Positions 1 to 64,000 of a DNA stretch of 64,000 nucleotides are shown one piece after another (position 1 is the first letter of the stretch; the number at the start of each line of letters is the position of its first letter). The stretch is from a virus. Where the stretch lies: the IMG/VR virus record IMGVR_UViG_3300032159_000001; one strand, written 5' to 3'. The position numbers and the translations under genes were made by a program. The notes below the pieces were generated by a model. The model did not search any database. It saw only the letters and a list, made by a program, of their open reading frames with translations, and was not told the origin of the DNA.

Positions 1-1100
1 TCGCCGACTACGACGATCACCTCATGGTCTCGCTCGACTGGTCGGGCGTCGAGCTGGTCGAGATCGGCGAGTTCTCCGGCGACCCGGAGTTCCACAAGGC
101 CTTCGGGCAGATCCCGCACCAGGATCTCCACGCCGGCACGGCGACAGCTTTGCTATCCCTAGATTGCCCAGGGATGAACCTAGAGTTGTTCAAATCTCTC
201 AAGGGCATGACCTCGTGGAACGAGTGGCTTTCGGACCACCACGGCGAGGCCGACCGCCTGCCGCGCCTGATGACGAACCTGAAGGGCGAGCTGCTCGAGA
301 GCGCCAAGGCCTACGGCTACTGGCGGACCGTGTTCGGCAAGGAGGCCAACTTCAACTACTTCTACTCCGGCTGGCTGGCCACGATCGGCGAGCGCGCCGG
401 CTGGTCGCCGCAGAAGACCGCCGACGCCACCGACGCCTACCGGGCGCAGTTCCCGGTCGCGGAGGCCTGGCGGGTCCAGCAGATCAGCGACGTCAACATG
501 CTGGGCTACGTCACGCTGCCGGACGGGCACCGCTACACCCGCTACGAGGCGACGAACTCCTGGGCCTCGGAGTGGTGCGACAAGTTTTTGCTTCAGACGG
601 TCGGAGCCGAGAACTACAACGCCATCGTCCGCTGGATCATGCGCAAGATCCAGAAGCGCGCCGGCAATCAGACCGTCAACGCTCTCATTCAGGGGACCTG
701 CGCGACGCTGGCGAAGCGCTCGATCGTCCGCACCATTCTCCACTTCCGGTCGCTCGGCTGGGGGGACCGCGAGTTCCGGTTCCTGATCCCGATCCATGAC
801 GAGCTGGTCTGGTCGGTTCACCAGGACCTCGCGGTCCCGTTCATCCGGGATGCGCACCGGATCATGGTCTCGCACGACGATATCTTTAAGCGGTGCAAGC
901 TCGACAGCTCGCCGGCCATCGGCGTCACCTTCGAGCCCTGGAACGAGCGGAAGGCCTACGGCGGCCAGATCGAGCTGTTCGAGCCGGAGGCCGCGGTCGT
1001 CGGCAAGGAGCGCGCCGGCAAGCGCCTGGACGACCAGGGCATCCGGGACGTCGTCGAGTACCTGAAACAGCAACGTGTTCGGATGAAGGAAGCAGCCTGA
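1..1100 (+). CDS. polA: DNA polymerase family A, polymerase domain (5'-truncated by the window edge)
   Basis: Motif A DWSGVEL..SGD, DLHAGTA, motif B R...KEANFNYFYSG, QGTCA, motif C IHDEL; frame open from the window start. Confidence 0.93.
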   Translation, partial: ADYDDHLMVSLDWSGVELVEIGEFSGDPEFHKAFGQIPHQDLHAGTATALLSLDCPGMNLELFKSLKGMTSWNEWLSDHHGEADRLPRLMTNLKGELLESAKAYGYWRTVFGKEANFNYFYSGWLATIGERAGWSPQKTADATDAYRAQFPVAEAWRVQQISDVNMLGYVTLPDGHRYTRYEATNSWASEWCDKFLLQTVGAENYNAIVRWIMRKIQKRAGNQTVNALIQGTCATLAKRSIVRTILHFRSLGWGDREFRFLIPIHDELVWSVHQDLAVPFIRDAHRIMVSHDDIFKRCKLDSSPAIGVTFEPWNERKAYGGQIELFEPEAAVVGKERAGKRLDDQGIRDVVEYLKQQRVRMKEAA

Positions 1101-2170
1101 TGTCGACGGGGAAGAGGATCTTCAAGCGTGACACCAATGGTACGATACGTACCTGGAACTATGAAGTCGACGGCGACCGGTGGCGGTCGCATAGCGGCGT
1201 GCTCGGCGGGGCCGTGGTGACGTCCGGCTGGACGACCTGCGTGCCCAAGAGCCGCGACACAGCCGAAGAGCAGGCCCTGTTCGAGGCCGAGGCCGAGATG
1301 GGGAAGAAGCTCGACAAGGACTACGCCGTCACCGAGGCCGGTGTCGACGAGCCTCGGTCCTTCGGACCGAAGGTCATGCTCGCCCACAAGTTCGAGGGGT
1401 GGCCGGGCGAGTGCTTTTCGCAGCCGAAGCTCGACGGCATTCGGTGCAAGGTGAACCGGCACGGCATGTGGAGCCGCACGGGCAAGCCGATCCTGGGCGC
1501 CCCGCACATCTTCGCCATCCTCGCCCCCGCCTTCGTCAACAAGCCGGATCTCGAGTTCGACGGCGAGCTGTACAACCACGAGCTGAAGGACGACTTCAAC
1601 AAGATCGTCTCGATGGTGAGGAAGTCGAAGCCCGAGGACGACGACATCCTCGAGGCGTCGAAGCTCGTCCAGTACCACGTCTACGACCTCGTCCTCACGG
1701 ACAAGACGTTCAGTCAGCGCGACCAGATGCTCGATCTGTTCGTGGCGCAGCTGCCGGGCAACGAGATCGTGAAGGTCCCGACCTCTCCAGTCGCGACCAT
1801 CGAGCAGCTCGACCGGGCCTACGGCACCTATCTCGAGGCCGGCTACGAGGGCCAGATCATTCGGCTCGATGGCCCCTACGAGAACAAGCGCTCGAAGCAA
1901 CTCCTGAAGCGGAAGGAGTTCGAGACCCGCGAGTTCGAGCTGATCGCCGTCGAGCCCGGGAACGGCAACTGGGCCGGGCTCGCGAAGCGGATCCGCTTCC
2001 GCCTCGACGACGGCCGGGAGTGCGGTGGTGGCATTCGTGGGACGCGCGAGCAGATGGCCGAGCTGCTGGCTCGGCCGCAGCCGAAGATCGTGACGGTCCG
2101 CTACTTCACGCCCACCCCGGACGGCATGCCGCGCTTCCCGGTCGCCATCGATTTTGACCGGCCGGACTAG
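1100..2170 (+). CDS. ATP-dependent DNA ligase
   Basis: QPKLDGIRC (KxDG), FDGELY, YHVYDL, GYEGQIIR, YENKRS; ATG overlaps the polA stop. Confidence 0.93.
   Translation: MSTGKRIFKRDTNGTIRTWNYEVDGDRWRSHSGVLGGAVVTSGWTTCVPKSRDTAEEQALFEAEAEMGKKLDKDYAVTEAGVDEPRSFGPKVMLAHKFEGWPGECFSQPKLDGIRCKVNRHGMWSRTGKPILGAPHIFAILAPAFVNKPDLEFDGELYNHELKDDFNKIVSMVRKSKPEDDDILEASKLVQYHVYDLVLTDKTFSQRDQMLDLFVAQLPGNEIVKVPTSPVATIEQLDRAYGTYLEAGYEGQIIRLDGPYENKRSKQLLKRKEFETREFELIAVEPGNGNWAGLAKRIRFRLDDGRECGGGIRGTREQMAELLARPQPKIVTVRYFTPTPDGMPRFPVAIDFDRPD
1139..1153. promoter_or_regulatory. Motif A palindrome (inside the ligase gene)
   Basis: GGTACG-ATA-CGTACC. Confidence 0.65.
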
Positions 2171-2183
2171 TACGAAACGTACC
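2169..2183. promoter_or_regulatory. Motif A (1 mismatch), upstream of nrdJ
   Basis: AGTACG-AAA-CGTACC. Confidence 0.7.
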
Positions 2184-2231
2184 AAACCGACCCCATATCG
2201 TGTGACCCTTCAGTAGCGGATCCCCCACAGA

Positions 2232-4259
2232 ATGTTGTCGAACCACACCCCCTCGGTGCGCGCGCAGTTCACGCATCGTCGCACCTACCTACGTCCCCTC
2301 AACGAGGAGGGGACTCGGTTCGAGACCGTGGACGAGGCAATGAGCCGGGTCGTCGGCCACCAGCGGTGGCTCTGGGAGCGGCAGCTCGGGCGCGACCTGA
2401 ACACCGAGGAGTCCGCCGAGCTGGACGAACTCGAAGGGCTGATGCGCTCCGCGAAGGTGTCGATGTCCGGCCGCGTGAAGTGGATGGGCGGCACCGCGCT
2501 CGTCCGGGAGCGCTCGGCCGGCGCGTTCAACTGCTCATTCTCCGTCGCCTACACCCCCGCCGACCTCGTCGATATCTTCTGGCTGCTGCTGAACGGGTGC
2601 GGTGTCGGCTTCAAGCCGGTCACCGGCCTCCTGTCCGGCTTCCCCTCGTCGATCAAGAAGATCACCGTGGTGCCGAGCACGCGTACCGGACGAGGCGGCG
2701 AGGAGAACAGCTCCGAGTCCATCGATATGGCCGCCGGCACCTGGCGCATCACCTTCGGCGACAGCGCCAAGGGCTGGGCGAAGGCGCTCGGCATGCTGTT
2801 CGGTGAGAAGCCGCGGGTCGGCGAGCTGATCCTCGACTTCTCCGAGCTGCGCCCTGGCGGCAAGCGGCTCCGCGGCTACGGCTGGATCTCGTCGGGCTGG
2901 CAACCGCTGGCGACCGCTCTGGAGCGCATCGCCGGCATTCTCCAGGAAGCCGCGCACCGACCGCTGACGAAGGGTGAGATCATCGACGTCGTCAATTTCC
3001 TCGGCACCGTCCTGTCGAGCCGCCGGTCGGCCCAGATCTGTCTCATCGAGACTGAGGCCAGCAACCTGGACGAGCTTCTCACCGACCTCGAGTGGTACAT
3101 CGAGTTCAAAACCGATCGGTGGCAGCGGGGCGAGGGGCAGCGGGAGCAGTCGAACAACTCGATCGGCTTCACTCGCAAGCCTACCGCCCCCGTAGTGAGC
3201 TATCTCCTCAAGCGGATCCTCCCGACAGGGGAACCCGGTTTCGTCAACGTCGAGCATGCCCGGCGGCGCGCGCCGGAGATGGAGGGCCTCAACCCCTGCG
3301 CGGAGATCCTCCTGCCGAACAAGGGGTTCTGCAACCTCGTGCAGGTCGTCTGGCACCGCTTCAACGGCGATCTCGCCGGGCTCCTGCGGGCTCAGTACCT
3401 CGCCGGCCGGGCGAACTACCGCCAGACCTGCGTGTCGATGCGTGACGGCGTGCTCCAGCTCCAGTGGAACGACGCCCAGAAGCTCCTGCGCCTCTGCGGC
3501 GTCTCCCCGACCGGCGCGGTGGCCTGGGACGGGATCGAGAGTCCCGAGATGCTCGAGGCCGCGCGCGATGCCGCGGTGTCGGGCGCCGACAGCATGGCGG
3601 ACGAGTTCGGCGCTCCACGCGCCCGGCGCGTCACGCAGGTTCAGCCAGCCGGCACGTCGTCCAAGGCCCTGGGCCTGGAGGGCGACGAGGTCCACGAGGG
3701 CGCGCACCTGGCCCTGAGCCGCTGGATCTTCAACTGGATCAACTTCCCATCGAACGATCCGATGCTCGGCGCCTTCCGGGCCGCCGGCTACGACATGAAG
3801 CCGAACCCGAACGACCCGACCGGCGTCATCGTCTGCTGGCCCGTCGAGTATCCTGCGTCGTCGAAGTTCACCGCTATCGACTTGGTCGAGGGTGAGCACC
3901 TCGAGGTGAACCGAGAGAGTGCCATCAGCCAGCTGGAGCGCTACCGCCTCCTGATGAAGCACTACGTCGACCACAACTGCTCGATTACGGTGTCCTTCGA
4001 CGAGGCCGAGATCCCGGCCATGGTCGACTGGTTCATGGAGCATTGGGACGAGTACGTCGGCGTGTCATTCCTCAAGCGCAACAACCCGCTCGCCACCGCG
4101 GAGGAGCTGGGCTTCAAGTACCTCCCGCAGGAGTGTGTCTCGCGCGAGCGGTACGAAGCGTACCGGCGCCGGCTCTCACCGATCGACATCTCCGAGGACA
4201 AGTCCGCCGAGCTGCTCGACCAGGGCGAGTGCGCGACCGGCGGGTGCCCGATCCGATGA
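2232..4259 (+). CDS. nrdJ: Class II (adenosylcobalamin-dependent) ribonucleotide reductase
   Basis: FNCS, NPCAEI, QPAGTSS, DHNCSITV, C-terminal CATGGCPIR redox pair; no small subunit gene nearby. Confidence 0.92.
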   Translation: MLSNHTPSVRAQFTHRRTYLRPLNEEGTRFETVDEAMSRVVGHQRWLWERQLGRDLNTEESAELDELEGLMRSAKVSMSGRVKWMGGTALVRERSAGAFNCSFSVAYTPADLVDIFWLLLNGCGVGFKPVTGLLSGFPSSIKKITVVPSTRTGRGGEENSSESIDMAAGTWRITFGDSAKGWAKALGMLFGEKPRVGELILDFSELRPGGKRLRGYGWISSGWQPLATALERIAGILQEAAHRPLTKGEIIDVVNFLGTVLSSRRSAQICLIETEASNLDELLTDLEWYIEFKTDRWQRGEGQREQSNNSIGFTRKPTAPVVSYLLKRILPTGEPGFVNVEHARRRAPEMEGLNPCAEILLPNKGFCNLVQVVWHRFNGDLAGLLRAQYLAGRANYRQTCVSMRDGVLQLQWNDAQKLLRLCGVSPTGAVAWDGIESPEMLEAARDAAVSGADSMADEFGAPRARRVTQVQPAGTSSKALGLEGDEVHEGAHLALSRWIFNWINFPSNDPMLGAFRAAGYDMKPNPNDPTGVIVCWPVEYPASSKFTAIDLVEGEHLEVNRESAISQLERYRLLMKHYVDHNCSITVSFDEAEIPAMVDWFMEHWDEYVGVSFLKRNNPLATAEELGFKYLPQECVSRERYEAYRRRLSPIDISEDKSAELLDQGECATGGCPIR

Positions 4260-4522
4260 GGACGCCGGAGATCGCCGAGGAGCTGAGGGAGCTGGCGGCG
4301 ACGCACGGGCTCCCTCGGCTCGCAGAACTCGCCGACGAGCTTCGTCGTCGACCACCGACACGTCGCGCTCCGGTCAGCTCGGAGCGGATGACGCCAGAGC
4401 TGCGAGCGCAGATCCGCAAGTTCGCCGCCAGCTTTCCCGACTTGGTCCAGTCGAAGATCGCTGAGCATTTCAACGTCAGCCAGGGGCGCGTCTCGGAGAC
4501 GCTCGCGGGGTACAGGGAATGA
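4256..4522 (+). CDS. Small protein with C-terminal HTH-like motif
   Basis: ATG overlaps the nrdJ stop; QSKIAEHFNVSQGRVSETL is HTH-like. Confidence 0.7.
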   Translation: MRTPEIAEELRELAATHGLPRLAELADELRRRPPTRRAPVSSERMTPELRAQIRKFAASFPDLVQSKIAEHFNVSQGRVSETLAGYRE

Positions 4523-5394
4523 GCTGTCAGATACTTGCGAAGGTGTTGCGGAGATCGGTGGGGCATCCCGATGCCCCGCCGATCACCAGCTTCCAGCTGC
4601 GCTACCCGCTCCAGATCCACGCCGAGCTGATGACCCACCGGGTCTTCAGCCGGAACGCGCGGTCCTCGCGGGCCGTGCCGACCGCCCGGATGCTGGAGGA
4701 GGTCCGCACGGCGCCGTTCATCCCCCGGTACTGGGGGCGGAACCAGAAGGGGATGCAGGCGGGTGAGGAGCACAACGCGCTCCTCGAGGGCTCCGGCAAC
4801 GAGCCGGACGTCACGCGGGACGAGGCTTGGCTCGAAGCTCGAGACGACGCAGTGCGGCACGCCGAGCGCTACATGCGCGCCGGCTACCACAAGCAGATCT
4901 GCAACCGGCTCCTCGCCCCGTTCCTGCACATCGACGTGGTGCTGACCACGACGAACCTCTCGAACTGGGACGCGCTCCGCGACGACCCGGCGGCCGAGCC
5001 CCACATCCGCGACCTCGCGGTCGCGATGAAGGAAGCGCTGATCGAGCCTACGCAGCTGGAACGAGGCGAGTGGCACCTTCCGTACATTTCGGACGACGAG
5101 CGTGGCCCTGATCCCTCCGGCTTCGACTGGGCCGTGTTGAGGGCCTGCTCCGTCACCCGGTGCGCCCAGGTCAGCTACGTGCCGTTCCATGAGGCCCGGC
5201 TCACTATCGCCGAGGAAGTCGCCCGGCACGACGCGCTGATCGCCGCGCGCCCGATGCATGCCAGCCCGTGCGAGCACCAGGCCACGCCCGACACCAAGCT
5301 GCCGGACGGCAGCTGGGCTCACCCCGAGCTGGCGGGGAACCTCGGGCCGGGCTGGATCCAGTACCGCAAGACCCTACCCGGAGAGAGAGCATGA
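4519..5394 (+). CDS. thyX: FAD-dependent thymidylate synthase
   Basis: HAELMTHRVFSRNARSSRAVP ThyX motif; HKQICNRLLAPF; HASPCEHQA. Confidence 0.92.
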   Translation: MSCQILAKVLRRSVGHPDAPPITSFQLRYPLQIHAELMTHRVFSRNARSSRAVPTARMLEEVRTAPFIPRYWGRNQKGMQAGEEHNALLEGSGNEPDVTRDEAWLEARDDAVRHAERYMRAGYHKQICNRLLAPFLHIDVVLTTTNLSNWDALRDDPAAEPHIRDLAVAMKEALIEPTQLERGEWHLPYISDDERGPDPSGFDWAVLRACSVTRCAQVSYVPFHEARLTIAEEVARHDALIAARPMHASPCEHQATPDTKLPDGSWAHPELAGNLGPGWIQYRKTLPGERA

Positions 5395-5669
5395 CCACCG
5401 AAATCGACCGTGAAGCCGAGGAGGCCGACGTCGTGATGCCGACCGCGGAGAACGCCCCGCCGGCGCTCTTCCGCCCGCGCAACGGGATCACCACCACCGA
5501 CGTGCTGGAGATCGCGCTGATGTACCTCCTCCAGCTCACCGGCAACCCGGGCACCTTCCCGCCCGGCGCCCTGCGGCACCAGCCGATGGATGCGGCTCGC
5601 GTCGCCATGCTTTCCCCCGAGGCTCAGCGTCACATGAGCCATATCCAGCAGGAGGCCACCAATGGCTGA
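5391..5669 (+). CDS. Hypothetical protein
   Basis: ATG overlaps the thyX stop, GGAG upstream. Confidence 0.65.
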   Translation: MTTEIDREAEEADVVMPTAENAPPALFRPRNGITTTDVLEIALMYLLQLTGNPGTFPPGALRHQPMDAARVAMLSPEAQRHMSHIQQEATNG

Positions 5670-6033
5670 GAAGAAGCTTACCCAACTCTCGGTGCCCAGT
5701 GTCGAGTACCTCCAGGGCGGCATGCCGATGTCGACCTTCACGAAGGGCGCCGATCTCTTCGAGAAGGTCCGCGTCGGCGAGCACGTCGAGGTCGTTCTCG
5801 ACGACGGCACCAAGCGCCCGGCCCGGGTGCAGATGGTTCAGGTCGACGCCCTGATCAACCTCGTCACCGGCTACGGCGCCCAGGCCGCCATGAACCAGGG
5901 CCGTCCCTACTCGGCGCTCGCGGTCGTGCAGGGCCTCACCGACGCAGCGGCCGGCTCCGGCCCGCTCGACGTGACCAAGATCTACACGATGGTGCAGGTC
6001 CAGCTCGAGCCCGAGATCCCCACGATCGTCTGA
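5662..6033 (+). CDS. Hypothetical protein
   Basis: GGAGG SD, overlaps the previous gene, typical codon usage. Confidence 0.75.
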   Translation: MAEKKLTQLSVPSVEYLQGGMPMSTFTKGADLFEKVRVGEHVEVVLDDGTKRPARVQMVQVDALINLVTGYGAQAAMNQGRPYSALAVVQGLTDAAAGSGPLDVTKIYTMVQVQLEPEIPTIV

Positions 6034-6043
6034 GCCCCGAAAA

Positions 6044-6076
6044 AGAAGCCGCCGACTCTTGCTGTCGGCGGCTTCT
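6044..6076. terminator. 13-bp stem hairpin, terminator or processing site
   Basis: AGAAGCCGCCGAC-N7-GTCGGCGGCTTCT; A-tract on the 5' side only, so the U-tail would be on the - strand. Confidence 0.55.
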
Positions 6077-6079
6077 CAA

Positions 6080-6094
6080 GGTACGAAACGTACC
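6080..6094. promoter_or_regulatory. Motif A, abutting the resolvase ATG
   Basis: GGTACG-AAA-CGTACC. Confidence 0.8.
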
Positions 6095-6559
6095 ATGAAA
6101 AAGAACACCGGCAAGCCAACGGAGGCCCTGTTCGAGAGCAGCATCAACGCGCTCGGGAAACAGGGTTACTTCTACCGCATCAAGGACGCCGCCGCGATCA
6201 AGGGCCTCACGGGTTCGGTCGGTGCTGGCGTCGATGCAACGCCAGCCGACTACATCTGCGCCGTGCGCGGCAAGACGTTCTTCGCCGAGGTGAAGAGCAC
6301 GCAGCACGACACGCTCTTCGAGTTCAAGCTCCTGAAGAAGGGGCAGAATGCCCACGGCGCTCAGATCGTAGCGGCCGGGGGCGCATACTGGGTGTTCATC
6401 CATCGAATGAGCACCGGCGACTGGTACTGCGTCTCGATGGCGTGGATCAGGCTGCACGAAAGCAAGACTGACCGGAAGTCCATGGCCTGGACTGAGATGG
6501 GAGAGTTCAAGTGTTCGACGGAGCTGACCCCCGCGGGAAGCCGCCCACAGTGGCCGTGA
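6095..6559 (+). CDS. RecU-like Holliday junction resolvase (PD-(D/E)XK nuclease)
   Basis: ADYICAVRGKTFFAEVKST; ATG directly follows a motif A palindrome. Confidence 0.78.
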   Translation: MKKNTGKPTEALFESSINALGKQGYFYRIKDAAAIKGLTGSVGAGVDATPADYICAVRGKTFFAEVKSTQHDTLFEFKLLKKGQNAHGAQIVAAGGAYWVFIHRMSTGDWYCVSMAWIRLHESKTDRKSMAWTEMGEFKCSTELTPAGSRPQWP

Positions 6560-7167
6560 CGGAGATCGTCCAAGTGGGTCCGCACGAGATCCCTGTCGAG
6601 ACCGAACACCGGACGGCGTTCATGCCCCAGCCTGGCGCGCCGATGTTCGACTACATGATCGACGTCGAGACCACCGGGACGAACCCGGAGGAGAACGCGA
6701 TCATTCAGATCGCCGCGGTTCGCTTCAACCGGCACACAAAGGAGATCGACCATCGGTTCTTCGATCGCGCCCTCACCGTGCCGGAGGGGCGCTACTGGTC
6801 GGAGAGCACCCGGGACTGGTGGATGGGCCAGCCGGACGTGCTGCGTGGCATCCTTTCGCGGGCCGAGCCGTCCGCGATCGTGATCAAGGCCTTCTGGGAC
6901 TGGGTCGCCGAAGGTTCGAGCCTCTGCCCTCGAGCATTCTGGGGCAAGCCAACGACCTTCGACTATAACTTCATCGCGTCGTACTTCCGCCAGTACGGTC
7001 TGATGCAGCCGTTTCACTATCGCGAGGCGATCGACCTGAACAGCTATCTGCTGGGCCGTGGTCACGAGAACCGTCGCGACTTCTGGAAGACCATCGAGCC
7101 GGTCGGTGACGCGCACAACGCGCTGCACGACTGCCTCTATCAGATCCGGGCGATCTTCGCGTCATGA
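6556..7167 (+). CDS. DEDDh 3'-5' exonuclease
   Basis: IDVETTG, FDYNF, HNALHDC; start taken as the GTG overlapping the previous stop (uncertain). Confidence 0.85.
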   Translation: MTEIVQVGPHEIPVETEHRTAFMPQPGAPMFDYMIDVETTGTNPEENAIIQIAAVRFNRHTKEIDHRFFDRALTVPEGRYWSESTRDWWMGQPDVLRGILSRAEPSAIVIKAFWDWVAEGSSLCPRAFWGKPTTFDYNFIASYFRQYGLMQPFHYREAIDLNSYLLGRGHENRRDFWKTIEPVGDAHNALHDCLYQIRAIFAS

Positions 7168-8180
7168 GCACCAAACCCGTCATTCTCGGTGACCCTCATC
7201 TCGGGCGCCGCTTCACCAAGGGCGTGCCGGTCGAGCGCCGGGGCCAACGCGAGCAGCTAGTGCGCGAGGACTTCGTCCGCCGCCTCGACCCGAAGGGAGC
7301 GTCCACGCACATCTGCCTCGGCGACCTCTTCGACAAGCCGCAGGTCGACTACGACACCCTGCTGTTCGCCGCCCAGGCCTACATGGCGGCGGCCTACGCG
7401 AACCCGCGCACCATCTTCTACCTCCTGCAGGGCAACCACGACGACAGCCGGGACCTCGCCGAGGTGACGGCCTGGGACGTGTTCGGGCAGTTGGTGCGCG
7501 GCGTCCAGAACGTGCGGTGCGTAATCGAGCCGGTCGCGGTGGCCGGCGTTGGCTTGCTGCTTCCCTGGCACCCGACCAAGAGCGCATCCGATCAGCTGGA
7601 GGTTGCCGCCAACATGGCGGGTGCCTTCAACAGGATGGGGATCAGTGTCGGGATCACCACCGCCTATGGTCACTGGGACGTCGATCCCCGGTCGCCCAGC
7701 CACAACCTGATCCCGACCAAGGAGCTGGCGGCCCTCGGTATCACCAAGGCCTACACCGGGCACGTCCATCTGCCCTCCACCTTCAAACGGGATGGTGTCG
7801 AGGTGGAGGTCGTGGGGAGCATGCAGCCCTACGCGCAGGGTGAGGACGGTGGCCAGTGTGCTGGCTCTGTCCAGTATCGGACATTCTGCATCAACGGCCT
7901 CGAGGACTTGCTGGTCGACGATCCGCAAGCGCTCAGCAATGTCTGCGTCCGCCTCCAGCTCCAGCCGGGCGAGCAGTTCGAGGGCGAAGTCCCGGACTGT
8001 CTATCTTTCGACATTCAGCGCGTGCGCCCGGTCGAGGAAGAGCCCGCCGGTGAGGTCTCCCTGGACGGCTTCGACACCACGGCCGCCGCGCGCGCCGCGC
8101 TCGACGAGCACGACATCATCCCGGAGGTCCGGGATCAGATCGACCAGCGCTGGAGGGAGACCTTCGGTGCAGAAGGGTAA
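7164..8180 (+). CDS. Mre11/SbcD-like metallophosphoesterase nuclease
   Basis: GDPHLG, GDLFD, GNHD, GHWD, GHVH; upstream of a Rad50-like ATPase. Confidence 0.88.
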   Translation: MSTKPVILGDPHLGRRFTKGVPVERRGQREQLVREDFVRRLDPKGASTHICLGDLFDKPQVDYDTLLFAAQAYMAAAYANPRTIFYLLQGNHDDSRDLAEVTAWDVFGQLVRGVQNVRCVIEPVAVAGVGLLLPWHPTKSASDQLEVAANMAGAFNRMGISVGITTAYGHWDVDPRSPSHNLIPTKELAALGITKAYTGHVHLPSTFKRDGVEVEVVGSMQPYAQGEDGGQCAGSVQYRTFCINGLEDLLVDDPQALSNVCVRLQLQPGEQFEGEVPDCLSFDIQRVRPVEEEPAGEVSLDGFDTTAAARAALDEHDIIPEVRDQIDQRWRETFGAEG

Positions 8181-8430
8181 GTTCTTCCTCACCGGGCTCG
8201 GACTTCTCATGCAAGGCGTGAAGTTCACGCCCGAAGAGAACGCTGTCCTCCATTGGCTCTGTGCAGCAGCCTCCGAGAGCGATGCTGTCTTCTGGGATCA
8301 GACCCGCGCTGTCGAGCCAGGGAGCCTCCGTTGGCATGCCCTGGAAGGACTGAAGAATACCTTCCGTCGTCTCGAAAAGCATCACATTCTGCAGGCCCAC
8401 TATGATCGAGCAGCTCAGTTTCACGGTTAG
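8167..8430 (+). CDS. Small hypothetical protein between the SbcD-like and SbcC-like genes
   Basis: GGAGGGAG then GTG at 8167 (alternative ATG 8209); overlaps both neighbours. Confidence 0.45.
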   Translation: MQKGKFFLTGLGLLMQGVKFTPEENAVLHWLCAAASESDAVFWDQTRAVEPGSLRWHALEGLKNTFRRLEKHHILQAHYDRAAQFHG

Positions 8431-10351
8431 GTTCCCGCCGACCGACCACTACCCGCTCGGCCGCGCGTTCGATCGCACCTTCGACTTCTCGAAGGGCATG
8501 ACGGCGATCACCGGCCCGAACGAGAACGGCAAGACCCTCACGCTCGAGATGATCGAGTTCCTGCTGTTCGGCTCGGCCGCGCTGCGCGGCGCTGCCGCCG
8601 ACTACAAGCACCTCAAGGCCTCCGGTCTGATTACCATCCGAGGGCACCGCTACTCGATCTCCCGCACGGTCAAGAACGCGGCGCTGGCGAGTGACCACAA
8701 TGGCGAGACGCTCGCGGTCGGCACCAAGCCGGTGAACGCGCGCATCCTCCAGATCCTCGGCTATGGCCTCGACGTCTTTCGCGTCGCCAACGTCGCCAAC
8801 CAGGGCGACGCCGAGCGGCTCTCGAAGATGAAGCCGACCGAACGCAAGGCGATGGTCGACCGCCTGATCGGCGCCGACGCGATCGAAGAGATCGCCCGTT
8901 GGTGCGGCGAGCAGGCGCTCGGTGTCTCGCGCGAGATCGCCGGCCTGGAGTCGGGCCTGGGCGCTGAGCCGGTGCGCCCTGTGAAGCCGGAGGGCTACCA
9001 GCCGGCGGACGAGCTGCGCAAGGAGATCGCGAACCTGCGCACGATGCGCGAGACCATCGTGCAAGGCGAGGCCTTCCTGGCCAATGAGCCGGTCGTGCCT
9101 GTAGTCGGCCCGGCGCTCACCGAGGTCCCGCTCGCGACGTTGGAGAAGGCCGACCAGATCCTCGGGCTGCGCACCTACGACTTCGACCTTGCCGAGGCCG
9201 AGGCCGGCTACGTCGCCTACGACCAGTGGTGTAGCCGGCAGCGGTTCGTCGAGCGCTACTTCCCCCAACCCACCGTGACGCAGGATCAGGTCGACCAGCA
9301 GAACCGGCGCAACGGCCTTGCGCGTGACCGCCAGCGGCTTCGGCAAAGCCCGGAGATCGTCTGCCCTTGTGGCAAGCCTTTCACGACGGCCGACGCCGAG
9401 ATCGCTCGGATCGAGGCCGAGCTGGCCGGGATCCCGCAGCTCGAAGGCTACGCCCAGCCTGACCTCGACCGGGAGGAAAAAGCGATCCGTACCTGGAGCC
9501 TGGAGTCGGTGCGGGTCGAGTGGGAACGTCTGAAGGATGTTCCTGCTGTCCCCCGTCCGTCTCGCGAGCTGTCCGAGGCGAAGGGCGCCGTCCACGTCTC
9601 CGAGGTCGCTGCTGCGCTGAAAGAGCTGGGGCTCGCTGGCCGGAGTCGTGAGGACGTCCAGGCACTCGCCACGCAGGTTCGCCAGCGGGATGCCCTCCTG
9701 GCCGCTCAGGCCGAGGCACAGGCCCGGTTGACGACCTGGGCGGTGCAGGCCCGTGCGACGCGCGCCGCGCTCTCCCTGGCGCGCCGTGGAGCGCCTCCCG
9801 GCCGCCTCGAGGCGGCAGAGCAGCTCCTTACCGCCGTGAGCGTCTACGACACCCAGCAGGCCGCCTACGAGCGCGCCTTTACGGACTGGGCGCAGGGCCG
9901 TGATCGGCTCACCGATCTCCGGCGCGAGGAGGACAGCTGGCGCCAGGGCAAGATGGCTCTCAACGAGGTGCGCCAGGAGACCAAGACCTACCTCGCGCCT
10001 GCGCTCAGCCGGGTCGCCTCGCACATGCTCTCGCAGATGACGGGTGGTGCCCGCGGCCGGATCGCCGTGGACGAGGACTTCGAGATCCAAGTCGACGGCC
10101 AGCCGCTGAACACCCTGTCGGGATCCGGGAAGGTCTGCGCGAACCTCGCCGTCCGCCTGGGGCTCGGGCGCATTCTGACCAACGGCGTCTTCCCGGTCTT
10201 CATGGGCGACGAGATGGACGCGTCCATGGACGCCGACAGGGCAGGGCACCTCCACGACGCGCTCACTGCGCTCGACGGCAAGCTCCATCAGATCCTGGTC
10301 ATCACCCACAAGACCCCGGTCTGCCCGCGGGTCATCAAGCTGGAGAACTGA
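8402..10351 (+). CDS. Rad50/SbcC-like SMC ATPase
   Basis: Walker A GPNENGKT, coiled coil with central CPCG hook-like motif, LSGSG signature, Walker B MGDE. Confidence 0.9.
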   Translation: MIEQLSFTVRFPPTDHYPLGRAFDRTFDFSKGMTAITGPNENGKTLTLEMIEFLLFGSAALRGAAADYKHLKASGLITIRGHRYSISRTVKNAALASDHNGETLAVGTKPVNARILQILGYGLDVFRVANVANQGDAERLSKMKPTERKAMVDRLIGADAIEEIARWCGEQALGVSREIAGLESGLGAEPVRPVKPEGYQPADELRKEIANLRTMRETIVQGEAFLANEPVVPVVGPALTEVPLATLEKADQILGLRTYDFDLAEAEAGYVAYDQWCSRQRFVERYFPQPTVTQDQVDQQNRRNGLARDRQRLRQSPEIVCPCGKPFTTADAEIARIEAELAGIPQLEGYAQPDLDREEKAIRTWSLESVRVEWERLKDVPAVPRPSRELSEAKGAVHVSEVAAALKELGLAGRSREDVQALATQVRQRDALLAAQAEAQARLTTWAVQARATRAALSLARRGAPPGRLEAAEQLLTAVSVYDTQQAAYERAFTDWAQGRDRLTDLRREEDSWRQGKMALNEVRQETKTYLAPALSRVASHMLSQMTGGARGRIAVDEDFEIQVDGQPLNTLSGSGKVCANLAVRLGLGRILTNGVFPVFMGDEMDASMDADRAGHLHDALTALDGKLHQILVITHKTPVCPRVIKLEN

Positions 10352-10352
10352 C

Positions 10353-10682
10353 GTGGTCGAGCAGCAGCTGCGCAGCCTTGGGCTGCGCCTCCGGGCGCCG
10401 GAGCGCCCACCAGAACTGCCGGACGATGTCCGAACGCCAACCGGGCGCCCGCCGGCCGCGCGGGTGGGGTGGGAAGGCCGCCTGATGGCCCAGAAGCCGG
10501 TGGGCGAGCCCTGGGAGGCCAAGCACCGCGCCGCCGTCAGCCTCGCGCGCCAGCGCTACGACGCCGGCACCCACTACATGGCGACCCACGTCACCAAGGA
10601 CGGGTGGCAGCAGCTCTATTCCTGGCCCCGGCAGACCCCCGCCGCGCCCCAGGCGTACTTCAATCGCCCGGGGGTCGCGTGA
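10353..10682 (+). CDS. Hypothetical protein
   Basis: Fills the gap between SbcC-like and HD genes; real start may be ATG 10485. Confidence 0.5.
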   Translation: MVEQQLRSLGLRLRAPERPPELPDDVRTPTGRPPAARVGWEGRLMAQKPVGEPWEAKHRAAVSLARQRYDAGTHYMATHVTKDGWQQLYSWPRQTPAAPQAYFNRPGVA

Positions 10683-11281
10683 TGATGCACCGGTCTCCCC
10701 CGATCGCCGCGTGCCCGTATCCCGGCCCGCAGGTCTATTTCGGCTCCGGCCGGCGCATCGACGCCTATCACTTCGAGGCCAGCGACCTGCCGCCGCCGCT
10801 GATCGGGCGCGGCCTCGCACGCCTGGCCCGCTTCGGGGGCGCCGGCGAGCGCTCGGTGAGCGTCGCGCAGCACAGCCTGCTCCTCTCCCACGTCGTCGGC
10901 TCGTGCCGACACCGGCAGCGCGCGGCTCTGATGCACGACGTGCCTGAGCTGTGGACCGGCGAGATCCCTCGCCCCATCAAGAACCTCTGCCCGGGCATCC
11001 AGGCGGCCGACGCCTGCTCGATGCACCGGCTCGGTGAGGTCTTCGGCATCCCGTCCTGGGCCTTCGAGGCCATCAAGGACTTCGACAGCCGCATCTCCTA
11101 CGACGAGCGGCTCTTCATGTTCGAGCACCTGGATGCGGCCGACCGCGCGGTCGCCGAGGAGAACAAGCTCGGCATCCACATCGTCCCGGTCACCGACGAC
11201 GTGGCCGCGGCGTCGTGGGTGCGCCGCTTCTACCAACTCTTCAGGGAGGGTTTCACTGATGCCGCGCCCACGGCCAATTAG
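10682..11281 (+). CDS. HD-domain phosphohydrolase (YfbR/YfdR-like 5'-deoxynucleotidase family)
   Basis: LARLARFGG, SVAQHS, ALMHDVPELWTGEIPRPIK. Confidence 0.85.
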   Translation: MMHRSPPIAACPYPGPQVYFGSGRRIDAYHFEASDLPPPLIGRGLARLARFGGAGERSVSVAQHSLLLSHVVGSCRHRQRAALMHDVPELWTGEIPRPIKNLCPGIQAADACSMHRLGEVFGIPSWAFEAIKDFDSRISYDERLFMFEHLDAADRAVAEENKLGIHIVPVTDDVAAASWVRRFYQLFREGFTDAAPTAN

Positions 11282-11318
11282 TCCGCTTTCGCCCGACTAC
11301 TTATAGAAGGATACTTCT

Positions 11319-11843
11319 ATGACTGAAGACTGGATCACGCGAGAACGGCCACCCAAAGCCGTGCCCGAAGCCACTGGTACGGAACGTACCACGCTGGCGC
11401 AGGATGGCGGGATGCTCCGCTTCAATAGCGGCAAGCTGCGCATGTCGCTCGTGCCGGCGAGCCTCGGTCGCTACACCGCCGCCGCCCTCGGCTACGGCGC
11501 AATCAAGTATTCCGCGAACAACTGGCGCCGCGGCGGCAGTTGGACCTCCGGCTACGAGAGCCTTCAAAGGCATCTCGATGCGTGGAGAGAAGGCGAAGAC
11601 ATCGATGACGAAAGCGGTCTTCCTCACCTAGCCCAGATCGCTTTCGGCGTGATGCTTCTAATCGAGTTCTACGACAAGGGAATTGGCACCGATGACCGCT
11701 TCCGATACCAAGGACAGCCTGAAGGATCACTGCAGCCCGGCCGGGTACTCGCATTTCGTGAGCCGCCTCGCCGCGAACAAGCCGGACACGACGTTGGTGC
11801 CGGCGAGGGTGATGCGGGCGGTGCTGACCCGAGCGCTGGCTGA
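11319..11843 (+). CDS. DUF5664 (dATP/dGTP diphosphohydrolase N-terminal-like) protein
   Basis: RFNSGKLRMSLVP, YGAIKYSANNWRRG, RHLDAWREGEDIDDESGLPHLA, DDR. Confidence 0.85.
   Translation: MTEDWITRERPPKAVPEATGTERTTLAQDGGMLRFNSGKLRMSLVPASLGRYTAAALGYGAIKYSANNWRRGGSWTSGYESLQRHLDAWREGEDIDDESGLPHLAQIAFGVMLLIEFYDKGIGTDDRFRYQGQPEGSLQPGRVLAFREPPRREQAGHDVGAGEGDAGGADPSAG
11376..11390. promoter_or_regulatory. Motif A (5' part of the DUF5664 gene)
   Basis: GGTACG-GAA-CGTACC. Confidence 0.65.
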
Positions 11844-12282
11844 CGCCAAGCTGATCGATGACGCCAAGAAGGCCCTGATGTACGGCAAGGACCGGCCAGT
11901 CATCGCCGGCTTTCGGGCCGAGGTCGAGCGCACCCGGGAGCTGCATGCCGGTTCGGACTACTCGCAGGCGGACCTCGAGACCGGCCTCGCTCGCATCCAC
12001 GCCGCCCTCGGCATGCGGACCGAGGCCGACGAGATCCTTCAGCAGGAGCTGGACATCCTCTGTGGCAAGCCCGTGAAGCCGGCCGACCAGGCCGACGAGC
12101 TGGGCGACCTGCTCTGGTACGGCCAACTCTACCTGAACGCGACCGGCTGGTCGCTGCTCGGAGTGGTGCAGCGGAACGTCGCGAAGCTGATCGAGCGCTT
12201 CAAGGGCCTCTCCTACACCACGGAGGGGGCCGTGAACCGGGACAAGTCGGCCGAGGCGCAGGCGCAGGAGGCGGTGTCGTGA
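11692..12282 (+). CDS. MazG-like nucleotide pyrophosphohydrolase
   Basis: IHAALGMRTEADE, DELGDLLWY, RNVAKLIERF; start uncertain (11692 has AAGGGA upstream; alternatives near 11812). Confidence 0.8.
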   Translation: MTASDTKDSLKDHCSPAGYSHFVSRLAANKPDTTLVPARVMRAVLTRALADAKLIDDAKKALMYGKDRPVIAGFRAEVERTRELHAGSDYSQADLETGLARIHAALGMRTEADEILQQELDILCGKPVKPADQADELGDLLWYGQLYLNATGWSLLGVVQRNVAKLIERFKGLSYTTEGAVNRDKSAEAQAQEAVS

Positions 12283-12560
12283 AGCTCTCGAACCAACAGA
12301 GGGTCAAGGAGCTGATCTTCGAGCGTACCCGATTGCGGGAGAGCATCCAGGATGCTCTTTCCGACGAGGACATCAAGATCGAGATCCGGGGCCGCCCGGC
12401 GCAGGGGGTCCTACGAGAGCGCATTCGCGCTGCCCTCACCGAGATGTGGCAGGAGGACCTCCGCGAGAACACCGAGCGCTTGAAATCGCTTGGTGTCGAG
12501 GCGGATGACGGTCCCGTTCACAAGCCGAACAAGACCCGGCTCCCGTCCCTGGACGAGTGA
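12279..12560 (+). CDS. Hypothetical protein
   Basis: GGAGG SD, GTG overlaps the previous stop. Confidence 0.7.
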   Translation: MKLSNQQRVKELIFERTRLRESIQDALSDEDIKIEIRGRPAQGVLRERIRAALTEMWQEDLRENTERLKSLGVEADDGPVHKPNKTRLPSLDE

Positions 12561-12585
12561 GCGAGGCCCCGGTTATCCGTGCGTG

Positions 12586-12894
12586 ATGAACCTCGTCATC
12601 TTCTTCGCGGTGCTGGGCGCTTGGTGGGGTGTCTGCCTCTACACCGAAGGGCAGTCCTGGGCCTTCGGCGGCCTGAGCTGGCTGCTGACGATCCCCGTCT
12701 TCATGATCGCAGGCTTCACGCTCGGACGCCAAGGCCTACCCTCGATCTTGGGGCTCTACGCGGCCGGCTGCGTGCTCAGTGCTTTGGTGCTCCTGCGGGG
12801 CAGGGACACGACCTGGACGCTTCGGGAGGTCCTGATCTGCGCGGCGCCCAACCTGGCGTTCGCGGCGCTGATGGACGGCGCCGTGACAGGTTGA
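12586..12894 (+). CDS. Small multi-pass membrane protein
   Basis: 3-4 hydrophobic segments; start uncertain. Confidence 0.6.
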   Translation: MNLVIFFAVLGAWWGVCLYTEGQSWAFGGLSWLLTIPVFMIAGFTLGRQGLPSILGLYAAGCVLSALVLLRGRDTTWTLREVLICAAPNLAFAALMDGAVTG

Positions 12895-12926
12895 CCCGCG
12901 CCTAGAGGTCGGCGAGGTTGCCGGCC

Positions 12927-13163
12927 ATGAGCGAACAATCTGAACAGCCTGAACAGACCCGCGAGGAGTGGCGAGCTTGGTTCCAACCGCTTTATGACGA
13001 CATCAAGGAGCGGGCGGAGCGCGAAGGTCGGACCCCGGAAGAGGTCGCTCCCGAGGCTGTCACTCACATGATGCTTCATGCGGCGAAACCGATCGCCGTC
13101 GTCCACGGCCTGATCATCCTCGGCATGCTGCCGATCAAGCTGCCGGACGACTTCAAGCGATGA
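12927..13163 (+). CDS. Hypothetical protein
   Basis: GAGG SD; stop overlaps the next ATG. Confidence 0.65.
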   Translation: MSEQSEQPEQTREEWRAWFQPLYDDIKERAEREGRTPEEVAPEAVTHMMLHAAKPIAVVHGLIILGMLPIKLPDDFKR

Positions 13164-13393
13164 GCACCGCCGACGTCATCCCGTTCCGGGGCAGCAAGCC
13201 GCTGCCTGTCCGCCCCGGAGTCGACGCGCATCCGCTGCCCTGGGTCTACAGCAACGGCTTCATCTGGGACGCGAACCGACGCGTCGTCGGCTCGACGGTT
13301 CAGAAGGAGATGGCCGAGTGGATCGTGCGGAGCGTCAACGCCTCACACGGCCACGACACGCCTAGCCCAGAGCCTGGTTCAGGACCGGCTTGA
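13160..13393 (+). CDS. Hypothetical protein
   Basis: ATGA coupling with the previous gene; last + strand gene of the block. Confidence 0.65.
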   Translation: MSTADVIPFRGSKPLPVRPGVDAHPLPWVYSNGFIWDANRRVVGSTVQKEMAEWIVRSVNASHGHDTPSPEPGSGPA

Positions 13394-14603
13394 GAACGCC
13401 GGCGCAGGCGTCCCACCCAGCGTCCTTCAGGTGAAGCCCGTCGCCGCTGTCGAAGATCGACTTGATCGAGGGCGGCGACCCGCCGTCTGAGATCAGGAGG
13501 TCGAAGTCCGCGATCAGCACGCCGTTGTCCCGGAGACCGCGTAGCTGGTTGTTCAGCCACTGCCGGGGTGCATCCTGGAGAGCTGTCCGCCCGTTGATGG
13601 GGAACGAGGTCCAGACGATCGGGATCGCGCCGGCTTCACGGCAGGCCTGCAGTAGCCGAAGGCAGTTCGCCCAGCCGTTGCGGGCCAGATCCATGGTGGT
13701 CGGGGCGTCGTTCGGGCTGAAGGCCGGGAACACGACCACCGAGGGATTGAAACGGCGGATGTCCCCGATCCCGCGATCGACGAACTGCTGCGTCGTCTGG
13801 GCGGAATAGCCCGAGTTGATGTGCGCGACAGGGCGATTGGCCCGGCTCAGCGCCGCCGTCGCGATGTGCAGGAAGTTCTTGCGCCCCGAAGTCGACTGGT
13901 TGCCTTCTGTCTCGCTGTCGCCGATCCCGAGCACGACCTGAACCATCTTGGGGCCGAGAAACTCGACACCCGCGATGTAGCAGCGGATGACCTCGGACAT
14001 CGTAGCGGTCGGGTTCGCGGCCCCCGTCTGGTCGTTACCGCCGTCAAAGAGATCGATGATGCGACCGAGGTTGACGGCCGGATCATCCCAGACATCTTTG
14101 TCGACTTCGTTGTAGAGCGTCGTCGTGCCGGCGATGTAGGTACGAACCTGCAGCAATGGTCGAAAGGCGCCGTCTGCTCGAGGGCGCGACGCGACCTTCA
14201 CCCAGTCCGTCCAGGCCTTGGTATCGTTGGCGGCCGTGCCCGCCGGGATCACCAGCGGAAGCGCGGTGCCCGTCAGCTCGCCGGGCTTGCTGTCCGCGCC
14301 GCCCGCGTTGGCGTAGGCCGGGAGCATCGGCAGGTTGGCGCCGGCCTCGTCCACGCAGGCCAGCGTCGCCATGCTGGCCGAGGCCTGGAGCGTGGTCTTG
14401 TCGATGGTGATCGAGGCACCGGTCTGGTTGGCGTAGAGGACGCGCGCCCAGGCGAAATCACTCTCGGCCGCCACCCAGGTCAGCCCGGTGCGGGGGCCGG
14501 TGAAGCCCGAACCACCACGGTTCAGGATGCGCTGGCCGAAGCGGCTGCGTGCAGGGGCGAAGTTGCGGATCTGCCGAGCGGTGATCGGGACGAGCTTGGC
14601 CAT
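13362..14603 (-). CDS. SGNH/GDSL hydrolase family protein
   Basis: Block I GIGDSETEG, block II NSGYSAQTT, block III SPND, block V DGLHL. Confidence 0.85.
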   Translation of the reverse strand: MAKLVPITARQIRNFAPARSRFGQRILNRGGSGFTGPRTGLTWVAAESDFAWARVLYANQTGASITIDKTTLQASASMATLACVDEAGANLPMLPAYANAGGADSKPGELTGTALPLVIPAGTAANDTKAWTDWVKVASRPRADGAFRPLLQVRTYIAGTTTLYNEVDKDVWDDPAVNLGRIIDLFDGGNDQTGAANPTATMSEVIRCYIAGVEFLGPKMVQVVLGIGDSETEGNQSTSGRKNFLHIATAALSRANRPVAHINSGYSAQTTQQFVDRGIGDIRRFNPSVVVFPAFSPNDAPTTMDLARNGWANCLRLLQACREAGAIPIVWTSFPINGRTALQDAPRQWLNNQLRGLRDNGVLIADFDLLISDGGSPPSIKSIFDSGDGLHLKDAGWDACAGVLKPVLNQALG

Positions 14604-14604
14604 C

Positions 14605-15018
14605 TCAGGCTCCGGTCTTGACGATCACCGCGGCGCCGCTCGCCGAGCGCGCGTAGATGTCTCCGAGAGGGAGGCCGGCGGGGAAGTCCTCGCCACCGAG
14701 AATGGCCTCTCCGTAGGGGAGGGAGTTGCTCGGCGCCGGATCGCCGGCCGGGACGGAGACCCACTCGACGTCAAAGACGCTGGCGCTGCCGGGCATGCCG
14801 ATCCGCAGGGCGCGCGTCGACTTGGTGACCGTGGCGACCTTGGTCCAGTTCGGCATGAGGACGTCTGCGTAGACCGTGGTGAGGGCGACCGGGTCGCGCA
14901 GGATGACGACGGCGTCGGCCCAAGAGCCGTCATCCAGGCGAACACCGGCCTGAACACGATCGAGACCCATCCCGGCGCTTCCAGAGAAGAGCCCCTTGTC
15001 GTACTTCGTCAGGCTCAT
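14605..15018 (-). CDS. Hypothetical protein
   Basis: GGAG SD; abuts the SGNH gene. Confidence 0.7.
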   Translation of the reverse strand: MSLTKYDKGLFSGSAGMGLDRVQAGVRLDDGSWADAVVILRDPVALTTVYADVLMPNWTKVATVTKSTRALRIGMPGSASVFDVEWVSVPAGDPAPSNSLPYGEAILGGEDFPAGLPLGDIYARSASGAAVIVKTGA

Positions 15019-15081
15019 CGCTGGCTCCACGAGTAGAGATCCGCCACATATAGCGACGAATGCTGTCGGATTAAGATCGAA

Positions 15082-15594
15082 CTACTTCTTGCCAACGCTG
15101 GCGGATTTGACGCCGATCCGCGCGAAGGTCTCGGGCGGATCTTCTCGCACCGTGTCTTCAGCGAAGCTGAAGTTGAGCGTCCAGCTCTCGGCCTCAGACG
15201 GCTGGATGTAGTCGAGCCACGAGCACCAGCTGTAGGCCTTCGAGTACATGACTGCCGGCCCGAGCGTGGCGGCGGGATCGGTGGGGATGGGAAGCAGGTA
15301 CTTGTCGCCGCCCAAGGGTCCGAAATCCTCCTCGAACGTTTGCTTGACCGGCATCCGTTGTCCGCTCGAGGTACGAATGACGCGCTTGACGACGACGTCG
15401 CACTGGTCCTTTCGATCGGCGTGTTGAGCCAGCATGATCGCCTCACCAGGCTTGACCACCGGAGTGAGGTTCACGCGCTCGATGATCGAGAGAGGATAGC
15501 CCTTGTTCTGGATCTTCGACCCGAGCCAGCCGCCGCAACCACCCACGGTCAAGATGAAGGTGGCGACAGCGAACTTGGTGATCCAGTGCTTCAT
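15082..15594 (-). CDS. Membrane-anchored or secreted protein of the lysis region (possible spanin-like)
   Basis: N-terminal hydrophobic segment KFAVATFILTVGGC; ATGA coupling. Confidence 0.55.
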   Translation of the reverse strand: MKHWITKFAVATFILTVGGCGGWLGSKIQNKGYPLSIIERVNLTPVVKPGEAIMLAQHADRKDQCDVVVKRVIRTSSGQRMPVKQTFEEDFGPLGGDKYLLPIPTDPAATLGPAVMYSKAYSWCSWLDYIQPSEAESWTLNFSFAEDTVREDPPETFARIGVKSASVGKK

Positions 15595-16004
15595 GACTTG
15601 AACACCTTGAGAGCATTTGTGACCCAACCCCAGATCTTCTGAAGTTGATCGCCGGCAACAACGACTGCTGCGAGCCCCGCGAAGAAGGACGCCACCGACC
15701 ATTTCAGCACCCTCCATAGAACCGCGATGACGCTGACAGCTTTGAGTGCAGCGCGAACCCGGGCAAAGTCTTCCGGCTCAAGGCGGACGAGGATATGAAG
15801 GCCGGTCTTCAAATTCTCGACTTGAGCCTCATCCATTCGGTACAGGATCTCTTGAAGATCCATGTGTAGATCCGAGAACTCGATGATGCGGGGTTGATTG
15901 CCCCGGGCATCGAAGGCGCCGTGTGACAGCAGCTCGCTGTCCCGATCACGCTGATGAAGCGGGACATCAGGCATGCTGCCGCGCCGAAAGCGCAGCTGCT
16001 TCAC
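15591..16004 (-). CDS. Membrane protein with C-terminal TM segment, lysis region
   Basis: AGGAG SD; hydrophobic C-terminus. Confidence 0.6.
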   Translation of the reverse strand: MKQLRFRRGSMPDVPLHQRDRDSELLSHGAFDARGNQPRIIEFSDLHMDLQEILYRMDEAQVENLKTGLHILVRLEPEDFARVRAALKAVSVIAVLWRVLKWSVASFFAGLAAVVVAGDQLQKIWGWVTNALKVFKS

Positions 16005-16014
16005 CGGCCTGCTC

Positions 16015-16623
16015 CTACTTCTTGATGACCTTTCCGGGGACCAAGACGGCCGGCGGCGGGCGCTGAACGACCCCAGCGAGCTTCTCCTTGGTCTGCTGCC
16101 AGGCAGTGACGCCGGCCACAGCGCCAGCCGGGATCAGCACGCCCGTAAGGGCGCCGCCGACGCTCACCAGGTGGGTGAGGGCGGTGGGGTCCTTCGTGAC
16201 GATCGTGTTGACCGCGGCGGCCACGCAGCAAAGCCCGTAGCTCAGCGTGACGGCACCGACGCAGTACATGTTGAAGGGCCGCGCCCAGCGCTGGAACCGA
16301 TCGCCCGCCGTGACCTCGGCGCGCAGCGACAGGTTCGCCTGCTCGATCTGAACCTGACGGGTCTTCTCGGCCAGCTCCTCGAGGCGCTCCCGATTATCCT
16401 GCTCGAAGGTGCGCGCTGCTTCCTGCGCACCCGGCTCCTGCAGCTTGGAGGACACGCTCTCAGGCGTCGGGTCCGCACCGATGGCATCGGCCAGCGATCC
16501 GATCAGCTGGCCGGCGAGCGCGCCCGGCAGACCGCCGATGACGGTACCGAGGACCGGTGCGCCGATCTTCATGAGCTGGCCGGCGACCGGCCCCCAATTC
16601 ACCGAAGAGAAGTCGAGGTTCAT
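16015..16623 (-). CDS. Holin-like membrane protein
   Basis: GAPVLGTVIGGLPGALAG N-terminus, two C-terminal TM helices, follows the endolysin. Confidence 0.65.
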   Translation of the reverse strand: MNLDFSSVNWGPVAGQLMKIGAPVLGTVIGGLPGALAGQLIGSLADAIGADPTPESVSSKLQEPGAQEAARTFEQDNRERLEELAEKTRQVQIEQANLSLRAEVTAGDRFQRWARPFNMYCVGAVTLSYGLCCVAAAVNTIVTKDPTALTHLVSVGGALTGVLIPAGAVAGVTAWQQTKEKLAGVVQRPPPAVLVPGKVIKK

Positions 16624-16626
16624 GGC

Positions 16627-17376
16627 TCAGACCTTCAGTGCCTCGGCCTGGAAGGCCTGAGCGCGCTCCCCGTGGGCGCGGATGAAATGGAGGGCGATCA
16701 GCACCGCCACGGCGACGACGGCCACGGCGAGCCCGATCTGCAGCCAGTCGGTGCCCTGCGAGGCGACGGCGCCACCCGTGGCGGTCGTACCGGTCGCAGC
16801 GACGGTGCCCTGCTTGACCTTGGTCTGGGACAGCCCGGCCTCGGCCTGCAGCTGCTTGGCGACGAGCACCGGACTCGCGCCGGCGGCAGCGAGCGCCATC
16901 TTGATCGCGGCGGCCTCGATCTTCGAGACGCGAGCGAGCCAGCCCTTGCCGAACGTCTTGAACGTCGACAGCCCCTGGTAGAAGGCGCGGCGCTTGCCCG
17001 AGATCGCCTTGATGCGGGCGACAGCCTCGATCACGGCCTCGGTGGCCTTGCGAAAGGTGTTCGCCCGCCCGGGGCCGGAGTTCACCGAGACGTCGAAGAT
17101 CGGCAGGTCCACGCCATCGGGCAGGAGCTGACACCCGGCCTGGTCCCAGTAGCGAGACCGATAGATCTCCGCGGCCTGGGCCTTGGTCAGGTTCTTGATG
17201 TCGAGGTCCGGGAAGGAGTTGGCCGCGATGCCGAACTTGGTACCCTTCAGGGTCCCCTTGCCGACCTTGCCCCCGGTCCAGTTGCCCGGATCCTTCGGGT
17301 TCGCCGTGTAGCCGCCTTCGCCCTCGAAGATGTAGGGGAGACAGCGCTCGAGGCGCTCAGCACTGGACGCGGGCAT
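16627..17376 (-). CDS. Endolysin, glycoside hydrolase family 108 with C-terminal TM anchor
   Basis: EGGY..NPKDPGNWTGG, GTKFGI, FDVSVNSGPGRA, FGKGWLARV. Confidence 0.9.
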   Translation of the reverse strand: MPASSAERLERCLPYIFEGEGGYTANPKDPGNWTGGKVGKGTLKGTKFGIAANSFPDLDIKNLTKAQAAEIYRSRYWDQAGCQLLPDGVDLPIFDVSVNSGPGRANTFRKATEAVIEAVARIKAISGKRRAFYQGLSTFKTFGKGWLARVSKIEAAAIKMALAAAGASPVLVAKQLQAEAGLSQTKVKQGTVAATGTTATGGAVASQGTDWLQIGLAVAVVAVAVLIALHFIRAHGERAQAFQAEALKV

Positions 17377-17539
17377 CGAGCTTCTCCGGGGGCGTCTCGC
17401 CGTAGACGGCGCGGTAGTCGTCCCGGATAAACTGAAGAAGATACTCGCTGATCGAGAGCTTCTTCAGCTTCGCCATAGCCGCAACACGCAGTCGATCCGA
17501 CTGCGTGCCGTAGGTCATGATGGCTTTCCCGCGGGGCAT
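17357..17539 (-). CDS. Small ribbon-helix-helix-like DNA-binding protein
   Basis: 60 aa; RVAAMAKLKKLSISEYLLQFI resembles RHH helices. Confidence 0.5.
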   Translation of the reverse strand: MPRGKAIMTYGTQSDRLRVAAMAKLKKLSISEYLLQFIRDDYRAVYGETPPEKLDARVQC

Positions 17540-17613
17540 GCCCAGATATAGGCGCCCCTACTAGCAGCCGATAGACTTCCCCTATCTCTTATGGGAAGAG
17601 TTCTGGCACTGGA

Positions 17614-18339
17614 TCAGTCCGACGCTACGAACCGATCCTCGATCTGTTCTTCCGTTGTGATCGTGTTGTTCAGGATGTCGGACTTGACATCCTTGAAGAC
17701 CGCGAAGGCGGCTGCGACGTGCGCGCCGAGGGCGCGGCCCAGCGCAACGATCTCAGCCGCTCCCAGCTCTTGCGAGGTCCCATCGCGGAACTGCCAGGTG
17801 GTCCGGTAGGTCGGGTCGAGCTGCGCGCTCATCACCGAGCCCATGATGAGGGTTTTTGCCCGATCGTCGGTGTAGACCGGGTGTCCGTCCCAAACCGTGC
17901 CGCCCGTCTCGCGGCGCCAGCGAAGATCCTCGGCGATTGCGATGAGCCGGGCCTGCTCGTCCTCGGGCGTATGAACCTCGACGGCATAGCGCGCGTCGTG
18001 GAACCCTGGTGCCCGAACCACCACCGCGTGCAGCCCAGAGCCGAGCACGGTGCCGGCGGCGGGCTCGCAGACGGCACCGGCAGGGGCGCCGGCCGGCAGG
18101 GCCACAGTGTAGGGGGCGGCGAGCGCCAGGTCGGCCGGCACCGGGAAGGGCATCGGCTCGCGCAGGGCGAGCCCGCCGCCGGGCGTCACCCACAGCCGCT
18201 CGATGGTGTCCGGCAGAGCACCCTGCCACTCCAGGTGAGGAACCCCCCGCTGCGTGAGAACAGTCTTGAGTCCCTCGACGTTGACGGTCTCGGCAGTGCC
18301 AACGATGGCTCGGGTCACGTTGTCATAGGATACGATCAT
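17614..18339 (-). CDS. DUF4376 tail-associated protein
   Basis: AEDLRWRRETGG, TTWQFRDG, LGRALGAHVAAAF. Confidence 0.8.
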   Translation of the reverse strand: MIVSYDNVTRAIVGTAETVNVEGLKTVLTQRGVPHLEWQGALPDTIERLWVTPGGGLALREPMPFPVPADLALAAPYTVALPAGAPAGAVCEPAAGTVLGSGLHAVVVRAPGFHDARYAVEVHTPEDEQARLIAIAEDLRWRRETGGTVWDGHPVYTDDRAKTLIMGSVMSAQLDPTYRTTWQFRDGTSQELGAAEIVALGRALGAHVAAAFAVFKDVKSDILNNTITTEEQIEDRFVASD

Positions 18340-18340
18340 C

Positions 18341-18775
18341 TTAGATGTCCATCACGAGCAAGTAGGCCGTACCGGTGAAGCCGTTCACAACAACAGTCAT
18401 GTTGCTTGTCCCGGTCACAATGTAGAAGCCGTAGTTGACGACGCGACCCGCACCGAAGCGATTGTATTGCCCGAAGCAGGGTGCCGCGATGATCTCTCCG
18501 GTGTTGAAGAGGGTCTTTCCGTCCTGCACGACGCTCTGGGTGAGCCGGAGCGCCGCGAACACGATGGGGGTGACGCCAAACGTCGTGCCGTAGGATACGG
18601 TGTAGCTGTTCGTCGACAGACCGGGTGCGCTGACGGCCTGCTCGAAGTACAGCCCCTGTCCGTCGTCATAGACGCCGGAGAACATCACGTCCGGGTCGAG
18701 GACGTCGCTGATGCGGCCCGTGTTGGCCCCCTTCTGGACGCGGAAGAAGTCGGGGCCGTTCATGTCGAGGAACAT
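18341..18775 (-). CDS. Small tail tip-associated protein
   Basis: Follows the J-like gene; shares an N-terminal pattern with two neighbours. Confidence 0.7.
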   Translation of the reverse strand: MFLDMNGPDFFRVQKGANTGRISDVLDPDVMFSGVYDDGQGLYFEQAVSAPGLSTNSYTVSYGTTFGVTPIVFAALRLTQSVVQDGKTLFNTGEIIAAPCFGQYNRFGAGRVVNYGFYIVTGTSNMTVVVNGFTGTAYLLVMDI

Positions 18776-19152
18776 CAGCCGGACAGCCTCTTGCGAAAGA
18801 TCAGGTATGGTACTGTGGTCAGTGTGGCACTCACGACCTTGACCTCTACGAATAGATGGTCAGTATAGGAGACGACGGTGTATGTTGTTCCATCGTTTGT
18901 CACCACGCTGGTCGTGATCCCGAACCAGAAATCCGGGGCTGTTGCCTGCGTAGGGAACCAGACATTACTCTGGTAGGTGTTGATGGCGCCGGCCTGATTG
19001 ACCAGAGTCATCGTCGCCTGACCACGCTGGATGATCTGGTTGTTGCGTGCTCCGAGCGACAGCAGGAGGTCTCGTTCCGAGGCTGTGTCGACATCATAGC
19101 CCGGCCGCGAGACCCGGATGAAGCCGGGCCGTATGATGACGCGCTTGGCCAT
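18775..19152 (-). CDS. Small tail tip-associated protein
   Basis: FIRVSRPGYDV motif; coupled start and stop. Confidence 0.7.
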   Translation of the reverse strand: MAKRVIIRPGFIRVSRPGYDVDTASERDLLLSLGARNNQIIQRGQATMTLVNQAGAINTYQSNVWFPTQATAPDFWFGITTSVVTNDGTTYTVVSYTDHLFVEVKVVSATLTTVPYLIFRKRLSG

Positions 19153-19592
19153 CAGAGAAGCAGGACCATGTAGCGGAGCAGGAAGCCCGTCGAGGAGGGC
19201 GTCTGGCTGTTCAGGATCAGGAACTGAGCCGGGTTGCCGTCGACGAAGCGGTTGAAGAACTCGGTGTAGGCGAAGGCGTTGCCGGCGCCGTCGTTTTGCG
19301 TCCCGTAGAGGTTGTTCTGCCGCTCCTGCGTCGCGTTGTTCATCGGTCGATAGACGAGGGCCGGCGTGCCTCCGAGGCTGGCGAGGGACCCCGGCAGGTA
19401 GATCGGCGTGTTCGACGCGGTCTGCCCGCTGGCGAGCGTGCGGAACGGCCGGCGGCCCGCGAAGCTGGAGGAGAACAGGAACTTGGTGCGATCGGTGCGA
19501 TCGTCGTTGACGCAGTCGTAGCCTGGCTTCGCAATCCAGAAGCCGGTCTCACCCGTCGCCGGGTGCCGCCCGCAGAGAAGACGCATCGTCAT
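19152..19592 (-). CDS. Small tail tip-associated protein
   Basis: FWIAKPGYDC motif; coupled start and stop. Confidence 0.7.
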   Translation of the reverse strand: MTMRLLCGRHPATGETGFWIAKPGYDCVNDDRTDRTKFLFSSSFAGRRPFRTLASGQTASNTPIYLPGSLASLGGTPALVYRPMNNATQERQNNLYGTQNDGAGNAFAYTEFFNRFVDGNPAQFLILNSQTPSSTGFLLRYMVLLL

Positions 19593-19596
19593 GGCG

Positions 19597-22500
19597 TCAG
19601 TCCCAGATGGCGAGGTAGCGGGCGTTGAAGTCGATCACGAACTTGCTATCACCCGAGCGCGCCCGACCCGCCGTGACCTCACCGAGGTCGACGGTGAAGG
19701 CCGAGAGCTGATTGACCGAGATCTTGTTCGCCGAGAGCGTGCCGACCTGCGCGTCGCCAATGGTCGCGGCCGCCATATAGACGCCGATGTTGCCAGAGTT
19801 GAGCTTCGCCATCTGGCCGCCGCCCGGCGACCAGGGGCTCAGCTCGGCCTGGTTCGGCAGCGCGACGCCGAGGTGGGGCTGGGTGAAGAAAAGATAGGGA
19901 CTTCCCTGTCCATTGGCGTAGGCCTCTATCTGGATGCGAACGAACACCGTGCCGCCGGGCGCCAGAGCGAAGCAGCCCACACGCTTGTAGCCTGTCAGGT
20001 CGCTGCCGTTACTGTCATTGTTGACGACGTTGCTCGACGCCACCGTCGTGAGAGCGTTTCCGTTACCGTCCATGAACGCGATGACGACGCGAGCGCTGCA
20101 GCGATGAGGGTTCAGCCAGGCAGAAGCTTCCCAACGTTGGTTCGGCGTGGCCGGGTAGTAAATCCGACCATCGGCCCGGTTGGCATAAACGATGTAGACG
20201 GCGCCGTTGTCGCCGTTGGCGCCCCCGAGCCAGTAGGTGTGCCCGTTCGAGAGCGCGTAGGACGCACTCAGGTCGATGCCATAACCTGCGATGGTCGTGT
20301 TCGAGTAGTTCAGCCAGCCGGCCGTGCCGAGGTCGAACGTGGCGTTGTCGAGGACATTGGCGCTGCCGCCCGAGGCCAGCAGACCCGTGCCGGGAACGCC
20401 GATGCCCGCACCCCCGAGGCCCGTCGTGTCCATCACGATCTGGTTCTGCGCATTGCGGAAAATTGCGCCGTAGACGTTGCTTCCGTTGCCGCTCAACTCG
20501 CCCATCGCCACCCGGTTCACACCGTTGGTGTCGTAGACCATCAGGCGAGGACCGTTGGAGTTCTGAAGGTACATCCGGTCGTTGCCAATGTAGACGATCG
20601 CAGCCGTGATGGTGCCCGATGCGATCTTCTCGGCAACCAGGGAGCCGGCTGCGATCCGGTCGCCCTGGATCGAGTTCGCCTGCATGTGCTGCGTCTGGAT
20701 CTGGTTCGCGGCAATCTGCGCAGCCGTGATCGACAAAGTCGTGATCTTGGTACCATCGATCACCGTGCCGCCGTAGAAGACGGCAAGACCCGTCGCACTC
20801 CCGGTGCTGGCCATGAGGACGAGGTCGGGGTTGGACAGGTAGCTCGGGTAGCTGTTAGTGTCGGCGGCAATGAAGACGCCTGCACCCTTCTGCCAGAAAA
20901 TGTAGTAGAACCCGCCGCCCGTAGGCACACTACCAGCGCTAATCTGCGCGCTGGCGACCACACCACTATCGTTTATGTAGAGAACGTACCCAGCGGTCCA
21001 CTGGATAGTGTTGGTCAGGTTCCCGTTGCCATCTCGTCCCATCTGGAACTCGATGCCGACGACGCTAATACCCCGAGCGCCAATCTGGATACTGTTGGTC
21101 CGGATCGAGTTCGCCTCGATAGCGCCACCGTTGATCTTGGTCGTGTCCGTGCCACCAAGCCAGGAGGAAAGCCGCGTCGCGCCCGAAACCGTGATGTTGG
21201 CCGCGGTCAGCACGCTCGCGTCGAGCATGCCGACCTTGATCGAGCCAGCGACAATAATCGCAGCATCGATGGTCCCCGCCGTGAAGCGGTCGGTCGTCAT
21301 GCTGCCCGCGATGATGCGGTTGGCGTTGAGCGAGCCGGTGAAGAGGTTGGCGCCGTCGATCGCTGTGACGGTGGGGTCGACGTAGGGGCTCAGCTCGGTT
21401 TGGCCGGTACGAGCCCCCGCCCACATGATCGCCGAGACGAAGACGATGGGATTGACTGTTCCGTCCGCGATCAGGCGGAAGCTCGGCTTCGCGTAGACAG
21501 CGTTGGAGGGCGCAACAGCGATCAGGCCGACGCGCTGGAACGTCGAGATAGGGCCGCCCGTCGACTGATTATTGTAGACCGTCGCGCTGGCGGGCTGCGA
21601 GATGAAGTTCTGGCTGGCGTCAAGCCAAGAGATGTAGCAGAGCGCAGAGGACCGATGCGCGGAGACGGCGGCCGAGAACTCGTAGGTCTGGCCTCCCGTA
21701 ACGCTGTAGAAGGTGTTGTTGCCGTTCCCGTCGATGCGATAGCAGTCCGCATCCATCACCTGACCGGAGGACGGTGTGCCAGTCGCATAGAGCTGCAGCT
21801 GCTTCGGGAGACCATCAGGCCCCCAGACGGACGGGCCAACCTGGACCCCGGTCGGGATCGTGATTGTCTTGTAGGCCACGGCGAAGCCGCGCATGCCCTG
21901 CGCGAGGTCACCGTTGAAGAACTGGTTGGCCGACTGGATGGCGAGCTTGGAAGCGGTGACTGCGCCCGCATCGAGCTGAGCGGCCTTGACGGCTCCGGCG
22001 GCGATAGCTCCCGCGAGGATTGAGTTTGCCCTGAGGTCGGCGCCGTCGACCTCTCTCGTCCAACCTAAGGTGCTGAAGCGGTAGAGCTTGCTGTCCGCGG
22101 TCAGGTAGGCCTGCCGACCGACGAAGTTGCCTGTCGTGGGGAGCACAGACACCGTCTCGACGAGCGCCAGGCTCGATGCGACCTTCGTCTGATCGATGAT
22201 CCCGGCGCCGATCTGAGCGCCGACCAAGGCCACCGAGGTGGCGCTGACGGGTCCCGTGATAGAGGTCGAGCCGACCTTCGAGCTGTTGAACGGACGGACC
22301 CAGTAGAACTTGGTCCCGGTCGTCGACAGCGGATCCTGATAGGTCGTGTCGCGCGGGCTGAGCGTCGCGATCCGCGTCGCGTTGGCGAACACGTTCGAGG
22401 TGCCGGCGTAGACCTCGAGATAGCTCAGGTCGTTGTCCGTGGGATTGCTCCAGGACAGGTAGGCACGCTCGAAGCCCCCGACCGCCACGAGCCCCGTGAT

Positions 22501-25500
22501 TGCTCCGGGCGGGGCCGTGTTGGCGGCCGAGGTGATCTCCGCGGTTGCCGACCACCCGGAGGCAGCGAAGCCGTCCTGGTTCACGGCACGCAGCTGAGCC
22601 TGGTAGACCGTACCCGGCAGAAGGTTGCGCTTCGTGATCGCCAGGCCGGCGCCCACGTTCTCGGCAGGCCCCCAGTTGCCGGTTGCCGTCTCTCGGAAGC
22701 GGACCTCGAAACGTCCGAAGTTCGTCGAGGGGCTTGCTGCCCAGGTCGCCGTGACCGAGGCCGAGACTTTGCCATCCACGCTCTTGTCGAGCGTGGTGCT
22801 GAGGCTCGGTGCGTCTGGAATGATGGGCGCGACGGTATCGATCAGGTCCGTGCCAATGCTGATCGACTTCTCGGCCGAGATATTGAGCCCTGACTTGCCG
22901 TAGCTGTCGTAAAGGGCCACCCGGACGTAGTAGGTCTTGCCCTTCTCGCCCTTGATGAAGACCGGGTTCAGCTCGCCGTCATAGGCAGGCACCTTCTGGA
23001 GCGGGTCGTAGCCGGAGGCCTGCTCCATCCAGACCAGGGCGCCTGCGATGTCGGTGGTCAGGGCAGGGCGCTCGTAGGAGACCACGACACTGAGCCCAGC
23101 CGGCTGGAGGTCGGGCACGACGGCAGGGGGAGCCGGCTTATTGACCGCGAGGGTGACCGGCTCGGAGAACGAGCCCGTCATGTCGATCGAGCGAACGCGA
23201 ACCGTGAACGCGCGCAGGGCGACGCCGCCGTTCGAGGCCTTGTTCTGGGCGAGGGTGTAGGAGAAGACGAGCTGCCCCTCGACGCGCTCGGTGTAGAGCA
23301 CGGCGCCGGCGCCGTTCAGCACCTCGACGATGTACTTGATGACGAGCGGGTCTTCCGCTGCCTCCCAGGTGAACTGGGGGTTGATGGCGTAGAAGAGCGG
23401 TGCAGCCGGCTCGTTCACGAGCCGAAGGTTCTTCGGCGGCGCGACCGATCGGATCGAAGTCGTGCTGGCGACGACGTAGCTCACCGTGACCGGCGGGCTC
23501 TCGGTCACGTTATCGAGGCCGACTGCGACGATGGACAAGATGTAGGTGCCGGCGGCCGGAGACTCGATCCGGTAGAGCGTGTCGCTGGGCTCGGCGACGA
23601 GGCTCATCGGCCCCTGATTGAAGGACTGGTAGACCCGGTAACCGCGGTTGAGCTTGGTCTCGGTCGGGTTCCAGGTGGCGAGCAGGTTGTAGCGTCCGTC
23701 CGCAGTGATCTCCGGCACGATCTGGGCGCCGGTGACCGGGTAGACATAGCGGGAGAGGGGGCCGGTCTGGAGCGCTACGAGATCGCGCAGCTCCACCGTT
23801 CCGTCCACGAAGGCCCACTTCAGGCGATTGACCTCGATCGCCGTGATCTCGATCTGGTCGGGCTCGTCCTTGTCCTGCGTGATGGAGACGATGCGGAACG
23901 GCTTGGGGGCACCGATCGAGAAGACGGCGTACTCGGGCAGCGGCTCCGAGAGGGCCTGCGAGAGCTGCAGCTGGCTCTGCAGGCCAGGGGTCGCCACCGT
24001 GAGCGGGTATGTGACGACCTTCAGACCCCCATTCCCGTTCGAGAGGGTGAACTGGATCGAGTAGGAAACCCCCGCCTCGAGATAGATCTGGTCGCGCAGC
24101 GGCAGGACCGAGGTCCCGGTTGGCAGCGCCGCCGAGTTCTTGACCCGGCCGGAGATGACGTTGGTCGACTGATCGTCGGCGATGAGGATGACTTGGAAGG
24201 GCAGCAGGTAGCGGCCCATCCGGTTCGTCTTGAAGGAGACGATGATCTTTTCGGTCAGCGACGTGGCGAGCCGCAGCCGGCCGCGCTTCACGGCCTCCTC
24301 GGGATCGCGACAGCCGACCGCGACGAACTCCTCGGCGTTGCGGCCGTTCACATCGATCGTGTTCTGGTCGTAGACCCGGACACGATCCTCTCGGTAGTTC
24401 AGGCCCGGGTTTTTGAACGAGACCTTGAAATCGTTCTTCCGCTCGGCCGCGTCGGTGAAGGAGTAGGAGAACGACCCCTCGACTGTGTTCTCGGGCGCGA
24501 AGATCGCCTGCGCGACCTGGTCATCCGCGTCCCAGATCACAGTCGAGTATCCGTCGCCGCGGTCGACGTATCGACCGCCGGCGATGCCGACGATGTAGTT
24601 GATCAGCTCGTTGGTGGAACGAGGGTCCTGGATATACTCGTTGAACCGAAAGCCGTGGGCCGAGCAGTGCTTGCCGAACTCATAGAAGTCCCACTGATCG
24701 GGGACCTCGGGGTAGTAGGCGTTCTTCCCGTACCGAGAGTTCTTGATGAAGTTGTAGGCGTGCCAGGAGGGGTTGTTGGTGTAGGCGATCTTGAATGTGC
24801 CGTCCCAGATCCCCGGGAACTCCGAGAGGTTCGTCGTCTCGTTGAAGACGTGGTTCGACGGCACCGGGACACGGATACCCCGATAGACGCCGGTGAAGTC
24901 GGGGACCTGCGTGAAGGTGTCGGTGGCCTTGATCGTCAACCAGGCAAGGGCGAGATCCGGGAACGACACGACGTCTCGCTTCACCTCCTGGATGCTCTCG
25001 AAGGTGATGTTGCGGACGACGGTCTTGTCCGAGACCGGGCTGATGCGGGTCAGGCGGACGTCATAGGGCTCGTTGATCCGCGCGACCGGGATCCGATAGT
25101 CTTTGGGGTAGGGCGACCGAGTCAGACCGGCGATCTGGATCACGCCCGGGGCCGCGATGGCCGGCGTGTCGAACTGCTTGGTCGAGACCCACGACGTGTC
25201 GTTGAAGGCGTAGACCTGCTCGCCGGACTGCGGCGTGAGCAGGAAGTCGCCCACGCCTAAGGTTCCCGGCGGCGGCGCGGTGCCGCTGGGGCTATACCAA
25301 GCGGTCCGCGAAGCGCCGTCGTAGTCGGTCCAGGTCCAGATCGCGTACCCGCTGCGGCTCCCGGAGGCCAAACCGTTCGGGACCTGCCAGGACGTGCCGT
25401 TCCAGATGCGCGGGCTCCAGGGCGTGAGGTCCGACAGGAACCACATCGCACCGGTTGCCTTGGGCACGGGCTGCGTGGCGGTACCAGGCGAGACGTAGGT

Positions 25501-26091
25501 CTCCCGGTAGCTGTCGTTGATCACCGTGCCCGGGGTCGACGCACCCGGACGATAGTTCGAGGCACCCGACGTGTTCTCGACGGGGGGAGGGGGCTGGTTG
25601 TCGAAGGGGATCTGCCAGGTCGAGGCCGAGCGCGGCTTGATCTCGATCTTGAACTCGACACCGGTCGGGAACTCGCCGCCTTCCGCCGAGAGCGACAGCA
25701 GCTGCTGCACGACGATGCGAATGTCGATGTAGTCGATCTGGGTCTTGTCGCCCTGCGTGACGATCGCCTGCCCAGCGGTGCGCAGCTCCAAGCCGACGTT
25801 CTTCGACGACGACAATCCGCCGAGGTTGAGCCGGATGCTGTCGGCCGGGTTCGTGCCGCGCAGCATGCGCAGCTCGAAGTTCGAGATGTTCGGGGTGTTG
25901 CTGCCCTTGTCGAGCAGAGGGACGTCGCCGACGTAGAAGCTCGCCGCCCCATCCACGAAGCCGTCGATCGGCCCCTCCGAGATCGCGAGCAACAGCTCGA
26001 CGGTGTCGGTCGCGAACAGGGTGTCGTCGTGCCGCGTCGCCTTTCGGCTCGTCGTGGTCGAGCCCTTGCGCCCCTTCAAGCCGAGAGCCAT
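19597..26091 (-). CDS. Tail tip / host-specificity protein (lambda gpJ-like) with FN3-like and two carbohydrate-binding-like modules
   Basis: LLAISEGPIDG, YTNNPSW, YFGKHC-like segment, position after the gpI-like gene; 2164 aa. Confidence 0.9.
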   Translation of the reverse strand: MALGLKGRKGSTTTSRKATRHDDTLFATDTVELLLAISEGPIDGFVDGAASFYVGDVPLLDKGSNTPNISNFELRMLRGTNPADSIRLNLGGLSSSKNVGLELRTAGQAIVTQGDKTQIDYIDIRIVVQQLLSLSAEGGEFPTGVEFKIEIKPRSASTWQIPFDNQPPPPVENTSGASNYRPGASTPGTVINDSYRETYVSPGTATQPVPKATGAMWFLSDLTPWSPRIWNGTSWQVPNGLASGSRSGYAIWTWTDYDGASRTAWYSPSGTAPPPGTLGVGDFLLTPQSGEQVYAFNDTSWVSTKQFDTPAIAAPGVIQIAGLTRSPYPKDYRIPVARINEPYDVRLTRISPVSDKTVVRNITFESIQEVKRDVVSFPDLALAWLTIKATDTFTQVPDFTGVYRGIRVPVPSNHVFNETTNLSEFPGIWDGTFKIAYTNNPSWHAYNFIKNSRYGKNAYYPEVPDQWDFYEFGKHCSAHGFRFNEYIQDPRSTNELINYIVGIAGGRYVDRGDGYSTVIWDADDQVAQAIFAPENTVEGSFSYSFTDAAERKNDFKVSFKNPGLNYREDRVRVYDQNTIDVNGRNAEEFVAVGCRDPEEAVKRGRLRLATSLTEKIIVSFKTNRMGRYLLPFQVILIADDQSTNVISGRVKNSAALPTGTSVLPLRDQIYLEAGVSYSIQFTLSNGNGGLKVVTYPLTVATPGLQSQLQLSQALSEPLPEYAVFSIGAPKPFRIVSITQDKDEPDQIEITAIEVNRLKWAFVDGTVELRDLVALQTGPLSRYVYPVTGAQIVPEITADGRYNLLATWNPTETKLNRGYRVYQSFNQGPMSLVAEPSDTLYRIESPAAGTYILSIVAVGLDNVTESPPVTVSYVVASTTSIRSVAPPKNLRLVNEPAAPLFYAINPQFTWEAAEDPLVIKYIVEVLNGAGAVLYTERVEGQLVFSYTLAQNKASNGGVALRAFTVRVRSIDMTGSFSEPVTLAVNKPAPPAVVPDLQPAGLSVVVSYERPALTTDIAGALVWMEQASGYDPLQKVPAYDGELNPVFIKGEKGKTYYVRVALYDSYGKSGLNISAEKSISIGTDLIDTVAPIIPDAPSLSTTLDKSVDGKVSASVTATWAASPSTNFGRFEVRFRETATGNWGPAENVGAGLAITKRNLLPGTVYQAQLRAVNQDGFAASGWSATAEITSAANTAPPGAITGLVAVGGFERAYLSWSNPTDNDLSYLEVYAGTSNVFANATRIATLSPRDTTYQDPLSTTGTKFYWVRPFNSSKVGSTSITGPVSATSVALVGAQIGAGIIDQTKVASSLALVETVSVLPTTGNFVGRQAYLTADSKLYRFSTLGWTREVDGADLRANSILAGAIAAGAVKAAQLDAGAVTASKLAIQSANQFFNGDLAQGMRGFAVAYKTITIPTGVQVGPSVWGPDGLPKQLQLYATGTPSSGQVMDADCYRIDGNGNNTFYSVTGGQTYEFSAAVSAHRSSALCYISWLDASQNFISQPASATVYNNQSTGGPISTFQRVGLIAVAPSNAVYAKPSFRLIADGTVNPIVFVSAIMWAGARTGQTELSPYVDPTVTAIDGANLFTGSLNANRIIAGSMTTDRFTAGTIDAAIIVAGSIKVGMLDASVLTAANITVSGATRLSSWLGGTDTTKINGGAIEANSIRTNSIQIGARGISVVGIEFQMGRDGNGNLTNTIQWTAGYVLYINDSGVVASAQISAGSVPTGGGFYYIFWQKGAGVFIAADTNSYPSYLSNPDLVLMASTGSATGLAVFYGGTVIDGTKITTLSITAAQIAANQIQTQHMQANSIQGDRIAAGSLVAEKIASGTITAAIVYIGNDRMYLQNSNGPRLMVYDTNGVNRVAMGELSGNGSNVYGAIFRNAQNQIVMDTTGLGGAGIGVPGTGLLASGGSANVLDNATFDLGTAGWLNYSNTTIAGYGIDLSASYALSNGHTYWLGGANGDNGAVYIVYANRADGRIYYPATPNQRWEASAWLNPHRCSARVVIAFMDGNGNALTTVASSNVVNNDSNGSDLTGYKRVGCFALAPGGTVFVRIQIEAYANGQGSPYLFFTQPHLGVALPNQAELSPWSPGGGQMAKLNSGNIGVYMAAATIGDAQVGTLSANKISVNQLSAFTVDLGEVTAGRARSGDSKFVIDFNARYLAIWD

Positions 26092-26639
26092 CAGACGACT
26101 CCGGTGTCGACGGCGTCGATCTGGAAGGACAAGTAGTGGCCACCCACACGGTCCTGGCCACAGAGGATCGGAATACGCGTGCCGATCTCGACCGTGTTCT
26201 TGGGAGCGCCGAGATAGTGGTTCTTCTTCTCGGGGGCGTCCTTGTTGTCGCGCTTCGGCGTGTTGAACATCTGCAGGATGCCCCCCAGCACCATCAAGAT
26301 ACCGAGCTTCAAGAGGATCGGACCGAGCACGGGGCCGGTCACGAAGCTCGCCGCCACGAGCACAGCCCCGATGATGATCTGAAAGAAGCCACCGTTCTTG
26401 CCGCCGTTGAGCTGCGGGAAGATGTGGAGGTCCTGCGGACCGCCGGGCGAGATCAGCTCCTCGACGGTCTCGAGCCCCGCGACCTTGACCCGAAGGGGGC
26501 CGGTGATCGCGTTCCCGCCGAAGCCCGGGATCTGACGAGAGATCGCCTTCAGGGCTTCGGCGGGGGTGGCAGCATGGATCTCAAGGATCCCCGGATGAAT
26601 GCTCTTCAGCGCGCCGTGAAGGTGGATACGTCGCAGCAC
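26091..26639 (-). CDS. Tail assembly protein (lambda gpI-like)
   Basis: IHLHGAL..TPAEALKAI, GTRIPILCG. Confidence 0.85.
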   Translation of the reverse strand: MLRRIHLHGALKSIHPGILEIHAATPAEALKAISRQIPGFGGNAITGPLRVKVAGLETVEELISPGGPQDLHIFPQLNGGKNGGFFQIIIGAVLVAASFVTGPVLGPILLKLGILMVLGGILQMFNTPKRDNKDAPEKKNHYLGAPKNTVEIGTRIPILCGQDRVGGHYLSFQIDAVDTGVV

Positions 26640-26961
26640 GAAGCACTCGCCCTTGCTCTACGACGTAGCAAGCAACGCCGTCCGAGCCGACGATATAGTG
26701 CTGCAGGTGGGGGTAATTCAAGAATGAGACAAGATCATCCCGGGTGAGATTACAGTCTGTCCCGGTATGGGTGTGCCAGGATGCAGTCACAACATCTTCG
26801 TACTTCATAAGATCTTCGCCGGAGATGTCGAAACCATCGGCCGGCTCGTGGCACATGTTCTTCACCTCGACGATCTTGTCGTCCACGACGAAGCCGCAGC
26901 GCTCCGGGGCCAGTAGATCGTCCTCGTAGAGCACGAGAAGGTCCGCGATCAGGTCAGACAT
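26581..26961 (-). CDS. JAB/MPN domain tail assembly protein (gpK N-terminal-like)
   Basis: ERCGFV, EVKN, WHTH..C.LT.DD. Confidence 0.85.
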   Translation of the reverse strand: MSDLIADLLVLYEDDLLAPERCGFVVDDKIVEVKNMCHEPADGFDISGEDLMKYEDVVTASWHTHTGTDCNLTRDDLVSFLNYPHLQHYIVGSDGVACYVVEQGRVLRAATYPPSRRAEEHSSGDP

Positions 26962-27466
26962 CGAGAGTCCCCTGTCTCGCGTCCTCGATCATGTCCCGGA
27001 TCCGCTGAGGGACCAGTTCCATGGCGTCGATCTCGGTCTCCTGCAGGAACTTGGTGCCGTCGACCTGCGGGTGCCGCAGGACAGCAACCGTCGTGTCTCG
27101 CCACAGCGGCCGGCTGTACGGCTCGATCTGCGAGAGCGCACCCAGGAAGTGATGGAGGATCTGGCCGCGCGGCAGTAGGATGGCGCCATGGTTCGCCACC
27201 TCGGACCGGATGGCCATCAGGATCACGTCGCCGGGGAGCCAGTCCTGCGGGCGGCCATGGACAAGGCCGAAGCCGGCCCAGGCGTAGTGGTCGAGATAGA
27301 GATTGAGGCTCTTGCCGTGCGCGTCCTTGTCCCACCAGCTGTCCGGCCGGGCGAGGTCAGGCACGTCGATGCCGAAGTTCATTGCGTAGAAGCGGCGCAT
27401 CAGCGAGTAGCAGTCGTTGACGCCGTGCTCGAACTCGAGCCCGAGAAGACCATCCGTCTTGATCAT
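26954..27466 (-). CDS. NlpC/P60 tail assembly protein (gpK C-terminal-like)
   Basis: GVNDCYSL, GDVILM, NHGAI, ILHH. Confidence 0.88.
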   Translation of the reverse strand: MIKTDGLLGLEFEHGVNDCYSLMRRFYAMNFGIDVPDLARPDSWWDKDAHGKSLNLYLDHYAWAGFGLVHGRPQDWLPGDVILMAIRSEVANHGAILLPRGQILHHFLGALSQIEPYSRPLWRDTTVAVLRHPQVDGTKFLQETEIDAMELVPQRIRDMIEDARQGTLDV

Positions 27467-27478
27467 GGCAGGGATGTA

Positions 27479-27493
27479 GGTACGAAACGTACC
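27479..27493. promoter_or_regulatory. Motif A between the gpL-like and NlpC genes
   Basis: GGTACG-AAA-CGTACC. Confidence 0.75.
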
Positions 27494-27496
27494 GCT

Positions 27497-28006
27497 TCAC
27501 AGGGTCACGAACGGGAAGCCGTCGCCGGGCGTGAACATGCGGGCCGGGATGAGCTGGTCAGGGACATCCGAGAGGGCACGCAGCTCGAAGCTGATCGACT
27601 GCCCGGAGATGAGGTCCATGACGCGGCCGATGAACCAGATCTCGTTGTTGGCGATCGGAAGCCCTCGCTCGACGTGATCGCGCAGGACCGTAAACTTCTG
27701 CAGGATCGCGCTATCGAAGCGGCCGGCGAAGGCAGCGTCGTTGAAGATGCCCAGCGGGTTGACGAGCTGAAGGGTCGGTCGATTACGCTCTTCCTCGGAC
27801 GAGCGGGTGAAGCCCGACATCTGGCAGGGCAGGTGGTCCCACACCTTCCCGTTCCAGGTCGTCGTCTGTCCCTGCGGTCCATCGCGAAAGCGGATCACCG
27901 CCGTCGCGCCGTTCGGCACGTTCTTGAGGGCGATCTCGAAGAAGACGACCTCGCCGTCCGCTGTGAGCTTGAGGCCCTCGTCGACATGGGAGCTGGGAAC
28001 GGGCAT
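27497..28006 (-). CDS. Minor tail protein (lambda gpL-like)
   Basis: Position; WNGKVW..LP, RPTLQLVN, ISFEL, IPAR. Confidence 0.75.
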   Translation of the reverse strand: MPVPSSHVDEGLKLTADGEVVFFEIALKNVPNGATAVIRFRDGPQGQTTTWNGKVWDHLPCQMSGFTRSSEEERNRPTLQLVNPLGIFNDAAFAGRFDSAILQKFTVLRDHVERGLPIANNEIWFIGRVMDLISGQSISFELRALSDVPDQLIPARMFTPGDGFPFVTL

Positions 28007-28007
28007 G

Positions 28008-28448
28008 TCAGGCGTCCAAGTACATCAGCTCGAGATCGAAGGGTTCGACTTGGTGCAGGCGGTAAGAGGTGCCGGCGACGGTCATGCCGCCAATCTCTCC
28101 CGGCGACGTCTTGATGGTCTTCGGCATGATCAGTGGCTTCGTGAACCGAACGATGACGTTCCCCTTCGTGGCGTGGGGATAGGTGAACGGCTCGTACATC
28201 CTCACCTTCTTGTAGAAGGTCTCCAGGGCATAGATGTTGAGCTGTGGGAAGACGGTCTTGTTGGGACCATCGCCGGCATTGAGCTGCCACACGAACATGC
28301 TGGGAAAGTTCAGGTGAACGAGGACCTCGTCCGGTCCAGGGGGCTTCGCCGCGAAGCGGTAGCCGCGCCCGAGCTTCAACGACGAGCTACCCGGGTACTC
28401 GTCGTTGGGGGTGTGGTAGGGGAAGTCGAAAATGTCGGAGACAGCCAT
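28008..28448 (-). CDS. Distal tail protein (lambda gpM-like)
   Basis: Directly after the tape measure; LETFY...YEPFTY pattern. Confidence 0.7.
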   Translation of the reverse strand: MAVSDIFDFPYHTPNDEYPGSSSLKLGRGYRFAAKPPGPDEVLVHLNFPSMFVWQLNAGDGPNKTVFPQLNIYALETFYKKVRMYEPFTYPHATKGNVIVRFTKPLIMPKTIKTSPGEIGGMTVAGTSYRLHQVEPFDLELMYLDA

Positions 28449-28449
28449 T

Positions 28450-31400
28450 TCAGCCTCGCGTGGCCACGCTCTTGACCAGCTCCTTCAGAGCCCCGCCCTT
28501 GCGGATGTTGTTGCCGACCATGTGGACGATGTCCTTCTCGCTCGGCGGCGGGACCTGCTCGGGGGGAACGACGTAGACATTGGCGCTCGCCGAGGCGCCG
28601 CCCAGGCGCCTTGAGGTGTCGATCGGCGGCGCCCGGCTCACCATGGTGTTGCCCAGGGCATTCATCTGCTCGAGTTTGTCGCGGCCGATCGCGTCGACCG
28701 CCGACTTCCGCAGCATGAACTCGCCGGGCATGGCGTAGACCATCTTGCTGTCTCGGTTCGCCAGCGCGGCGTCGGAGACCGGCACCGTGCCGCCGCCGGC
28801 GCGCCGGATCACGCCACCGAGGGCGGCGGCCTGGGTGCCTCCGAAGAGCGACGAGAAGAAGCTCGTGATGCTGCCGCCGCTGCCTCCGCTCAACCCCTCG
28901 CCGCCGAAAATCGAGCGGAAGATGCTGTTCGTCAGGCTCTTCGAGATCGACGACATCAGGCCGCCGAGAATGTCGGTCGCAAACTTCTTCAGCGCATCGC
29001 CGGCCTTCATCGATCCGTTGAACAGGTTCGTCCAGAGGTTGTCGAAGGAGTTGCCGATGACCGTCAGGCTCTCTTCGATGCGCTTCTGAGCCTCGACCAT
29101 AGGGTCGACGAGCCGACCCTGAAAATCGACGATCCCACGGCTCTTCATGAAGGAGTCGACGGCGCCGGTGCCCGCCTCGCCGAGCGTGCGCTCGGTGCGC
29201 GCCTGCTGACGAGCGAGGTTGTTGGTGGGCTCGAGCCGCTTCTGCTGCTCGGTGACGTCGCGCAGGCGCTCCCGGATCGCGAGGGTGTCGCGATCGGTGT
29301 CAAGGCCGACCGCCTTCATTTGCTTGAGGGTCTCCTCAAGCGCGATGATCTTGGCCTGGTTGGCGGCGTACTCGCCCTCCAGCTCCTTGCGCTTCTGGAG
29401 GGTGTTGATCTCGTCGTTGAGCTGGTTGATGCGCTCCGTGTTACCGGCACGAGCGATGTTCTCGGGGCGCTCGAACTCCTTGCGAGCAGCGATGAGCTGC
29501 TCGAGCCGGTCCGTGATCTCCTTCAAGCTCGCCTTGCCGGCGGTCTCGGCCTGGTTCAGGCCCTGCTGGGAGTAGAGGTCGGCGAAGCGTCGGCGCGTCG
29601 CGGCACGAGCCGTCTCGCGGTCCTCGTCGCTGCCGCGATCCGGCTGGTTCTCGTCGCGCTGGCGGGCATTCTGAAAGAGCTGGCCCAGGGTCGTGAAGGC
29701 GTCGCGGTTCGCGTCGATGACACGGGCGGGATCCTGGACCCGCTTCGCCAGGGTCAGCTGGGTGTCGTACTGCTCGCTCAGCGCCCGATCCTGCTTGCGC
29801 AGGTCCGCCAGCATGCGCTCGCGGTTCGCCTTCTCCTCGGCGCGCGCGTTGGCCTGCCGGCGGTTCTCGAAGTCCTCCGCGGTCCGGTCATCGGCCGTCT
29901 GCTGCCGGCGGGCAGTCTCCGTCGCCCGGCTCGTGGGGGAGGGGTTCCCGACAGTGGTCTCGGCGTTTCGGTACTTGCGCAGGATGTACTGGACGAACTC
30001 TTCCGCGGTGATGTCGGAGCGGAAGTCCTTGCCCATGTTCCCCCGGACGGCATCGAGCCCACGGATGTCCGTGGCCAACCGATCGCCGCCGCGCAGCAGG
30101 CTCAGGGCGCCGCCGGCGCCCTGCTGATGCATGAGGTAGAGCTCCTCGTTCGTCGCCTCCCTGCCCATGTTCGAGCGGAAGGTCCCGGCGTTGCGCTGAG
30201 TGAACTCCTGGAAGGCGCGCATCTGCGCCTCGAAGCCGACATCCACATTGCGGGTGCCGTACATACGCTCCCAGGTCGAGGGCAGGAACTGGAAGAGCCC
30301 GGTGGCGCCGGCCGATGAGCGGCGCTCGCCCGAGATCACCCGAGGATCATAGCCGCCGGTCTCGATCTGCCCATTCGCTAGGGCATAGCGGATGCGCTCC
30401 TCGCTGACGCCCTGCCCCCGGAGGGTGTCGACGATCCGCTGCTGGGTCGAGCCGCCCCGATAGGTCGTGCCGGGGACGACGTCCGGGATGCGGATGTCGC
30501 CCTTCTGAACCTGGAGAGCGTTGATGCTTTTGCCGATCGCAGCGACCTCGCCGAGGAGACGGTTGATCTCCTGCACGGCCGCGCGCATCTGCTCTGGGGT
30601 CGAGCGAACGTCGTCCCGAACCTTCTCCAAGCCCTTGATCTGGTTCTCGATCAGGCTCTTCCGGTCCTGCTCGCCCTCGATCTTGTAGTTGAGGATCTGG
30701 TCCTGGAGCCGCTTGTGGATCTCGCCGTAGGTGACCGTCAGCTGGTCGAGCTTCGCCTTGCCCTCACGCTGGATCTCGTCACGCCGGGCGCGTAGCTCGG
30801 GGTTCTTGTTGACGATCTCCTCGGGCGTGTTGCCCTGCTCGATCTGGAAGATCTGCTCGCGGGCCGCATTGATCTCGCGCTGGATCTGCTCGGCCATCGC
30901 GCGAAAGCCGGCCACCCGGGTGGGGTCGCCGGACGCTGCAGTCTGACGCTGGATGAGCGCGAGCTGCGCCTCGTCCGAGCGGATGCGCGCGTTCAGGACG
31001 GCCTTCTGCTCCGGCGCGCTCGCCGAGAAGCGATCCCGCACCTCCTTGCTCTGCCCACGGACGATGGCCTCGAGCCCCGTGGTGACCTCGCGATAGGCAT
31101 CGTCGGCCGCCTTGCGGAGTTGCTCGCGCTCCTCGTCGCTGCCTCCACGAGCGACGATGGCGTCCTTCAGGACCTTGATCTGGTCCAAGACGCCCTGCGC
31201 CTCTCCCGAGACGACGCGGGCGGCGGCGCGCATGTCCTGGAGGCCACCGAAGCCGGCGCGACGGCTGGCCTCGGTGACGCCAGCGAGCTGCTGGCCCGAG
31301 AGGCGGTCGCGGGCCGAGCGGACCGCGGCGAACTCTGAGGTATCCTGCAGGCTGGCCGCGCGTTCGGCGGCTTGCGCCGTCCGGCGCTGCTGCTCGGTAG

Positions 31401-34400
31401 CCTGGATGTCGGTCGCCGTCGCCACGACCTCGTTGAAACGAGCGAGCGCCGCCTCGACCGCCTTGACCCGGGCATCCAGACGGTCGGCCCCTGACTTGTA
31501 TCCGGCGATGAGCGCACGCGTGGCCTGGGTCCGCAGCTCATCGACCTCACGGAGCGCGGCCGTTCGGTAGGGGGCCGCGCCGCCGAGCGGGTTCTCGCCG
31601 AGGAGGCGCGGGTCACGGATGACCTGAGCCATGGTCGAGTAGATACCCGGGCCGTTCCGGTCGAGCCGCTGGATGTCGGCCAGCGGATCGACGTCGATGA
31701 GGGCGCCCATCCCAGCCACGTCGCCGGAGGCTGTCCCGACCGTGACCTGCGATCCCCGGGCGCGAGCGGCCTGAAGTCGGTTCAGCTCCTCGATCTTCTT
31801 GCTCAGGACCGAGATCTGCTCGGACAGCAGAGTGGGGAGCTGCGTGTTCAGCTCGACGCGCAACCCCTGCAGGCTCTTGATCAGCTCGTCGACCGAGGTA
31901 CGGGCCGGGTCGGCGGCAAGACCGATGTCCCCGAACGCCTTCTGGGCCTCGATCACCGCCGTCTCACGCATCAGCGGATCGCTGTTGAGCTTCTCCCGGC
32001 GGTCGATCAGGGTCTGGATCGTGCGGTCCAGGTCGGTCGAGCGCTGCTGGAGCGTCGACTGCCGGGACGTCAGCTCGTTCTCGGACCGCTTCAGGATGTC
32101 GAGGGCGACCTGCGCCTTCTCGGCCTCCGACTGGAGCGTGGTGAGGTAGTAGATCAGCCCACCGGCGCCCGCCACCGCACCGGCCGCCAGGCCGACCGGC
32201 CCAGAGAGCAGCGCCAGAGCACCGCCCGCCCCGAGCATAGAGGTAAAGCCGGCCACGAGCTGGCCGATCTTCACGGCGGCGATGGCTGTGGCGATGGAGC
32301 CGAAGCCAGCGGCGATCACAGGCAGGATCGGGCCGAGCTGGTTCAGCTTCTCCAGCATCGTGCCGGTGCCGCCGGCCGCCGCGGTCAGGACCTTCACCAG
32401 CGGGGCAAAGGCGGTGTCCACGAGACCGAACACGATGTTCGTGAGACGCTGGCCGGCGGACGACAGGCTCTCGTTGGCCTTGGCCGCCCCTTCCGTCGCT
32501 GCGGAGGTGAGCAGAAACTCCTTCTGGAGGGTGCTGAGCTTGTCGGCCTGCCCGACGAGAGCCGAGAAGGCCGCCGCGGCGCGCAGATCCATGGAGCGAA
32601 GCGCCTCGGCGGTGCCGAAACCGGCCTTCTGCAGGTTCTGGAGGACGCCGGAGAAGCCCTGGGTCCGTAGGTCGACATCCGCGAGGTCGATCCCGACCTC
32701 CTTCAGGACGCTCCGCAGCTTGTCGGACGGTGCGGCTAGTTCCGTGATGAGCTGGCGCATGCCGGTGCCGATCGTCGACCCCGACTTCACGCCGGCCTGG
32801 GCAATGGCGCCGATCGAGGCGGTCAGCTCCGTGAAGCTCACGTCGCTGTCGCGCGCGATGTTCGCGGCGTACTGGATGCCCAGCTGGAGCTGGTCCATCG
32901 TCAGCTTGGTGCGGTTCAGCGCAGCGACGAAGACGTCGGCGACCTCGGCCGCGCGCCCGGCCTCCATGTTGTAGGCACCGAGCACGCCAGTGATGGCGGA
33001 CACGCTCTCCTGCAGGGTCGAGCCCGACGCAGCCGCGAGATCCACGACGGGTTTGAGCGCCTTCGTGACCTCGCTGGCGGCAAGACCGGTCTGGCCGAGG
33101 GAGATGGCGACCTGCGTGAGATCGTTGACCGAGAACTTGCTGGTCGCGGCCACCTCGAGGAGGTTGGCGCGGAAGCCAGCCATCTCCGAGTTGGCCGCGC
33201 CGGTGATCGCTTGGAACTTGACCAGGTTCTCGTCGAAGGCGACGAGCGCTGCCATCGCCCCAGTGATCGCGCTCGTCAGCAGGCCGAAGGTCGCGTAGTT
33301 CGCGGCGAGCTGCGCCTGGAACGCGAACTGCTGAGCCCCACCGTCCAGATCGAAGGCAGCTCGACGCGCCCGGAAGCCCTCCCGGGCGCCGAACTGAAGC
33401 TGCTCGTCCGTCTTCGGTGTCGCGGCGCCTACCGCCGCGCGACGCTCGGACGCCCAGGTGCGCAGCAACGCCTTCTGGTCATTGATCGACAGGTTCTCCT
33501 GCGCGATCATGCGCTGGAACTCGCCCCGCTCGACCCCGTAGCGGTTCACGAAAGCGGTATCGCGCGAGACCTGCCGAAGAGCGGTCTCCCCTGTCAGCCG
33601 GCGGTCACGATCCTTGTTCTCGGTCTCGGCGTTGGCGCGCTCGCGCACAGCCTGCAGCCGGCGGATCCGATCCACCTCTTTGTTCTCGGCTTCCGCGGTC
33701 TCACGCTCCCGGCGCGCGCGCAGCCGATCGGTGGCGTCACGGTCCTTGTTCTCGGCCTCGGCCGTCGCCCGCTCCCGCAGGGCCTGGACACGAGCGATGG
33801 CCTGCCGATCAGCGAAGGCGTCGCGCTCTGCGAGCGTGCTGCCTTCGCCCAGCCGCCGGACGGCGCGCTCCGTAGAGATGCGCGCATCAGCGATAGCCGC
33901 GTCGGCCGAACCAGGCACGGCCTGCCGGACAGCTCGGATCTGGACCCGCTGCTGGGCCGCGACCAGGGCACCCTCGACGGCCTGGCTGGTCGACGTCAGC
34001 AGGCGCTCCATCGCCTTGCCTGTCGCCAGGGCGAGCCGCGCGGTGAGCTGATCGGTGGTGGTATTGATGCCGGTGAGGGCATCCTTCAGAGCGTTCTCGG
34101 CAGCACGAGCCTGCCCGACCGTGCGGCCATCGGCGACCCGGCCCTCGGAACGGACCCGATCCACGGCGCCGCGGGCTACGCTCAGCTCCCGCTGAAGCTG
34201 AACCTCCTTCGCGAGGCTGTCGTTGTACTTGGCCTGCTCGGCGTTGAGCTTCTCGATCCGGCCGAAGGCGCGGGTCTCCGCGGCCGACCCGGGCGCCGCC
34301 TTCTCGGCGGCCTTCTGCGCTGCGACGAGGTTGTCCTTGTAGTCGGCCGAGGCCTTGACGGCCTTCTCCATCGTGGTCCGCATCGCCTCCGCGGCGCGCA

Positions 34401-34497
34401 GACCAGCCGTCATCGCCTCGAAGGTGCGCCGGAGAGAGGCCTCCAGCTCGTTCGAGCCGACGTCGAGGTCGACATTCAGATGGTCTTCACCCGCCAT
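28450..34497 (-). CDS. Tape measure protein with embedded lytic transglycosylase domain
   Basis: 2015 aa, helical; TP901-type core; IETGG..GATGLFQF..STW at about 29960-30450. Confidence 0.92.
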   Translation of the reverse strand: MAGEDHLNVDLDVGSNELEASLRRTFEAMTAGLRAAEAMRTTMEKAVKASADYKDNLVAAQKAAEKAAPGSAAETRAFGRIEKLNAEQAKYNDSLAKEVQLQRELSVARGAVDRVRSEGRVADGRTVGQARAAENALKDALTGINTTTDQLTARLALATGKAMERLLTSTSQAVEGALVAAQQRVQIRAVRQAVPGSADAAIADARISTERAVRRLGEGSTLAERDAFADRQAIARVQALRERATAEAENKDRDATDRLRARRERETAEAENKEVDRIRRLQAVRERANAETENKDRDRRLTGETALRQVSRDTAFVNRYGVERGEFQRMIAQENLSINDQKALLRTWASERRAAVGAATPKTDEQLQFGAREGFRARRAAFDLDGGAQQFAFQAQLAANYATFGLLTSAITGAMAALVAFDENLVKFQAITGAANSEMAGFRANLLEVAATSKFSVNDLTQVAISLGQTGLAASEVTKALKPVVDLAAASGSTLQESVSAITGVLGAYNMEAGRAAEVADVFVAALNRTKLTMDQLQLGIQYAANIARDSDVSFTELTASIGAIAQAGVKSGSTIGTGMRQLITELAAPSDKLRSVLKEVGIDLADVDLRTQGFSGVLQNLQKAGFGTAEALRSMDLRAAAAFSALVGQADKLSTLQKEFLLTSAATEGAAKANESLSSAGQRLTNIVFGLVDTAFAPLVKVLTAAAGGTGTMLEKLNQLGPILPVIAAGFGSIATAIAAVKIGQLVAGFTSMLGAGGALALLSGPVGLAAGAVAGAGGLIYYLTTLQSEAEKAQVALDILKRSENELTSRQSTLQQRSTDLDRTIQTLIDRREKLNSDPLMRETAVIEAQKAFGDIGLAADPARTSVDELIKSLQGLRVELNTQLPTLLSEQISVLSKKIEELNRLQAARARGSQVTVGTASGDVAGMGALIDVDPLADIQRLDRNGPGIYSTMAQVIRDPRLLGENPLGGAAPYRTAALREVDELRTQATRALIAGYKSGADRLDARVKAVEAALARFNEVVATATDIQATEQQRRTAQAAERAASLQDTSEFAAVRSARDRLSGQQLAGVTEASRRAGFGGLQDMRAAARVVSGEAQGVLDQIKVLKDAIVARGGSDEEREQLRKAADDAYREVTTGLEAIVRGQSKEVRDRFSASAPEQKAVLNARIRSDEAQLALIQRQTAASGDPTRVAGFRAMAEQIQREINAAREQIFQIEQGNTPEEIVNKNPELRARRDEIQREGKAKLDQLTVTYGEIHKRLQDQILNYKIEGEQDRKSLIENQIKGLEKVRDDVRSTPEQMRAAVQEINRLLGEVAAIGKSINALQVQKGDIRIPDVVPGTTYRGGSTQQRIVDTLRGQGVSEERIRYALANGQIETGGYDPRVISGERRSSAGATGLFQFLPSTWERMYGTRNVDVGFEAQMRAFQEFTQRNAGTFRSNMGREATNEELYLMHQQGAGGALSLLRGGDRLATDIRGLDAVRGNMGKDFRSDITAEEFVQYILRKYRNAETTVGNPSPTSRATETARRQQTADDRTAEDFENRRQANARAEEKANRERMLADLRKQDRALSEQYDTQLTLAKRVQDPARVIDANRDAFTTLGQLFQNARQRDENQPDRGSDEDRETARAATRRRFADLYSQQGLNQAETAGKASLKEITDRLEQLIAARKEFERPENIARAGNTERINQLNDEINTLQKRKELEGEYAANQAKIIALEETLKQMKAVGLDTDRDTLAIRERLRDVTEQQKRLEPTNNLARQQARTERTLGEAGTGAVDSFMKSRGIVDFQGRLVDPMVEAQKRIEESLTVIGNSFDNLWTNLFNGSMKAGDALKKFATDILGGLMSSISKSLTNSIFRSIFGGEGLSGGSGGSITSFFSSLFGGTQAAALGGVIRRAGGGTVPVSDAALANRDSKMVYAMPGEFMLRKSAVDAIGRDKLEQMNALGNTMVSRAPPIDTSRRLGGASASANVYVVPPEQVPPPSEKDIVHMVGNNIRKGGALKELVKSVATRG

Positions 34498-34843
34498 TGA
34501 CCATGCGCGCGAACGCCATCATGTCGTCCACGCTCTCCAGCTGCTTGGGCTCGGACTTGGAGCCGCTGAACATGCGGCCCACGACGAAGAGCAAGCTCTC
34601 AGTCGTGGACATGGCCTTGACCATCTCGAACCGGATGAACAAACCGGACACACGACGAAGATCATCGAGTGTCTTTGACCAGTACAGTTTGGTCAGGTCG
34701 CTCGGGTGACATCTGAAAGCGAGGATCAGGCTGTCTTCCCAGCTGAGTTCCCCGAAGAAGTCAGAGATGATGCGACAGCCTGTAGCTTCGCCGCGTTGCT
34801 CGCCAGGAGAGTCGCGCTCTTGTCGAACCGGCGGACGAAAAAA
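34487..34843 (-). CDS. Tail assembly chaperone, frameshifted C-terminal part (gpT-like)
   Basis: Open -1 frame with no start codon of its own, ending over the TMP start; T TTT TTC heptamer at 34837-34843. Confidence 0.6.
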   Translation of the reverse strand, partial: FFRPPVRQERDSPGEQRGEATGCRIISDFFGELSWEDSLILAFRCHPSDLTKLYWSKTLDDLRRVSGLFIRFEMVKAMSTTESLLFVVGRMFSGSKSEPKQLESVDDMMAFARMVNGG

Positions 34844-35163
34844 TCCAGCGCATGCGCCCCGATCCAGTCCAGGATCTGCTCGGCGACCTCGGGCTGGATG
34901 TGATGAACCGAGATCGCGTCCGATCCGGCCTCCGAGGCCGACAGTACAGCGCCCCGCTCATCCCGCGGCGCGAGCACGATCTCCAGCGCCGTGAGCGCCG
35001 TCTGTGGGTCGAACGAGAGGTTCGGGACGCCCTCCACCCCTCCGACGAGCGCACTGATCTCGTTCAGAAGCCCGAAGCTCATGAACAGCTCGCGGCTCTC
35101 ATCCTTGTCTGGGTCGAGCTTGATCTTCAGACGAGGCGGTGGCGCGGAAGTTGATACTGACAC
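34726..35163 (-). CDS. Tail assembly chaperone (gpG-like)
   Basis: Between major tail and TMP; GAGG SD plus GTG at 35163. Confidence 0.75.
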   Translation of the reverse strand: MSVSTSAPPPRLKIKLDPDKDESRELFMSFGLLNEISALVGGVEGVPNLSFDPQTALTALEIVLAPRDERGAVLSASEAGSDAISVHHIQPEVAEQILDWIGAHALDFFVRRFDKSATLLASNAAKLQAVASSLTSSGNSAGKTA

Positions 35164-35214
35164 GATCAAGGCCTCATCTGCTGGCTTTCTCCAATGTGGG
35201 TGCGAGTGGTCAAA

Positions 35215-35246
35215 AGAAAAGGCCCCGTTTTCACGGGGCCTTTTCT
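35215..35246 (-). terminator. Intrinsic terminator after the major tail gene
   Basis: AGAAAAGGCCCCGT-N4-ACGGGGCCTTTTCT, followed by a U-rich tail on the - strand. Confidence 0.8.
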
Positions 35247-35266
35247 CGACATGATCGATTTTGTTC

Positions 35267-36043
35267 TTACCGGTTGAAGATCTGCATCCGCTGCCGGAAG
35301 TCCGCATCGTAACCGGGGTCGGTCGCGACGGGGACCAGCGGCGTCCACTCGAACGGGAGGTTCGAGAAGTTGTCGGAGCTGAAGCCCATCGCGAAGCCCT
35401 TCGTGATCCGGCACTTGGGGAAGTGCAGCACGACGGGCGTCGAGAGATCGACGGCGATGCCGACGACACGAACGGCGAAGTAGTTGTTCGCCTTGGCCGG
35501 GTCGGCGTCGATCTTATTGAACTCGCCGACCCGGGCGTTGGTGGTAAAGGACAGACCGGTGGGGACCGGATAGCCGGTGAAGGTCACGGTGTTGGTCGAG
35601 ATCGCCGACACCTTGAAGATGTGGATCTGGTCGTCCAGGGCCTCCTGGATATAGCCCCAGTCGCCGACAGCGAAGGTGTTCGCGGCGGCGGTCGTGAAGG
35701 ACGTGGCACCAGCGGCCACCGCAGCGGTGATCGCCTGGGGCGGAGCCATGTCGACGAGGCCGGTCGGATCCTGCGACAGGCCGTAGGCGAGGTTCCGGGA
35801 GGTGTACTCGTACACCTCACCGGAGCCCGTGATCGGCATGCCGTTGTTCACGCTCGCGACAACATCGTTCATGATGCCCTGAGTCAGGTCCACTTTCGAG
35901 GGCGTAGCCTCGACGCGGACGTTCTTGACCAGGCCGACCGAGTGCGTGAGCGGGTTCATCGCCTTCTGCTGCGCCATGGGCGCGATGAGCAGCGAGGCGG
36001 TCGAAAAGTGGAAGCGACCCGTGAGGGCGGTGCCGGGTACCAT
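35267..36043 (-). CDS. Major tail (tube) protein
   Basis: Position before chaperone and TMP; VVLHFPKCRI, NLPFEWTPL. Confidence 0.8.
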   Translation of the reverse strand: MVPGTALTGRFHFSTASLLIAPMAQQKAMNPLTHSVGLVKNVRVEATPSKVDLTQGIMNDVVASVNNGMPITGSGEVYEYTSRNLAYGLSQDPTGLVDMAPPQAITAAVAAGATSFTTAAANTFAVGDWGYIQEALDDQIHIFKVSAISTNTVTFTGYPVPTGLSFTTNARVGEFNKIDADPAKANNYFAVRVVGIAVDLSTPVVLHFPKCRITKGFAMGFSSDNFSNLPFEWTPLVPVATDPGYDADFRQRMQIFNR

Positions 36044-36149
36044 GGAGAAATCTCCGTCTCAGGGTCTGAAAACTGTCGCTTGCAATATTGGCTCTGAGCC
36101 CCATTTTTCCAAAGCAGAGCCCCTAAAATCTATGGGAAGATCAAGATCT

Positions 36150-36389
36150 ATGCCCAGGCAGAGCCAATCGAACGTCGAACGTCCTCTGACTGTCATGGTC
36201 AAACCCGATCTTGATGCTGTTCTTCGGGCACGCGCCGTCGCGAACCATCGGAGCGTCACGAAGGAGATCGTGTTTCTGATCGAGACGGCTCTCGGTTGTA
36301 CCTCAGAGAGCGTCCGGGAGACCGTGCATCTGCTCTACAAGATGAATGCCGAGGTCACGTCTGAGCCGGTAGCGTCCCCGCTCGCGTGA
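36150..36389 (+). CDS. Arc-like ribbon-helix-helix protein, antisense within the tail operon
   Basis: LTVMVKPDLDAVLRARAVANHRSVTKEIVFLIE matches the Arc pattern; alternative ATG 36132. Confidence 0.72.
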   Translation: MPRQSQSNVERPLTVMVKPDLDAVLRARAVANHRSVTKEIVFLIETALGCTSESVRETVHLLYKMNAEVTSEPVASPLA

Positions 36390-36795
36390 CGCGCGCGCTG
36401 ACCTGGATGTCGAACGTCGGACGATAGTCCACGCGCGTCATCGGCGAGACGGAGGTTCCGTCGAAGATCACGGCCTCGAAACCGGTCCGTGATCCATCGT
36501 CGTTGAACATCGGGAACCGCTTCTGCGCCTGAAGACGCTGATAGAAGAGGTCCGCGTAGTTGGTCGCTCGGACAAGGCTGGGGTCGTCGATGACCATGAT
36601 GCCGATCCCGAAGTTCAGGTCGTGGAACTTGTCGTTCTCCGTACAAGAGAAGCCAACAAGACCGACGAGATCCTTATTCGGAAGCTTGAAGTCTTCGGCA
36701 TGACCATCCCACTCCGTGTACTGAACGTCGGAGCCGAACTGAGCTGCCGTGTCGATGATCATTCGGACCGTCGATAGGCGAGCGATCTTGAACAT
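36355..36795 (-). CDS. Tail terminator/completion protein (positional)
   Basis: Immediately upstream of the major tail gene. Confidence 0.6.
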   Translation of the reverse strand: MFKIARLSTVRMIIDTAAQFGSDVQYTEWDGHAEDFKLPNKDLVGLVGFSCTENDKFHDLNFGIGIMVIDDPSLVRATNYADLFYQRLQAQKRFPMFNDDGSRTGFEAVIFDGTSVSPMTRVDYRPTFDIQVSARVTRAGTLPAQT

Positions 36796-36796
36796 C

Positions 36797-37666
36797 TTAG
36801 GTCACCTTCTTGACACGCCGGCTCAAGGCCTTCCGCAGGGACTTGTCCAGGACTATGGGGAGTCGATTGCTGATCCAGAAGATCAGGGTGTTCTGGAAGA
36901 AGGGACGATGGGTGCCATGCGGGTTCTCGAGCTTGTAGAGCAGGGGATGCTTGGGATCGCGGTCCGGTGCGCCGACCTTCTTGAGGTATCGGACGAACAG
37001 GCTCTCGCTTCGAGCGCCCCCGTCACCATAGGCCCCCGGAAGCGATTGAGGGCTCACGCCGGCCTTCTCCTTGCCGGACGCCTGGGCAAGGATGGAGAGT
37101 GACACGGTGACCTTCCGAGGACCTCGTCGCACGATGATCTTCGGGTCGACGAGCGAAGCCAGGGCAGGGCCGAAGTAGTCGAGGAGGACCTTGCGCAGGT
37201 TGCCGGTGTCCACGAAGAAGGTGTCCGGCTGGCCGGCAGAGACCGCGCCCCGGCGCCGCCGGCTCGACACCATCCGGCGGCGCTTGTTTTCCAGCGTTCG
37301 CTTGGTGAGAGCTACCCACTCGACGGTCGTCTTCCCCTTAAGGCGTGAGGAGGCGCTATCGGTCGAGGAGACCGCCGATGCCCGGCTGATGCCGTCGAGC
37401 GCCGTCGTGATGGTGCCGCTCGCCGGTGACCGGATCTTGGTGAAGACGCGGGCGGCCTGCGAACCGAAGCGATCGGCGTCTTGAGCAATGTCCCGGACGA
37501 TGTCATCTCGAGCGGCGAAGATGCCTTCGGCGGTCCGCTCGACGCCTTTCTTCTCCGCCTGAGCACGCAGCAGCTCTACGCTCTTCGCGGCTACGAAGCT
37601 GGGGTCTTGGTCGACTGTGTTGGCGCGCCTACCGCCGACCCTGAACAGGAGGGTGAAGTCAGGCAC
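36797..37666 (-). CDS. Neck/tail completion protein (positional)
   Basis: Basic protein in the head-tail joining block; HRPFF motif. Confidence 0.55.
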   Translation of the reverse strand: MPDFTLLFRVGGRRANTVDQDPSFVAAKSVELLRAQAEKKGVERTAEGIFAARDDIVRDIAQDADRFGSQAARVFTKIRSPASGTITTALDGISRASAVSSTDSASSRLKGKTTVEWVALTKRTLENKRRRMVSSRRRRGAVSAGQPDTFFVDTGNLRKVLLDYFGPALASLVDPKIIVRRGPRKVTVSLSILAQASGKEKAGVSPQSLPGAYGDGGARSESLFVRYLKKVGAPDRDPKHPLLYKLENPHGTHRPFFQNTLIFWISNRLPIVLDKSLRKALSRRVKKVT

Positions 37667-37670
37667 GGCA

Positions 37671-38228
37671 TCACTCGATCTCGGCGATCGAGACCCCCAG
37701 CGCCGGGTTCAGCCGCTTCACGGTCTTGCCGTTCACGACGTCGCCAAGCTGCACGCGGGCGCCCGTGATCAGCCGCAGCCGGTCGGTGGGCACCCGCAGG
37801 CCCGGGTCCTCGTTGCCATGCGTGTAATTCTCGATCGACACCCAGATCGGTCCCAGCTCCACGAAAGCTCCCGCCGCCTGGGGGAGTCCGGTGACAGGGT
37901 TCATCGTGGCGCTAGCCCGCCGCTGCCAGGAGACCTCTGCGGTCATCTGGAACAGCACGAAGCAGCGCGACACGACATCGTCGTGGGCGAGAGGCAGCTC
38001 CCAATTACCGACGAGCATGATCCGGTTCGCTGGGTCCTGGAAAAGATCACGCGCCTTGACGGGCTCGCGCGGGCGCGTGCGCAGACCGAGCCGCGGTAGA
38101 ACGAAGACGCTGGTCGGCAGGGCGGTCGGGTTGACCGGAAAAATGACGCCGCGAAAGCGGGTCGCCTTGCCGAGCTTCTTGAGCCAGATCTCATTCTGCG
38201 CCTGAAGACGCGACAGCAGCTTCGGCAC
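37671..38228 (-). CDS. Head closure protein (positional)
   Basis: GTG start after GGGGG; head-tail block. Confidence 0.55.
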   Translation of the reverse strand: MPKLLSRLQAQNEIWLKKLGKATRFRGVIFPVNPTALPTSVFVLPRLGLRTRPREPVKARDLFQDPANRIMLVGNWELPLAHDDVVSRCFVLFQMTAEVSWQRRASATMNPVTGLPQAAGAFVELGPIWVSIENYTHGNEDPGLRVPTDRLRLITGARVQLGDVVNGKTVKRLNPALGVSIAEIE

Positions 38229-38232
38229 GGGC

Positions 38233-38985
38233 TCAGCCCCCGATGCTGGTGGCGGGCGCGACGCCGGTGACCGGATCGGTCGTGACGATGCCGAGCTGCA
38301 GGGCCGGGATGGCTCCCACATCGGGTCCGACGTAGCCCATCTCGACGGCGATCCCGGTCAGCTCGTCGGCAGTCGCCGCCACCAGCGCATCGAAGGTGCC
38401 AGCCTCTTTTAACCGCTCGAACTTGAGGGTCCCGTCCGTCTTCGACTGCGCGATCCGGTATCGCAGGCCCGGGAAGAGCAGCTGAGCGGCCGACAGCACG
38501 ACGGCGCGTGTGGCGCGCACCTCGGCCAACGTGCCAGACGTCAGCGCCGCCTCCAGGCGATCCTTCCCTACGAGGCCCTCGAGGACCAAGCCGGCCGCGA
38601 AAAGATCAACCTCGTCGTCGCGCAGCTCGTCCTCGTTGATGCCGAGGTAGGCTCGGACATCGTCCGGCACGACGCTGTGCAGGGGCAGCTCGACGACGCG
38701 GTAGGCGAGGCGCTTCTGGTAGCCACAGCCTTCGGCCGTGAAGGTCACCACGACCTGCCGGCGCTCGAAGCTACGATCCAACGCGATGGTCTGGTGAATG
38801 GCGAGGATGGGGATAGAGACCCCGGTGGCGTCCGCCTCCGGGGCCAGAGCCTGAGCGATGGTCAGTGGGGCACCCGCGCCATCATACAGGCTGTACTTGA
38901 CCGAGCCGACGTCCGGGACCACCAGCCCCTGTGGCGCCTCGAAATCGACCCAGAGCGTCACGGGGGTTGAAGGTAGGACGTCCAC
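38233..38985 (-). CDS. Head-tail adaptor (positional)
   Basis: VVPDDVRAYLGINEDEL.D pattern typical of adaptors. Confidence 0.6.
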   Translation of the reverse strand: MDVLPSTPVTLWVDFEAPQGLVVPDVGSVKYSLYDGAGAPLTIAQALAPEADATGVSIPILAIHQTIALDRSFERRQVVVTFTAEGCGYQKRLAYRVVELPLHSVVPDDVRAYLGINEDELRDDEVDLFAAGLVLEGLVGKDRLEAALTSGTLAEVRATRAVVLSAAQLLFPGLRYRIAQSKTDGTLKFERLKEAGTFDALVAATADELTGIAVEMGYVGPDVGAIPALQLGIVTTDPVTGVAPATSIGG

Positions 38986-38988
38986 AGG

Positions 38989-39360
38989 TCACTCCTGCTT
39001 CGACGCTGCGGGGCTGGCCTGACGGCCCTTCTTCGGCGCGTTGTGCTCGACCTGCTTGGTCGAGGGCGGGACGGGCTTGCTCTCGGGCCGCCGGGCGCTC
39101 TCGGCGTCCACGGGGTAGCGATCCAGGAAGCTCGCGAGAGCCAGCTCCTCGTCACCATCGCTGGCAGCGAGCGTCTCCAGCCATTCCGCATCCGTCGCCT
39201 CGTCGTTGACCTGAGCGTGAACCTCGACCTTCCCGAGCGAGATGAACTCGGACCAGTGCAGGGACTTCTCGACCACGGTGATGCCGTCAGCACGGACCAG
39301 CTCCTCGCGGGCCGAGTTCATGAGCTGGAACGGGCCGTTGGTACTGACTAGGATCTTCAT
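38989..39360 (-). CDS. Hypothetical virion-block protein
   Basis: Directly after the capsid gene. Confidence 0.6.
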   Translation of the reverse strand: MKILVSTNGPFQLMNSAREELVRADGITVVEKSLHWSEFISLGKVEVHAQVNDEATDAEWLETLAASDGDEELALASFLDRYPVDAESARRPESKPVPPSTKQVEHNAPKKGRQASPAASKQE

Positions 39361-39432
39361 AGGTGCGACCCTCCGCGAAATAGTCCCGCCGCACACAACT
39401 GCGCGGCGGGTGCTCGAGACAGCGCCTACAAC

Positions 39433-40641
39433 TTACGCGTTGTAGTTGTAGATCTCGCGGGTGTCGCCGAAGACCAGGCGGAAGCCGGAGACCTCCGACT
39501 TGACGTAGGTGATCGACTGCTCCTGGATCGCGCGCTCGCTCTCGTTGATGAGCGAGCCCGCCTCCGTCAGCTGCTCCAGGGTCTCGGACCGGCGGATGCC
39601 GATGAGCTGTCCGGCCGGCGCCGTGGTGGAGAGCACGAAGTTGATCTGGCCGTTGAGCAGCGGCACACCACCGATGCGGAAGCCGGTCGCCGCGAGGTTC
39701 TCGGCGTCGGTCGTGGTCGCCGCGCCCGCGGTCGGCAGGGCGAACATGAACAGCCACTGGATGTAGCTGTCCCAGTTGCCGACGACCGTGTCGATCGGGA
39801 CACCGGCCTTGGCCCGCGACACGAGCCACTGCAGGAGGTGCAGGTAGGAGATCCGTCCGGCGGTCGCGTTCGGGACACCGGGCGTGCCGTTGAAGGACGA
39901 CTGGGTCTTGACGACGGCGGCCGGGTTGACGGTGTCGCCGTTGACGAGCAGCTCCGTGGCGAGGCCGACCTTCGACAGCTCCAGCTCACGCATCATGCGC
40001 GCCGCATAGGGCGTGAGCAGGTCGAGGCGGGAGCGCCGCTGGAACTCGTAGGAGGTCCGGTAGCCGCCGCCGATCTTGTACATCTTGACGCGCTTCTCGC
40101 TCGTCGAGATGGACCCGATGCGGAACCGGCCGAACTCGGTGACCGGCCCGATGACCTTGAAGTCGTCGGCGTTCTCGTCGTTGATGACCGTCGAGATCAT
40201 CTCCACGCCGTTGATGGTCCGGCTGGAGCCGACGAGCGAGGGCAGGGTCTCGTAGTCGACCTGGCGCGAGGTCGAACGGATGAGGTCGTCCACGACCTCC
40301 GGGAACAGCGCCCGGGTGCCGGGGCTGTACTGGAAGGTGTCCGAGGCGAGGTCGAGGGTGACGCCGCTGTCGAAGTCGTCGCCGATCGGCAGGTTGAGGA
40401 ACTTGAGCGCGGCCTCGTAGCCGTTCAGCTCCTCGTAGTTGTCGCGGTTCTCCGACTTCGTCGGGTCGATGGCGAGCCGCAGGTAGTCGCGCATCTCCAG
40501 GCCGTAGGAGCGGGCGCTGGAGATCAGCTGCTTGCCGGCCCGGATCGAGCCGTCCTCGTCGTTGCGCAGCGCCAGACCGGCCAGAAGGCCCTCAGGGGAC
40601 TGGCGAGCCGCGGCAAGCTCATGCAGGGGGCGGATGGTCAT
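39433..40641 (-). CDS. Major capsid protein
   Basis: 402 aa after decoration and scaffold genes; strong GAGGAG SD; strongly biased codons. Confidence 0.85.
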   Translation of the reverse strand: MTIRPLHELAAARQSPEGLLAGLALRNDEDGSIRAGKQLISSARSYGLEMRDYLRLAIDPTKSENRDNYEELNGYEAALKFLNLPIGDDFDSGVTLDLASDTFQYSPGTRALFPEVVDDLIRSTSRQVDYETLPSLVGSSRTINGVEMISTVINDENADDFKVIGPVTEFGRFRIGSISTSEKRVKMYKIGGGYRTSYEFQRRSRLDLLTPYAARMMRELELSKVGLATELLVNGDTVNPAAVVKTQSSFNGTPGVPNATAGRISYLHLLQWLVSRAKAGVPIDTVVGNWDSYIQWLFMFALPTAGAATTTDAENLAATGFRIGGVPLLNGQINFVLSTTAPAGQLIGIRRSETLEQLTEAGSLINESERAIQEQSITYVKSEVSGFRLVFGDTREIYNYNA

Positions 40642-40667
40642 TGTCCCGTACTCCTCGGGCTGTTCTT

Positions 40668-40682
40668 GGTACGGAACGTACC
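40668..40682. promoter_or_regulatory. Motif A upstream of the major capsid gene
   Basis: GGTACG-GAA-CGTACC. Confidence 0.8.
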
Positions 40683-40742
40683 ACTAGGGTTGAACACAGT
40701 TGTTGCGTTGGGCCGACCGAGTAACGACCCGGTCGGTATTGA

Positions 40743-41159
40743 TCAGAGCTTGACGATGGACGCGTACTTCACGCCCTTGATCGTCAGAACCTCGGCGACG
40801 AAGACGCCGGGGCTGTTGCCCGCGACACCCTTCTTCACGAAGCCGTTACCGGCGCCGACCACGGGATCGCCCTGAGCGAGGGTGTCGTTGGCGAGGATCG
40901 GGACCAGCTCGGAGAACCGGAACTGGGCGGTGATCATGCCGCGATCCTCGTAGACGTCGATGCGAGCCACGCTGCCGTGGATCTGGGCACCGTCCGTCAG
41001 GAGCTTCATCCCGCAGGGGACCGCCGGGTCCGGCTCCACGAGGCGGCCCAGAACGTCGGTCTTGCTGATGCCGTTGGGCAGCGTGAAGACCATCGTGCGG
41101 TTGAAGGGCTCGTTCTTGATCGAGTGGACGTGAACGGTCTTGTGGAAGGGGGCGGACAT
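40743..41159 (-). CDS. Head decoration/cement protein
   Basis: 138 aa before the capsid; GDPVVGAGNGFVK. Confidence 0.7.
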   Translation of the reverse strand: MSAPFHKTVHVHSIKNEPFNRTMVFTLPNGISKTDVLGRLVEPDPAVPCGMKLLTDGAQIHGSVARIDVYEDRGMITAQFRFSELVPILANDTLAQGDPVVGAGNGFVKKGVAGNSPGVFVAEVLTIKGVKYASIVKL

Positions 41160-41208
41160 GGCCGTTGGCTCCTGTCAGATCGTGTTGCGGGGCGGCGGGA
41201 GCCGGCGC

Positions 41209-42429
41209 TTACGAGGCGCGCCGCTTGAAGCCGGCGTTGCTGTTGGAGCGGGCGGGCGCCGAGCCGAGCTGAGCGAGGCCGCCGGACAGCCGGGCGCCGA
41301 TCGCCTTGACGCCGTCGAGCGCCTCGCGAACCTGCGTCACGGCCTTGTCCGGGTCGGCATCGAGCGTCGCGCTCGTCTGGCCGAGCATGGTGAAGAGCGG
41401 GGCGACGAGCTTGCCGGGGAGGGCGAGCGCGGCGTCGAGCTTGGTCTGGAGGTCGGTCGCCTTGGCCTCGGCGGCGGTGAGCTTCGCGGCCTGGTCCGAG
41501 CCCTTCAGCTCGGTCAGCTCCGACTGCGCCGCGGTGAGCTGCGTCTGCAGCGCGTCGGCGCGCTCCTTCTCGGTCTTCGCCGCGGCCTCGGCGTTGGCCA
41601 GCTTGGTCGCGTTCTCGGCGATGATGCCGGCGAAATCCTTGGCGTCCATGTCGAATAGGTCCTTCTGCGGGTCGGTCTTGATCGGCGTCGGCGCCGCCGA
41701 CCCGGTGGAAAGCTCGAGGGTCAGCTGGGGGACCTCCTGCCCTGAGGCCGAGAGCTGAAGCCGGTTGCCCTTGATGCGGGCACCCTGCGCGCCGCCCTGG
41801 CCGACCAGACTCATCTCAAACCAGCTGTCCAGTTCGTCGACAATCACATGCGCCCCGTCGTGGCCCATGCGGTTGCCCTTGTCGTCGACACCGCCCCAGA
41901 TGTTCTCAATGTCAGCCTTCGGCCCCATGAAGTCGAAGCCGGTCTTGTTGGACTTCGCCGACTTGCCCAGGATCGCGACGCTCACCTGGTCGATGGTGCC
42001 CGAATTGACCTTCGCGATCAGATCCGAGTGGGTGTTGTCGATCCAGAACAGGGTCAGCAACTCGGTCGCGCCGTCGATCCCCGTTCCCTCGGAGATGTTG
42101 CCGGCGAAGACCCGCCCGATAGGGAGCTGATCTCCGTCCGAGCTGCCGTGCATGATCTGCAGCGGCCGGCTCTCCTTGGTCAGCTCGCCCAGCATCTGGG
42201 CGAGGAAATTCGTCGTGTGGACCGCACCCATGTAGACCGGGTGCTTCTTGCGGACGGGCGCCGTGGAAAGCGCCGCGGCCTCGAAAATCGCCACCTTCTC
42301 CGGGTCGACGTCCGGCGCCGCGGACTTGACGCGGGCCTTCAGTTCGTCGTTGAGGGTGAGCTGCTTCACAACAAGGGGTCCGTGTTGAGCTTGCAGCGAG
42401 ATAGGAATAACCGCCTTATGCTTCAACAC
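41209..42429 (-). CDS. Prohead protease/scaffold fusion
   Basis: N-terminal domain with LQIMH, VSV, EMSLV..G; C-terminal Ala/Lys/Glu coiled coil. Confidence 0.72.
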   Translation of the reverse strand: MLKHKAVIPISLQAQHGPLVVKQLTLNDELKARVKSAAPDVDPEKVAIFEAAALSTAPVRKKHPVYMGAVHTTNFLAQMLGELTKESRPLQIMHGSSDGDQLPIGRVFAGNISEGTGIDGATELLTLFWIDNTHSDLIAKVNSGTIDQVSVAILGKSAKSNKTGFDFMGPKADIENIWGGVDDKGNRMGHDGAHVIVDELDSWFEMSLVGQGGAQGARIKGNRLQLSASGQEVPQLTLELSTGSAAPTPIKTDPQKDLFDMDAKDFAGIIAENATKLANAEAAAKTEKERADALQTQLTAAQSELTELKGSDQAAKLTAAEAKATDLQTKLDAALALPGKLVAPLFTMLGQTSATLDADPDKAVTQVREALDGVKAIGARLSGGLAQLGSAPARSNSNAGFKRRAS

Positions 42430-42432
42430 GAC

Positions 42433-42475
42433 AGCAACGTACGTGCCCCTAACAATTAGGGGTCAGTACGTTGCT
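42433..42475. repeat. Long imperfect hairpin with motif D core at the portal/protease junction
   Basis: AGCAACGTAC-N3-CCCCTA-N5-TAGGGG-N3-GTACGTTGCT. Confidence 0.7.
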
Positions 42476-44030
42476 CCTCGATCATCTTGTAGGCTTGCCC
42501 GGTGAGACTTGCCATCGCCAGGCGTCGCGTCTGCCGGCGGTTGGCGGCCGTGGCGCGCGTGCGCGGCGGACTCGAGGCACGACCGACACTGTCCGTCTTC
42601 GGGCTGACGTCCTCGGGCTTCGCCTTGGTCGTGCCCGAGGTATCGCCGGCCGGCGCGCTCTCGATGGCCGACAAGAAACCGGTCCCTGAGAGCTGCGGAG
42701 CGCCCGGCGGCGGCAGTCGCTTGTAGACCCAGAGATGGTACTCGACGTCCGTGATGAGGCCGTCCGAGAGGTCCTGGCGCAGGCGCTGCGAGCGAAGCGT
42801 GAGCTGCGGCTCGAGTTCGGTCCATGGGCGCAGCTCGGCAGGATCGAACTCGACGCGAGCGAAGCCCTGGTAGCCGTCCTGGTGCAGGACGAAGGAGAAC
42901 ATCCGACCGTAGAAGTCGGCCAGGGGCTCGTTCAGCTGGTCGGCGTAGAGAGCGGCCAGGCGCGCCTCGACGGAGCCCGTGTTCACGCCCGAGCTGCCTC
43001 GACCTAGGATCGTGCTCATGGTCTTGAGTGCGGCCTGGTTCTGGGCGTTCAGCACCTCGATGATCGGCGTGATGTTGAGCGCCGTCCCCGGCGCCTTGTC
43101 ATTGAGCATCTTCAGCTCGACGGCATCCGAGTGGACGAGGCTCTGGTCTACCGCGATGTTGTCGAAGGCGGACTGGATCTCGCCGTAGCGCGCATTCAGC
43201 CAGTCCTGCTTCTCCTGCTCCCTGCCAGGCTGGCGATAGGTCGCCGGCATGTTCTTGGTCAGGATCTCCTCGAGCACCTTGATCTCGATGCGCGGATACC
43301 CGGTCGCGCGCATGATGCGGTAGAGGTCGTTGATGACCTGCTGTCGCGCGGCGATGGTGTTGATCGCCGAGACGAACGGGGAGACGGTGTAGATCGCGGT
43401 GGGATCGCGCCGATAGAACGCCACCATGAAGGCGGGCGTGTCGATCGGGACAGGATCCGAGACGCCGGGCACGACCTGGCCCGGCTTGTAGTCGCCGGGC
43501 TTCTTCTCGACCCAGCGGATGCCGGCCATGTCGACATTGCGAATATGGTCGGGTGTCCCGGCCTTATCGAAGACCAGCTCGCCCCCGATCGCGCCCCGCA
43601 TCAGGAGCATGTAGCGAAGCTCTTCAGCCTGACGGTAGATGCCCTGCCGAAGCTGAAAGCCGAGGGTATAGTCCGTCTGGTGAGAGAGCTTCGTCACGAG
43701 CTGCTGCAGCTCGCGGCTCTTCTCCTCGTCGACATTGCCGTCCAGATCCTCGGCGTAGACGATCATCTGGGTGTCGGCGAGCGTCAGGTAGCCGTTCACG
43801 GTCCCGGACATGTCCGGGTCGTTCTGCATCATCTTCTTGATGAGGCTCTGGCTGTTGTCCGCCAGACGGTCCTGAAAGAGATCGTCCTGGTGGTCACGGT
43901 ACTGCGGCAGCGTCAGGACCTGATCCGCGTTCTGCGGATTGTAGGTCGGCGTGTTCGCAGTACCGCCGGCACGCGCCTTCTTCTTGAAGGGTACGATCGC
44001 CAGCAGCTTCGATGCAAGATTGTCGGCCAC
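42456..44030 (-). CDS. Portal protein
   Basis: 524 aa between terminase and protease. Confidence 0.82.
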   Translation of the reverse strand: MADNLASKLLAIVPFKKKARAGGTANTPTYNPQNADQVLTLPQYRDHQDDLFQDRLADNSQSLIKKMMQNDPDMSGTVNGYLTLADTQMIVYAEDLDGNVDEEKSRELQQLVTKLSHQTDYTLGFQLRQGIYRQAEELRYMLLMRGAIGGELVFDKAGTPDHIRNVDMAGIRWVEKKPGDYKPGQVVPGVSDPVPIDTPAFMVAFYRRDPTAIYTVSPFVSAINTIAARQQVINDLYRIMRATGYPRIEIKVLEEILTKNMPATYRQPGREQEKQDWLNARYGEIQSAFDNIAVDQSLVHSDAVELKMLNDKAPGTALNITPIIEVLNAQNQAALKTMSTILGRGSSGVNTGSVEARLAALYADQLNEPLADFYGRMFSFVLHQDGYQGFARVEFDPAELRPWTELEPQLTLRSQRLRQDLSDGLITDVEYHLWVYKRLPPPGAPQLSGTGFLSAIESAPAGDTSGTTKAKPEDVSPKTDSVGRASSPPRTRATAANRRQTRRLAMASLTGQAYKMIEEQRTDP

Positions 44031-45742
44031 TAGCGTAGAACCCCGGCATGATCAGCGCCACGAAATATGGGTCGACCGACAGGCTGGAACAACCGTGAGC
44101 CGCCTCCTAAGAAAACAGAAGATCTTTGATCGGTCGAAAACTCGATGCCCGCACGCAGACGAACTGCCGTCTGCTGCAAAGCAGCGGCATGCAGAAAGTG
44201 ATCATCTCCATTGATCTTGTTCCAGACCGGAGGCTCGTCGGGAGCCTCGATGCGGATCATGTCACGGAAGTGGGTCTTCACGAGCGAGGCGAAAGGACCG
44301 TATCCGGCCAGCTGCCAGGTGCGGAGCCGGCACTGCTTCGCGACCAGATCGAGAGCCTGCGTCCGGTTGATGGTGTAGTGGGTGATCACCTCGAACTCGT
44401 CGACCTGCTCCTTCACCGCCGGCGCGACCTTGGACGTCGAGTAGGCCATAGGCATGATCACGCCGTTCGTGACGTCGCGGATCGCCTCGGCGGTCGGGGT
44501 ATAGGGGTACATGTCGATGCCCCCCTGGATGATGCCCAGCGTCTCCACGCGGCCCTTCACGAACTCGACGATGTCGTGCTGTGGAACCTGGTGGAACTCG
44601 AGGAGAGCGTTCGGCTTCCCGATGACGACGTGACAGGTCTGCCCGACGTCGCAGCCCAGGAAGAGGTCGCCCGATCCCAGCTCGCCGGCCTCGACCTGCC
44701 GAGGCGTCATGATGGCGATGAGGTCTTCCTCGCTGATCCGGGCGTTGCTGTCGTTGAAGGCCTCGCCGATGACGGTGTTGTGCCAGCCCTTCAGATTGTC
44801 CTTGCGCTGGTACTCCAGCAGCATGCGGAAGATGTAGGGGATCGTGATCGTGGTGATCGAGAAGGGCCGGACGCGATAGCCCCGGGCTCGCCGCGAAGGG
44901 AACTCCGGGATCCACTCGCGCCCGGGCGCGCCGAGATCGAGCGGCCGGGAGCACTTCTCGCAGCGGACGTAGGTGCCGTCCATGTCGATGGCATCGACCT
45001 GCTCCTGAGAGAGCTTCGAGAGATCCTCATGGTCTCCTCGCAGCCCCGGCAGGCAGAGGAACCGAGGATGGAAGATCGGCACCTGATGGTGCCCGCAGGC
45101 ACAGCGGATGAACCACTCGTGCTTGTCGGACGCCTGGTAGGCGGCGTCGATCCCGTAGCCGAGGTAGGTGGGCGTCGAGAAGCGCTGCGTGATCTTCCAG
45201 AGCGAGCCCTGGAGGCGCGACTGGAAGAGCGAGCGCATGGACTGGTCGGCCAGATCGACCTCGTCCTCCATGAGGATGTCGGCCGAGATTGAGGTCGCCT
45301 CGCCCTCGGTGGTGCCGGTGATGTACCCGAAGCTCTCGTCGACCTGATAAAGCCCCTTGTGACGCACGGGCTTGGCGACCATCGGCCCGTTGAAGATGGA
45401 CTCGCCATCGATCAGGGTCTTGATCCGGGTCTGCGATAGGCGGTCGCGCATTGGAAGCGTGGGCATCGAGAAGATGCCGGACGTTCCGACGTTGCGCTTC
45501 AGGAAGCCGAAGAACTTCCGCATCTGGACCTCGGTGAGGCCGATCTGCGAGAGCTTCATGCACGTCAGGTCGGGATGCATGTCGTCCACGATCTGACGCT
45601 GGAACTCGAACCCCTTGAAGCTGAACGGCCGCTGCCGGAGCTTGGTGTTCGATCCGATCCACTCCGACATCGACATGGTCGTGCTGTCGTCGGGAAAGCG
45701 CTCGTCGAGCCCCGCGATGAAGGTCGTCAGGTGCGGGTTCAC
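44030..45742 (-). CDS. terL: Terminase large subunit (lambda gpA-like family)
   Basis: FQRQI, KLSQIGLTE, Walker B EDEVD, FSTPT, Cys pairs, GCDVG nuclease Asp; GAGGAG SD plus GTG 45742. Confidence 0.9.
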   Translation of the reverse strand: MNPHLTTFIAGLDERFPDDSTTMSMSEWIGSNTKLRQRPFSFKGFEFQRQIVDDMHPDLTCMKLSQIGLTEVQMRKFFGFLKRNVGTSGIFSMPTLPMRDRLSQTRIKTLIDGESIFNGPMVAKPVRHKGLYQVDESFGYITGTTEGEATSISADILMEDEVDLADQSMRSLFQSRLQGSLWKITQRFSTPTYLGYGIDAAYQASDKHEWFIRCACGHHQVPIFHPRFLCLPGLRGDHEDLSKLSQEQVDAIDMDGTYVRCEKCSRPLDLGAPGREWIPEFPSRRARGYRVRPFSITTITIPYIFRMLLEYQRKDNLKGWHNTVIGEAFNDSNARISEEDLIAIMTPRQVEAGELGSGDLFLGCDVGQTCHVVIGKPNALLEFHQVPQHDIVEFVKGRVETLGIIQGGIDMYPYTPTAEAIRDVTNGVIMPMAYSTSKVAPAVKEQVDEFEVITHYTINRTQALDLVAKQCRLRTWQLAGYGPFASLVKTHFRDMIRIEAPDEPPVWNKINGDDHFLHAAALQQTAVRLRAGIEFSTDQRSSVFLGGGSRLFQPVGRPIFRGADHAGVLR

Positions 45743-46110
45743 GGCCGAAGGCTCTCCTCGGCCAGCTCTCGCTGGAAGGCCTCGAGCAGATGGTCGGGCG
45801 GCGCGCTTTCGCTCCACAAGGCCGGAGCGGGGGCCACAGAGGGCTCGAAGATCCAGGGGATCTCAGGGATCAGGAAGGCCTGGGCGAACTGCCCCGCGTC
45901 ACGCCGACGCCCGAACTGAAGGGCCTCGGGCGGCGGCGACCCGTCGAGACGAAAGACGAGGCGCAGGTGCTCACGCTGGACGCGGTCCCCATCCCCATCC
46001 CCGATGAAGGCCACGTAGTAGGCGTGATCCGGGTGCCGGATACGCCAGAGCGAAGCTGACCCCGCACGGTCCGTTTCGTACCTGCCGATTTCTCCATAAC
46101 GATCAGCCAT
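45739..46110 (-). CDS. Hypothetical protein upstream of terL
   Basis: Stop overlaps the terL start. Confidence 0.6.
   Translation of the reverse strand: MADRYGEIGRYETDRAGSASLWRIRHPDHAYYVAFIGDGDGDRVQREHLRLVFRLDGSPPPEALQFGRRRDAGQFAQAFLIPEIPWIFEPSVAPAPALWSESAPPDHLLEAFQRELAEESLRP
46068..46082. promoter_or_regulatory. Motif A (1 mismatch)
   Basis: GGTCCG-TTT-CGTACC. Confidence 0.55.
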
Positions 46111-46186
46111 TTACGCCCCCAAGCAGATCATCCGCAGCGCCGGTGGCACCCAAGATCATCGAACTAGATATTCGACCTTCTTAGGT

Positions 46187-46201
46187 ACATTGCTGCAATG
46201 T
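46187..46201. promoter_or_regulatory. Motif C palindrome
   Basis: ACATTGC-T-GCAATGT in the divergent region before the late block. Confidence 0.7.
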
Positions 46202-46273
46202 CCGTCTTCCGCTCGCCTTGGATTAAGACTACCGACCCACTATGTCAGCGAGCCCTCGGAGCGGACTTCGATC

Positions 46274-46777
46274 ATGACAGATAGGACCTATCCGGCCCTG
46301 CCAGAAGGCCTGGCCCTCAAGCTGCGGGCGATCGAACAGCTGATGGAGTTCGATCCGAACTACCTGACGTCCGACGAATGCCCCTACTCGACCGACCTGC
46401 AAGGCTACCTCCGGCGCCTCTTCACGCCGGCGCGCACGGGGCGCGAGGACAGCGCGGGTGACGTGTTCACGCCGGGGCAGGACGACAACGAGCAGGCGGA
46501 TAGCCTGATCCGCGAGATCCAGAACGCCATCAACTCCATGAAGCGACTGCAGCAAGACGTCGACAACAGCGACGATGTGGGAGACCGCCTTAACTTCCTG
46601 AAAAACTTCGGATCCTTGATGGATCGCTTCTTGTCTCTGAAAGAAAAGGCGCAGGGCATCAAGCAAATGTTCGAGTTCCAGCGCGTAGTCATCCAGACAA
46701 TGGAGCAGGTACTGGACAAAGACGGGCGCCTAGACTTCAAGAAACGATTAAAAGAGGCCAATCTTTCGCTATCTTGA
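46274..46777 (+). CDS. Helical hypothetical protein (possible terminase small subunit)
   Basis: Clean ORF with coiled-coil C-terminus; function is positional only. Confidence 0.6.
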   Translation: MTDRTYPALPEGLALKLRAIEQLMEFDPNYLTSDECPYSTDLQGYLRRLFTPARTGREDSAGDVFTPGQDDNEQADSLIREIQNAINSMKRLQQDVDNSDDVGDRLNFLKNFGSLMDRFLSLKEKAQGIKQMFEFQRVVIQTMEQVLDKDGRLDFKKRLKEANLSLS

Positions 46778-46793
46778 TTTGCCCTCTCACTTA

Positions 46794-46808
46794 GGTACGT
46801 TTCGTACC
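46794..46808. promoter_or_regulatory. Motif A upstream of the primase
   Basis: GGTACG-TTT-CGTACC. Confidence 0.8.
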
Positions 46809-46904
46809 ATGCGACATCAGATCCGTCAGTTCATTTGGCGCTCGATGGCTATGCTGAGTGCGTCCATAATTTGGGATGTACTTAAGCTCTTTATCAAAAT
46901 CTAA
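46809..46904 (+). CDS. Possible 31-aa hydrophobic peptide
   Basis: MRHQIRQFIWRSMAMLSASIIWDVLKLFIKI; ATG abuts motif A; below the ORF-track cutoff. Confidence 0.25.
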   Translation: MRHQIRQFIWRSMAMLSASIIWDVLKLFIKI

Positions 46905-46918
46905 GGGGTACCGCGTCT

Positions 46919-49474
46919 ATGTCAGCCGAAGGCACTGGGCCGGCGAGTAATATTTTCGCCGATAACTGTGATCGATACTGGGACCGCGGTCTCCCAGTCA
47001 TGCCGCTCAAGCGTTACACCTCAAACGGCGGGCCTGAGGGGAAGCCGACCGGTAAAGAGCCCGTCGTCCTGAACTGGCAGTCGCTCCAGGCCCGAATGCC
47101 GAACGAGGCCGAGCGGACGAGCTGGCGCGTCTTCCATCGCAACGGCAACATCGGCCTGCCGCTCGGGCCACAGTCCGGTCTCGTGGCGATCGACATCGAT
47201 ACCGACGACCCGAAGATCATCGGCATCCTGAACAAGGTGCTGCCACCATCGCCGTGGGAGCGCGTCGGTCAGAAGGGGATGGTGCGGATCTACCGCTACG
47301 ACGGCCAGCCGATCATCCGCATCAAGTACCGGGACGAGGCAGGCAAGCTGCAATCCCTCGTCGAGATGCTCGGCGCCGGCTCCCAGATCGTGCTACCGCC
47401 CTCCGTTCACCCCAAGACAGGGCGGCCCTACTGGGCGAACAAGGACCTCGTCGATTGCCTCGACGACGTCCGCTCCCTCCCGCACAACATCGAGCAGATC
47501 CTGCGGGACGCTCTCAGCCAAGCCGGGATGAGCCTCGGGACGTCGACGTTCGGCTCCGTCACCGACTACGTGTCGACCGGCAACCGCGACAACCACCTCG
47601 TCGGGCTCGCCGGCCTGTTCGCGCGCAACGTCGTGAAGGGCGAGAAGACCCTGAAGGAGGCGCTGACGGAAATCGAGGTCGCCGCGGCGACCTTCATCGA
47701 GCGCACCTACGGCGACAACATCGACCCCAAGAAGGGGCCGACGAAACTGATCGAGTTCCTGATCCGCGACGTGACGGGTCCGAAGGCCCACGTCCTGCCG
47801 AAGGGTTGGGATGAGGGTGTGACCGACGCGGAGCGTGTGGCTTGGGGTCTCGACGCCTTCACGAAGGACAATGAGACCTGGGACTGCGGCCAGATCCTCG
47901 ACTACTTCAACGCTCACATCGAGAAAGCCGGCGTCAAGGACAACACCGAACAGTTCACCAGCGTGGTCAAGCTCGTCCTCAACCGCGTCGCCGCCAGCAC
48001 CTCTCTCGATCCGATCGAAGAGGACCATATCGTCAACTACGTCGCCCAGGTCTCGGGCAAGAGGTTCAGCGCTGCCTCGGTGCGCCGGCAGCTCGCCAGT
48101 CTACGCGCCGGCCCGATCACGGGCGCGAACCACGCCGAGATCGCCGAGGCGGTCATCAAGGATCTCGAAGAGCTGGGCGGTCCCATCCGCTTCCACAACG
48201 ACACGCTCTGGCAGTACGAGGGCTCATCCTGGAAGAAGATGGACGAGGCGAAGGTCCTCCAGACAATCATCCGGGACTACGGCAAGACCCACAAGGCGGC
48301 TGGCCGCGCAACGGACCACCAGGGCATCCTCCGTACGATCCGGGGCCTGGCGGTCGGCGAGCTGCAAGAGGTGGCCGTCTCCGGCATCAACTTCGTCAAC
48401 GGCTTCCTGACCGAGGATCTGGAGCTGAAGCCACACGATCCCGCCTACGGGATGACCTACACGCTTCCCTACCCCTATCTGCCCGAGTCCGCCGGCAAGG
48501 CCACCCGCTGGCAGCAGATGCTCGTCGACTACTGGGGCAGCGACCCAGACTTCTCCGAGAAGGTGACGGCCCTCGGCGAGGTGATGGCGCTGACGCTCTT
48601 CGCCAAGATGACCGAGGTGCAGCTGGCCGTCTGCCTCTACGGCGTCGGGCACAGCGGCAAAAGCCGCATCATGGAAATCGTCCAGGCATTGATGCCGGCC
48701 GAGGCCCAGACCTCGCTCCCGCCGACGCTGTGGGGCGACAAGTTCGGGCCGGCGCAGCTCGTCGGCAAGCTGCTCAACTTCGCGGGCGAGCTGTCGGAGA
48801 CCCAGCTCATCGACAGCGCCAAGTTCAAGCAGATCGTCGAGGGTGCGGTCATCGAGGCCCAGGAGAAGAACCGGCCGATGTTCAATTTCCGCCCCCGGGC
48901 GGCGCACTGGTTCGCGAGCAACCACACCCCCAAGTCCAAGGACAGCTCGGATGGCTTCACCCGGCGGTGGCTGTTCCTCTGCTTCACAAAGGCGTTCCCC
49001 GAAGGCCCCCGAAAGATCCTCGAGTACCACAAGGTTGTCATCTCGGAGGAACGCGAGGCTATCGCCGCCTGGGCCGTTCAGCACATGGTTCGACTTCGAC
49101 ACGAAAACTTTAAGATCACGGACCCACCATCATCTATGGAACAGCGGGAGGCGCTTGAAAACGAGCTGAACAACGTCCGGGATTTTCTAGTCGGTCTCCG
49201 GGAACAGGGTCGGATGATCCTGGGGGCCGAGGCTCATCAGAACGTTTCCGACCTGCACAACTACACGCCATTGAGCACCCTTTTGACCGAATACAAGACC
49301 TATTGCCTCGGTCAGAGTGTCTCCCCTGCTGGATCGAAAACGCTCGAGAAGCGTATGGCGCACCTGCAGGGTCAATTCGGTTTCAGGAAGGACACGGTTA
49401 TTGGAGCTGCGGGCCTGCCGATCCCAGTATATCGCTTCCTCACACTTGTTCATCAAAAGAAGGCAGTTGCGTAA
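46919..49474 (+). CDS. Primase-polymerase / SF3 helicase (Prim-Pol plus D5/P4-type)
   Basis: NIGLPLG, VAIDIDTD, QIVLPPSVHP, GNRDN, INFVNG, Walker A GVGHSGKS, NFAGE, ASNH. Confidence 0.92.
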   Translation: MSAEGTGPASNIFADNCDRYWDRGLPVMPLKRYTSNGGPEGKPTGKEPVVLNWQSLQARMPNEAERTSWRVFHRNGNIGLPLGPQSGLVAIDIDTDDPKIIGILNKVLPPSPWERVGQKGMVRIYRYDGQPIIRIKYRDEAGKLQSLVEMLGAGSQIVLPPSVHPKTGRPYWANKDLVDCLDDVRSLPHNIEQILRDALSQAGMSLGTSTFGSVTDYVSTGNRDNHLVGLAGLFARNVVKGEKTLKEALTEIEVAAATFIERTYGDNIDPKKGPTKLIEFLIRDVTGPKAHVLPKGWDEGVTDAERVAWGLDAFTKDNETWDCGQILDYFNAHIEKAGVKDNTEQFTSVVKLVLNRVAASTSLDPIEEDHIVNYVAQVSGKRFSAASVRRQLASLRAGPITGANHAEIAEAVIKDLEELGGPIRFHNDTLWQYEGSSWKKMDEAKVLQTIIRDYGKTHKAAGRATDHQGILRTIRGLAVGELQEVAVSGINFVNGFLTEDLELKPHDPAYGMTYTLPYPYLPESAGKATRWQQMLVDYWGSDPDFSEKVTALGEVMALTLFAKMTEVQLAVCLYGVGHSGKSRIMEIVQALMPAEAQTSLPPTLWGDKFGPAQLVGKLLNFAGELSETQLIDSAKFKQIVEGAVIEAQEKNRPMFNFRPRAAHWFASNHTPKSKDSSDGFTRRWLFLCFTKAFPEGPRKILEYHKVVISEEREAIAAWAVQHMVRLRHENFKITDPPSSMEQREALENELNNVRDFLVGLREQGRMILGAEAHQNVSDLHNYTPLSTLLTEYKTYCLGQSVSPAGSKTLEKRMAHLQGQFGFRKDTVIGAAGLPIPVYRFLTLVHQKKAVA

Positions 49475-49554
49475 CAATCAGGCGGGACGTTTGGCGCCGG
49501 ATCCACGCTGCCAGCAAAGCTGCAAGGTTGCTTCGGAACAGGAAAGATTGACTT

Positions 49555-49911
49555 ATGCACGACCAACGAAGTAGGTACGATACGTACCATGGTGGCGACC
49601 TTCCGCCTGTCAACCACATGGAGCTAGGCCGGCAGGAGCCGTTCTGCTTCCCGGATCGACGACGGGATCCCTTCGATGTGTTGGCGGAAACGAGCAACGT
49701 GCTGCTCTTCGACCAACCGAAACTGACGCTCGAGAGCCTCGAACGCCTTCTCGACGAGATAGGCCCACTGCCGCTGCCGTTCCCGTGGGAGGACCCGGAC
49801 CACACCCTGTTTCTGGTGCCGCCGACTCCGAAGCTCTCGGAGCTGGGGATCGAGATCTACTGGACGGACAACCAGGGGCGCACCCGAGGTCCTGATGGTC
49901 GGGTGCTCTGA
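49555..49911 (+). CDS. Hypothetical protein
   Basis: Start uncertain (49555 or 49618); stop coupled to the next gene. Confidence 0.55.
   Translation: MHDQRSRYDTYHGGDLPPVNHMELGRQEPFCFPDRRRDPFDVLAETSNVLLFDQPKLTLESLERLLDEIGPLPLPFPWEDPDHTLFLVPPTPKLSELGIEIYWTDNQGRTRGPDGRVL
49574..49588. promoter_or_regulatory. Motif A downstream of the primase
   Basis: GGTACG-ATA-CGTACC. Confidence 0.75.
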
Positions 49912-50147
49912 TGGCGGTATTCGAGATCACGAGCCGCATCAGCCGTCGGTCGCTGCGAAACCGCTCCCGGCGCCGTCTTCAGGAGCTGTGCGACCAGTTG
50001 CGGTGGGAGGAGGAGGACCTCCTCCGACGCCTTCACGAGGTCCGCGTGGCGGGCCGGACCAAGGACGAACTGATCGAGCTGGTCCTGAAGCAGCTCTCCC
50101 GCAACGCTCGAATGCGGCAAGCACTCGACAAGCGATCTGCCACCTGA
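49911..50147 (+). CDS. Small basic hypothetical protein
   Basis: Coupled start; 78 aa. Confidence 0.6.
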   Translation: MAVFEITSRISRRSLRNRSRRRLQELCDQLRWEEEDLLRRLHEVRVAGRTKDELIELVLKQLSRNARMRQALDKRSAT

Positions 50148-50166
50148 GATCGAAGGGGGTTTCCAC

Positions 50167-50571
50167 ATGGACACCACACCGATTACACCGCACCTCGCGG
50201 AAGAGCCCGGGTTCGAGAAGCGCATGGCGGCGAAGAAGCCGAAGCCCCCGGCGCTGAGCCCAGAGATGACGCGGTTCGTCGCGTCCCTGCCGGTATTCCC
50301 AGACGGAGCTGCGGTACCGCTCTCGCCCTACAAGGAGACCAAGCTTTTCGACGAGGCACAGGCCTACGCGGTCGGAGCGAAGGCCGCAGCCGCCATTCAA
50401 GTGCCGAAAGCCGGTGAGCTGCTCGACGTCCTCGGCGCCGAGTGGCGGGCCAAGCAGGATGCCCTGCTGGCGAAGTGCCGGATGGCTCTTGAAGCAGGGC
50501 AACGCGTTGTCCTGACAGTGAACGGCGCCGTGGTCGCCGTCTACGATCCCCACCAGAGGAGTGAACGATGA
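50167..50571 (+). CDS. Hypothetical protein
   Basis: GGGGG SD; coupled to the next gene. Confidence 0.65.
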   Translation: MDTTPITPHLAEEPGFEKRMAAKKPKPPALSPEMTRFVASLPVFPDGAAVPLSPYKETKLFDEAQAYAVGAKAAAAIQVPKAGELLDVLGAEWRAKQDALLAKCRMALEAGQRVVLTVNGAVVAVYDPHQRSER

Positions 50572-50963
50572 AGACCGAGATCAAAGACGAAGTCGGAGTG
50601 ACGATGGCGGGGCCGGACAATCCTGCGCTGGCCGCCGCCAAGGCCCGGGATCTGGGTGGCGACGCCTACCTTCGGTACACCGACGAGTGCCGCTCCCGCG
50701 GTGAGCATGCGCTCTGTCACGAGGACTGGGCCGAAGGGCACGGAGGCAAGATCGACCCCAGCAGGATCACGGTCGGACGAGCGGTCCTCAGCACGGGCTC
50801 TGTGGGCGACGTCAGCCGGCTCCAGGCCGGGATCTTACCCGCCGGTCAGCTCTCGGTGTCGGACGCCATGGTCGAGCGGGCTCAGCGTGAGGGTGCCGAC
50901 TGCGGTCAGCTCTTGGACAGGCGCGTGGTGCGCGCCATGTTGGAGGCGGCTTTGCGCGGCTGA
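50568..50963 (+). CDS. Hypothetical protein
   Basis: GAGGAG SD. Confidence 0.7.
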   Translation: MKTEIKDEVGVTMAGPDNPALAAAKARDLGGDAYLRYTDECRSRGEHALCHEDWAEGHGGKIDPSRITVGRAVLSTGSVGDVSRLQAGILPAGQLSVSDAMVERAQREGADCGQLLDRRVVRAMLEAALRG

Positions 50964-50970
50964 CGCGCAT

Positions 50971-50985
50971 GGTACGAAACGGACC
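50971..50985. promoter_or_regulatory. Motif A (1 mismatch)
   Basis: GGTACG-AAA-CGGACC. Confidence 0.7.
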
Positions 50986-51011
50986 ACAAATCCCGGAACA
51001 GGAACAAGACC

Positions 51012-51299
51012 ATGGCCAAGCACGCACACGAACTCGAGGCCGCCGGTGAGCCGCGCTGGCGGGCTCGCATCAAGGACAACCTGCTGCTCGTAACCGATCT
51101 CGCGTCGGACGAGGAGTTCCAGGCAACCGCCTACACCGTCGAGGGCAACACGATCCGCTTCTCGCTGCCCGGCGACAACGGCCTGCGTACACTGCAGGCA
51201 AGCGATCCCGGTTTTGAGGCCTTCAAGAAGGTCATCGACAAGACTCCGCTGGCCGCAGAGGGTGAGAAGCCGGCCACGGTGAAGGCCTCTGCGGCCTGA
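51012..51299 (+). CDS. Hypothetical protein
   Basis: Preceded by motif A, followed by a terminator. Confidence 0.7.
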   Translation: MAKHAHELEAAGEPRWRARIKDNLLLVTDLASDEEFQATAYTVEGNTIRFSLPGDNGLRTLQASDPGFEAFKKVIDKTPLAAEGEKPATVKASAA

Positions 51300-51324
51300 T
51301 TTCCGGTCGAAATCGAGTGAAATT

Positions 51325-51345
51325 GGCCCCGAAAGGGGCCTTTTT
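51325..51345 (+). terminator. Intrinsic terminator
   Basis: GGCCCC-GAAA-GGGGCC-TTTTT. Confidence 0.85.
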
Positions 51346-51474
51346 CATGTAAAATGAGCCTGTTTTGGTGATAAATCAGCTTTTTCAAGCAAAAACCCCG
51401 CACAAGGTCTTAACCTCATGCGGGGCTTCTGGGGCCTGAACTGCGAGGGGTGCGCAGTAACCCTCAGATGGGCG

Positions 51475-51717
51475 TCAGTCGACGAGGGTGCAAGTGCCGG
51501 GGCGGGCGCTGCGGTTGAGGGGCTTCAGGCCGCCCTCGCGATGCTCGACGGTGTCGATGAAGACGCTGTAGCCGCGCGTTCCGGGCGTGCCGGCCTGGCG
51601 AACGCCCGTGATCTCGGCGGTGACGTCGGCGGCACCCCGGCCGGGAGAGAAGCGCACCTTCTTGCCCACCGGGAACTCCTTCTCGAAGTCGGCGAGGGTC
51701 TTCTTGGGATTGGCCAT
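51475..51717 (-). CDS. Small basic beta-rich protein (SH3/KOW-like)
   Basis: AGGAG SD; FPVGKKVRF; divergent from parA. Confidence 0.7.
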   Translation of the reverse strand: MANPKKTLADFEKEFPVGKKVRFSPGRGAADVTAEITGVRQAGTPGTRGYSVFIDTVEHREGGLKPLNRSARPGTCTLVD

Positions 51718-51776
51718 GATCGTGTCTCCTGGGCTCTCATGACGTTCGATGACGTCTCAATTGGCTCCGTGAAGAT

Positions 51777-51791
51777 GGTACGATATGTACC
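51777..51791. promoter_or_regulatory. Motif A (1 mismatch) in the divergent region before parA
   Basis: GGTACG-ATA-TGTACC. Confidence 0.7.
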
Positions 51792-51881
51792 AAGCGCAAG
51801 AGGCTCCATGTCGAAAATTTCGAGGAAAATCCCCTTGATCTTCACTTGGAAATCGAGTGAAGCTGGGCGCGGTCTCATGTG

Positions 51882-51908
51882 CTTTCCACGTGGAAAGCCG
51901 GTGGAAAG
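51882..51908. promoter_or_regulatory. Candidate centromere/operator of the par cassette
   Basis: Perfect palindrome CTTTCCACGTGGAAAG (51882-51897) plus a third GTGGAAAG 11 bp downstream, just before parA. Confidence 0.55.
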
Positions 51909-51916
51909 GACTTGAG

Positions 51917-52567
51917 ATGATCGTGCTCGTGGGAAACACGAAGGGTGGGGTCGGGAAGACCACGCTTGCTGTCCAGATGGCCATCGCTCGGGCTCGTGCG
52001 GGTCGACGCGTCTGGCTGGTCGACGGCGACAGCCAGGCGACGGCGCAGGCCGCGATCCAGATCCGCGCAGAGGCCGGGCTTGAGCCCGAGATCGTGTGCT
52101 CGCTCTACCCGGACGGGAAGATCCTCCGACAACAGGTCCGCCTTCAGAAGGACAACTACGACGACGTCATTCTGGATGTGGGTGGCCGGGACACACTGGC
52201 GCTCCGCGCAGGGCTGTCGCTGGCCGACGTGGCGCTCGTGCCGTTCGCACCGGAGAGCTTCGATCTCTGGGCGATGCAGAACATGGCCGACGTCGTGGAC
52301 GAGATCGGCGCAGAACGCGACGGCCTGGTCACCTACGCGGTCCTGAACAAGGCCGAGGCCCGGTCGGCCAGCGTCGACAACGCGGATGCTGCAGAGGCCG
52401 TGCAGGAGATCCCGACCTTCACCTACCTCGACCTGCCTCTGGTGAAGCGGAAGGCCTTCTCGTCGTCCTCGGGCGCCGGCATGGGCGTCGCCGAGCAATC
52501 GCCGGTCGACCCGAAGGCGATCGCCGAGCTGGATCGTCTCGTCGCCCGCGTCTTCGAGGAGGCTTGA
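51917..52567 (+). CDS. parA: ParA partition ATPase (short, type Ib)
   Basis: KGGVGKTT, VDGDSQ, ILDVGG, VP..P..FDLWA, VLNK; no N-terminal HTH. Confidence 0.93.
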   Translation: MIVLVGNTKGGVGKTTLAVQMAIARARAGRRVWLVDGDSQATAQAAIQIRAEAGLEPEIVCSLYPDGKILRQQVRLQKDNYDDVILDVGGRDTLALRAGLSLADVALVPFAPESFDLWAMQNMADVVDEIGAERDGLVTYAVLNKAEARSASVDNADAAEAVQEIPTFTYLDLPLVKRKAFSSSSGAGMGVAEQSPVDPKAIAELDRLVARVFEEA

Positions 52568-52568
52568 G

Positions 52569-52829
52569 ATGGCCATCACGCGCAAGCCCAAGCGGGAGAT
52601 GTCGGACGAGGCCTTCGAGCGGATCGCGGGTGGTGCGATCGACGGCACCACGAAGAAGCGCGAGCGCGGCAAGGGCTACGCGATGGGCCACAAGCGACAG
52701 ATCACGCACATGATCACGCCGGTACTGCTTGATCAGGTCGATGCCGAGGCCGAGCGGTGCGGGGAAGCGAGGGCGACCGTCATCAATCGCTTCATCCGCG
52801 AGGGTCTCGAGCGGAAGAAGGTCACTTGA
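52569..52829 (+). CDS. Ribbon-helix-helix partition partner (ParG-like)
   Basis: Flexible N-terminus; RQITHMITPVLLDQVDAEAERCGEARATVINRFI; directly after parA. Confidence 0.8.
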   Translation: MAITRKPKREMSDEAFERIAGGAIDGTTKKRERGKGYAMGHKRQITHMITPVLLDQVDAEAERCGEARATVINRFIREGLERKKVT

Positions 52830-53193
52830 GGTTGGCCAGCTCCGGGAACGGGCCGTAGACGACATTGTCGACCCAGCAGGTCTTGGTCGATACAGCGTGG
52901 CGCCAGTCCCCGTAGACGAGCCCGGTGGGCGTGCGGACGAAGACCAGCGTGTCGATGCCGCCGTAGGCCCCGTAGCCGTTCTTGGCGTTGTAGCGCACGC
53001 AGATGCCGGCGGGGATCGTCCGGCCGGCGTCGCCTGTCAGCGGGCGCACCTCGCTGATGCCGGTGGACCGGATCGAGTAGGGGTCCCGCAGCGTCTGCGT
53101 CATGTAGTCGACGATCCAGGCCCTCTCGGCCTTCGTCACCGGCTCGGCCGCGACGGTCGTGGTGAGGGCGAGGAGGACGATCAGGCTGCGCAT
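52822..53193 (-). CDS. Secreted/periplasmic protein
   Basis: Signal peptide MRSLIVLLALTTTVAA; LRDPYS..CVRYNAKNGYGAY; alternative GTG 53202. Confidence 0.75.
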   Translation of the reverse strand: MRSLIVLLALTTTVAAEPVTKAERAWIVDYMTQTLRDPYSIRSTGISEVRPLTGDAGRTIPAGICVRYNAKNGYGAYGGIDTLVFVRTPTGLVYGDWRHAVSTKTCWVDNVVYGPFPELANLK

Positions 53194-53472
53194 GTCGATC
53201 ACATAGCAGGGCAGGGGACTTCTTGGGAGCCCATCCAGAGGCTTGGTGCGCAGGCTCGATGCAGGCTCCAGGGGGTGACTTGGTGCGGTTGCGCTCCAAG
53301 TCTAGTAGTGCTAGCACTCAAATATTGGAAAGTTTAGAAAACGCGTTGGGCACATAGAGATATAGGTGCGGCACACCAATTCACAGAAAAGCACCCACCC
53401 ATTGCAAGTAACACTTGACAGTGATTACTTTGCAACACCTCAATCTTTGGAAGATTATTCTATAAAAACATC

Positions 53473-53501
53473 TTGCACCCTGAGCTTGGACAGGGTAAAA
53501 C
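53473..53501 (+). promoter_or_regulatory. Candidate sigma70-type promoter
   Basis: TTGCAC-N17-TAAAAC in an AT-rich intergenic region, about 90 bp before the next ATG. Confidence 0.4.
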
Positions 53502-53547
53502 CTGAATGTGCCCTCATATAGAGGGAGCAGGGCCCAGGCCCTAACCG

Positions 53548-53562
53548 CCATATCGGATATGG
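53548..53562. promoter_or_regulatory. Motif B palindrome
   Basis: CCATATC-G-GATATGG (19-bp palindrome with flanks). Confidence 0.8.
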
Positions 53563-53588
53563 CGCCAACCCGAAGCGGAGAACACAAG

Positions 53589-54314
53589 ATGGCACTCAAT
53601 AACGCCGCTGTCGCGGACATTGGTTTCGCGTCCCTCGTCGGTGCGGAGAGCATGAAGCTGCACGCCTATAGTGCATTCACTCTCCTCTTCATCATCAACC
53701 CCGGCACGGATACGAAGTTGATCCGGCGCCACCTGTCGGTGCGGGCCGCCGAGACTGGCGTCATCGCCAAGAACACATGGGAAAGCTACGTCAAGGGCGT
53801 GGAGACGGCGGCCGGCATGTTCCGCACCCATGCGCCCGACGAGGTGGCGACCATATCGGATATGGGCGCCGACGAAGCGGTCGACGCCGTGAGGCAGCTT
53901 TACGAAGGGCTGAACATTCTGTCCGGCTCCGACATCCGGGCGTGGGCAACGGCCGGCGAGTTCCTGCCCCTCGATAAGGCGGCGGCCAAGGCGGCCAAGG
54001 TCGAGGCTAGCAAGGCCAAGGCGCTGGCCAAGGGCGCCGCCGCGGCAACCCTGTTCTTCGCCAGCAACGCGGCAGACAGCGCGACCCTGCCCGACGCCGC
54101 GGCCCCGGTAAGCGCCCTCTCCGGCATCCTCGCGGCCATCGGCGCCCTCGGCCATGCCGATGCGCTGGAAGCCATGGCCGCGCTCAACGCCCACATCGCC
54201 GCCCTCGACAAGCTTGTCGCCGATGCCCCGGCGCCAACCACGGCCCCGGTGCTGGCCGACGACGCCACCGTCGCCGCCCTGTCGGCCCTGGGGCGCGTCA
54301 AGCGCGCCGCCTAG
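53589..54314 (+). CDS. Ala-rich hypothetical protein
   Basis: GGAG SD; first gene after the AT-rich region. Confidence 0.75.
   Translation: MALNNAAVADIGFASLVGAESMKLHAYSAFTLLFIINPGTDTKLIRRHLSVRAAETGVIAKNTWESYVKGVETAAGMFRTHAPDEVATISDMGADEAVDAVRQLYEGLNILSGSDIRAWATAGEFLPLDKAAAKAAKVEASKAKALAKGAAAATLFFASNAADSATLPDAAAPVSALSGILAAIGALGHADALEAMAALNAHIAALDKLVADAPAPTTAPVLADDATVAALSALGRVKRAA
53851..53865. promoter_or_regulatory. Motif B (intragenic)
   Basis: CCATATC-G-GATATGG. Confidence 0.65.
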
Positions 54315-54434
54315 GCCCCAACCCCGCCGGCGGCCTCCGTGGCCGCTGGCGCCCCCTCTCCGTGCCCGCGTGCCCGCATCTGGCCACCGGCTAGGTGCGC
54401 GCTCGTGCGTGCGCGCTCGGCGCTGCGCACCAAG

Positions 54435-54449
54435 CCATATCGAATATGG
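54435..54449. promoter_or_regulatory. Motif B
   Basis: CCATATC-G-AATATGG. Confidence 0.75.
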
Positions 54450-54486
54450 CGATCCTCTTCTCATCCATGTCCAGGAGCACGGCACC

Positions 54487-54837
54487 ATGGCTCACGCCAA
54501 TCCCGAGTTCGCGCTTGCGCGCCGCGCTCACCTCGACGGCCCGACCGCGCACCGACTTCCTGGCCCCGAGTCGCTCGCCGCGCTGCGCGCACGCATGCGC
54601 GAGATCGGCCAGCTGATCGCGATCGACTATCCCGTCGATCCCGAAGAGCGCGAGGCATATCGGCTATGGCGCGCCACGGTCCGTCAGCAACGCGCCTGCG
54701 CCGCCCGTGCCCGTCAGCTCGCAGATGCTCTCGCGGAGCCCGTAGGCGGCATGCACGCCGGCACGCGCCGCGGCGAGGTCTTCGTCCCGCCCTCGGTGCG
54801 CGGCACCGGCCGCGTCAAGCGATGGGCCGCGTCCTGA
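54487..54837 (+). CDS. Hypothetical protein
   Basis: AGGAG SD. Confidence 0.65.
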   Translation: MAHANPEFALARRAHLDGPTAHRLPGPESLAALRARMREIGQLIAIDYPVDPEEREAYRLWRATVRQQRACAARARQLADALAEPVGGMHAGTRRGEVFVPPSVRGTGRVKRWAAS

Positions 54838-54898
54838 TGGAGGATCGCCCATACGACGCAACAGGCCCACCGAGATCTCGAACCGATGAGGGTCCGAT

Positions 54899-54988
54899 AT
54901 GAAAATCTTCCTGTTTTTTGACGCCTGCCTCGCGACTTGGTGCGCGCTGATCGAGTGGATCGCGCCGGGCCTGCCGGGGGTCGGCTGA
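54899..54988 (+). CDS. Possible 29-aa hydrophobic peptide
   Basis: MKIFLFFDACLATWCALIEWIAPGLPGVG; GAGGG upstream. Confidence 0.3.
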   Translation: MKIFLFFDACLATWCALIEWIAPGLPGVG

Positions 54989-55042
54989 CGCGCGTATTTC
55001 GGCCGGATAGGTGCTGAGCGCACGCGGTCGAGACCCGGTTTT

Positions 55043-55057
55043 GGTGCGGAACGTACC
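55043..55057. promoter_or_regulatory. Motif A (1 mismatch)
   Basis: GGTGCG-GAA-CGTACC. Confidence 0.65.
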
Positions 55058-55125
55058 ACTAGTAATGGCCCGATTTATCACCATATTTCGGTGCGGAGGG
55101 CCGCTTTTTCGGCTACGGACCAAAT

Positions 55126-55169
55126 CTAGTGCTAAGTGGGGTGCTTAGCACTAGGTCGGCTAGTGCTAA
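55126..55169. repeat. Inverted repeat plus third half-site
   Basis: CTAGTGCTAAG-N7-CTTAGCACTAG, then CTAGTGCTAA. Confidence 0.8.
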
Positions 55170-55272
55170 CTGACTTGGTGGACCTCTATTAAGTCTTTCT
55201 TTTCTCTTTTCTTTTTCCCTGAAATGAAATCTAGTGGGAGAAAAAGAGCTATTGAAAGCATCACGGTCTCGA

Positions 55273-55310
55273 ACATTGCTGCAATGTTCAGGTCTACATT
55301 GCAGCAATGT
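55273..55310. promoter_or_regulatory. Motif C, tandem pair
   Basis: ACATTGC-T-GCAATGT (55273-55287) and ACATTGC-A-GCAATGT (55296-55310). Confidence 0.75.
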
Positions 55311-55439
55311 ATATGTCTCCCTAGGGGGTCAGTTGGGACTTTTATACCACTAGGCCCACACCAAGTTCTTTTCCGGGTCTAGAACCACCCCTCGAGACGA
55401 GGCGCGGAAACGACCGCGACACGCGAAAAAAGACCGCGA

Positions 55440-55454
55440 GGTACGATCCGAACC
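55440..55454. promoter_or_regulatory. Motif A (1 mismatch), abutting the HNH-like ATG
   Basis: GGTACG-ATC-CGAACC. Confidence 0.65.
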
Positions 55455-55973
55455 ATGCCCTGGACCCCGAAGACCTTCACCGAGCTACCGCCCCGCATCA
55501 GGAAGAAAATCCGTATGGAGCCGGAGAGCGTCGACGAACGCCGGGCCTGCTGGGTCTGGACGGGCTCGTTCGTCGCCCCGCGGGAGCGGCACTTCGTGAG
55601 CCGTACCCTGAAGGAGGGCTCGGTGGTGACCCAGAAGCGCGTGCCGAACCTCCACAGCACGGACCTCGGCTACCCGACCGCGGCGCACCGAGTGATCTAC
55701 GGCGAGACGTTCAACATCTCGATCCGTGACGTCCCCAAGCTGAAGCGCTGCGAGAACGACCGCTGCGTGAGCCCGTGGCATTGCATGCCGATGGGCCATA
55801 CCTGGCGGCCGGGATCGCCGGCCGCACGTTGTCTCGCGCTGCTTCGCGCCCACGACGTGAGCCCGTCCGTCAGCAAGCCCGACGCGGCGCTCGAGGCCGG
55901 GATCCCCGAGCACCAACTCACGGACCAGGTCTGGCAGGCTTACTGCATCGAGTGCGCAGCCGAGAGCGGCTGA
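55455..55973 (+). CDS. HNH/His-Me-finger-like protein with altered catalytic residues
   Basis: CWVWTG, AAHRVIY, KRCENDRCVSPWHC. Confidence 0.72.
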   Translation: MPWTPKTFTELPPRIRKKIRMEPESVDERRACWVWTGSFVAPRERHFVSRTLKEGSVVTQKRVPNLHSTDLGYPTAAHRVIYGETFNISIRDVPKLKRCENDRCVSPWHCMPMGHTWRPGSPAARCLALLRAHDVSPSVSKPDAALEAGIPEHQLTDQVWQAYCIECAAESG

Positions 55974-56079
55974 GACGCCCGCGGCCGTTCTAGGCCCCTC
56001 CCAGGCCCGGGAAACGCCTATCCGCGACCATAGCGTACCACGCACCCGGGATTTCGGTGGACAACTTCAACGATCATGT

Positions 56080-56094
56080 GGTACGAACCGTACC
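56080..56094. promoter_or_regulatory. Motif A
   Basis: GGTACG-AAC-CGTACC. Confidence 0.75.
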
Positions 56095-56233
56095 AAGATC
56101 ACGGACCGCTCCACGCTCTCTCCACAGGGTCGAAGTTCACTATTCGACCGACGAGGCGGAACACGCTACCGTGAACAGAACAGGAACAGAGCCGTTATCG
56201 CCGATGCCGGGAGTGTGTCAGGGTCGGCGGCAG

Positions 56234-56248
56234 ACATATCGGATATGG
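56234..56248. promoter_or_regulatory. Motif B
   Basis: ACATATC-G-GATATGG, just before the SD. Confidence 0.75.
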
Positions 56249-56261
56249 TGGAGGGGTTCAT

Positions 56262-56609
56262 ATGGCCGCGCCTCAGAGTACCGAGGACATCTTCGCCGGG
56301 ATGCTCGAGACGCTCGCCGAGCCAACGCGGTGGACGAAGCGTGCAGGCGCCCGCGACACCGAGGGCCAGCCCGTGCCTTCGTCCTCACACCACGCCGTCT
56401 GCTGGTGCCTGTTGGGCGCCCGCCAGCGAGAGCTGAGCAAGATCGAGGACCTCGCGCTGCTCGAGCGCCTGGACGAAGAGACCGACGAGCTGCTGCACCA
56501 AGCCTCAGGCGGCGCCTCACCCTCGGCGATCAACGACGACCCGGCCACGACGCACACCGACATCGTGGCCTTGGTCCAGCGGGCTCACCAAGCCGCGAGG
56601 AAGGCTTGA
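56262..56609 (+). CDS. Phage hypothetical protein (DUF6197-like)
   Basis: WTK.AGARD..G, AVCWCLLGA, IND..TTH; GGAGG SD. Confidence 0.7.
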   Translation: MAAPQSTEDIFAGMLETLAEPTRWTKRAGARDTEGQPVPSSSHHAVCWCLLGARQRELSKIEDLALLERLDEETDELLHQASGGASPSAINDDPATTHTDIVALVQRAHQAARKA

Positions 56610-57328
56610 CGATGCGTCCCGAAGAGCGGCCACACCTCGTGAACCATGTCTTTCAGGCGCTGTTCGTCGAGGATGTCAATGCGCCCGTCCAGCTGCTTGA
56701 TGAGGCCGTCGTTGACGAACGTCTGCAGGATCTCCGTGATCGACGGCCGCCGGATCGCCGTGCGGCTCGCCATCATTCGGTGCGTGACCGGCAGCGCGTC
56801 CGTCCCCGCGGCCGTGGCGCTGAGCAGCAGGTAGGCCGCGATCCGGCTGGGAACCGGGAGCTGCACCGAGGCCACCAGCCACTGCCAGCTCTCGGCCGCC
56901 TGAAGGTTCGCGTAGGCCTGCACGACGTGTCGGCTGGACTCGTGCTCGTCGAGGAACCTGCGCGCCGCCTGGGTGGAGCACCGCAAGGCGGCCCCGCCCA
57001 TATCGCATATGGCCCCGTAGGGCAGGGTGGCATCACCGAGCAACTGGGACACCCCGACGAGATCTCCCGATCCGAGCATGTTCAGGGTGACATTGGGCTG
57101 GGGCTTCCCGTTCGATTGCACCCCACCCGTGCTCGCGGTGATCGAGACGACGGCTTCGATCGGAGCGTAGACGAACTGTGTCCGCCGACCAGCCGAGAAC
57201 AGCTCCTGACCAGCCTTGAGGGACGCACGCTCGAAGAAGTCACCCCACTGGACGGTCTGCTTCATCAGTAGGTCGACGATAGTGTTCGACTTGCCGCCGA
57301 CCTTGAGAGTTTCACGTTGCTTGACCAT
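56585..57328 (-). CDS. Crp/Fnr family transcriptional regulator
   Basis: cNMP-binding beta-roll (GQELF, LGSGDLVG), RIAAYLL helix, HTH VTHRMMASRTAIRRPSITE, GRIDILD. Confidence 0.88.
   Translation of the reverse strand: MVKQRETLKVGGKSNTIVDLLMKQTVQWGDFFERASLKAGQELFSAGRRTQFVYAPIEAVVSITASTGGVQSNGKPQPNVTLNMLGSGDLVGVSQLLGDATLPYGAICDMGGAALRCSTQAARRFLDEHESSRHVVQAYANLQAAESWQWLVASVQLPVPSRIAAYLLLSATAAGTDALPVTHRMMASRTAIRRPSITEILQTFVNDGLIKQLDGRIDILDEQRLKDMVHEVWPLFGTHRQAFLAAW
56998..57012. promoter_or_regulatory. Motif B (inside the Crp/Fnr gene)
   Basis: CCATATC-G-CATATGG. Confidence 0.6.
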
Positions 57329-57672
57329 GACACATCATTCCCACAGGTGTTGTTCCGATCGCGACTGCAACAGCCAGAACTGCGGCAGTATCCGGTGTGA
57401 CGCGTTCAGGAACGTGGTGGCAGAGACGTGATCATTTAGGTTTTAAGTCCTATCGCACCGGCGAACCGCGATGTTCATTTCGTACCAAGAAGGTCCAACC
57501 GACCCCTCGACGAATGTCAAGAACCTCGGCCCTAAGAAAGCGCGCATCGAAGGCAAACTGGCCCACATATTCGTGTATGGCGGCCTCAACGAGCGCAGCC
57601 ACCCGACTTCGCGTCATCGGTCCGGTTCGGACCGCGACATTCTGTCCACAGCTTTTATAGGACAAAATACCT

Positions 57673-57777
57673 ATGACCGCGCAGGAAATCGCCAATCAGC
57701 TGCTTGCTGAGCACCAAGCCGCCCGTGAGGAGCGCCGCCGCGAGGCCCGCCCCTTTCGTCGTGTCCGCAACGCCTAG
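57673..57777 (+). CDS. 34-aa hypothetical protein
   Basis: AGGA SD; MTAQEIANQLLAEH. Confidence 0.45.
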   Translation: MTAQEIANQLLAEHQAAREERRREARPFRRVRNA

Positions 57778-57790
57778 TACGGATCGTACC
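57776..57790. promoter_or_regulatory. Motif A (1 mismatch), abutting an ATG
   Basis: AGTACG-GAT-CGTACC. Confidence 0.7.
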
Positions 57791-58198
57791 ATGACCCCTC
57801 TCATCGATGCCCCGCTTCCCATCGCACCTCAGCAGGTCTTCGACGCCGTCGTCGCGCATGCGGCCGGCATGACCAGCAAATCGCTCTTCGATCCTAAGAG
57901 CCGCAGCTCTGCCTGCGCCTACAGGGCACCGGACGGGAACGCCTGCTTCGTCGGGTGCCTGCTCACCGATCGCGAGGCGGCCGGCTGCGACCGGCCCTAC
58001 GATCCTCTCAGCGTCCGTGAACTCTACAGAGAGGGCCTCTTACCCGAACGCCTGAACCCGCACCGGGATCTGCTGCATAAGCTTCAGGAGGTTCACGACA
58101 GTTACGACATACCCGACTGGCCGAGCCTGCTTCGTGAGGTAGCCGACGACTATAACTTGTCGAGCACAGCGATCGACCAAGCTTTTTCGCACGCCTAA
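57791..58198 (+). CDS. Phage hypothetical protein
   Basis: QQVFDAVVAH..CAYRAPDGNACFVGCLL; ATG abuts motif A. Confidence 0.75.
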   Translation: MTPLIDAPLPIAPQQVFDAVVAHAAGMTSKSLFDPKSRSSACAYRAPDGNACFVGCLLTDREAAGCDRPYDPLSVRELYREGLLPERLNPHRDLLHKLQEVHDSYDIPDWPSLLREVADDYNLSSTAIDQAFSHA

Positions 58199-58205
58199 AG
58201 CCCGA

Positions 58206-58220
58206 GGTACGTTCCGTACC
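58206..58220. promoter_or_regulatory. Motif A, 10 bp from a motif B copy
   Basis: GGTACG-TTC-CGTACC. Confidence 0.8.
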
Positions 58221-58230
58221 ACTCACCTAA

Positions 58231-58245
58231 CCATATCGAATATGG
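58231..58245. promoter_or_regulatory. Motif B
   Basis: CCATATC-G-AATATGG, overlapping the SD. Confidence 0.75.
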
Positions 58246-58255
58246 AGGACAGATC

Positions 58256-58483
58256 ATGGCGACCTTCGTTTTTACGCAGCAGCCACGTAGGAAGAACAGC
58301 AACGAGCCGCTGACCTACACGATCACCGAGGCCACTGCCGAGCGGTCTCACGCAGGCACGCTCAAGAAGACGAAGAACCGCTGGCGCCTGAACTGGCGCG
58401 GCGTCGCCGCCGACTTCGACACCAAGATCCAGCTCCGGCGCCACTTCGCGCTGCTGGGCCACACGGTCGAGGGGCTGGCATGA
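58256..58483 (+). CDS. Hypothetical protein
   Basis: GGAGG SD overlapping motif B. Confidence 0.75.
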   Translation: MATFVFTQQPRRKNSNEPLTYTITEATAERSHAGTLKKTKNRWRLNWRGVAADFDTKIQLRRHFALLGHTVEGLA

Positions 58484-58740
58484 CGAAGTCATCGTCCCTC
58501 ACCGAGATCCAGCGCATCAACGGCGCCGGTCTCGCCCGCGGCTGGCACGCTGAGATGCTCCAGCGCGATGCAAATCAGGTCGGCCGCACCATGGCGACGA
58601 TCCACAACGAGCGTGTGGCTGGCGCCGCTGCCTTCAGCGTGCCTGCCGAGGCAATCGCGATCCGCGGCGGGCGCGTCCACTACCGCTTCCTCGACGGAAG
58701 CGAGACCAGCCACCCCTATGTGAAGCGGGAGCGTCCCTGA
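58480..58740 (+). CDS. Hypothetical protein
   Basis: Coupled start. Confidence 0.7.
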   Translation: MTKSSSLTEIQRINGAGLARGWHAEMLQRDANQVGRTMATIHNERVAGAAAFSVPAEAIAIRGGRVHYRFLDGSETSHPYVKRERP

Positions 58741-59027
58741 TGGTCACGCCCACCAAGCTCCCGCGCTGGAAGCGCATCTCGGCCGAGCGCTATCAGGAGA
58801 TGCGGGACATCCTCCCGCCGATCGACATCGCCGGTTCCGGCCGGTTCCTCGTCTCCGAGCCGATGAGCCATCGCAGGTGCCGGCGGCTCGACTTCGACTT
58901 CGTCTGCGCCGCCTACCAGGCCTTCGCCTGGATCGGGAACGAGCACTTCGAGTGCTGCGAGCCGCTCACCAGGTCCGAGCTGCGAGCCCTCGAGGTCGCT
59001 GAGATCCTGGAGAACGTCGATGCCTGA
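58740..59027 (+). CDS. Hypothetical protein
   Basis: Coupled start. Confidence 0.7.
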   Translation: MVTPTKLPRWKRISAERYQEMRDILPPIDIAGSGRFLVSEPMSHRRCRRLDFDFVCAAYQAFAWIGNEHFECCEPLTRSELRALEVAEILENVDA

Positions 59028-59427
59028 GTTCGTTCTCCAGGGTCGCGACGACCCGCGCTTCCAGGCGCTCGACAGCTTCACGCAGGCCTACATCGAGGCC
59101 GCGATCTTCACCGACGAGGAGCAGCTCGGCATCGACCAGCCCACCGCCGAGCTGCTGTCGGACCACACGTTCGCGGCCATAGTGGACGACTGCGCGCAGT
59201 TCCAGCGTTGGGCCAACCTCGATGCCGTTCCCGAGCATGCCCATGCCGGGCGCACGGGCATCCACGAGCAAGCCGGTCACGACTTCTGGATGACCCGCAA
59301 CGGGCACGGTGTCGGCTTCTGGGACGGCGACTGGATCGAGCCTCATGCCAACCGTCTCGACAACCTCTCCAAGAGGTTCGGCGAGTTCGATCTCTACCGG
59401 GGCGACGATGGCCAGATCCATCACTGA
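59020..59427 (+). CDS. Hypothetical protein
   Basis: GGAG SD; AGHDFWMTRNGHGVGFWD. Confidence 0.75.
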   Translation: MPEFVLQGRDDPRFQALDSFTQAYIEAAIFTDEEQLGIDQPTAELLSDHTFAAIVDDCAQFQRWANLDAVPEHAHAGRTGIHEQAGHDFWMTRNGHGVGFWDGDWIEPHANRLDNLSKRFGEFDLYRGDDGQIHH

Positions 59428-59656
59428 GCACGAGGCCGGCGACCGCCTGCCCCTCGTCCGCGCGCTCACCGAGATCGCGTGGGTGAACCTGCAGGCATCC
59501 TGGGACGCACCGAGCCCGCGGGTCGAGGCCATCCTCCTCACCAAGTCGCGCACCGCCGACGAGGCCGCGCGCGGCGTCCTGTTCGATCGCCTGGACCAGC
59601 TTAGCCCCGCGCACCGAGAGCTGGTCGGCGCCTGCACCAAGGAGATCACCCCATGA
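59408..59656 (+). CDS. Hypothetical protein
   Basis: Overlaps both neighbours. Confidence 0.55.
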   Translation: MARSITEHEAGDRLPLVRALTEIAWVNLQASWDAPSPRVEAILLTKSRTADEAARGVLFDRLDQLSPAHRELVGACTKEITP

Positions 59657-60087
59657 TCACGCCCAGAGAGCATGAAGCGCTCGTCACCGTCCGCGATGCC
59701 TTGGCCGCCGGCGAGTTCCGGCACAGCCGCATCACCGAGGGGCCGGACGGGCCGACATTCAACATGCGCAGCACCTGCCTCAGCGGTGACTGTGGCACGA
59801 TCGCCTGCATCGGTGGCTGGATGGCCATCACGATGCTGGGTCTGGCGAGGGAGAAGCCTGTCTCCTACGAGAACCAGACCCAGGTCTTCGACTTCGTCAC
59901 CGACTACGGCGACGGCGAACTCCTGCCTTCCAGCCCCTCCCTGAAGGTCCTCTTCTACCCGCCAGGGGCTCGCGAGGACGAAGAGTGGTGGGACTTCATC
60001 ACTCCGGCCTACGCCGTCGAGGCGATCGACAACTTCCTCCGTGACGGCGACCCGCGCTGGGGCGCGATCCGCCGTCGCATCACCTGA
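59653..60087 (+). CDS. Hypothetical protein
   Basis: AAGGAG SD; FNM..CGTIACIGGW. Confidence 0.75.
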   Translation: MITPREHEALVTVRDALAAGEFRHSRITEGPDGPTFNMRSTCLSGDCGTIACIGGWMAITMLGLAREKPVSYENQTQVFDFVTDYGDGELLPSSPSLKVLFYPPGAREDEEWWDFITPAYAVEAIDNFLRDGDPRWGAIRRRIT

Positions 60088-60119
60088 ATTCCACACCGAT
60101 AGCAGGTGGAGGCCACGTC

Positions 60120-60266
60120 GTGCCCACCCCGAAAGAGAAGGCGCTCGACGCCGCACGCTGGCGCTACCTGCGAGCCGCAGGCGGCCTGAGCCCGCGCACA
60201 GAAGCATTCACCAAGGCCCTCAAGGCCTATTGGGCCGATCTGCGGAGTATTCGCAATGATGGATGA
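60120..60266 (+). CDS. 48-aa hypothetical protein
   Basis: GGAGG SD plus GTG; not in the ORF track. Confidence 0.5.
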   Translation: MPTPKEKALDAARWRYLRAAGGLSPRTEAFTKALKAYWADLRSIRNDG

Positions 60267-60420
60267 CGAGCCCATCCGCTTCCGCAACTACTACCGCTGC
60301 GACGACTGCGACGTCGAGTGGTCCGACGACTGGTCCTGCTGCTGCGATGACGAATGCCCGTCTTGCGGCCGGGACTACACACCGACCCATAGCGAAGATC
60401 TTGAAGAGGAAACCTTCTGA
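60256..60420 (+). CDS. 54-aa acidic Cys-rich (zinc-ribbon-like) protein
   Basis: GGAG SD; CDDC..CCCDDECPSC; not in the ORF track. Confidence 0.65.
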   Translation: MMDDEPIRFRNYYRCDDCDVEWSDDWSCCCDDECPSCGRDYTPTHSEDLEEETF

Positions 60421-60578
60421 TGTTCCGCATCGAGCACCGAGATCACACCAAGCGCTGGAAGCGGTTCACCCGCGACCCTCGCTTCAACACCGAGCGTGCG
60501 GCCTGGGACTACATCGCCACCCTCGACCCGGACGGCATCGTCGACACGCAGCTGTTCCGGGTCATGCCCATCGAGTGA
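60420..60578 (+). CDS. 52-aa hypothetical protein
   Basis: GAGGA SD, TGATG coupling; not in the ORF track. Confidence 0.55.
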   Translation: MFRIEHRDHTKRWKRFTRDPRFNTERAAWDYIATLDPDGIVDTQLFRVMPIE

Positions 60579-60643
60579 CGCCTCGCCCCACGCAGCCGCC
60601 GGCTGCGCGAGATCCGTGGTTCATTTCGTACCAGGAGACCAAG

Positions 60644-60841
60644 ATGAGCAAGCCTATCGACGCCCACTACACCTTCCTCGACGTGAAGGAGGGCCGCCAG
60701 GAGCTTCGGACACGGCTCCAGGCCGGCGAGGAGATCAACGTGATCCTCAAGGGCAAGCTCTCCCGAGATCCCGCCGCCTGCAACGACGACGGCGTCTCGA
60801 TCGAGTTCACGGTCGAACTCGAGAGCGCCGAGGAGGTCTGA
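60644..60841 (+). CDS. Hypothetical protein
   Basis: AGGAG SD. Confidence 0.7.
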   Translation: MSKPIDAHYTFLDVKEGRQELRTRLQAGEEINVILKGKLSRDPAACNDDGVSIEFTVELESAEEV

Positions 60842-60905
60842 CCTCTCGTTCTGCACCGCACCCAGACCGCGGTGCAGGCCCGGATGCCAGAAGTTCAACT
60901 TGGAG
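60837..60905 (+). repeat. Gene-junction repeat element, copy 1
   Basis: TCTGACCTCTCGTT-[9-bp hairpin]-GCCCGGATGCCAGAAGTTC.ACTTGGAG. Confidence 0.85.
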
Positions 60906-60913
60906 ATCTTGAT

Positions 60914-61216
60914 ATGAAAGCCAGCGACATCACCCGCGTGGCCGACCTGCTCGATCAGCTCGCCCGTCATCGACGGAGCTTGCAAGGGCTCAGCCAGGTA
61001 CCGCTCGCCACCAACGGCGTCCATCTCGCCTTCCGCTACGAAGTGCCCGTGGAGGGGATCACGAAGCCGGAAAGGCCGGAGAAGGTCGTCTGCCACACCG
61101 ACTTCACGCCCGATGAGGTCGAGGGCTTCCGCAGCGAGGCCTCGCGCATCCTCACCGACAGGATCGGGCGCGTCTCGGCCGAGCTGCGCACGCTCGGGGT
61201 CAACCCGGACCTCTGA
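60914..61216 (+). CDS. Hypothetical protein
   Basis: GGAG SD from the repeat. Confidence 0.7.
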   Translation: MKASDITRVADLLDQLARHRRSLQGLSQVPLATNGVHLAFRYEVPVEGITKPERPEKVVCHTDFTPDEVEGFRSEASRILTDRIGRVSAELRTLGVNPDL

Positions 61217-61278
61217 CCTCTCGTTCTGCCCAGGTGCGGGACCTGGGCAGGCCCGGATGCCAGAAGTTCTACTTGGAG
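61212..61278 (+). repeat. Gene-junction repeat element, copy 2
   Basis: Same flanks as copy 1; 10-bp hairpin of different internal sequence. Confidence 0.85.
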
Positions 61279-61284
61279 GCGAAG

Positions 61285-61761
61285 ATGTCCGAGGAAATCG
61301 GCTACAGCATCACGATCGGCGGCAGCATCACGAAGGCGCAGTGGAAGCGCTTCTACGTCAAGTTCCGCAACGGGGACTACGACTACCCCAACCTCGACCG
61401 TGATCCCGGCACCAACCGTCTCACCGACTGCGGCAGCTGCAGCTACGGAGACACCAGCGACCTGCGCGCGCTCTGTCGCGAGTGCGGCCTCGCCTACGAG
61501 GCTCAGGCCGACGCCAAGTACGAGTACGACGGGGAGTTCTTCTGCTGGTTCCCTGGCATGGCGGCCGAGATGGAAGCGTTCGGCACGCAGGACGGCCGCC
61601 CCGCGATCCTGATCGAGGATCTGGTCAAGGTGGCCAACGCTGGCACCGACTTCCGGGAGTTCGCGCGGGGCTTCGAGCCGCTCGTCCGGCCAGTCCCGCC
61701 GCTCCTGATCGGCGGCGAGCCCCTCACCGAGTCCAACGCCTCGTGCCTGCACGACGACTGA
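61285..61761 (+). CDS. Hypothetical protein
   Basis: GGAGG SD from the repeat. Confidence 0.75.
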   Translation: MSEEIGYSITIGGSITKAQWKRFYVKFRNGDYDYPNLDRDPGTNRLTDCGSCSYGDTSDLRALCRECGLAYEAQADAKYEYDGEFFCWFPGMAAEMEAFGTQDGRPAILIEDLVKVANAGTDFREFARGFEPLVRPVPPLLIGGEPLTESNASCLHDD

Positions 61762-61780
61762 CAGGATCGGAGAACACCCC

Positions 61781-62230
61781 ATGACCAAGCGCACGTTCAT
61801 CTGCACCGTCGAACTCGACACCGAGCAGCCGGTCGATCCGCTCTACCACCGGAACGTGCCCAGCCTCGATCTGGGCGAGGACGCCATCTACACCCAGCTC
61901 AACGGCCTCCTGGACCACTCGCCCAACCTGCGGGTCTCGAGCGTCCGCGAGCAGATCGGCATCAGCTGGCTCGCACACCTCGGCAAGGACCTGAGCCAGC
62001 CCGAGTACGACGCCGTGATCGCTGGCCTGCGGCTGCTTGCCTGCGGCCTCGAGGACAAGATCGTCGAGCCGAACGACGGCGACATCGGGGACATGCTGAC
62101 CTGCGGAGGCCAGCACACGGGCCTGACCAGCGACGAAATCCACGACCTCTGCGACCGCCTTCTCACCGGCCCCGAGATCACGGCGGAGGAGCTTCTCTCC
62201 AAGCGTCGGATCCGCGAGACCATCGGCTAG
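61781..62230 (+). CDS. Hypothetical protein
   Basis: GGAG SD. Confidence 0.75.
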   Translation: MTKRTFICTVELDTEQPVDPLYHRNVPSLDLGEDAIYTQLNGLLDHSPNLRVSSVREQIGISWLAHLGKDLSQPEYDAVIAGLRLLACGLEDKIVEPNDGDIGDMLTCGGQHTGLTSDEIHDLCDRLLTGPEITAEELLSKRRIRETIG

Positions 62231-62258
62231 CCCGGATGCCAGGATCGGAGACCACACC

Positions 62259-62519
62259 ATGTCCCACTCTCCGTGGATGATCCACACGCAGCGTCAGCGC
62301 GAGCACCTCAAGCACTACGGGGCGCAGCACCTCGACAAGCAGACCATCAGCCACATGGCTCGAGAGGTACGCACGGACATCACGTTGACGGAAGAGTTCG
62401 TGCAGTCGCTCAAGCGCGCCGTGCCCGGCTCGGTAGATGACGTCATCGCCGAGTGCGAGCCTGAACTCGTCGAGGCCCGCGTATTTCTCGCAGAGTTAGA
62501 AGCACTGCTTGCCGCCTGA
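62259..62519 (+). CDS. Hypothetical protein
   Basis: GGAG SD. Confidence 0.7.
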   Translation: MSHSPWMIHTQRQREHLKHYGAQHLDKQTISHMAREVRTDITLTEEFVQSLKRAVPGSVDDVIAECEPELVEARVFLAELEALLAA

Positions 62520-62544
62520 CCTGCCCGAGGTCCGTCACCGCCAG

Positions 62545-62559
62545 CCATATCCGATATGG
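62545..62559. promoter_or_regulatory. Motif B
   Basis: CCATATC-C-GATATGG, overlapping the SD. Confidence 0.75.
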
Positions 62560-62569
62560 GAGCGCCGCC

Positions 62570-63043
62570 ATGGCCTTTCACAGCCACGTCTACAATCGAG
62601 CCGATCACGACGAGCGCTACCCGCTGGGCTTGCCCTGGTGCCACGAGGCCGGCGTCGAGCAGCACTTCTTCGCCACCGAGACCGAGGCCTGCGCTGCGCA
62701 GCGGGACTACCGGCGCTGGAACGGCCGGGACCCGGAGACTGGAGAGGTCCCCGACCTTGTCGGGCAGCGGATGCGCGTCAAGCACGACCACAGTCTCGTT
62801 GGCCGTGTCTCAGAGCATGGCCGGGGGTACATCACGATCCAGGTTCATGACACGAACCCGATCACCCGCACGTCCGACGCATTCGAGCCGGCGCCGCCCG
62901 ACCCGCTCGTCGAGGCGCTGCGCCTCGTGTGCGAGCTGGCCGAGGGCAACGTCGCCGATGCCCGCGACGACGGGCGGGAGGAACACGACCGCCAGTGCGC
63001 CGCCCTCGACCTCGTGACGAAGCATCTGGAGGAGCTGTCGTGA
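62570..63043 (+). CDS. Hypothetical protein
   Basis: GGGAG SD overlapping motif B. Confidence 0.7.
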   Translation: MAFHSHVYNRADHDERYPLGLPWCHEAGVEQHFFATETEACAAQRDYRRWNGRDPETGEVPDLVGQRMRVKHDHSLVGRVSEHGRGYITIQVHDTNPITRTSDAFEPAPPDPLVEALRLVCELAEGNVADARDDGREEHDRQCAALDLVTKHLEELS

Positions 63044-63618
63044 GCATCGCCAGCAAGATCGCCCACCACGCCGGCGCCATCGAACTGGCCGCCCAACGAC
63101 TCGACAAGAGCGGCTTCCCCGCGCTCGCGGACGGCTGCACCAAGGCAGCGGCCTTCCTCCGCGCCGGTCTGGAGTTGGAGAGGCCCCGGATGCTGGAGGT
63201 CATCGAGAACCTTCGCCATCAGCTCGCTGCCTGGGTGGAGATCGCGGACGACGAGGACGACCGTCAAGAGGATCACGACGCCATCACGGCGGCCGATGCG
63301 ATCCTGGCCGGTAAGACCCCGGCCATCGAGACGCCCCGGATGCTCGTGCTGAGCACGGCGCACATCTCGGAGTCGACCAACGATATGTTCGACTTCAACA
63401 CCGACGACGTGCCTCAGTTCTTCCCCAAGCACCCTTGGGGTTCGCCGAGTGAGGGGCTGGGCTGGCTGATCCCTATCGTCGGCAACGAGCCGTTCCCGCA
63501 TACCTGCCCGGAGGATCTCCGTGCCATCCGCGCCCTGGCCGAGGCCAACGGCTGCACGTGGATCATGCTCGACCGCGACGCCGATGTCGTAGATGGTCTA
63601 CCGATCTACGAGTGGTAG
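63040..63618 (+). CDS. Protein with C-terminal DUF5983-like domain
   Basis: LVLSTAHI..GWLI..P.DL..A...GCTWIMLDRD..LPIYEW. Confidence 0.7.
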   Translation: MSIASKIAHHAGAIELAAQRLDKSGFPALADGCTKAAAFLRAGLELERPRMLEVIENLRHQLAAWVEIADDEDDRQEDHDAITAADAILAGKTPAIETPRMLVLSTAHISESTNDMFDFNTDDVPQFFPKHPWGSPSEGLGWLIPIVGNEPFPHTCPEDLRAIRALAEANGCTWIMLDRDADVVDGLPIYEW

Positions 63619-63630
63619 GAGACGACGACG

Positions 63631-63846
63631 ATGCCTGAGCCCGAGACCGTATCCCTGAAGCCTGGCGACACCGTTCGCCTGGTGTCCGGTGGTCCGCTGA
63701 TGACCACCGTTCCAGGGTACGTTTCTTTTCGGATGGACGGTGTCGTTCGGTGGTGCTGCGTCTGGCACGATGCAGCTGGTCATTATCATGAAGCCGATGT
63801 CCCGGAAGAGGCGCTCGTGAAGGAGGTCGTGAATGAGCAGACCTGA
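63631..63846 (+). CDS. DUF2158 (YodC-like) protein
   Basis: LKPGDTVRLVSGGPLMT..CVWHD..VPEEAL. Confidence 0.8.
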   Translation: MPEPETVSLKPGDTVRLVSGGPLMTTVPGYVSFRMDGVVRWCCVWHDAAGHYHEADVPEEALVKEVVNEQT

Positions 63847-64000
63847 TCCGTTGACCGCCTATGCTGCGACCAACGGTCACGACATTTTTCATGGGACAAT
63901 CAGACTCTCGCGGAGCGAAGCCGAGCGAGCCTGGGCTCGCGATTTCGGCAACATCAGACCGGGCGACGACTCGGTATCGATGGAGATCCTCGATAGGATC
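63833..64000 (+). CDS. Hypothetical protein, 3'-truncated
   Basis: GGAGG SD, open to the window end. Confidence 0.5.
   Translation, partial: MSRPDPLTAYAATNGHDIFHGTIRLSRSEAERAWARDFGNIRPGDDSVSMEILDRI

Follow-up and report, generated by a model that had tools for sequence, protein, structure and literature searches.

A dispersed palindrome in a Methylobacterium phage-plasmid as the candidate operator of a phage-private promoter cassette

In the Streptomyces phage phiC31 the c repressor binds CIRs, ~17-bp perfect inverted repeats found in many conserved intergenic copies, one set of which is associated with the repressor's own gene. In P1, a plasmid prophage with a par system, C1 acts at ~20 operators scattered over many operons; these are asymmetric 17-mers bound by a monomer. 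Cluster A mycobacteriophages are silenced globally in the lysogen through stoperators, 20-30 copies of one short site that are asymmetric, orientation-dependent and often located within transcribed regions, where they block elongation. On RK2/IncP plasmids the autoregulated global regulator KorB, a ParB-family protein acting at variable distances, coordinates replication, partition and transfer operons through OB, a 13-bp palindrome present in 12 copies. Here we analyse a dispersed palindrome, motif A, in a phage-plasmid of Methylobacterium; the system itself has not been described before. With a probability of roughly 60 %, we read motif A as the operator part of a phage-private promoter cassette, bound by a dimeric phage-encoded regulator. 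One phage protein would then control the whole genome, as is known for P1 and phiC31.

The genome is that of a Seuss/JWF-like siphophage carried as a plasmid by Methylobacterium. We analysed a stretch of 64,000 nt (the window), as well as the complete 84,125-bp record and relatives; the public runs holding the phage all consist of DNA contigs. A first-pass annotation had assumed a plasmid-state prophage, and this is borne out: the locus from the circular Methylobacterium aquaticum plasmid pMaq22A_3p is 100 % identical to the relative G001 over the 29,001 bp compared, the phage genome encodes ParA and one relative adjoins an integrase. On these grounds the element has a prophage state.

Motif A is a 15-bp palindrome, GGTACG-N3-CGTACC, with 10 perfect and seven one-mismatch copies in the window; the 10 and 17 matches observed compare with 0.00 (perfect) and 0.07 (one-mismatch) in dinucleotide-preserving shuffles. 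The complete record contains 17 perfect copies and none of the reversed control and, with variants included, ~25-30 copies are spread across the 84-kb phage-plasmid. Motif A thus has the many conserved copies, far above chance, of a dispersed operator family. The nine perfect and seven one-mismatch copies reported previously are all present exactly as listed, whilst a tenth perfect copy (4150-4164) had been overlooked; the weaker copy reported at 60618 was found as a two-mismatch copy (GGTTCATTTCGTACC), and the copies at 40666 and 55041 do, as stated, agree in 21 of 22 bp. The proposed outward extension to (A)TGGTACG..CGTACCA(T) is real but partial, with a T preceding the motif in 16 of 29 copies and an A following it in 21 of 29. 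The central base is A or T in 98 % of sites, and both AAA and TTT are seen in gene orientation. Three or four copies had been placed inside coding sequence; the gene calls give two of 17 (1139 and 4150), the other 15 being intergenic. The sites in the window (motif A sites are given without strand) and the partition cassette beneath one of them are as follows.

1139-1153, perfect copy, ~39 nt into a DNA-ligase-like ORF (1100-2170); sought in relatives and not kept there
2169-2183, one mismatch (AGTACG), ribonucleotide reductase start (2232) 48 nt on, TTGACC box upstream
4150-4164, perfect copy within the 3' end of the reductase gene, where it reads Y-E-A-Y; a small HTH gene (4256-4522) begins 106 nt downstream
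6080-6094, perfect copy directly against the ATG (6095) of a RecU-like resolvase; upstream, in four of four lineages, are a terminator-like hairpin and TTGCTG, the latter separated from TACGAA by 17 bp
11376-11390, perfect copy 13-22 nt 5' of a conserved small gene (11404/11413), kept in G001 and G006
27479-27493, perfect copy separating two tail genes of the minus strand, the start at 27466 following 12 nt on; kept in G001, G005 and G006
40668-40682, perfect copy 26 nt from the major capsid start (40641, minus strand), kept in all lineages
46068-46082, one mismatch (one GGTCCG arm), heading a minus-strand late operon
46794-46808, perfect copy against a conserved small ORF (ATG 46809) ahead of primase, TTGCCC box at 46779-46784
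49574-49588, perfect copy 3' of the primase gene, where the early small-gene block begins
50971-50985, one mismatch (CGGACC arm), with a start (51012) 26 nt downstream; the identical single-arm variant is kept in G001
51777-51791, one mismatch, located where parA (51917) and a minus-strand gene of 80 aa diverge
51917-52829, plus strand, partition cassette: ParA ATPase (51917-52567) and its 86-aa partner (52569-52829), beneath a motif A site
55043-55057, one mismatch, at the left edge of a 465-bp non-coding CTAG-rich region
55440-55454, one mismatch, against ATG 55455 of a 172-aa gene
56080-56094, perfect copy ahead of a DUF6197 gene (56262), with motif B in between at 56234
57619-57633, palindromic two-mismatch variant GGTCCG..CGGACC (GGTCCGGTTCGGACC), 292 nt upstream of a Crp-like gene
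57776-57790, one mismatch, against ATG 57791 and preceded by a GTGTCC box (57761-57766); the divergent Crp-like gene has this copy 449 nt upstream
58206-58220, perfect copy, followed 10 nt on by motif B (58231) and then by the start at 58256
60618-60632, weak copy with two mismatches, its end overlapping the Shine-Dalgarno sequence of the gene at 60644

Conservation at orthologous positions in relatives, named beforehand as a check, was found in at least five lineages, with a flank identity of 70-85 % and drift of N3 and flanks. Concerted differences at the outer base of the motif set apart lineages of the same host genus: G001 and L108 have undergone a concerted switch to TGTACG..CGTACA, which reaches even a site inside a gene, where altered codons (TTG, AGG) yield the T and the A. 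Unrelated phage contigs contain the same 17-mer in tandem beside DnaB helicase genes, and in an unrelated contig (L034) it lies between cro-like and cI-like (HTH_3 plus S24) genes, within a TTGACA/TATACT spacer.

Motif A is private to the phage. In the Methylobacterium suomiense carrier genome, 21 of 22 sites are on the 84-kb phage contig, and the lone chromosomal site has a G/C centre. Furthermore, 399 other host-family genomes hold 0-7 copies of the core each, with none in 277 of them, against ~5-50 for the reversed control. A near-identical half-site does occur in phages of hosts from two proteobacterial classes, as might be expected if a host regulator recognised the site and the phage thereby tied its expression to the physiology of the host. 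This we consider the least probable of the readings weighed here, given the single, differently centred site on the carrier chromosome, the 0-1 copy that host-family genomes hold as a rule, and the concerted divergence of same-genus lineages at the outer base.

The related Achromobacter phage JWF, isolated as a plaque former, carries a near-identical family, GGTTCG-N3-CGAACC (centre TWA), that is not annotated in its record. The two families agree in length, 6-N3-6 geometry, five of six arm positions and a location directly before gene starts. Unlike motif A, the JWF palindromes are limited to the early region, are always symmetric in their stems, have an orientation-biased centre (TAA) and lack the upstream box described below. 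Neither tblastn nor phmmer detected ParA or Crp in JWF, whose record also lacks an annotated integrase. The tie between motif and plasmid-state prophage that had been suggested is therefore not upheld, as such a family also occurs in a phage in which these features were not found; moreover, the early-only palindromes of a plaque former argue against prophage silencing as the ancestral role.

The fold of perfect copies, a 3-nt loop on a 6-bp stem (-6 kcal/mol, z -4.1), would suit a structural hairpin. This could act in RNA, as a stem-loop within 5' leaders or intercistronic regions (a stabiliser, RNase III site or translational operator), or in DNA, as an extruded N4-type hairpin promoter. Pointing the same way, the fully paired JWF stems lie between consecutive early genes just ahead of the Shine-Dalgarno sequence, and one metagenomic relative (L011) retains both arms of the capsid copy around a spacer of 6 nt, a length that would be more apt for a hairpin than for a dimer. 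The hairpin is disfavoured, however, because the arms vary independently: position 4 or 12 is variant in 42 sites, of which only seven are symmetric and 35 break the pair, and compensated pairs are not in excess (74 symmetric versus 66 expected). Variants in a single arm are conserved although, at -1.3 kcal/mol, their fold is no more stable than that of shuffled sequences; the stem shows no covariation, its sequence being invariant, and loops are AAA or TTT on the same coding strand. The N4 type was rejected, as stems are not maintained and the genome encodes no virion RNA polymerase: its giant ORFs, two in number, correspond to the Seuss tape measure and tail fibre. This pattern of variation supports motif A as a dimer-symmetric double-stranded DNA site, predicted to be protein-bound, and leaves the hairpin quite improbable.

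With respect to placement, 22 of 28 sites in the phage's own genome are intergenic (P=3e-17), and for 46 of 83 intergenic sites, counted over the lineages, a called start follows after 0-35 nt. The sites span the functional modules, as had been claimed, heading replication, partition, virion and early gene blocks, and terminator-like hairpins precede several of them. Judged from sequence, this appears to be the placement of an operator family, at promoters or heads of transcription units. Exactly 9 bp upstream of the palindrome lies a one-sided, -35-like TTGYCC box; TGYC occupies -14..-11 on the gene side at 26 of 83 sites, compared with one of 83 on the mirrored side. As the palindrome is locked to this box, it would belong to a promoter cassette; the operator proposed in the first-pass annotation thus stands as a dimer-symmetric, protein-type DNA site, but not as a free-standing one. 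A 17-bp spacer from TTGYCC puts the -10 on wCGTAC, a poor -10, whilst taking TACGww as the -10 gives a spacer of 11 bp at most sites and 17 bp at 6080. Canonical sigma-70 promoters, in which TTGACA-like and TATAAT-like hexamers stand 16-18 bp apart, were not enriched, and a search of the early and replication arms returned none. At seven genes a conserved start codon lies directly against the palindrome, which would require leaderless mRNAs or re-initiation.

Two further candidates were rejected. A MerR-type operator, whose dyad sits within a 19-20-bp spacer, would fit the 20 bp from TTGYCC to TACCAN, but the dyad is off-centre in that spacer, the abutting start codons conflict with it and no MerR-family match was found among the ~45 phage proteins scanned. 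As for intrinsic terminators, in which a T tract follows a G+C-rich stem, the scan called no palindrome stem as a terminator stem, and the gene-strand flanks lack a T run. The same scan predicted one minus-strand hairpin (55449-55431) that overlaps the 55440 copy.

The plasmid state of the element, the copy 125 nt ahead of parA and the tandem 17-mers beside DnaB helicase genes in unrelated phage contigs would all be in keeping with partition or replication sites, either dispersed centromere-like sites for the ParA/86-aa pair (cf. KorB OB in RK2) or initiator iterons. Nevertheless, the sites are locked to gene starts and to the one-sided -35-like box, there is neither a clustered array nor a ParB/KorB-type protein, and JWF has the palindrome without ParA. 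As such, we regard a partition or replication role as very improbable.

Candidate binders were ranked by phyletic pattern and covariation only.

L007:8118-8579, minus strand of the locus, outside the window: two-HTH protein of 153 aa
56585-57328, minus strand: Crp/Fnr-family regulator, antisense to early genes, conserved in all Methylobacterium lineages
36150-36389, plus strand: Arc-like ribbon-helix-helix gene, antisense in the tail module, conserved also in JWF and Seuss

Our tentative preference is the two-HTH protein, a gene outside the window having been allowed for in the first-pass annotation; its N-terminal HTH resembles sigma-70 region 4 and its C-terminal domain is of the Xre/HTH_3 type. 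It was found in every motif-bearing lineage, with diverged counterparts in JWF (gp066) and Seuss (gp077), each of which has its own 6-N3-6 palindrome family; the similarity of gp066 is weak (E 3e-4, with Pfam HTH_3 below cut-off). Helix 3 (SNRVxLSAMEQG) is conserved, and the turn before it reads WGF in the two T-type (TGTACG) lineages and FDF in L111, a close relative of G type, a covariation with the motif that amounts to a single evolutionary event. In all lineages the operon has sites 22 nt before its start and 301 nt before the gene's own start. The nearest atlas clusters combine HTH_3 with Sigma70_r4, a lead only at scores of 0.87-0.89. The Crp-like protein, which has 2-3 sites upstream of its gene, was kept from the earlier candidates as a doubtful second choice. 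Crp/Fnr-family sites are even-spaced inverted repeats (5-N6-5 or 5-N4-5 type), and motif A was rejected as such a site, being an odd 15-mer centred on a base pair. The Arc-like protein is likewise retained, as an improbable third choice; upstream of its own gene is a different palindrome. The HTH protein at 4256, also proposed previously, was excluded because it is confined to two lineages.

The cassette that we propose would run from the TTGYCC box through exactly 9 bp to a 15-17-bp palindrome, (Y)GGTACG-wWw-CGTACC(R), with a Shine-Dalgarno sequence or start 0-50 nt on, and, at ~25-30 copies, the cassette would stand at the start of most transcription units in the early, replication, partition, capsid and tail modules. 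We infer that a phage-encoded dimeric regulator would bind the two independently recognised half-sites. As these overlap the -10/+1 zone, it would place every unit under common control, most likely repression during low-copy plasmid carriage (integrated in some relatives) and possibly also timing in lytic growth. The one-sided box at its fixed distance, the early and replication arms without canonical sigma-70 promoters and the seven abutting start codons could also be expected of a positive element, that is, the phage's own promoter class. Here the two-HTH protein, or another phage factor, would bind the palindrome, and perhaps TTGYCC through its sigma-region-4-like domain, and would recruit or redirect host RNA polymerase, so that mRNAs start at or just after the palindrome and are leaderless where the ATG abuts. 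The HTH_3 and Sigma70_r4 clusters, again as a lead only (0.87-0.89), and the retention of both protein and palindrome family by the plaque formers JWF and Seuss agree with such a role. On the other hand, a site of perfect two-fold symmetry centred at ~-8 to -13 is in the classic position of a repressor rather than an activator, its presence in early, replication and late classes suits a shared off-switch better than a class-specific activator, and the upstream box is absent in JWF and Seuss. We thus hold a positive element to be unlikely, albeit credible, and retain the operator as the preferred reading.

Among described systems, RK2 KorB OB resembles motif A in that copies of a palindrome are scattered over a plasmid; the present genome, however, has no gene of the ParB type, and motif A sites are in fixed promoter register. 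The stoperators likewise comprise 20-30 copies of one short site throughout the genome, whereas motif A is symmetric and adjoins promoters. Lambdoid OR/OL operators, read by an HTH dimer (Xre/CI), are similar in being odd-length palindromes with two half-sites that overlap the core promoter, but they are clustered at one or two control regions, whilst motif A is spread over ~30 units; furthermore, unlike the lambdoid repressors, the candidate two-HTH protein lacks an S24 peptidase domain. P1 shares the plasmid-kept prophage with a par system and the scattering of sites over many operons; its operators are asymmetric whereas motif A is two-fold symmetric, and no homologues of C1, Coi or Lxc were found among the proteins scanned. 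The phiC31 CIRs are alike as ~17-bp perfect inverted repeats in many conserved intergenic copies across a temperate phage genome. Motif A differs from them in sequence, host and repressor family (as judged from a candidate binder only), and in that it keeps a fixed phase to a -35-like box, often lies directly against a start codon and also heads late genes.

Motif A, a 15-bp palindrome with 6-bp arms and a 3-nt spacer (GGTACG-N3-CGTACC), is a solid observation. In the window, which corresponds to bases 381–64380 of the 84,125-bp virus record read on the minus strand, we found 10 copies with no mismatch and 17 with ≤ 1 mismatch, against 0.00 and 0.07 expected from dinucleotide-preserving shuffles of the window; in the complete record, perfect copies number 17 and the reversed control is absent. 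All motif A coordinates in the first-pass annotation were correct on re-scan, including its nine perfect copies, although that list was incomplete, the copy at 4150 having been overlooked. The copy it described as weaker (60618) carries two mismatches, and at 57619 lies a double variant that is still palindromic (GGTCCG..CGGACC). Within the 5.5 Mb genome of Methylorubrum suomiense, the phage contig holds 21 of the 22 KGTACG-N3-CGTACM sites, the sole chromosomal site having a G/C centre. Furthermore, the 13-bp core GTACG-N3-CGTAC had 0 copies in 277 of 400 sampled host-family genomes, 26 in the phage carrier and 1–7 in the other core-positive genomes, with the reversed core as a control at roughly 5–50 per genome. 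Judged by this distribution, motif A belongs to the phage, and its presence offers an easy way to recognise this phage group.

The typical count of the core, 0–1 per 2–9 Mb host-family genome, amounts to near-absence compared with the reversed control. Restriction-site avoidance was rejected: GTAC occurs 181 times in the phage versus 218 expected, which is no unusual depletion. An exact 17-mer scan of IMG/VR returned 69 loci, almost all of them single chance matches and none with a regulator in common with this phage. Three are other systems with the same palindrome, namely unrelated 53 % GC viral contigs carrying the 17-mer TGGTACG-N3-CGTACCA. On L034 (9726, 12093) it lies between cro-like and cI-like (HTH_3 and S24) genes, within a TTGACA/TATACT spacer, and direct comparison of the CI protein with the two-HTH protein introduced below revealed no similarity; on L071 (3057/3079) and L068 (7214/7281) tandem copies next to DnaB helicase genes resemble origin repeats.

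Among named phages, the closest are Caulobacter phage Seuss and Achromobacter phage JWF (67–70 % identity in the head and primase region), siphophages of ~82–85 kb with rII, polymerase, primase and a long tail module. Closer relatives, at ~73–76 % nucleotide identity, are G001, G003/G005 (two partial records of one lineage) and a phage contig of M. suomiense DSM 14458 (G006; 84,253 bp, terminal overlap 111 bp). Across 29 kb of comparison, G001 matches the circular Methylobacterium aquaticum MA-22A plasmid pMaq22A_3p at 100 % identity; at 85,702 bp, the plasmid is equal to it in length. In one isolate run the phage forms a single 84,097-bp contig with a depth like that of the run's other contigs. 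A more distant relative (L109, 1–268), whose two-HTH protein is 55 % identical, comes immediately after a tyrosine integrase gene on a 171-kb contig. The identity of G001 to a circular plasmid, the integrase neighbour of L109 and the ParA ATPase encoded within the window together indicate that the clade is temperate. The plasmid-state prophage envisaged in the first-pass annotation agrees with these findings, and plasmid maintenance is the most likely state of this member; the position of L109 indicates that some clade members integrate instead. Public runs containing the phage gave evenly covered DNA contigs throughout, as seen from run searches and read mapping. Sequence identical to the phage (share of words 1.00, runs X1–X41) occurs in metagenomes from plants, groundwater, bats, oil fields, marine sediment, a volcano and soil, as well as in sequencing runs under several organism labels; we infer that this wide occurrence fits carriage by a Methylobacterium that is a frequent laboratory or reagent (kitome) contaminant.

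The proposed operator family holds up at orthologous positions in relatives: most sites of this genome are matched at the same place in G001, G003/G005 and G006, often with an offset of zero, and at these conserved sites the 3-nt spacer and the flanks differ (flank identity 70–85 %). The family is also present in L105, L108, L111 and the integrated lineage L109. G001 and L108 carry TGTACG..CGTACA at most sites (T-type), and the other lineages GGTACG..CGTACC (G-type). In four lineages the copy within the DUF7227 gene is translated as Y-[DE]-[TL]-Y; the adjoining codons are TTG/AGG in G001 in place of AGG/CGC, yielding the T and A of the G001 type. This recoding points to the DNA word itself being under selection and to specificity having changed across the whole genome. 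With the outer base changed at nearly all sites in one clade, gene recoding included, the system is a clean model of regulon-wide co-evolution.

Copies that lie within ORFs or overlap them (window 4150 and 49574, and L007 ~8880–8894, own coordinate −8894) encode an in-frame Y-[DE]-x-Y (TAC GAn nCG TAC). The reductase-gene copy (4150) has decayed in G006, and the DUF7227 copy is kept in all lineages, exactly 301 nt ahead of the two-HTH gene. An exception to the fixed geometry is found upstream of the capsid gene in one metagenomic relative (L011 ~5060–5085), with both arms kept and a 6-nt spacer; in another (L009 ~9940–9960) a degenerate copy, GGTACG-GTTC-CGTGCC, lies upstream of the capsid gene.

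The symmetry of motif A reaches position −1/+16 (Y..R), and the central base is A or T at 98 % of 83 intergenic sites, AAA and TTT centres both being present in gene orientation. Position 4 and its mirror 12 tolerate A, C or T and the arms vary independently; at only 7 of the 42 sites with a variant there is the change symmetric, and symmetric sites overall number 74 versus 66 expected by chance. A hairpin, in which the two arms would pair, has a predicted fold of −6 kcal/mol at perfect copies and of −1.3 kcal/mol at conserved one-arm variants, the latter not better than shuffles. Independently read half-sites around an A/T dyad typify the recognition of double-stranded DNA by a dimeric protein, not a hairpin, and on this anatomy the operator nature of motif A appears well supported. 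The hairpin, partition-site and host-factor readings were each contradicted by a test in this analysis.

Placement was assessed against our own codon-usage gene calls, so that some larger site-to-start distances reflect missed small genes. In this genome 22 of 28 sites are intergenic, though only 10 % of the genome is (P = 3 × 10−17), as are 83 of 113 unique sites across lineages. At 46 of these 83 the palindrome ends 0–35 nt ahead of a called start, and at seven the start codon abuts it; at 6080 (RecU-like resolvase), −17888 and 46794 the N-terminal peptide from the abutting start codon is conserved in relatives. A small ORF missed by the gene caller, which looks hydrophobic, begins at window 46809 right after a palindrome, reads towards primase and is conserved in G001 and G006 (starts ATG, ATG and GTG). 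Terminator-like hairpins precede several sites. On the gene side, T at −14 (61 %), G at −13 (69 %) and C at −11 (62 %) form a box at fixed distance, reading TTGYCC and ending 9 bp short of the palindrome; TGYC at that exact place occurs at 26/83 sites on the gene side versus 1/83 mirrored.

Canonical sigma-70 promoters were not enriched in either plus-strand arm, leaving motif A cassettes as the only recurrent promoter-like signal. A 17-bp spacer from the box would place a −10 element on wCGTAC; TACGww in the left arm is separated from the box by 11 bp at most sites and, at 6080, lies 17 bp from a TTG hexamer, a geometry that transcription starting at the abutting ATG would fit. Sigma-54 was rejected because GG-N10-GC is unmet (motif A gives GG-N10-AC), and ECF-type and sigma-32-type geometries were excluded by spacing, by eye. 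The best-supported reading is that motif A would be an operator built into a phage-specific promoter cassette.

JWF carries 12 copies of GGTTCG-TWA-CGAACC, which share the geometry of motif A and match it at 5/6 arm positions; all stems are symmetric, the centre is TAA in gene orientation and all copies stand before early genes. The JWF palindrome GGTTCGTWACGAACC, with 12–13 unannotated copies (L102/L103, 397–1314 and 68995–81389), lies directly ahead of early genes and is followed by a conserved ttcAAGGAt..ATG module. Seuss has TTTACC-N3-GGTAAA, with one copy before rIIA, where this phage has motif A; its 15-bp palindromes (L005/L006: 717, 1515, 68938, 76122, 82486) contain annotated early-gene ribosome-binding sites, including that of rIIA. 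Since both phages have the family, it probably served at first to time the expression of early genes and not to silence a prophage.

In order to find a protein that might read motif A, DNA-binding candidates were drawn from Pfam and PHROG scans of ~45 phage proteins.

Candidate binders of motif A
L007:8118–8579, minus strand of the locus (outside the window): two-HTH protein, 153 aa, C-terminal HTH_3
56585–57328, minus strand: Crp/Fnr-family protein
36150–36389, plus strand: Arc-like ribbon-helix-helix (RHH) protein
52569–52829: 86-aa ParA partner

The two-HTH protein is our leading, still tentative, candidate, to which we assign a probability of roughly 40 %. It is encoded in every motif-bearing lineage with helix 3 conserved, resembles Seuss gp077 (36 % identity, E = 5 × 10−15) and has a weak counterpart in JWF gp066, which has the same layout and the same gene neighbour; distant loci searched with the two-HTH alignment yielded near relatives only. 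In atlas look-alikes its N-terminal HTH is paired with Sigma70_r4, which we treat as a lead only. Within the clade sharing MNLGDF, the turn before helix 3 is WGF in two T-type lineages and FDF in the G-type L111; as a single covarying event, this is suggestive only. A survey of co-occurrence across the 400 host-family genomes was uninformative on the binder, since a single one carries the phage.

The Crp/Fnr-family gene lies antisense in the early region with two or three motif A copies upstream, and G-type and T-type lineages do not differ in its recognition helix, RRPS[IV]TE. Known binding sites of the Crp/Fnr family are even-spaced. The protein is not detectable in JWF or Seuss, and the JWF palindrome family, by which a binder shared with JWF is expected, favours the two-HTH or Arc-like protein over it. 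It co-occurs with a second palindrome, motif B (CCATAT-N3-ATATGG), spanning window 53548–62559 (copies at 53548, 53851, 54435, 56234, 56998, 58231 and 62545), which is conserved in G001, G005, G006, L105 and L111, often 8–10 nt past motif A and ahead of the Shine–Dalgarno sequence. As JWF and Seuss lack both, the Crp-like protein and motif B are a plausible pair; as reader of motif A, it seems unlikely. In three lineages (L107 8406–8822 on pMaq22A_3p, G005 and G006) a MarR-family gene precedes the DUF6197 and Crp genes; it was rejected as binder, being absent from this genome.

The Arc-like gene lies antisense among the tail genes, and all lineages as well as JWF and Seuss have kept it. Directly upstream it has a different palindrome, TTCCTA-N5-TAGGAA, probably its own operator; as the binder of motif A we consider it improbable. 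Window 36030–36150 and the orthologous regions of G001, G003 and G006 contain conserved TTGCAATAT and CCCATTTGTCCAAAG together with a palindrome of this type. In Seuss an unannotated ORF between gp018 and gp019 (L005 ~15174–15575, minus strand) comprises two tandem RHH repeats and is homologous and syntenic to the Arc-like gene and to JWF gp017. The ParA partner is a highly improbable binder. An 88-aa HTH protein (4256–4522, resembling sigma-70 region 4), put forward as a regulator in the first-pass annotation, was excluded, occurring only in this genome and G003; a 167-aa acidic protein beside primase and a 228-aa protein, both shared with JWF and Seuss, were set aside as not DNA-binder-like. 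Something other than these candidates is a less likely answer than the two-HTH protein and a somewhat likelier one than the Crp-like protein.

Mechanistically, the −10/+1 zone of ~25–30 promoters would be occupied by a dimer, which would govern every module at once. The most economical role would be repression in the carrier state, given that in a plasmid prophage the early, replication, partition and late units have this site in common, and two sites in the two-HTH protein's own operon would provide negative feedback. The same anatomy allows a positive role, with the cassette serving activation. In a bolder and rather doubtful version, the cassettes would form a self-contained promoter class, in which the sigma-region-4-like HTH of one protein reads TTGYCC and its Xre HTH dimer reads the palindrome, replacing −35/−10 recognition and launching leaderless mRNAs, with arm specificity drifting by lineage (GGTACG, TGTACG, GGTTCG and perhaps TTTACC in Seuss); were this true, the clade would offer a natural series for the co-evolution of a regulator and ~30 sites. 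Should one protein read the ~30 sites, by repression or otherwise, it would be the master switch of an undescribed Methylobacterium phage-plasmid family. The cassette of box, palindrome and abutting start codon could become a compact, orthogonal control part for Methylobacterium engineering.

A literature search (Seuss, JWF, motif strings, Methylobacterium phage-plasmids) found no description of these repeats. The nearest known systems, which we take to be the phiC31 CIRs, the P1 C1 operators, the cluster A stoperators and the RK2 KorB sites, each resemble motif A in that one site serves many operons. Motif A differs from all four in its sequence, its symmetric 6-N3-6 form and the fixed register of its −35-like box, as well as in having start codons that abut it and in being conserved across phage genera while its specificity drifts.

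Follow-up and report, generated by a model that had tools for sequence, protein, structure and literature searches.

A type Ib-like partition cassette and an integrase in a temperate Methylobacterium siphophage

The par locus and its products

The locus studied here comprises parA, the gene of a small partner protein following it directly and an intergenic region with several repeats, beyond which a small gene is read divergently (Table 1). It lies in a 64,000-nucleotide stretch of viral DNA, hereafter the window, which corresponds to bases 381-64380, minus strand, of the IMG/VR virus record IMGVR_UViG_3300032159_000001 (84,125 bp). The window covers 76% of this record, and 24% lies outside.

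Table 1. Genes and sequence elements of the par locus and of the phage genome (positions are those of the window unless stated otherwise).
Feature	Position	Strand	Remarks
parA	51917..52567	+	ATG at 51917, stop codon at 52565-52567; small Walker-type partition ATPase of 216 aa, type Ib-like
Partner gene	52569..52829	+	86 aa, ParG-like adaptor; begins 1 nt past the parA stop codon
Candidate operator/centromere	51882..51908	.	perfect 16-bp palindrome CTTTCCACGTGGAAAG and third half-site GTGGAAAG
13-bp word GAAATCGAGTGAA, promoter-proximal copy	51849..51871	+	exact at 51849-51861; 23-nt repeat unit
13-bp word GAAATCGAGTGAA, distal copy	51309..51331	+	exact at 51309-51321; 540 bp upstream of the proximal copy
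Motif A	51777..51791	.	GGTACGATATGTACC; palindrome family GGTACG-N3-CGTACC; between parA and the divergent 80-aa gene
Divergent 80-aa gene	51475..51717	-	adjoins parA throughout the phage lineage; not in homologous plasmid cassettes
Primase-helicase (Prim-Pol / D5_N / P4-family)	46919..49474	+	851 aa; 2.4 kb upstream of par
Crp/Fnr-like regulator	56585-57328		candidate regulator inside the window
HTH_3 (Xre-type) protein	L002:8121-8717	-	199 aa; outside the window
254-aa gene	L002:7388-8149	+	adjoins the HTH_3 gene in opposite orientation; outside the window
Tyrosine integrase, P4-type	end of the 84,125-bp record		421 aa, intact; the record's last three bases form its start codon
tRNA-His	opposite end of the 84,125-bp record from the integrase		

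ParA starts with MIVLVGNTKGGVGKTT, that is, a deviant Walker A motif including the signature lysine stands right at the N-terminus (residues 6-16), and an N-terminal DNA-binding domain is absent. This is the composition of type Ib ATPases, which are small (~190-230 aa), carry the deviant Walker A KGGxxK[ST] and have no N-terminal DNA-binding domain. Pfam families AAA_31 (1.4e-18) and CbiA (5e-15) were matched, as well as PHROG 164 “ParA-like partition protein” (1.2e-38) and, over the full length, NCBIfam NF041546 “ParA family partition ATPase” (1.9e-36), the latter with 125.6 bits, which is below the curated cut-off of 180. Among solved structures, full-length matches were registered only with TP228 ParA (5u1g) and ParF (4dzz), with E-values of about 4e-11 to 6e-11. 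Residues of the Walker A, A' and B motifs are unchanged in 14 relatives (K9, K14, D36, D38 and D87 are invariant). The dN/dS ratio of parA was 0.28-0.49 for all pairs compared, pairs of integrated members included, and values of 0.3-0.5 correspond to constraint of moderate degree only.

The partner has no match in Pfam. It is composed of a conserved basic N-terminal tail (MAITRKPK..DEAFERI), a disordered linker and a C-terminal ribbon-helix-helix (RHH) domain at residues of about 44-85. A profile built from 26 homologs matched CopG (1b01/2cpg) across the whole RHH with an E-value of 8.4e-5, and in the AF2 model the N-terminal half is disordered, while helices 51-64 and 68-85 have pLDDT of about 90. 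Foldseek with this model returned nothing significant (best E 1.6), its best-ranked rows being RHH proteins. A small centromere-binding partner encoded directly downstream of parA, often an RHH protein with a flexible tail, is usual for type Ib systems, and the 86-aa gene has this place and layout; its basic N-terminal tail probably stimulates ParA. Thus, the short ParA with an RHH partner reported by the first-pass annotation of this DNA was confirmed by domain matches and by the CopG profile.

Prediction of the ParA-partner complex lent weak support to their interaction, with an ipSAE of 0.54 against 0.01 for the best control; contacts agreed by at least 68% between the runs and the partner had pLDDT of at least 65. 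Of 80 solved complexes, 58 pass the mark set for ipSAE, as do 2 of 110 mismatched pairs, and the range up to 0.60 contains only 7 of the passing solved complexes together with both passing mismatches. Since the structure of the TP228 ParA-ParB complex is already solved, the pass may mirror likeness to that complex.

Full-length homologs of the partner (35-46% identity) are encoded directly 3' of ParA at more than 30 loci, and those on deposited plasmids carry CopG/RHH annotation. The ParA family is very large. Among the matches listed, ParA homologs of 216-219 aa with ~55-61% identity were found on named plasmids from many Proteobacteria and on small contigs, the coverage of which was often high; Methylobacterium prophages were absent among the ParA matches listed in the genome-contig scan, which were plasmid-type ParAs. 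A search of viral contigs with ParA alone gave no relatives, and the sole blastn match of the par region in phages was the partition gene of a Dolichospermum phage (66%). Since homologous ParA and partner genes stand side by side on small plasmids, this pair is a plasmid-type partition cassette. Its proposed assignment to type Ib is right in the form type Ib-like. The nearest relatives of both proteins are partition pairs of small proteobacterial plasmids. Pairs from Komagataeibacter, Acetobacter, Xanthomonas, Aeromonas, Burkholderia and others are true homologs with the same gene order and spacing, but they reside on 3-40 kb plasmids and have neither the 80-aa neighbour nor motif A; no experimental study of this small-plasmid subfamily was found in the literature. 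ParF-ParG (TP228) and TP228 ParA-ParB resemble the cassette in having a small ParA (about 200-220 aa) without N-terminal HTH, a partner with a flexible basic N-terminal tail and C-terminal RHH, and repeats upstream of parA that are able to act both as operator and as centromere. However, sequence similarity to them is remote (E about 1e-11 for ParA; the partner matches CopG only, 8e-5), the array found here is short, with three strong half-sites, a second site lies 540 bp upstream, a conserved divergent 80-aa gene is present, and the element itself is a phage that also integrates.

Repeats upstream of parA

The palindrome that had been noticed at 51882-51897, with a direct copy at 51901, is present precisely there. 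It is formed by half-sites CTTTCCAC and GTGGAAAG, and the third half-site (51901-51908) overlaps the ribosome-binding site of parA. The half-site 8-mer occurs five times per 64 kb against 1.13 expected, three of the five copies being gathered inside 27 bp, and the 84-kb genome contains the 16-mer palindrome only once. With its three strong half-sites, the candidate centromere is of small size. The 13-bp word, also noticed before at about 51309 and 51849, was found exactly at both positions and nowhere else. Its distal copy sits in an AT-rich intergenic region beside a terminator hairpin (51325-51340), and a match of this quality was reached by none of 300 shuffles of the upstream intergenic region. 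The divergent 80-aa gene stands between the two repeat sites; ESM Atlas gave only SH3/Tudor-like leads for its product. A sigma-70 scan revealed no consensus promoter. By eye, TTGAY is conserved ~75 nt upstream of the parA ATG, which is a visual lead only. A weak copy of the palindrome, GTTTCCACATGGACAC, with four mismatches, overlaps the start codon of a 134-aa gene (50159-50174) and may be due to chance.

Motif A, reported previously at 51777, is present there as one of about 18 sites of the GGTACG-N3-CGTACC family, which are spread over positions 1139-60632 of the window and give 26 strand-hits against 0.43 expected. This family is a candidate phage-wide operator/promoter element, possibly for the Crp-like regulator.

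Additional information came from comparison with related phages. All five of them (the window, L096, L013, L009 and L094) keep motif A, at a distance of ~125-140 bp upstream of the ATG of parA. The window and L096 have the same RHH sequence and the same palindrome, while in L013, L009 and L094 the RHH domains differ from that of the window and the repeats proximal to the start codon differ too, i.e. among the five phages promoter repeats change together with the partner RHH domain. Promoter repeats recur 510-610 bp upstream, past the divergent small gene, in the window, L009 and L013 (0/300 shuffles in each case), and this two-site layout is built in the relatives from other repeat sequences (16/18 in L009; 22/24 in L013, with 82-nt units x3). 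Co-variation of the repeats with RHH and the two-site layout, recurring in three of four relatives, are what one can expect if the partner binds the repeats. Comparison with four related phages lifts motif A, the operator and the two-site repeats above chance. The adaptor RHH probably binds the palindrome/half-site array in the parA promoter, and the distal site 540 bp upstream is perhaps also bound by it.

Integration into the host tRNA-His

The phage nature of the genome, claimed by the first-pass annotation, was supported by genuine virion genes for TerL, portal and major head protein inside the window; the collinear record pMaq22A_3p (see below) has annotated homologs of tail, tape-measure and lysis genes. 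Virion genes together with the par cassette and the P4-family primase provide the combination of a full phage gene set with plasmid maintenance genes that is expected for phage-plasmids. The same annotation saw no integrase, Rep or CI. For the integrase this holds within the window only. Its own caveat was that an integrase or a repressor could lie outside, and the 421-aa tyrosine integrase is located there, as is the HTH_3 protein, a candidate regulator. As to Rep and CI, candidates do exist. The 851-aa P4-family primase-helicase, whose counterpart in pMaq22A_3p is annotated as “phage/plasmid primase, P4 family”, is a plausible candidate for the replication initiator, and the HTH_3 gene with its 254-aa neighbour, as well as the Crp-like gene, are candidates for a lysogeny switch.

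The integrase matches PF00589 (Phage_integrase, 4e-20), Arm-DNA-bind_3 (2e-14) and PRK09692 (2e-25), and its catalytic R, K, HxxR, H and Y are all present (motifs RRNE, K, HDLRR, NH and VY). The record contains no second copy of the tRNA-His 3' end, and the second att site came from longer contigs. In four of them (JGI 3300030501, 144,669 bp; ENA ERZ27241735; ENA ERZ27241731; JGI 3300010395), stemming from at least two independent samples, host genes precede an identical integrase. These genes code for HAD hydrolase, glycosyltransferase, SLT, response regulator, YkuD, phasin and sensor kinase, and two of their products, HAD hydrolase and SLT-domain transglycosylase, are exact matches of Methylobacterium proteins. 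Across 11.3 kb, three of these contigs do not differ from the record, the fourth being a variant from another sample. In three of the four, the 3' end of tRNA-His recurs as a perfect copy of 53 bp, located 160 bp upstream of the start codon of the integrase. The attL-attR unit measures 84,090 bp. Thus, direct att repeats with host genes beyond them are available, along with an attP junction in the free form (see the next section), and the phage inserts into the 3' end of the host tRNA-His between attL and attR.

The copy number proposed for checking was estimated in run X13, where the phage contig of 84,097 bp is bounded by the core (84,090 - 53 + 60). Its depth was 15.9, with 16.9 and 16.3 for the host flanks and 37.7 for the core. 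Such nearly equal depths imply one phage copy per host copy (1:1), as simple integration predicts. Logan contigs are built with k = 31, which is shorter than the 53-bp core, and cannot distinguish attL+attR from attB+attP; the graph of X13 by itself is insufficient, and the proof of integration is provided by the depth ratio and by the k141/JGI contigs only.

On this basis the phage is a temperate Methylobacterium siphophage with a unit of 84,090 bp. Host-flank proteins of the phage gave exact Methylobacterium matches resembling M. jeotgali. All sampled 31-mers of the phage are present in plant, groundwater, bat, oil-field, soil and marine-sediment metagenomes (runs X1-X14, many studies), and this spread over unrelated metagenomes suggests either a ubiquitous strain or a reagent contaminant.

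Free circular form

A different picture was observed in run X12. The phage is represented there by an 84,120-bp contig (84,090 + 30), which is a circle closed at k = 31 and passes from the right end of the phage through the core to the integrase side, i.e. spans the attP junction. It is the only closed circle of the phage, and in the run that gave it no contig covers the host flank upstream of the tRNA. Such a circle fits virion or free phage DNA equally well as a plasmid state. In run X7 the phage depth was 82, with 59-60 for junction contigs, and the host tRNA 5' flank again had no contig; as records can be lost to a filter, run X7 is not used as evidence. Taken together, the integrated contigs with their depths and the X12 circle indicate that the phage, besides integrating, exists as free DNA that is circular or assembles as a circle. 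The suggested check of circularity and host flanks therefore gave a double answer: a circle in X12, but Methylobacterium flanks in four contigs. Persistence as an episome, which had been proposed for this phage, does not follow from these data, because with host DNA the integrated state alone is documented and the X12 circle is devoid of a host flank. Any episomal carrier state of this phage in a growing host is putative.

A plasmid sibling and other relatives

Homologous plasmids, which the first-pass annotation advised to look for, do exist. A terminase search in plasmids led to pMaq22A_3p of Methylobacterium aquaticum 22A (NZ_AP014707.1; 85,702 bp, circular), with TerL identity of 87%. In a gene-by-gene comparison pMaq22A-3 is a complete phage genome collinear with the phage, about 60 of 83 genes being matched, including ParA (67% identity), the partner, the P4-family primase, the Crp-like regulator, PolA, nrdJ and the major head protein (83%); its phage genes also comprise terminase, portal, tape measure and lysis. 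Six-frame translation of pMaq22A-3 contains no PF00589 matches, neither a tRNA nor the att core was found in it, and the position of the integrase is taken by a MarR-like gene. According to the genome paper, which is silent on phage, pMaq22A-3 is one of five circular plasmids closed by PCR (PMC4392154). Among the paper texts searched, none names it a phage or mentions AP014707. Extrachromosomal upkeep is thus documented for the relative, while the phage itself was seen with host DNA only in the integrated state. Accordingly, the idea of a phage-plasmid without integrase fails for this genome, which integrates, but is valid for its sibling.

Integrated relatives were also found. Provirus records G002 and G004 have an integrase at the same position, 42-46% identical to that of the phage; these records end about 1.3 kb before the par locus and are therefore uninformative on par. 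An intact par cassette is present in provirus G003 and in Leaf361 (620-kb contig). The prophage of Methylobacterium sp. Leaf361 (L129; LMPY01000023.1:523440-544222) is truncated just past the Crp-like gene, and its parA and partner genes are intact; beyond the break there are genes for a UvrD-like helicase and DUF2290, a transposase gene and leuA. The par cassette is a trait of the whole phage lineage, which has at least one integrase-less member living as a circular plasmid (pMaq22A-3) and at least one member that holds both maintenance systems, int and par. Distant near-complete relatives with TerL identity of 45-49% (G012-G014, G019, G020 and G022, which are L112-L114, L119, L120 and L122) possess an integrase or else a ParA-like gene, never both, and two of the carriers of ParA-like genes have direct terminal repeats.

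Possible roles of the cassette

The explanation that we prefer, with moderate confidence, is that an integrating phage retains a working type Ib partition module as a reserve means of maintaining its circle when this is not integrated. The par operon encodes a small ParA ATPase and, translationally coupled to it, an adaptor, the RHH of which would occupy the palindrome/half-site array and perhaps also the distal site, while its basic tail would stimulate ParA. When not integrated, the circular genome would be replicated by its own P4-family primase-helicase and PolA, and par would segregate this circle following infection or an excision that does not lead to lysis, or in cells lacking an available attB. 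In pMaq22A-3 par would presumably be the main inheritance device. Retention of par under constraint beside an integrase argues for a role at the time when the genome is circular and non-integrated. Against this reading speak the 1:1 copy ratio in X13, the distant relatives with one system or the other, the small candidate centromere, the failure to find a sigma-70 consensus promoter and the merely moderate dN/dS of parA.

There is also some chance, which we consider modest, that the phage is a facultative two-mode temperate phage, able either to integrate into tRNA-His or to live as a low-copy plasmid by means of its own primase-helicase and par, and that the lineage toggles between keeping and losing the integrase with the rest unchanged. 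Satellite phage P4 establishes lysogeny by integration or persists as a plasmid, and its primase-helicase and integrase belong to the same broad families as those of the phage described here, but its backbone and host are unrelated. The literature also mentions recombinases by which phage-plasmids can change from one state to the other (PMC7969092).

Rather doubtful is the idea of an evolutionary leftover, according to which the phage-plasmid is a former or an alternating state of the lineage, and par has no role in this genome and has simply not decayed yet. The plasmid nature of the integrase-less sibling and the 1:1 copy ratio in X13 speak in its favour. So does the fact that distant relatives and mycobacteriophages show an integrase or par and not both (PMC7157519), which suggests that a single system suffices, and that integrated P1-like elements keep replication and partition genes (PMC10879196). 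However, both open reading frames are intact with catalytic residues kept, the operator palindrome is common to L096, and even the degraded Leaf361 prophage retains the cassette. Moreover, at least three integrated relatives with ParA differing by 27-41% (dN/dS 0.28-0.49) have an intact cassette, and such divergence is too large for a neutral relic to remain open. Another job for the pair, for instance transcription control of early genes by RHH, positioning of DNA in the lytic cycle or displacement of plasmids with the same par type by incompatibility, looks decidedly unlikely. The pair is arranged in every respect like a plasmid partition operon, and the integrase-less sibling, an 85.7-kb low-copy circle, needs exactly such a partition system. 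At the same time, RHH proteins are mainly repressors, the second repeat site flanks the divergent 80-aa gene, the weak palindrome at 50159 covers the start of the 134-aa gene, the phage-wide motif A shares the intergenic region with the par repeats, and small plasmids of related hosts commonly carry close homologs of the pair, all of which would be in line with such functions.

An obligate phage-plasmid that has no integrase and never integrates could be supposed from the window, where par is present and an integrase is absent, from the closed 84-kb circle of one run and from the relative deposited as a plasmid. Its probability is now close to negligible. The first-pass annotation itself had named an integrase with att sites in the remaining sequence as the observation that would refute it, and the integrase, tRNA-His and 53-bp repeats are there, joined in host-flanked contigs by Methylobacterium DNA, so this possibility is already refuted.

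Comparison with known systems and biological meaning

In cluster A mycobacteriophages some members integrate, while others form partitioned extrachromosomal prophages with parABS replacing the integration cassette (PMC7157519), i.e. both modes of lysogeny occur within one phage lineage, as they do here. However, in cluster A the cassettes swap at one collinear position and par consists of ParA/ParB/parS, whereas in our phage par and int are both present and occupy separate loci. P1-like phage-plasmids that turned into integrative prophages keep their replication and partition genes (Pfeifer and Rocha, PMC10879196) and, similarly to the phage studied, encode both functions while being integrated. 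Their backbone and host are unrelated, and the phage differs from them in that it has clean att sites and an integrase dedicated to a tRNA target.

One consequence is that a partition cassette in a partial phage genome is insufficient to call a phage-plasmid, because here the integrase and att sites were located in the 24% of the record beyond the window. The lineage is best read as living on the border of plasmid and integrated lysogeny. The question why integrative elements keep partition genes, and how the modes are switched, has been raised for P1-like elements (PMC10879196). In the Methylobacterium lineage near-collinear genomes exist both as a chromosomal prophage and as plasmid pMaq22A-3, and the presence of both forms within one lineage makes it a convenient natural system to find out for what reason partition genes are retained by integrating phages and how these pass from one lysogeny mode to the other.

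What the first reader, a model, noticed from the sequence alone, without database searches (positions are those of the whole stretch)
60837..62260. Repeated gene-junction element with a covarying hairpin: possible structured RNA or cassette-shuffling site
Seen: two copies (60837-60905, 61212-61278) begin at the upstream stop codon and end in the next SD. Flanks are near-identical (TCTGACCTCTCGTTCTGC; GCAGGCCCGGATGCCAGAAGTTC.ACTTGGAG), but the hairpin interior differs while staying fully paired: CTGCACCGC-N9-GCGGTGCAG versus CTGCCCAGGT-N5-ACCTGGGCAG. TTCT/AGAA and GGC/GCC could close a three-way junction. A partial copy GCCCGGATGCCAG is at 62230, and CAGGATCGGAGA is shared by the junctions at 61762 and 62240. 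Inference: pairing preserved despite sequence change points to selection on RNA or ssDNA structure (antitermination, processing or translational enhancer); the identical flanks could also let accessory genes be gained or lost as cassettes.
Basis: partly seen in the sequence, partly recalled or inferred. Interest (0 to 1): 0.74.

Follow-up and report, generated by a model that had tools for sequence, protein, structure and literature searches.

The report
Duplicated hairpin-plus-box gene linker
Two neighbouring gaps between small unknown genes of a Methylobacterium prophage carry the same about 70-base linker, with a strong hairpin whose core differs between the copies; it is real but local, has no relatives in any collection searched, and belongs to a known kind of phage gene-junction module.

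Summary
[quoted passage not shown] Their flanks are exact, and each holds a perfect GC-rich hairpin (9 bp or 10 bp) with a different core. The 13-mer GCCCGGATGCCAG recurs at 62230, and CAGGATCGGAGA is shared at 61762 and 62240.

Only the apical hairpins beat chance (z -4.1 and -4.4). The proposed three-way junction, or any pairing between the flanks, is no better than shuffled flanks. With two sequences, covariation has no statistical power.

I found no further copy in:
- the 84-kb prophage itself
- IMG/VR
- JGI metagenomes
- 145 Methylobacterium genomes
- two related phage-plasmids
- Rfam

A covariance model found nothing either. Genes A, B and C have no relatives. The prophage is 100% identical in every assembly compared, so gene gain or loss at the repeat could not be seen.

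The hairpins lack the U-run that this phage's true terminators have. Other junctions of this phage and of a relative share the layout stop, hairpin, ribosome site.

Best reading (about 45%): an intercistronic mRNA module, copied when a gene was inserted. It resembles T4 PeSLs and cluster K ESAS/SAS. This scan has noted the same kind of element on other phage DNA.

The parts
60837..60905 (+). Linker copy 1, between gene A and gene B. It consists of TC+TGA stop, CCTCTCGTT, the hairpin, the 13-mer box, AAGTTCAACTT and GGAG.
   Evidence: the covariance model scores it 96.5-100.5 bits
60851..60877 (+). Apical hairpin 1. It has 9 perfect pairs and a 9-nt loop, with no U-run after it.
   Evidence: (z -4.13)
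61212..61278 (+). Linker copy 2, between gene B and gene C. The flanks are the same as in copy 1 and the hairpin core is different.
61226..61250 (+). Apical hairpin 2. It has 10 perfect pairs and a 5-nt loop, with no U-run after it.
   Evidence: (z -4.41)
62230..62242 (+). Third exact copy of the 13-mer box GCCCGGATGCCAG, at the D|E junction. It has no hairpin and is fused to the other ribosome-site module.
   Evidence: family D6
61759..61786 (+). C|D junction. This is the second repeated ribosome-site module (stop, CAGGATCGGAGA, 7 nt, ATG).
   Evidence: family D8 (24 of 28 identical to 62237-62264)
62237..62264 (+). D|E junction copy of the second ribosome-site module.
   Evidence: family D8
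60644..60841 (+). Gene A, 65 aa. It matches no protein family. Its stop codon is part of copy 1.
60914..61216 (+). Gene B, 100 aa, with no relatives. It is flanked by the two linker copies.
61285..61761 (+). Gene C, 158 aa, Cys-rich, with no relatives.
61781..62230 (+). Gene D, 149 aa. It is the only gene of the block with a distant DNA match, in Brevundimonas jumbo phages.
62259..62519 (+). Gene E, 86 aa, the last gene of the block. It is followed by a motif B palindrome at 62545-62559.
   Evidence: I19; D1
60591..60607 (+). An unrelated GC-rich hairpin 12 nt after the stop of the preceding gene. It is followed by the GTTCATTTCGTACC palindrome-like site at 60619 and the ribosome site of gene A. 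The layout is the same as in the linker, but the sequence is different.
   Evidence: I7; D3

Best explanation
The element is a promoter-less intercistronic linker that acts on the polycistronic + strand message of a block of five small accessory genes (A-E, 60644-62519). It has four parts. The first is a 9-nt pyrimidine-rich stretch straight after the stop codon. The second is a stable hairpin in which only the pairing matters. The third is a sequence-specific 13-nt box. The fourth is the ribosome-binding region of the next gene.

Inferred mechanism: the hairpin is not a terminator. It acts as a barrier to 3'-to-5' decay, or as a pause or attenuation point, so that the segments of the operon message get different lifetimes. 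This is how the intercistronic hairpin of the Rhodobacter puf operon works. The box and ribosome region set translation of the next gene, or are the site of a cut or of a bound factor.

The two copies most likely arose when gene B was placed between A and C by recombination within such linkers, or by duplication of the linker. The hairpin core was then replaced rather than mutated step by step.

Shown: the repeat, its exact borders at the stop codon and the ribosome site, the two significant hairpins, the lack of a U-run, and the recurrence of the layout elsewhere. Inferred: action as RNA, the decay-barrier role, and the origin by recombination.
For: The borders coincide with the stop codon and the ribosome site on the coding strand. 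Both hairpins are far more stable than shuffles, and chance would rarely rebuild them.

This phage's clear terminators carry A/T runs (6044-6076 and 35215-35246). These hairpins are followed by GCCCGG instead, and the terminator scan finds nothing here.

The same layout, with unrelated hairpin sequences, occurs at 60591 and at three junctions outside the window. It also occurs at about eight junctions of the related plasmid-prophage pMaq22A_3p. So position and structure recur while sequence does not.

The box occurs three times, always 16-23 nt before a start codon, and once without the hairpin. That points to a separate, sequence-specific part.

Contigs from two RNA libraries of different studies bridge copy 2 (61145-61410 and 61138-61395). 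This is a weak hint that the message reads through it.

Intercistronic decay-barrier hairpins are established in an alphaproteobacterium: Klug 1987 and Chen 1988, as cited in PMC10064930.
Against: There is no direct RNA evidence. The RNA-library pieces are contigs and may be contaminating DNA. The stems contain only Watson-Crick pairs, so they do not say whether RNA or DNA is the active form.

The whole 84-88-nt junctions are not more stable than shuffles (z about -0.8). There are only two copies and no homologues, so conservation cannot be shown.

Flanks that are 49 of 50 identical beside a wholly different core fit a recent recombination event at least as well as long-term selection.
Confidence: 0.45

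Rival explanations
1. DNA-level recombination linker, like a PeSL or a modular 'linker'. The identical flanks exist because they serve as short homologies at which accessory genes are inserted, deleted or exchanged between related phages. The hairpin is carried along, for example as the old terminator of each incoming gene. Any effect on RNA is secondary.
For: Gene B has no relatives and is bracketed by the two copies. All four junctions of the A-E block are mosaics of a few shared modules. The core was swapped wholesale while the flanks stayed 49 of 50 identical. PeSLs show that this process exists and runs from stop codon to start codon (PMC2839356).
Against: No second phage or genome carries these flanks. 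That includes 145 Methylobacterium species genomes and two related phage-plasmids. So no partner population for exchange is visible. No assembly shows B missing or another gene in its place. The longest unbroken homology is only 18 and 31 nt.
Confidence: 0.2
2. A neutral relic. One recent local duplication or illegitimate recombination copied an ordinary intergenic region, and the two hairpins are unrelated leftovers. Nothing about the repeat itself is functional.
For: There are only two full copies, confined to 1.4 kb of one prophage. There are no homologues anywhere. The flanks are nearly identical, as expected for a young duplication. Covariation has no statistical support.
Against: Both cores independently form perfect stems continuing the shared CTGC/GCAG base. 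A young duplication should have near-identical cores as well. The repeat borders coincide exactly with stop codon and ribosome site. The box persists in a third junction.
Confidence: 0.2
3. Palindromic DNA operators. Each hairpin is the binding site of a dimeric DNA-binding protein, as proposed for the other palindrome families of this phage.
For: The genome is rich in intergenic palindromes placed just before genes (and earlier notes e1-5355637 and e1-5355644). In the relative, some junction hairpins contain the CCATATC-type palindrome.
Against: Each of the two palindromes occurs once in the genome, and they differ from each other. Two dedicated regulators would therefore be needed. The arms are GC-only with 5- and 9-nt centres, unlike the 15-bp families.
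Confidence: 0.07
4. An attC-like single-strand recombination site, making this a cassette array without an integrase. The folded bottom strand would be cut and exchanged by an integron-type recombinase.
For: It is a roughly 60-nt imperfect palindrome placed after a promoter-less gene, with conserved outer arms and a variable tip. As single-stranded DNA, the bottom strand folds better than the top strand (z -3.5 versus -1.9).
Against: The arms that pair are TCTG/CAGA, not the RYYYAAC/GTTRRRY boxes. The GTT-containing register pairs poorly (reading). Arm pairing is at chance level. Conservation continues past the would-be crossover point into the next gene's ribosome site. The prophage has no integron integrase. 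From my own knowledge, integrons are reported absent from Alphaproteobacteria (Cury et al. 2016); I did not check this here.
Confidence: 0.03

Closest known systems
PeSLs (promoter-early stem-loops) of T4-type phages (Arbiol et al. 2010, PMC2839356; Comeau et al. 2014, PMC4122927)
   Same: [quoted passage not shown] Both contain a stem-loop whose sequence varies between copies, end in a ribosome site, and flank small genes without relatives in an accessory region.
   Different: PeSLs carry a strong sigma-70 promoter with an AT-rich upstream part, and their stem-loops terminate transcription. They occur in dozens of copies, and indels and mini-circles at them were shown. Here no promoter-like site was found, there is no U-run, there are two copies, and no variant arrangement was seen.
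SAS/ESAS (start-associated sequences) of cluster K mycobacteriophages (Pope et al. 2011, PMC3203893)
   Same: Both have a conserved asymmetric sequence that includes the ribosome site just before the start codon. In both it is preceded by an imperfect inverted repeat around a variable centre, and the function is unknown but thought to concern translation.
   Different: The SAS sequence GGGATAGGAGCCC is unrelated. ESAS arms are the conserved part and occur 11-19 times per genome across a whole phage cluster. Here the conserved flanks do not pair above chance, the variable centre is itself the hairpin, and no relative carries the element.
[quoted passage not shown] 1987; Chen et al. 1988; cited in PMC10064930)
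   Same: Both are a stable hairpin without a terminator U-run, lying between cistrons of one message in an alphaproteobacterial setting. This is the model for the mechanism proposed here.
   Different: The puf hairpin is a single host element with measured effects on mRNA half-life. Here nothing has been measured, and the hairpin comes with conserved sequence-specific flanks.
Hairpin-plus-box junctions noted earlier by this scan in other phages (e1-1069485, e1-1965243, e1-5351993)
   Same: Both show a GC-rich hairpin without a U-run, followed at once by a short fixed box and a ribosome site, between small genes of unknown function. These are unchecked AI notes.
   Different: Those families have many copies and relatives in which genes were swapped at the module. 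This one has two and a half copies and no relatives.

Membership tests
PeSL (T4-type phages) | Sigma-70-type early promoter (-35, -10, AT-rich upstream part) inside the module | tested here: not met
   The consensus scan of 57500-64000 finds no promoter-like site in or near either copy. The module is GC-rich throughout.
PeSL (T4-type phages) | Stem-loop plus ribosome site filling the gap from stop to start | tested here: met
PeSL (T4-type phages) | Many copies flanking genes without relatives, with indels or mini-circles whose crossovers lie in the module | tested here: inconclusive
   There are two full copies and one partial copy, and they do flank genes without relatives. All assemblies compared are identical in gene order. 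Circles need PCR.
SAS/ESAS (cluster K mycobacteriophages) | 13-bp SAS GGGATAGGAGCCC 3-8 bp before the start, 11-19 copies per genome | tested here: not met
   The sequence is different, and there are only 2-3 copies.
SAS/ESAS (cluster K mycobacteriophages) | Conserved imperfect 17-bp inverted repeats around a variable spacer | tested here: not met
   The conserved flanks pair no better than shuffled flanks. The pairing lies in the variable centre.
Integron attC site | Paired R''/R' boxes RYYYAAC / GTTRRRY | tested here: not met
   The paired register is TCTG/CAGA. GTCTGAC against GTTCAAC gives 4 Watson-Crick pairs plus 1 wobble out of 7 (read).
Integron attC site | Integron integrase nearby, or an array of many attC sites | tested here: not met
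   TIGR02249 has no match in the 84-kb prophage, and there are two sites only.
Integron attC site | Score above threshold with the IntegronFinder attC covariance model | not testable with these tools
   The model is not in Rfam. An Rfam scan of 58000-64000 gave no relevant match.
Intrinsic (Rho-independent) terminator | GC-rich stem followed by a U-run | tested here: not met
   The stems are followed by GCCCGGAUG, and the scan finds none here. The phage's own terminators at 6044 and 35215 do have the runs.
RNase III processing site (T7 early type) | About 20 bp or more of mostly double-stranded RNA with an internal bubble (from my own knowledge of RNase III substrates) | tested here: not met
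   The perfect stems are 9-10 bp, and the extension into the flanks is at chance level.
Intercistronic mRNA decay-barrier hairpin (puf type) | Stable hairpin between cistrons of one message, without terminator or promoter | tested here: met
   Read-through is only hinted at by RNA-library contigs.
Intercistronic mRNA decay-barrier hairpin (puf type) | The upstream segment is more stable than the downstream segment, depending on the hairpin | not testable with these tools
   This needs half-life measurements. All runs that hold the DNA are kept as contigs only.

The most novel reading that the evidence does not exclude
The linker is the visible tip of a promoter-less 'hairpin plus box' cassette system in temperate alphaproteobacterial phages. 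In this reading, single accessory genes move between phages by recombination in the linker. The hairpin cores are kept different so that adjacent linkers do not delete the gene between them. The first 12 nt after the stop codon (TGACCTCTCGTT) would be distantly related to the 34-copy junction repeat TAACCTCTTGTT(AAC) of Brevundimonas jumbo phages, which flanks the only homologue of gene D.
Probability: 0.12. Interest if true: 0.5.

Novelty: new variant of a known kind. Interest (0 to 1): 0.27.

Why it matters
If the linker works as proposed, it would be a compact, promoter-less signal that tunes expression of individual accessory genes inside one phage message in a high-GC alphaproteobacterium. 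Post-transcriptional control of phage genes is barely studied in such hosts. If it also mediates gene insertion, it would be another example of the 'linker' sequences long postulated for modular phage evolution. As it stands, it is a two-copy local repeat in one prophage, without relatives. Its main value is as one more case of a recurring architecture, not as a new system.

Tried and rejected
- **Three-way junction or extended basal helix.** The isolated element folds as one long irregular hairpin, but 68% of flank shuffles fold as well, so I rejected it.
- **Covariation statistics.** With two sequences they have no power.
- **Known RNA families.** Nothing relevant in Rfam at E up to 1.
- **Promoter or terminator.** None found.
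- **CsrA-type control through the GGA motifs.** No CsrA gene in the prophage or in 5 Methylobacterium genomes.
- **Pairing of the box or flanks with 16S rRNA.** No better than shuffles.
- **Translational coupling.** The idea was that CCUCUC after the stop masks the next ribosome site. The predicted partners of the ribosome site differ between copies and windows, and CCUCUC is not among the main ones.
- **UGA read-through or selenocysteine-type recoding.** A and B are in frame across 24 open codons, but B and C are not (71 nt), so the reading is not consistent.
- **Small ORF from the AUG inside the box.** Frames and lengths differ at the three sites.
- **attC.** See the membership test.
- **Searches for more copies.** All hits were chance matches inside coding sequence:
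  - IMG/VR patterns
  - JGI metagenomes
  - 145 Methylobacterium genomes, by pattern, by DNA and by covariance model (best 25 bits, E 0.05 per genome)
  - plasmids pVL1_2 and pMaq22A_3p and the Brevundimonas phage
- **Protein relatives of A, B, C and D.** These would have led to other junctions, but none was usable. P0011 and P0012 are low-coverage chimeric contigs of the same sequence.
- **RNA end mapping from public runs.** Every run is kept as contigs. Uncovered stretches and the small shares held by RNA libraries say nothing.
- **Caveat.** The collection searches may leave out records of this genome and its near-identical kin.
Full report
**Setting.** The window is the minus strand of bases 381-64380 of an 84,125-base virus record with 65% G+C. 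In window orientation, the record starts with an integrase gene and ends in a tRNA gene, so it is an integrated prophage. The host gene beside it is closest to Methylobacterium, at 75% identity at best. This agrees with earlier notes on this genome. The finding lies in the last 4 kb, in a run of about twenty small + strand genes (gene calls). Most of them overlap or abut. The gaps of 28 nt or more are:
- 58198/58256
- 60087/60120
- 60578/60644
- 60841/60914
- 61216/61285
- 62230/62259
- 62519/62570

- The 18-nt left flank and the 23-nt right flank each occur exactly twice in the window and in the whole record, and in no shuffle.
- The aligned copies (60837-60905 and 61212-61278) differ only in the hairpin core and at one base.
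- Each copy begins with the last two bases of the final sense codon plus the TGA of the upstream gene. Gene A is 60644-60841 and gene B is 60914-61216.
- Each copy ends in the GGAG that lies 8 or 5 nt before the next ATG.
- The anatomy is the same in both: stop, CCTCTCGTT (9 nt), hairpin (27 or 25 nt), GCCCGGATGCCAG (13 nt), AAGTTC-N-ACTT, GGAG.
- The 13-mer occurs a third time at 62230, directly after the stop of gene D. Three exact copies compare with 0.01 expected.
- At 62230 the 13-mer is fused to a second ribosome-site module, CAGGATCGGAGA plus 7 nt. That module also forms the C|D junction (24 of 28 identical).
- All four junctions of the A-E block are therefore mosaics of a few modules. 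None of these modules occurs anywhere else in the 84 kb.

**Structure.**
- The two apical hairpins are strongly non-random. Their energies are -17.6 and -21.2 kcal/mol, with z -4.1 and -4.4 and 0 of 200 shuffles as stable.
- They share the outer CTGC/GCAG pairs. Their cores, ACCGC...GCGGT and CCAGGT...ACCTGG, and their loops are different.
- A random core of the same composition would continue the stem that far with probability 0.003 and 0.0008. A hairpin is therefore demanded or produced at this spot.
- This is replacement, not stepwise covariation. The flanks are 49 of 50 identical, while the cores are about as different as unrelated sequences.
- On the eight pairs that can be aligned, only two change on both sides, and 130 of 500 shuffles do as well.
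Cut out on its own, the element folds as one long irregular hairpin, with UCUG/CAGA at the base. Shuffled flanks fold as well or better in 68% of trials.
- The full 84-88-nt junctions are not unusually stable (z about -0.8).
- Only the apical hairpin is supported. The flanks should be regarded as single-stranded, sequence-specific parts.

**What it is not.**
- It is not a terminator of the usual kind. The phage's clear terminators (6044-6076 and 35215-35246) have A and T runs on either side, whereas these stems are followed by GCCCGG. The scan finds no terminator or promoter here.
- It matches no Rfam family.
- It is not an attC site by the features I could test. The pairing register lacks the AAC/GTT boxes. 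Conservation runs on into the next gene's ribosome site. No integron integrase is present.
- Several RNA-level ideas failed:
  - There is no CsrA in phage or host.
  - There is no special complementarity to 16S rRNA.
  - There is no consistent masking of the ribosome site by the CCUCUC after the stop.
- Read-through of UGA would fuse A to B (75 nt, open frame) but not B to C (71 nt).

**Search for relatives.**
- Exact and gapped patterns in IMG/VR and in JGI metagenomes returned only chance matches inside coding sequence.
- In 145 Methylobacterium species genomes, the 23-mer with up to 3 mismatches gave three coding-sequence hits, against four for the reversed control.
- BLAST with 3.5 kb of the region gave only 30-70-nt fragments.
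- A covariance model built from the two copies (69 positions, 8 pairs) scores them at 100.5 and 96.5 bits. It reaches only 25 bits (E 0.05 per genome) elsewhere in the genus. It finds nothing in the two related phage-plasmids or in the Brevundimonas phage.
- Genes A, B and C have no family and no relatives.
- The same prophage turns up in more than 100 blocks of the assembly index, from very different habitats. The three loci compared are 100% identical, and the 24 longest contigs read per look-up all share one gene order.
- Gain or loss of a gene at the repeat could therefore be neither seen nor excluded.

**Context that helps.**
- The layout recurs with unrelated hairpins: stop, about 10 nt, perfect GC-rich hairpin without a U-run, about 20-35 nt, ribosome site, start.
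- It is seen at 60591-60607 and at three junctions in the part of the record outside the window.
- It is also seen at about eight junctions of the early region of pMaq22A_3p. That is a Methylobacterium aquaticum plasmid-prophage sharing two early proteins with this phage at 32-44% identity.
- Perfect hairpins of 8 bp or more are about four times as frequent in the record as in shuffles (59 against 11-21).
- Structure and position thus recur in this phage group while sequence does not. That is what a structure-only RNA signal predicts.
- Contigs from two RNA libraries of different studies bridge copy 2. This is compatible with read-through, but they could be DNA.

**Most likely explanation.** I put about 45% on a promoter-less intercistronic module that acts on the message.
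- The hairpin would be a barrier to 3' exonucleases, or a pause point, that gives operon segments different lifetimes. This is established for the puf operon of Rhodobacter (references in PMC10064930).
- The box plus ribosome region would serve translation or processing of the next gene.
- The duplication with swapped cores is best explained by insertion of gene B through recombination in such linkers.
- The rivals are a purely DNA-level recombination linker (20%), a neutral relic (20%), palindromic operators (7%) and an attC-like site (3%).

**Comparison with known systems.**
- The closest are the PeSLs of T4-type phages (PMC2839356 and PMC4122927) and the SAS/ESAS repeats of cluster K mycobacteriophages (PMC3203893).
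- The element works like them in layout. It is not a member of either family, because it has no promoter, the sequence is different, the pairing lies in the variable centre, and there are only two copies.
- This scan has already noted hairpin-plus-box junctions of the same kind in other phages. Those are unchecked notes.

**Verdict.** The feature is real and well delimited, but it is local. It is a new variant of a known kind, and its interest is modest.

Noticed in passing
L257 and L258 (ON529851.1, record 50-84 kb); L256:419-1766: Brevundimonas jumbo phage vB_BpoS-Marchewka holds the only DNA match to gene D. It carries 34 same-strand copies of gTTAACCTCTTGTTAAC, then 8-9 nt, then CTAGGGT or CTATGGT, then a variable and often hairpin-forming stretch, a ribosome site and ATG, all at gene junctions. 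This looks like a CtrA-box-shaped (TTAA-N7-TTAA) promoter repeated PeSL-style. Its core resembles the first 12 nt of the linker here (10 of 12, in register with the stop codon), but the TTAA half-sites are not kept.
   Followed up: partly
window 60839-60913: Genes A and B are in the same reading frame, separated only by one UGA (followed by C) and 24 open codons. Read-through would give an A-linker-B fusion. The B-C junction is out of frame, so this is probably incidental.
   Followed up: partly
window 60618-60636 and 57473-57490: The palindrome-like site GTTCATTTCGTACCA(A/G)GA is repeated and runs straight into the ribosome site (AGGAGA) of gene A. That leaves no room for a transcript start between the site and the ribosome-binding sequence. 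At these places the 'motif A' family may act on translation or as an operator inside a message, not as part of a promoter.
   Followed up: no
L252 (NZ_AP014707.1, record 55000-70000), junctions at locus 4809, 6014, 8893, 10032, 13041, 14841: The related plasmid-prophage pMaq22A_3p has strong perfect hairpins 5-18 nt after the stop codon at most gaps between its small early genes. Two of them (locus 6014 and 10032) are CCATAT-type (motif B-like) palindromes extended into 11-bp or longer stems. One junction (locus 10808) carries TAAC-N7-TAAC.
   Followed up: partly
window 63040-63618: The 192-aa protein near the attachment end has a DUF5983 C-terminal domain (E 1.7e-20). It has a 42%-identical relative on Methylobacterium indicum plasmid pVL1_2.
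   Followed up: partly
window 60400-62600 in public runs: The identical prophage DNA is held by runs labelled plant, groundwater, bat, oil-field and marine-sediment metagenomes, from many studies. This pattern suggests a widespread or reagent-borne Methylobacterium strain.
   Followed up: no
window 60808-60847 and 61804-61843: The C-terminus of gene A (FTVELESAEE) and the N-terminus of gene D (CTVELDTEQP) share 70% of 40 nt in the same codon register. This may be chance or a trace of an old recombination.
   Followed up: no
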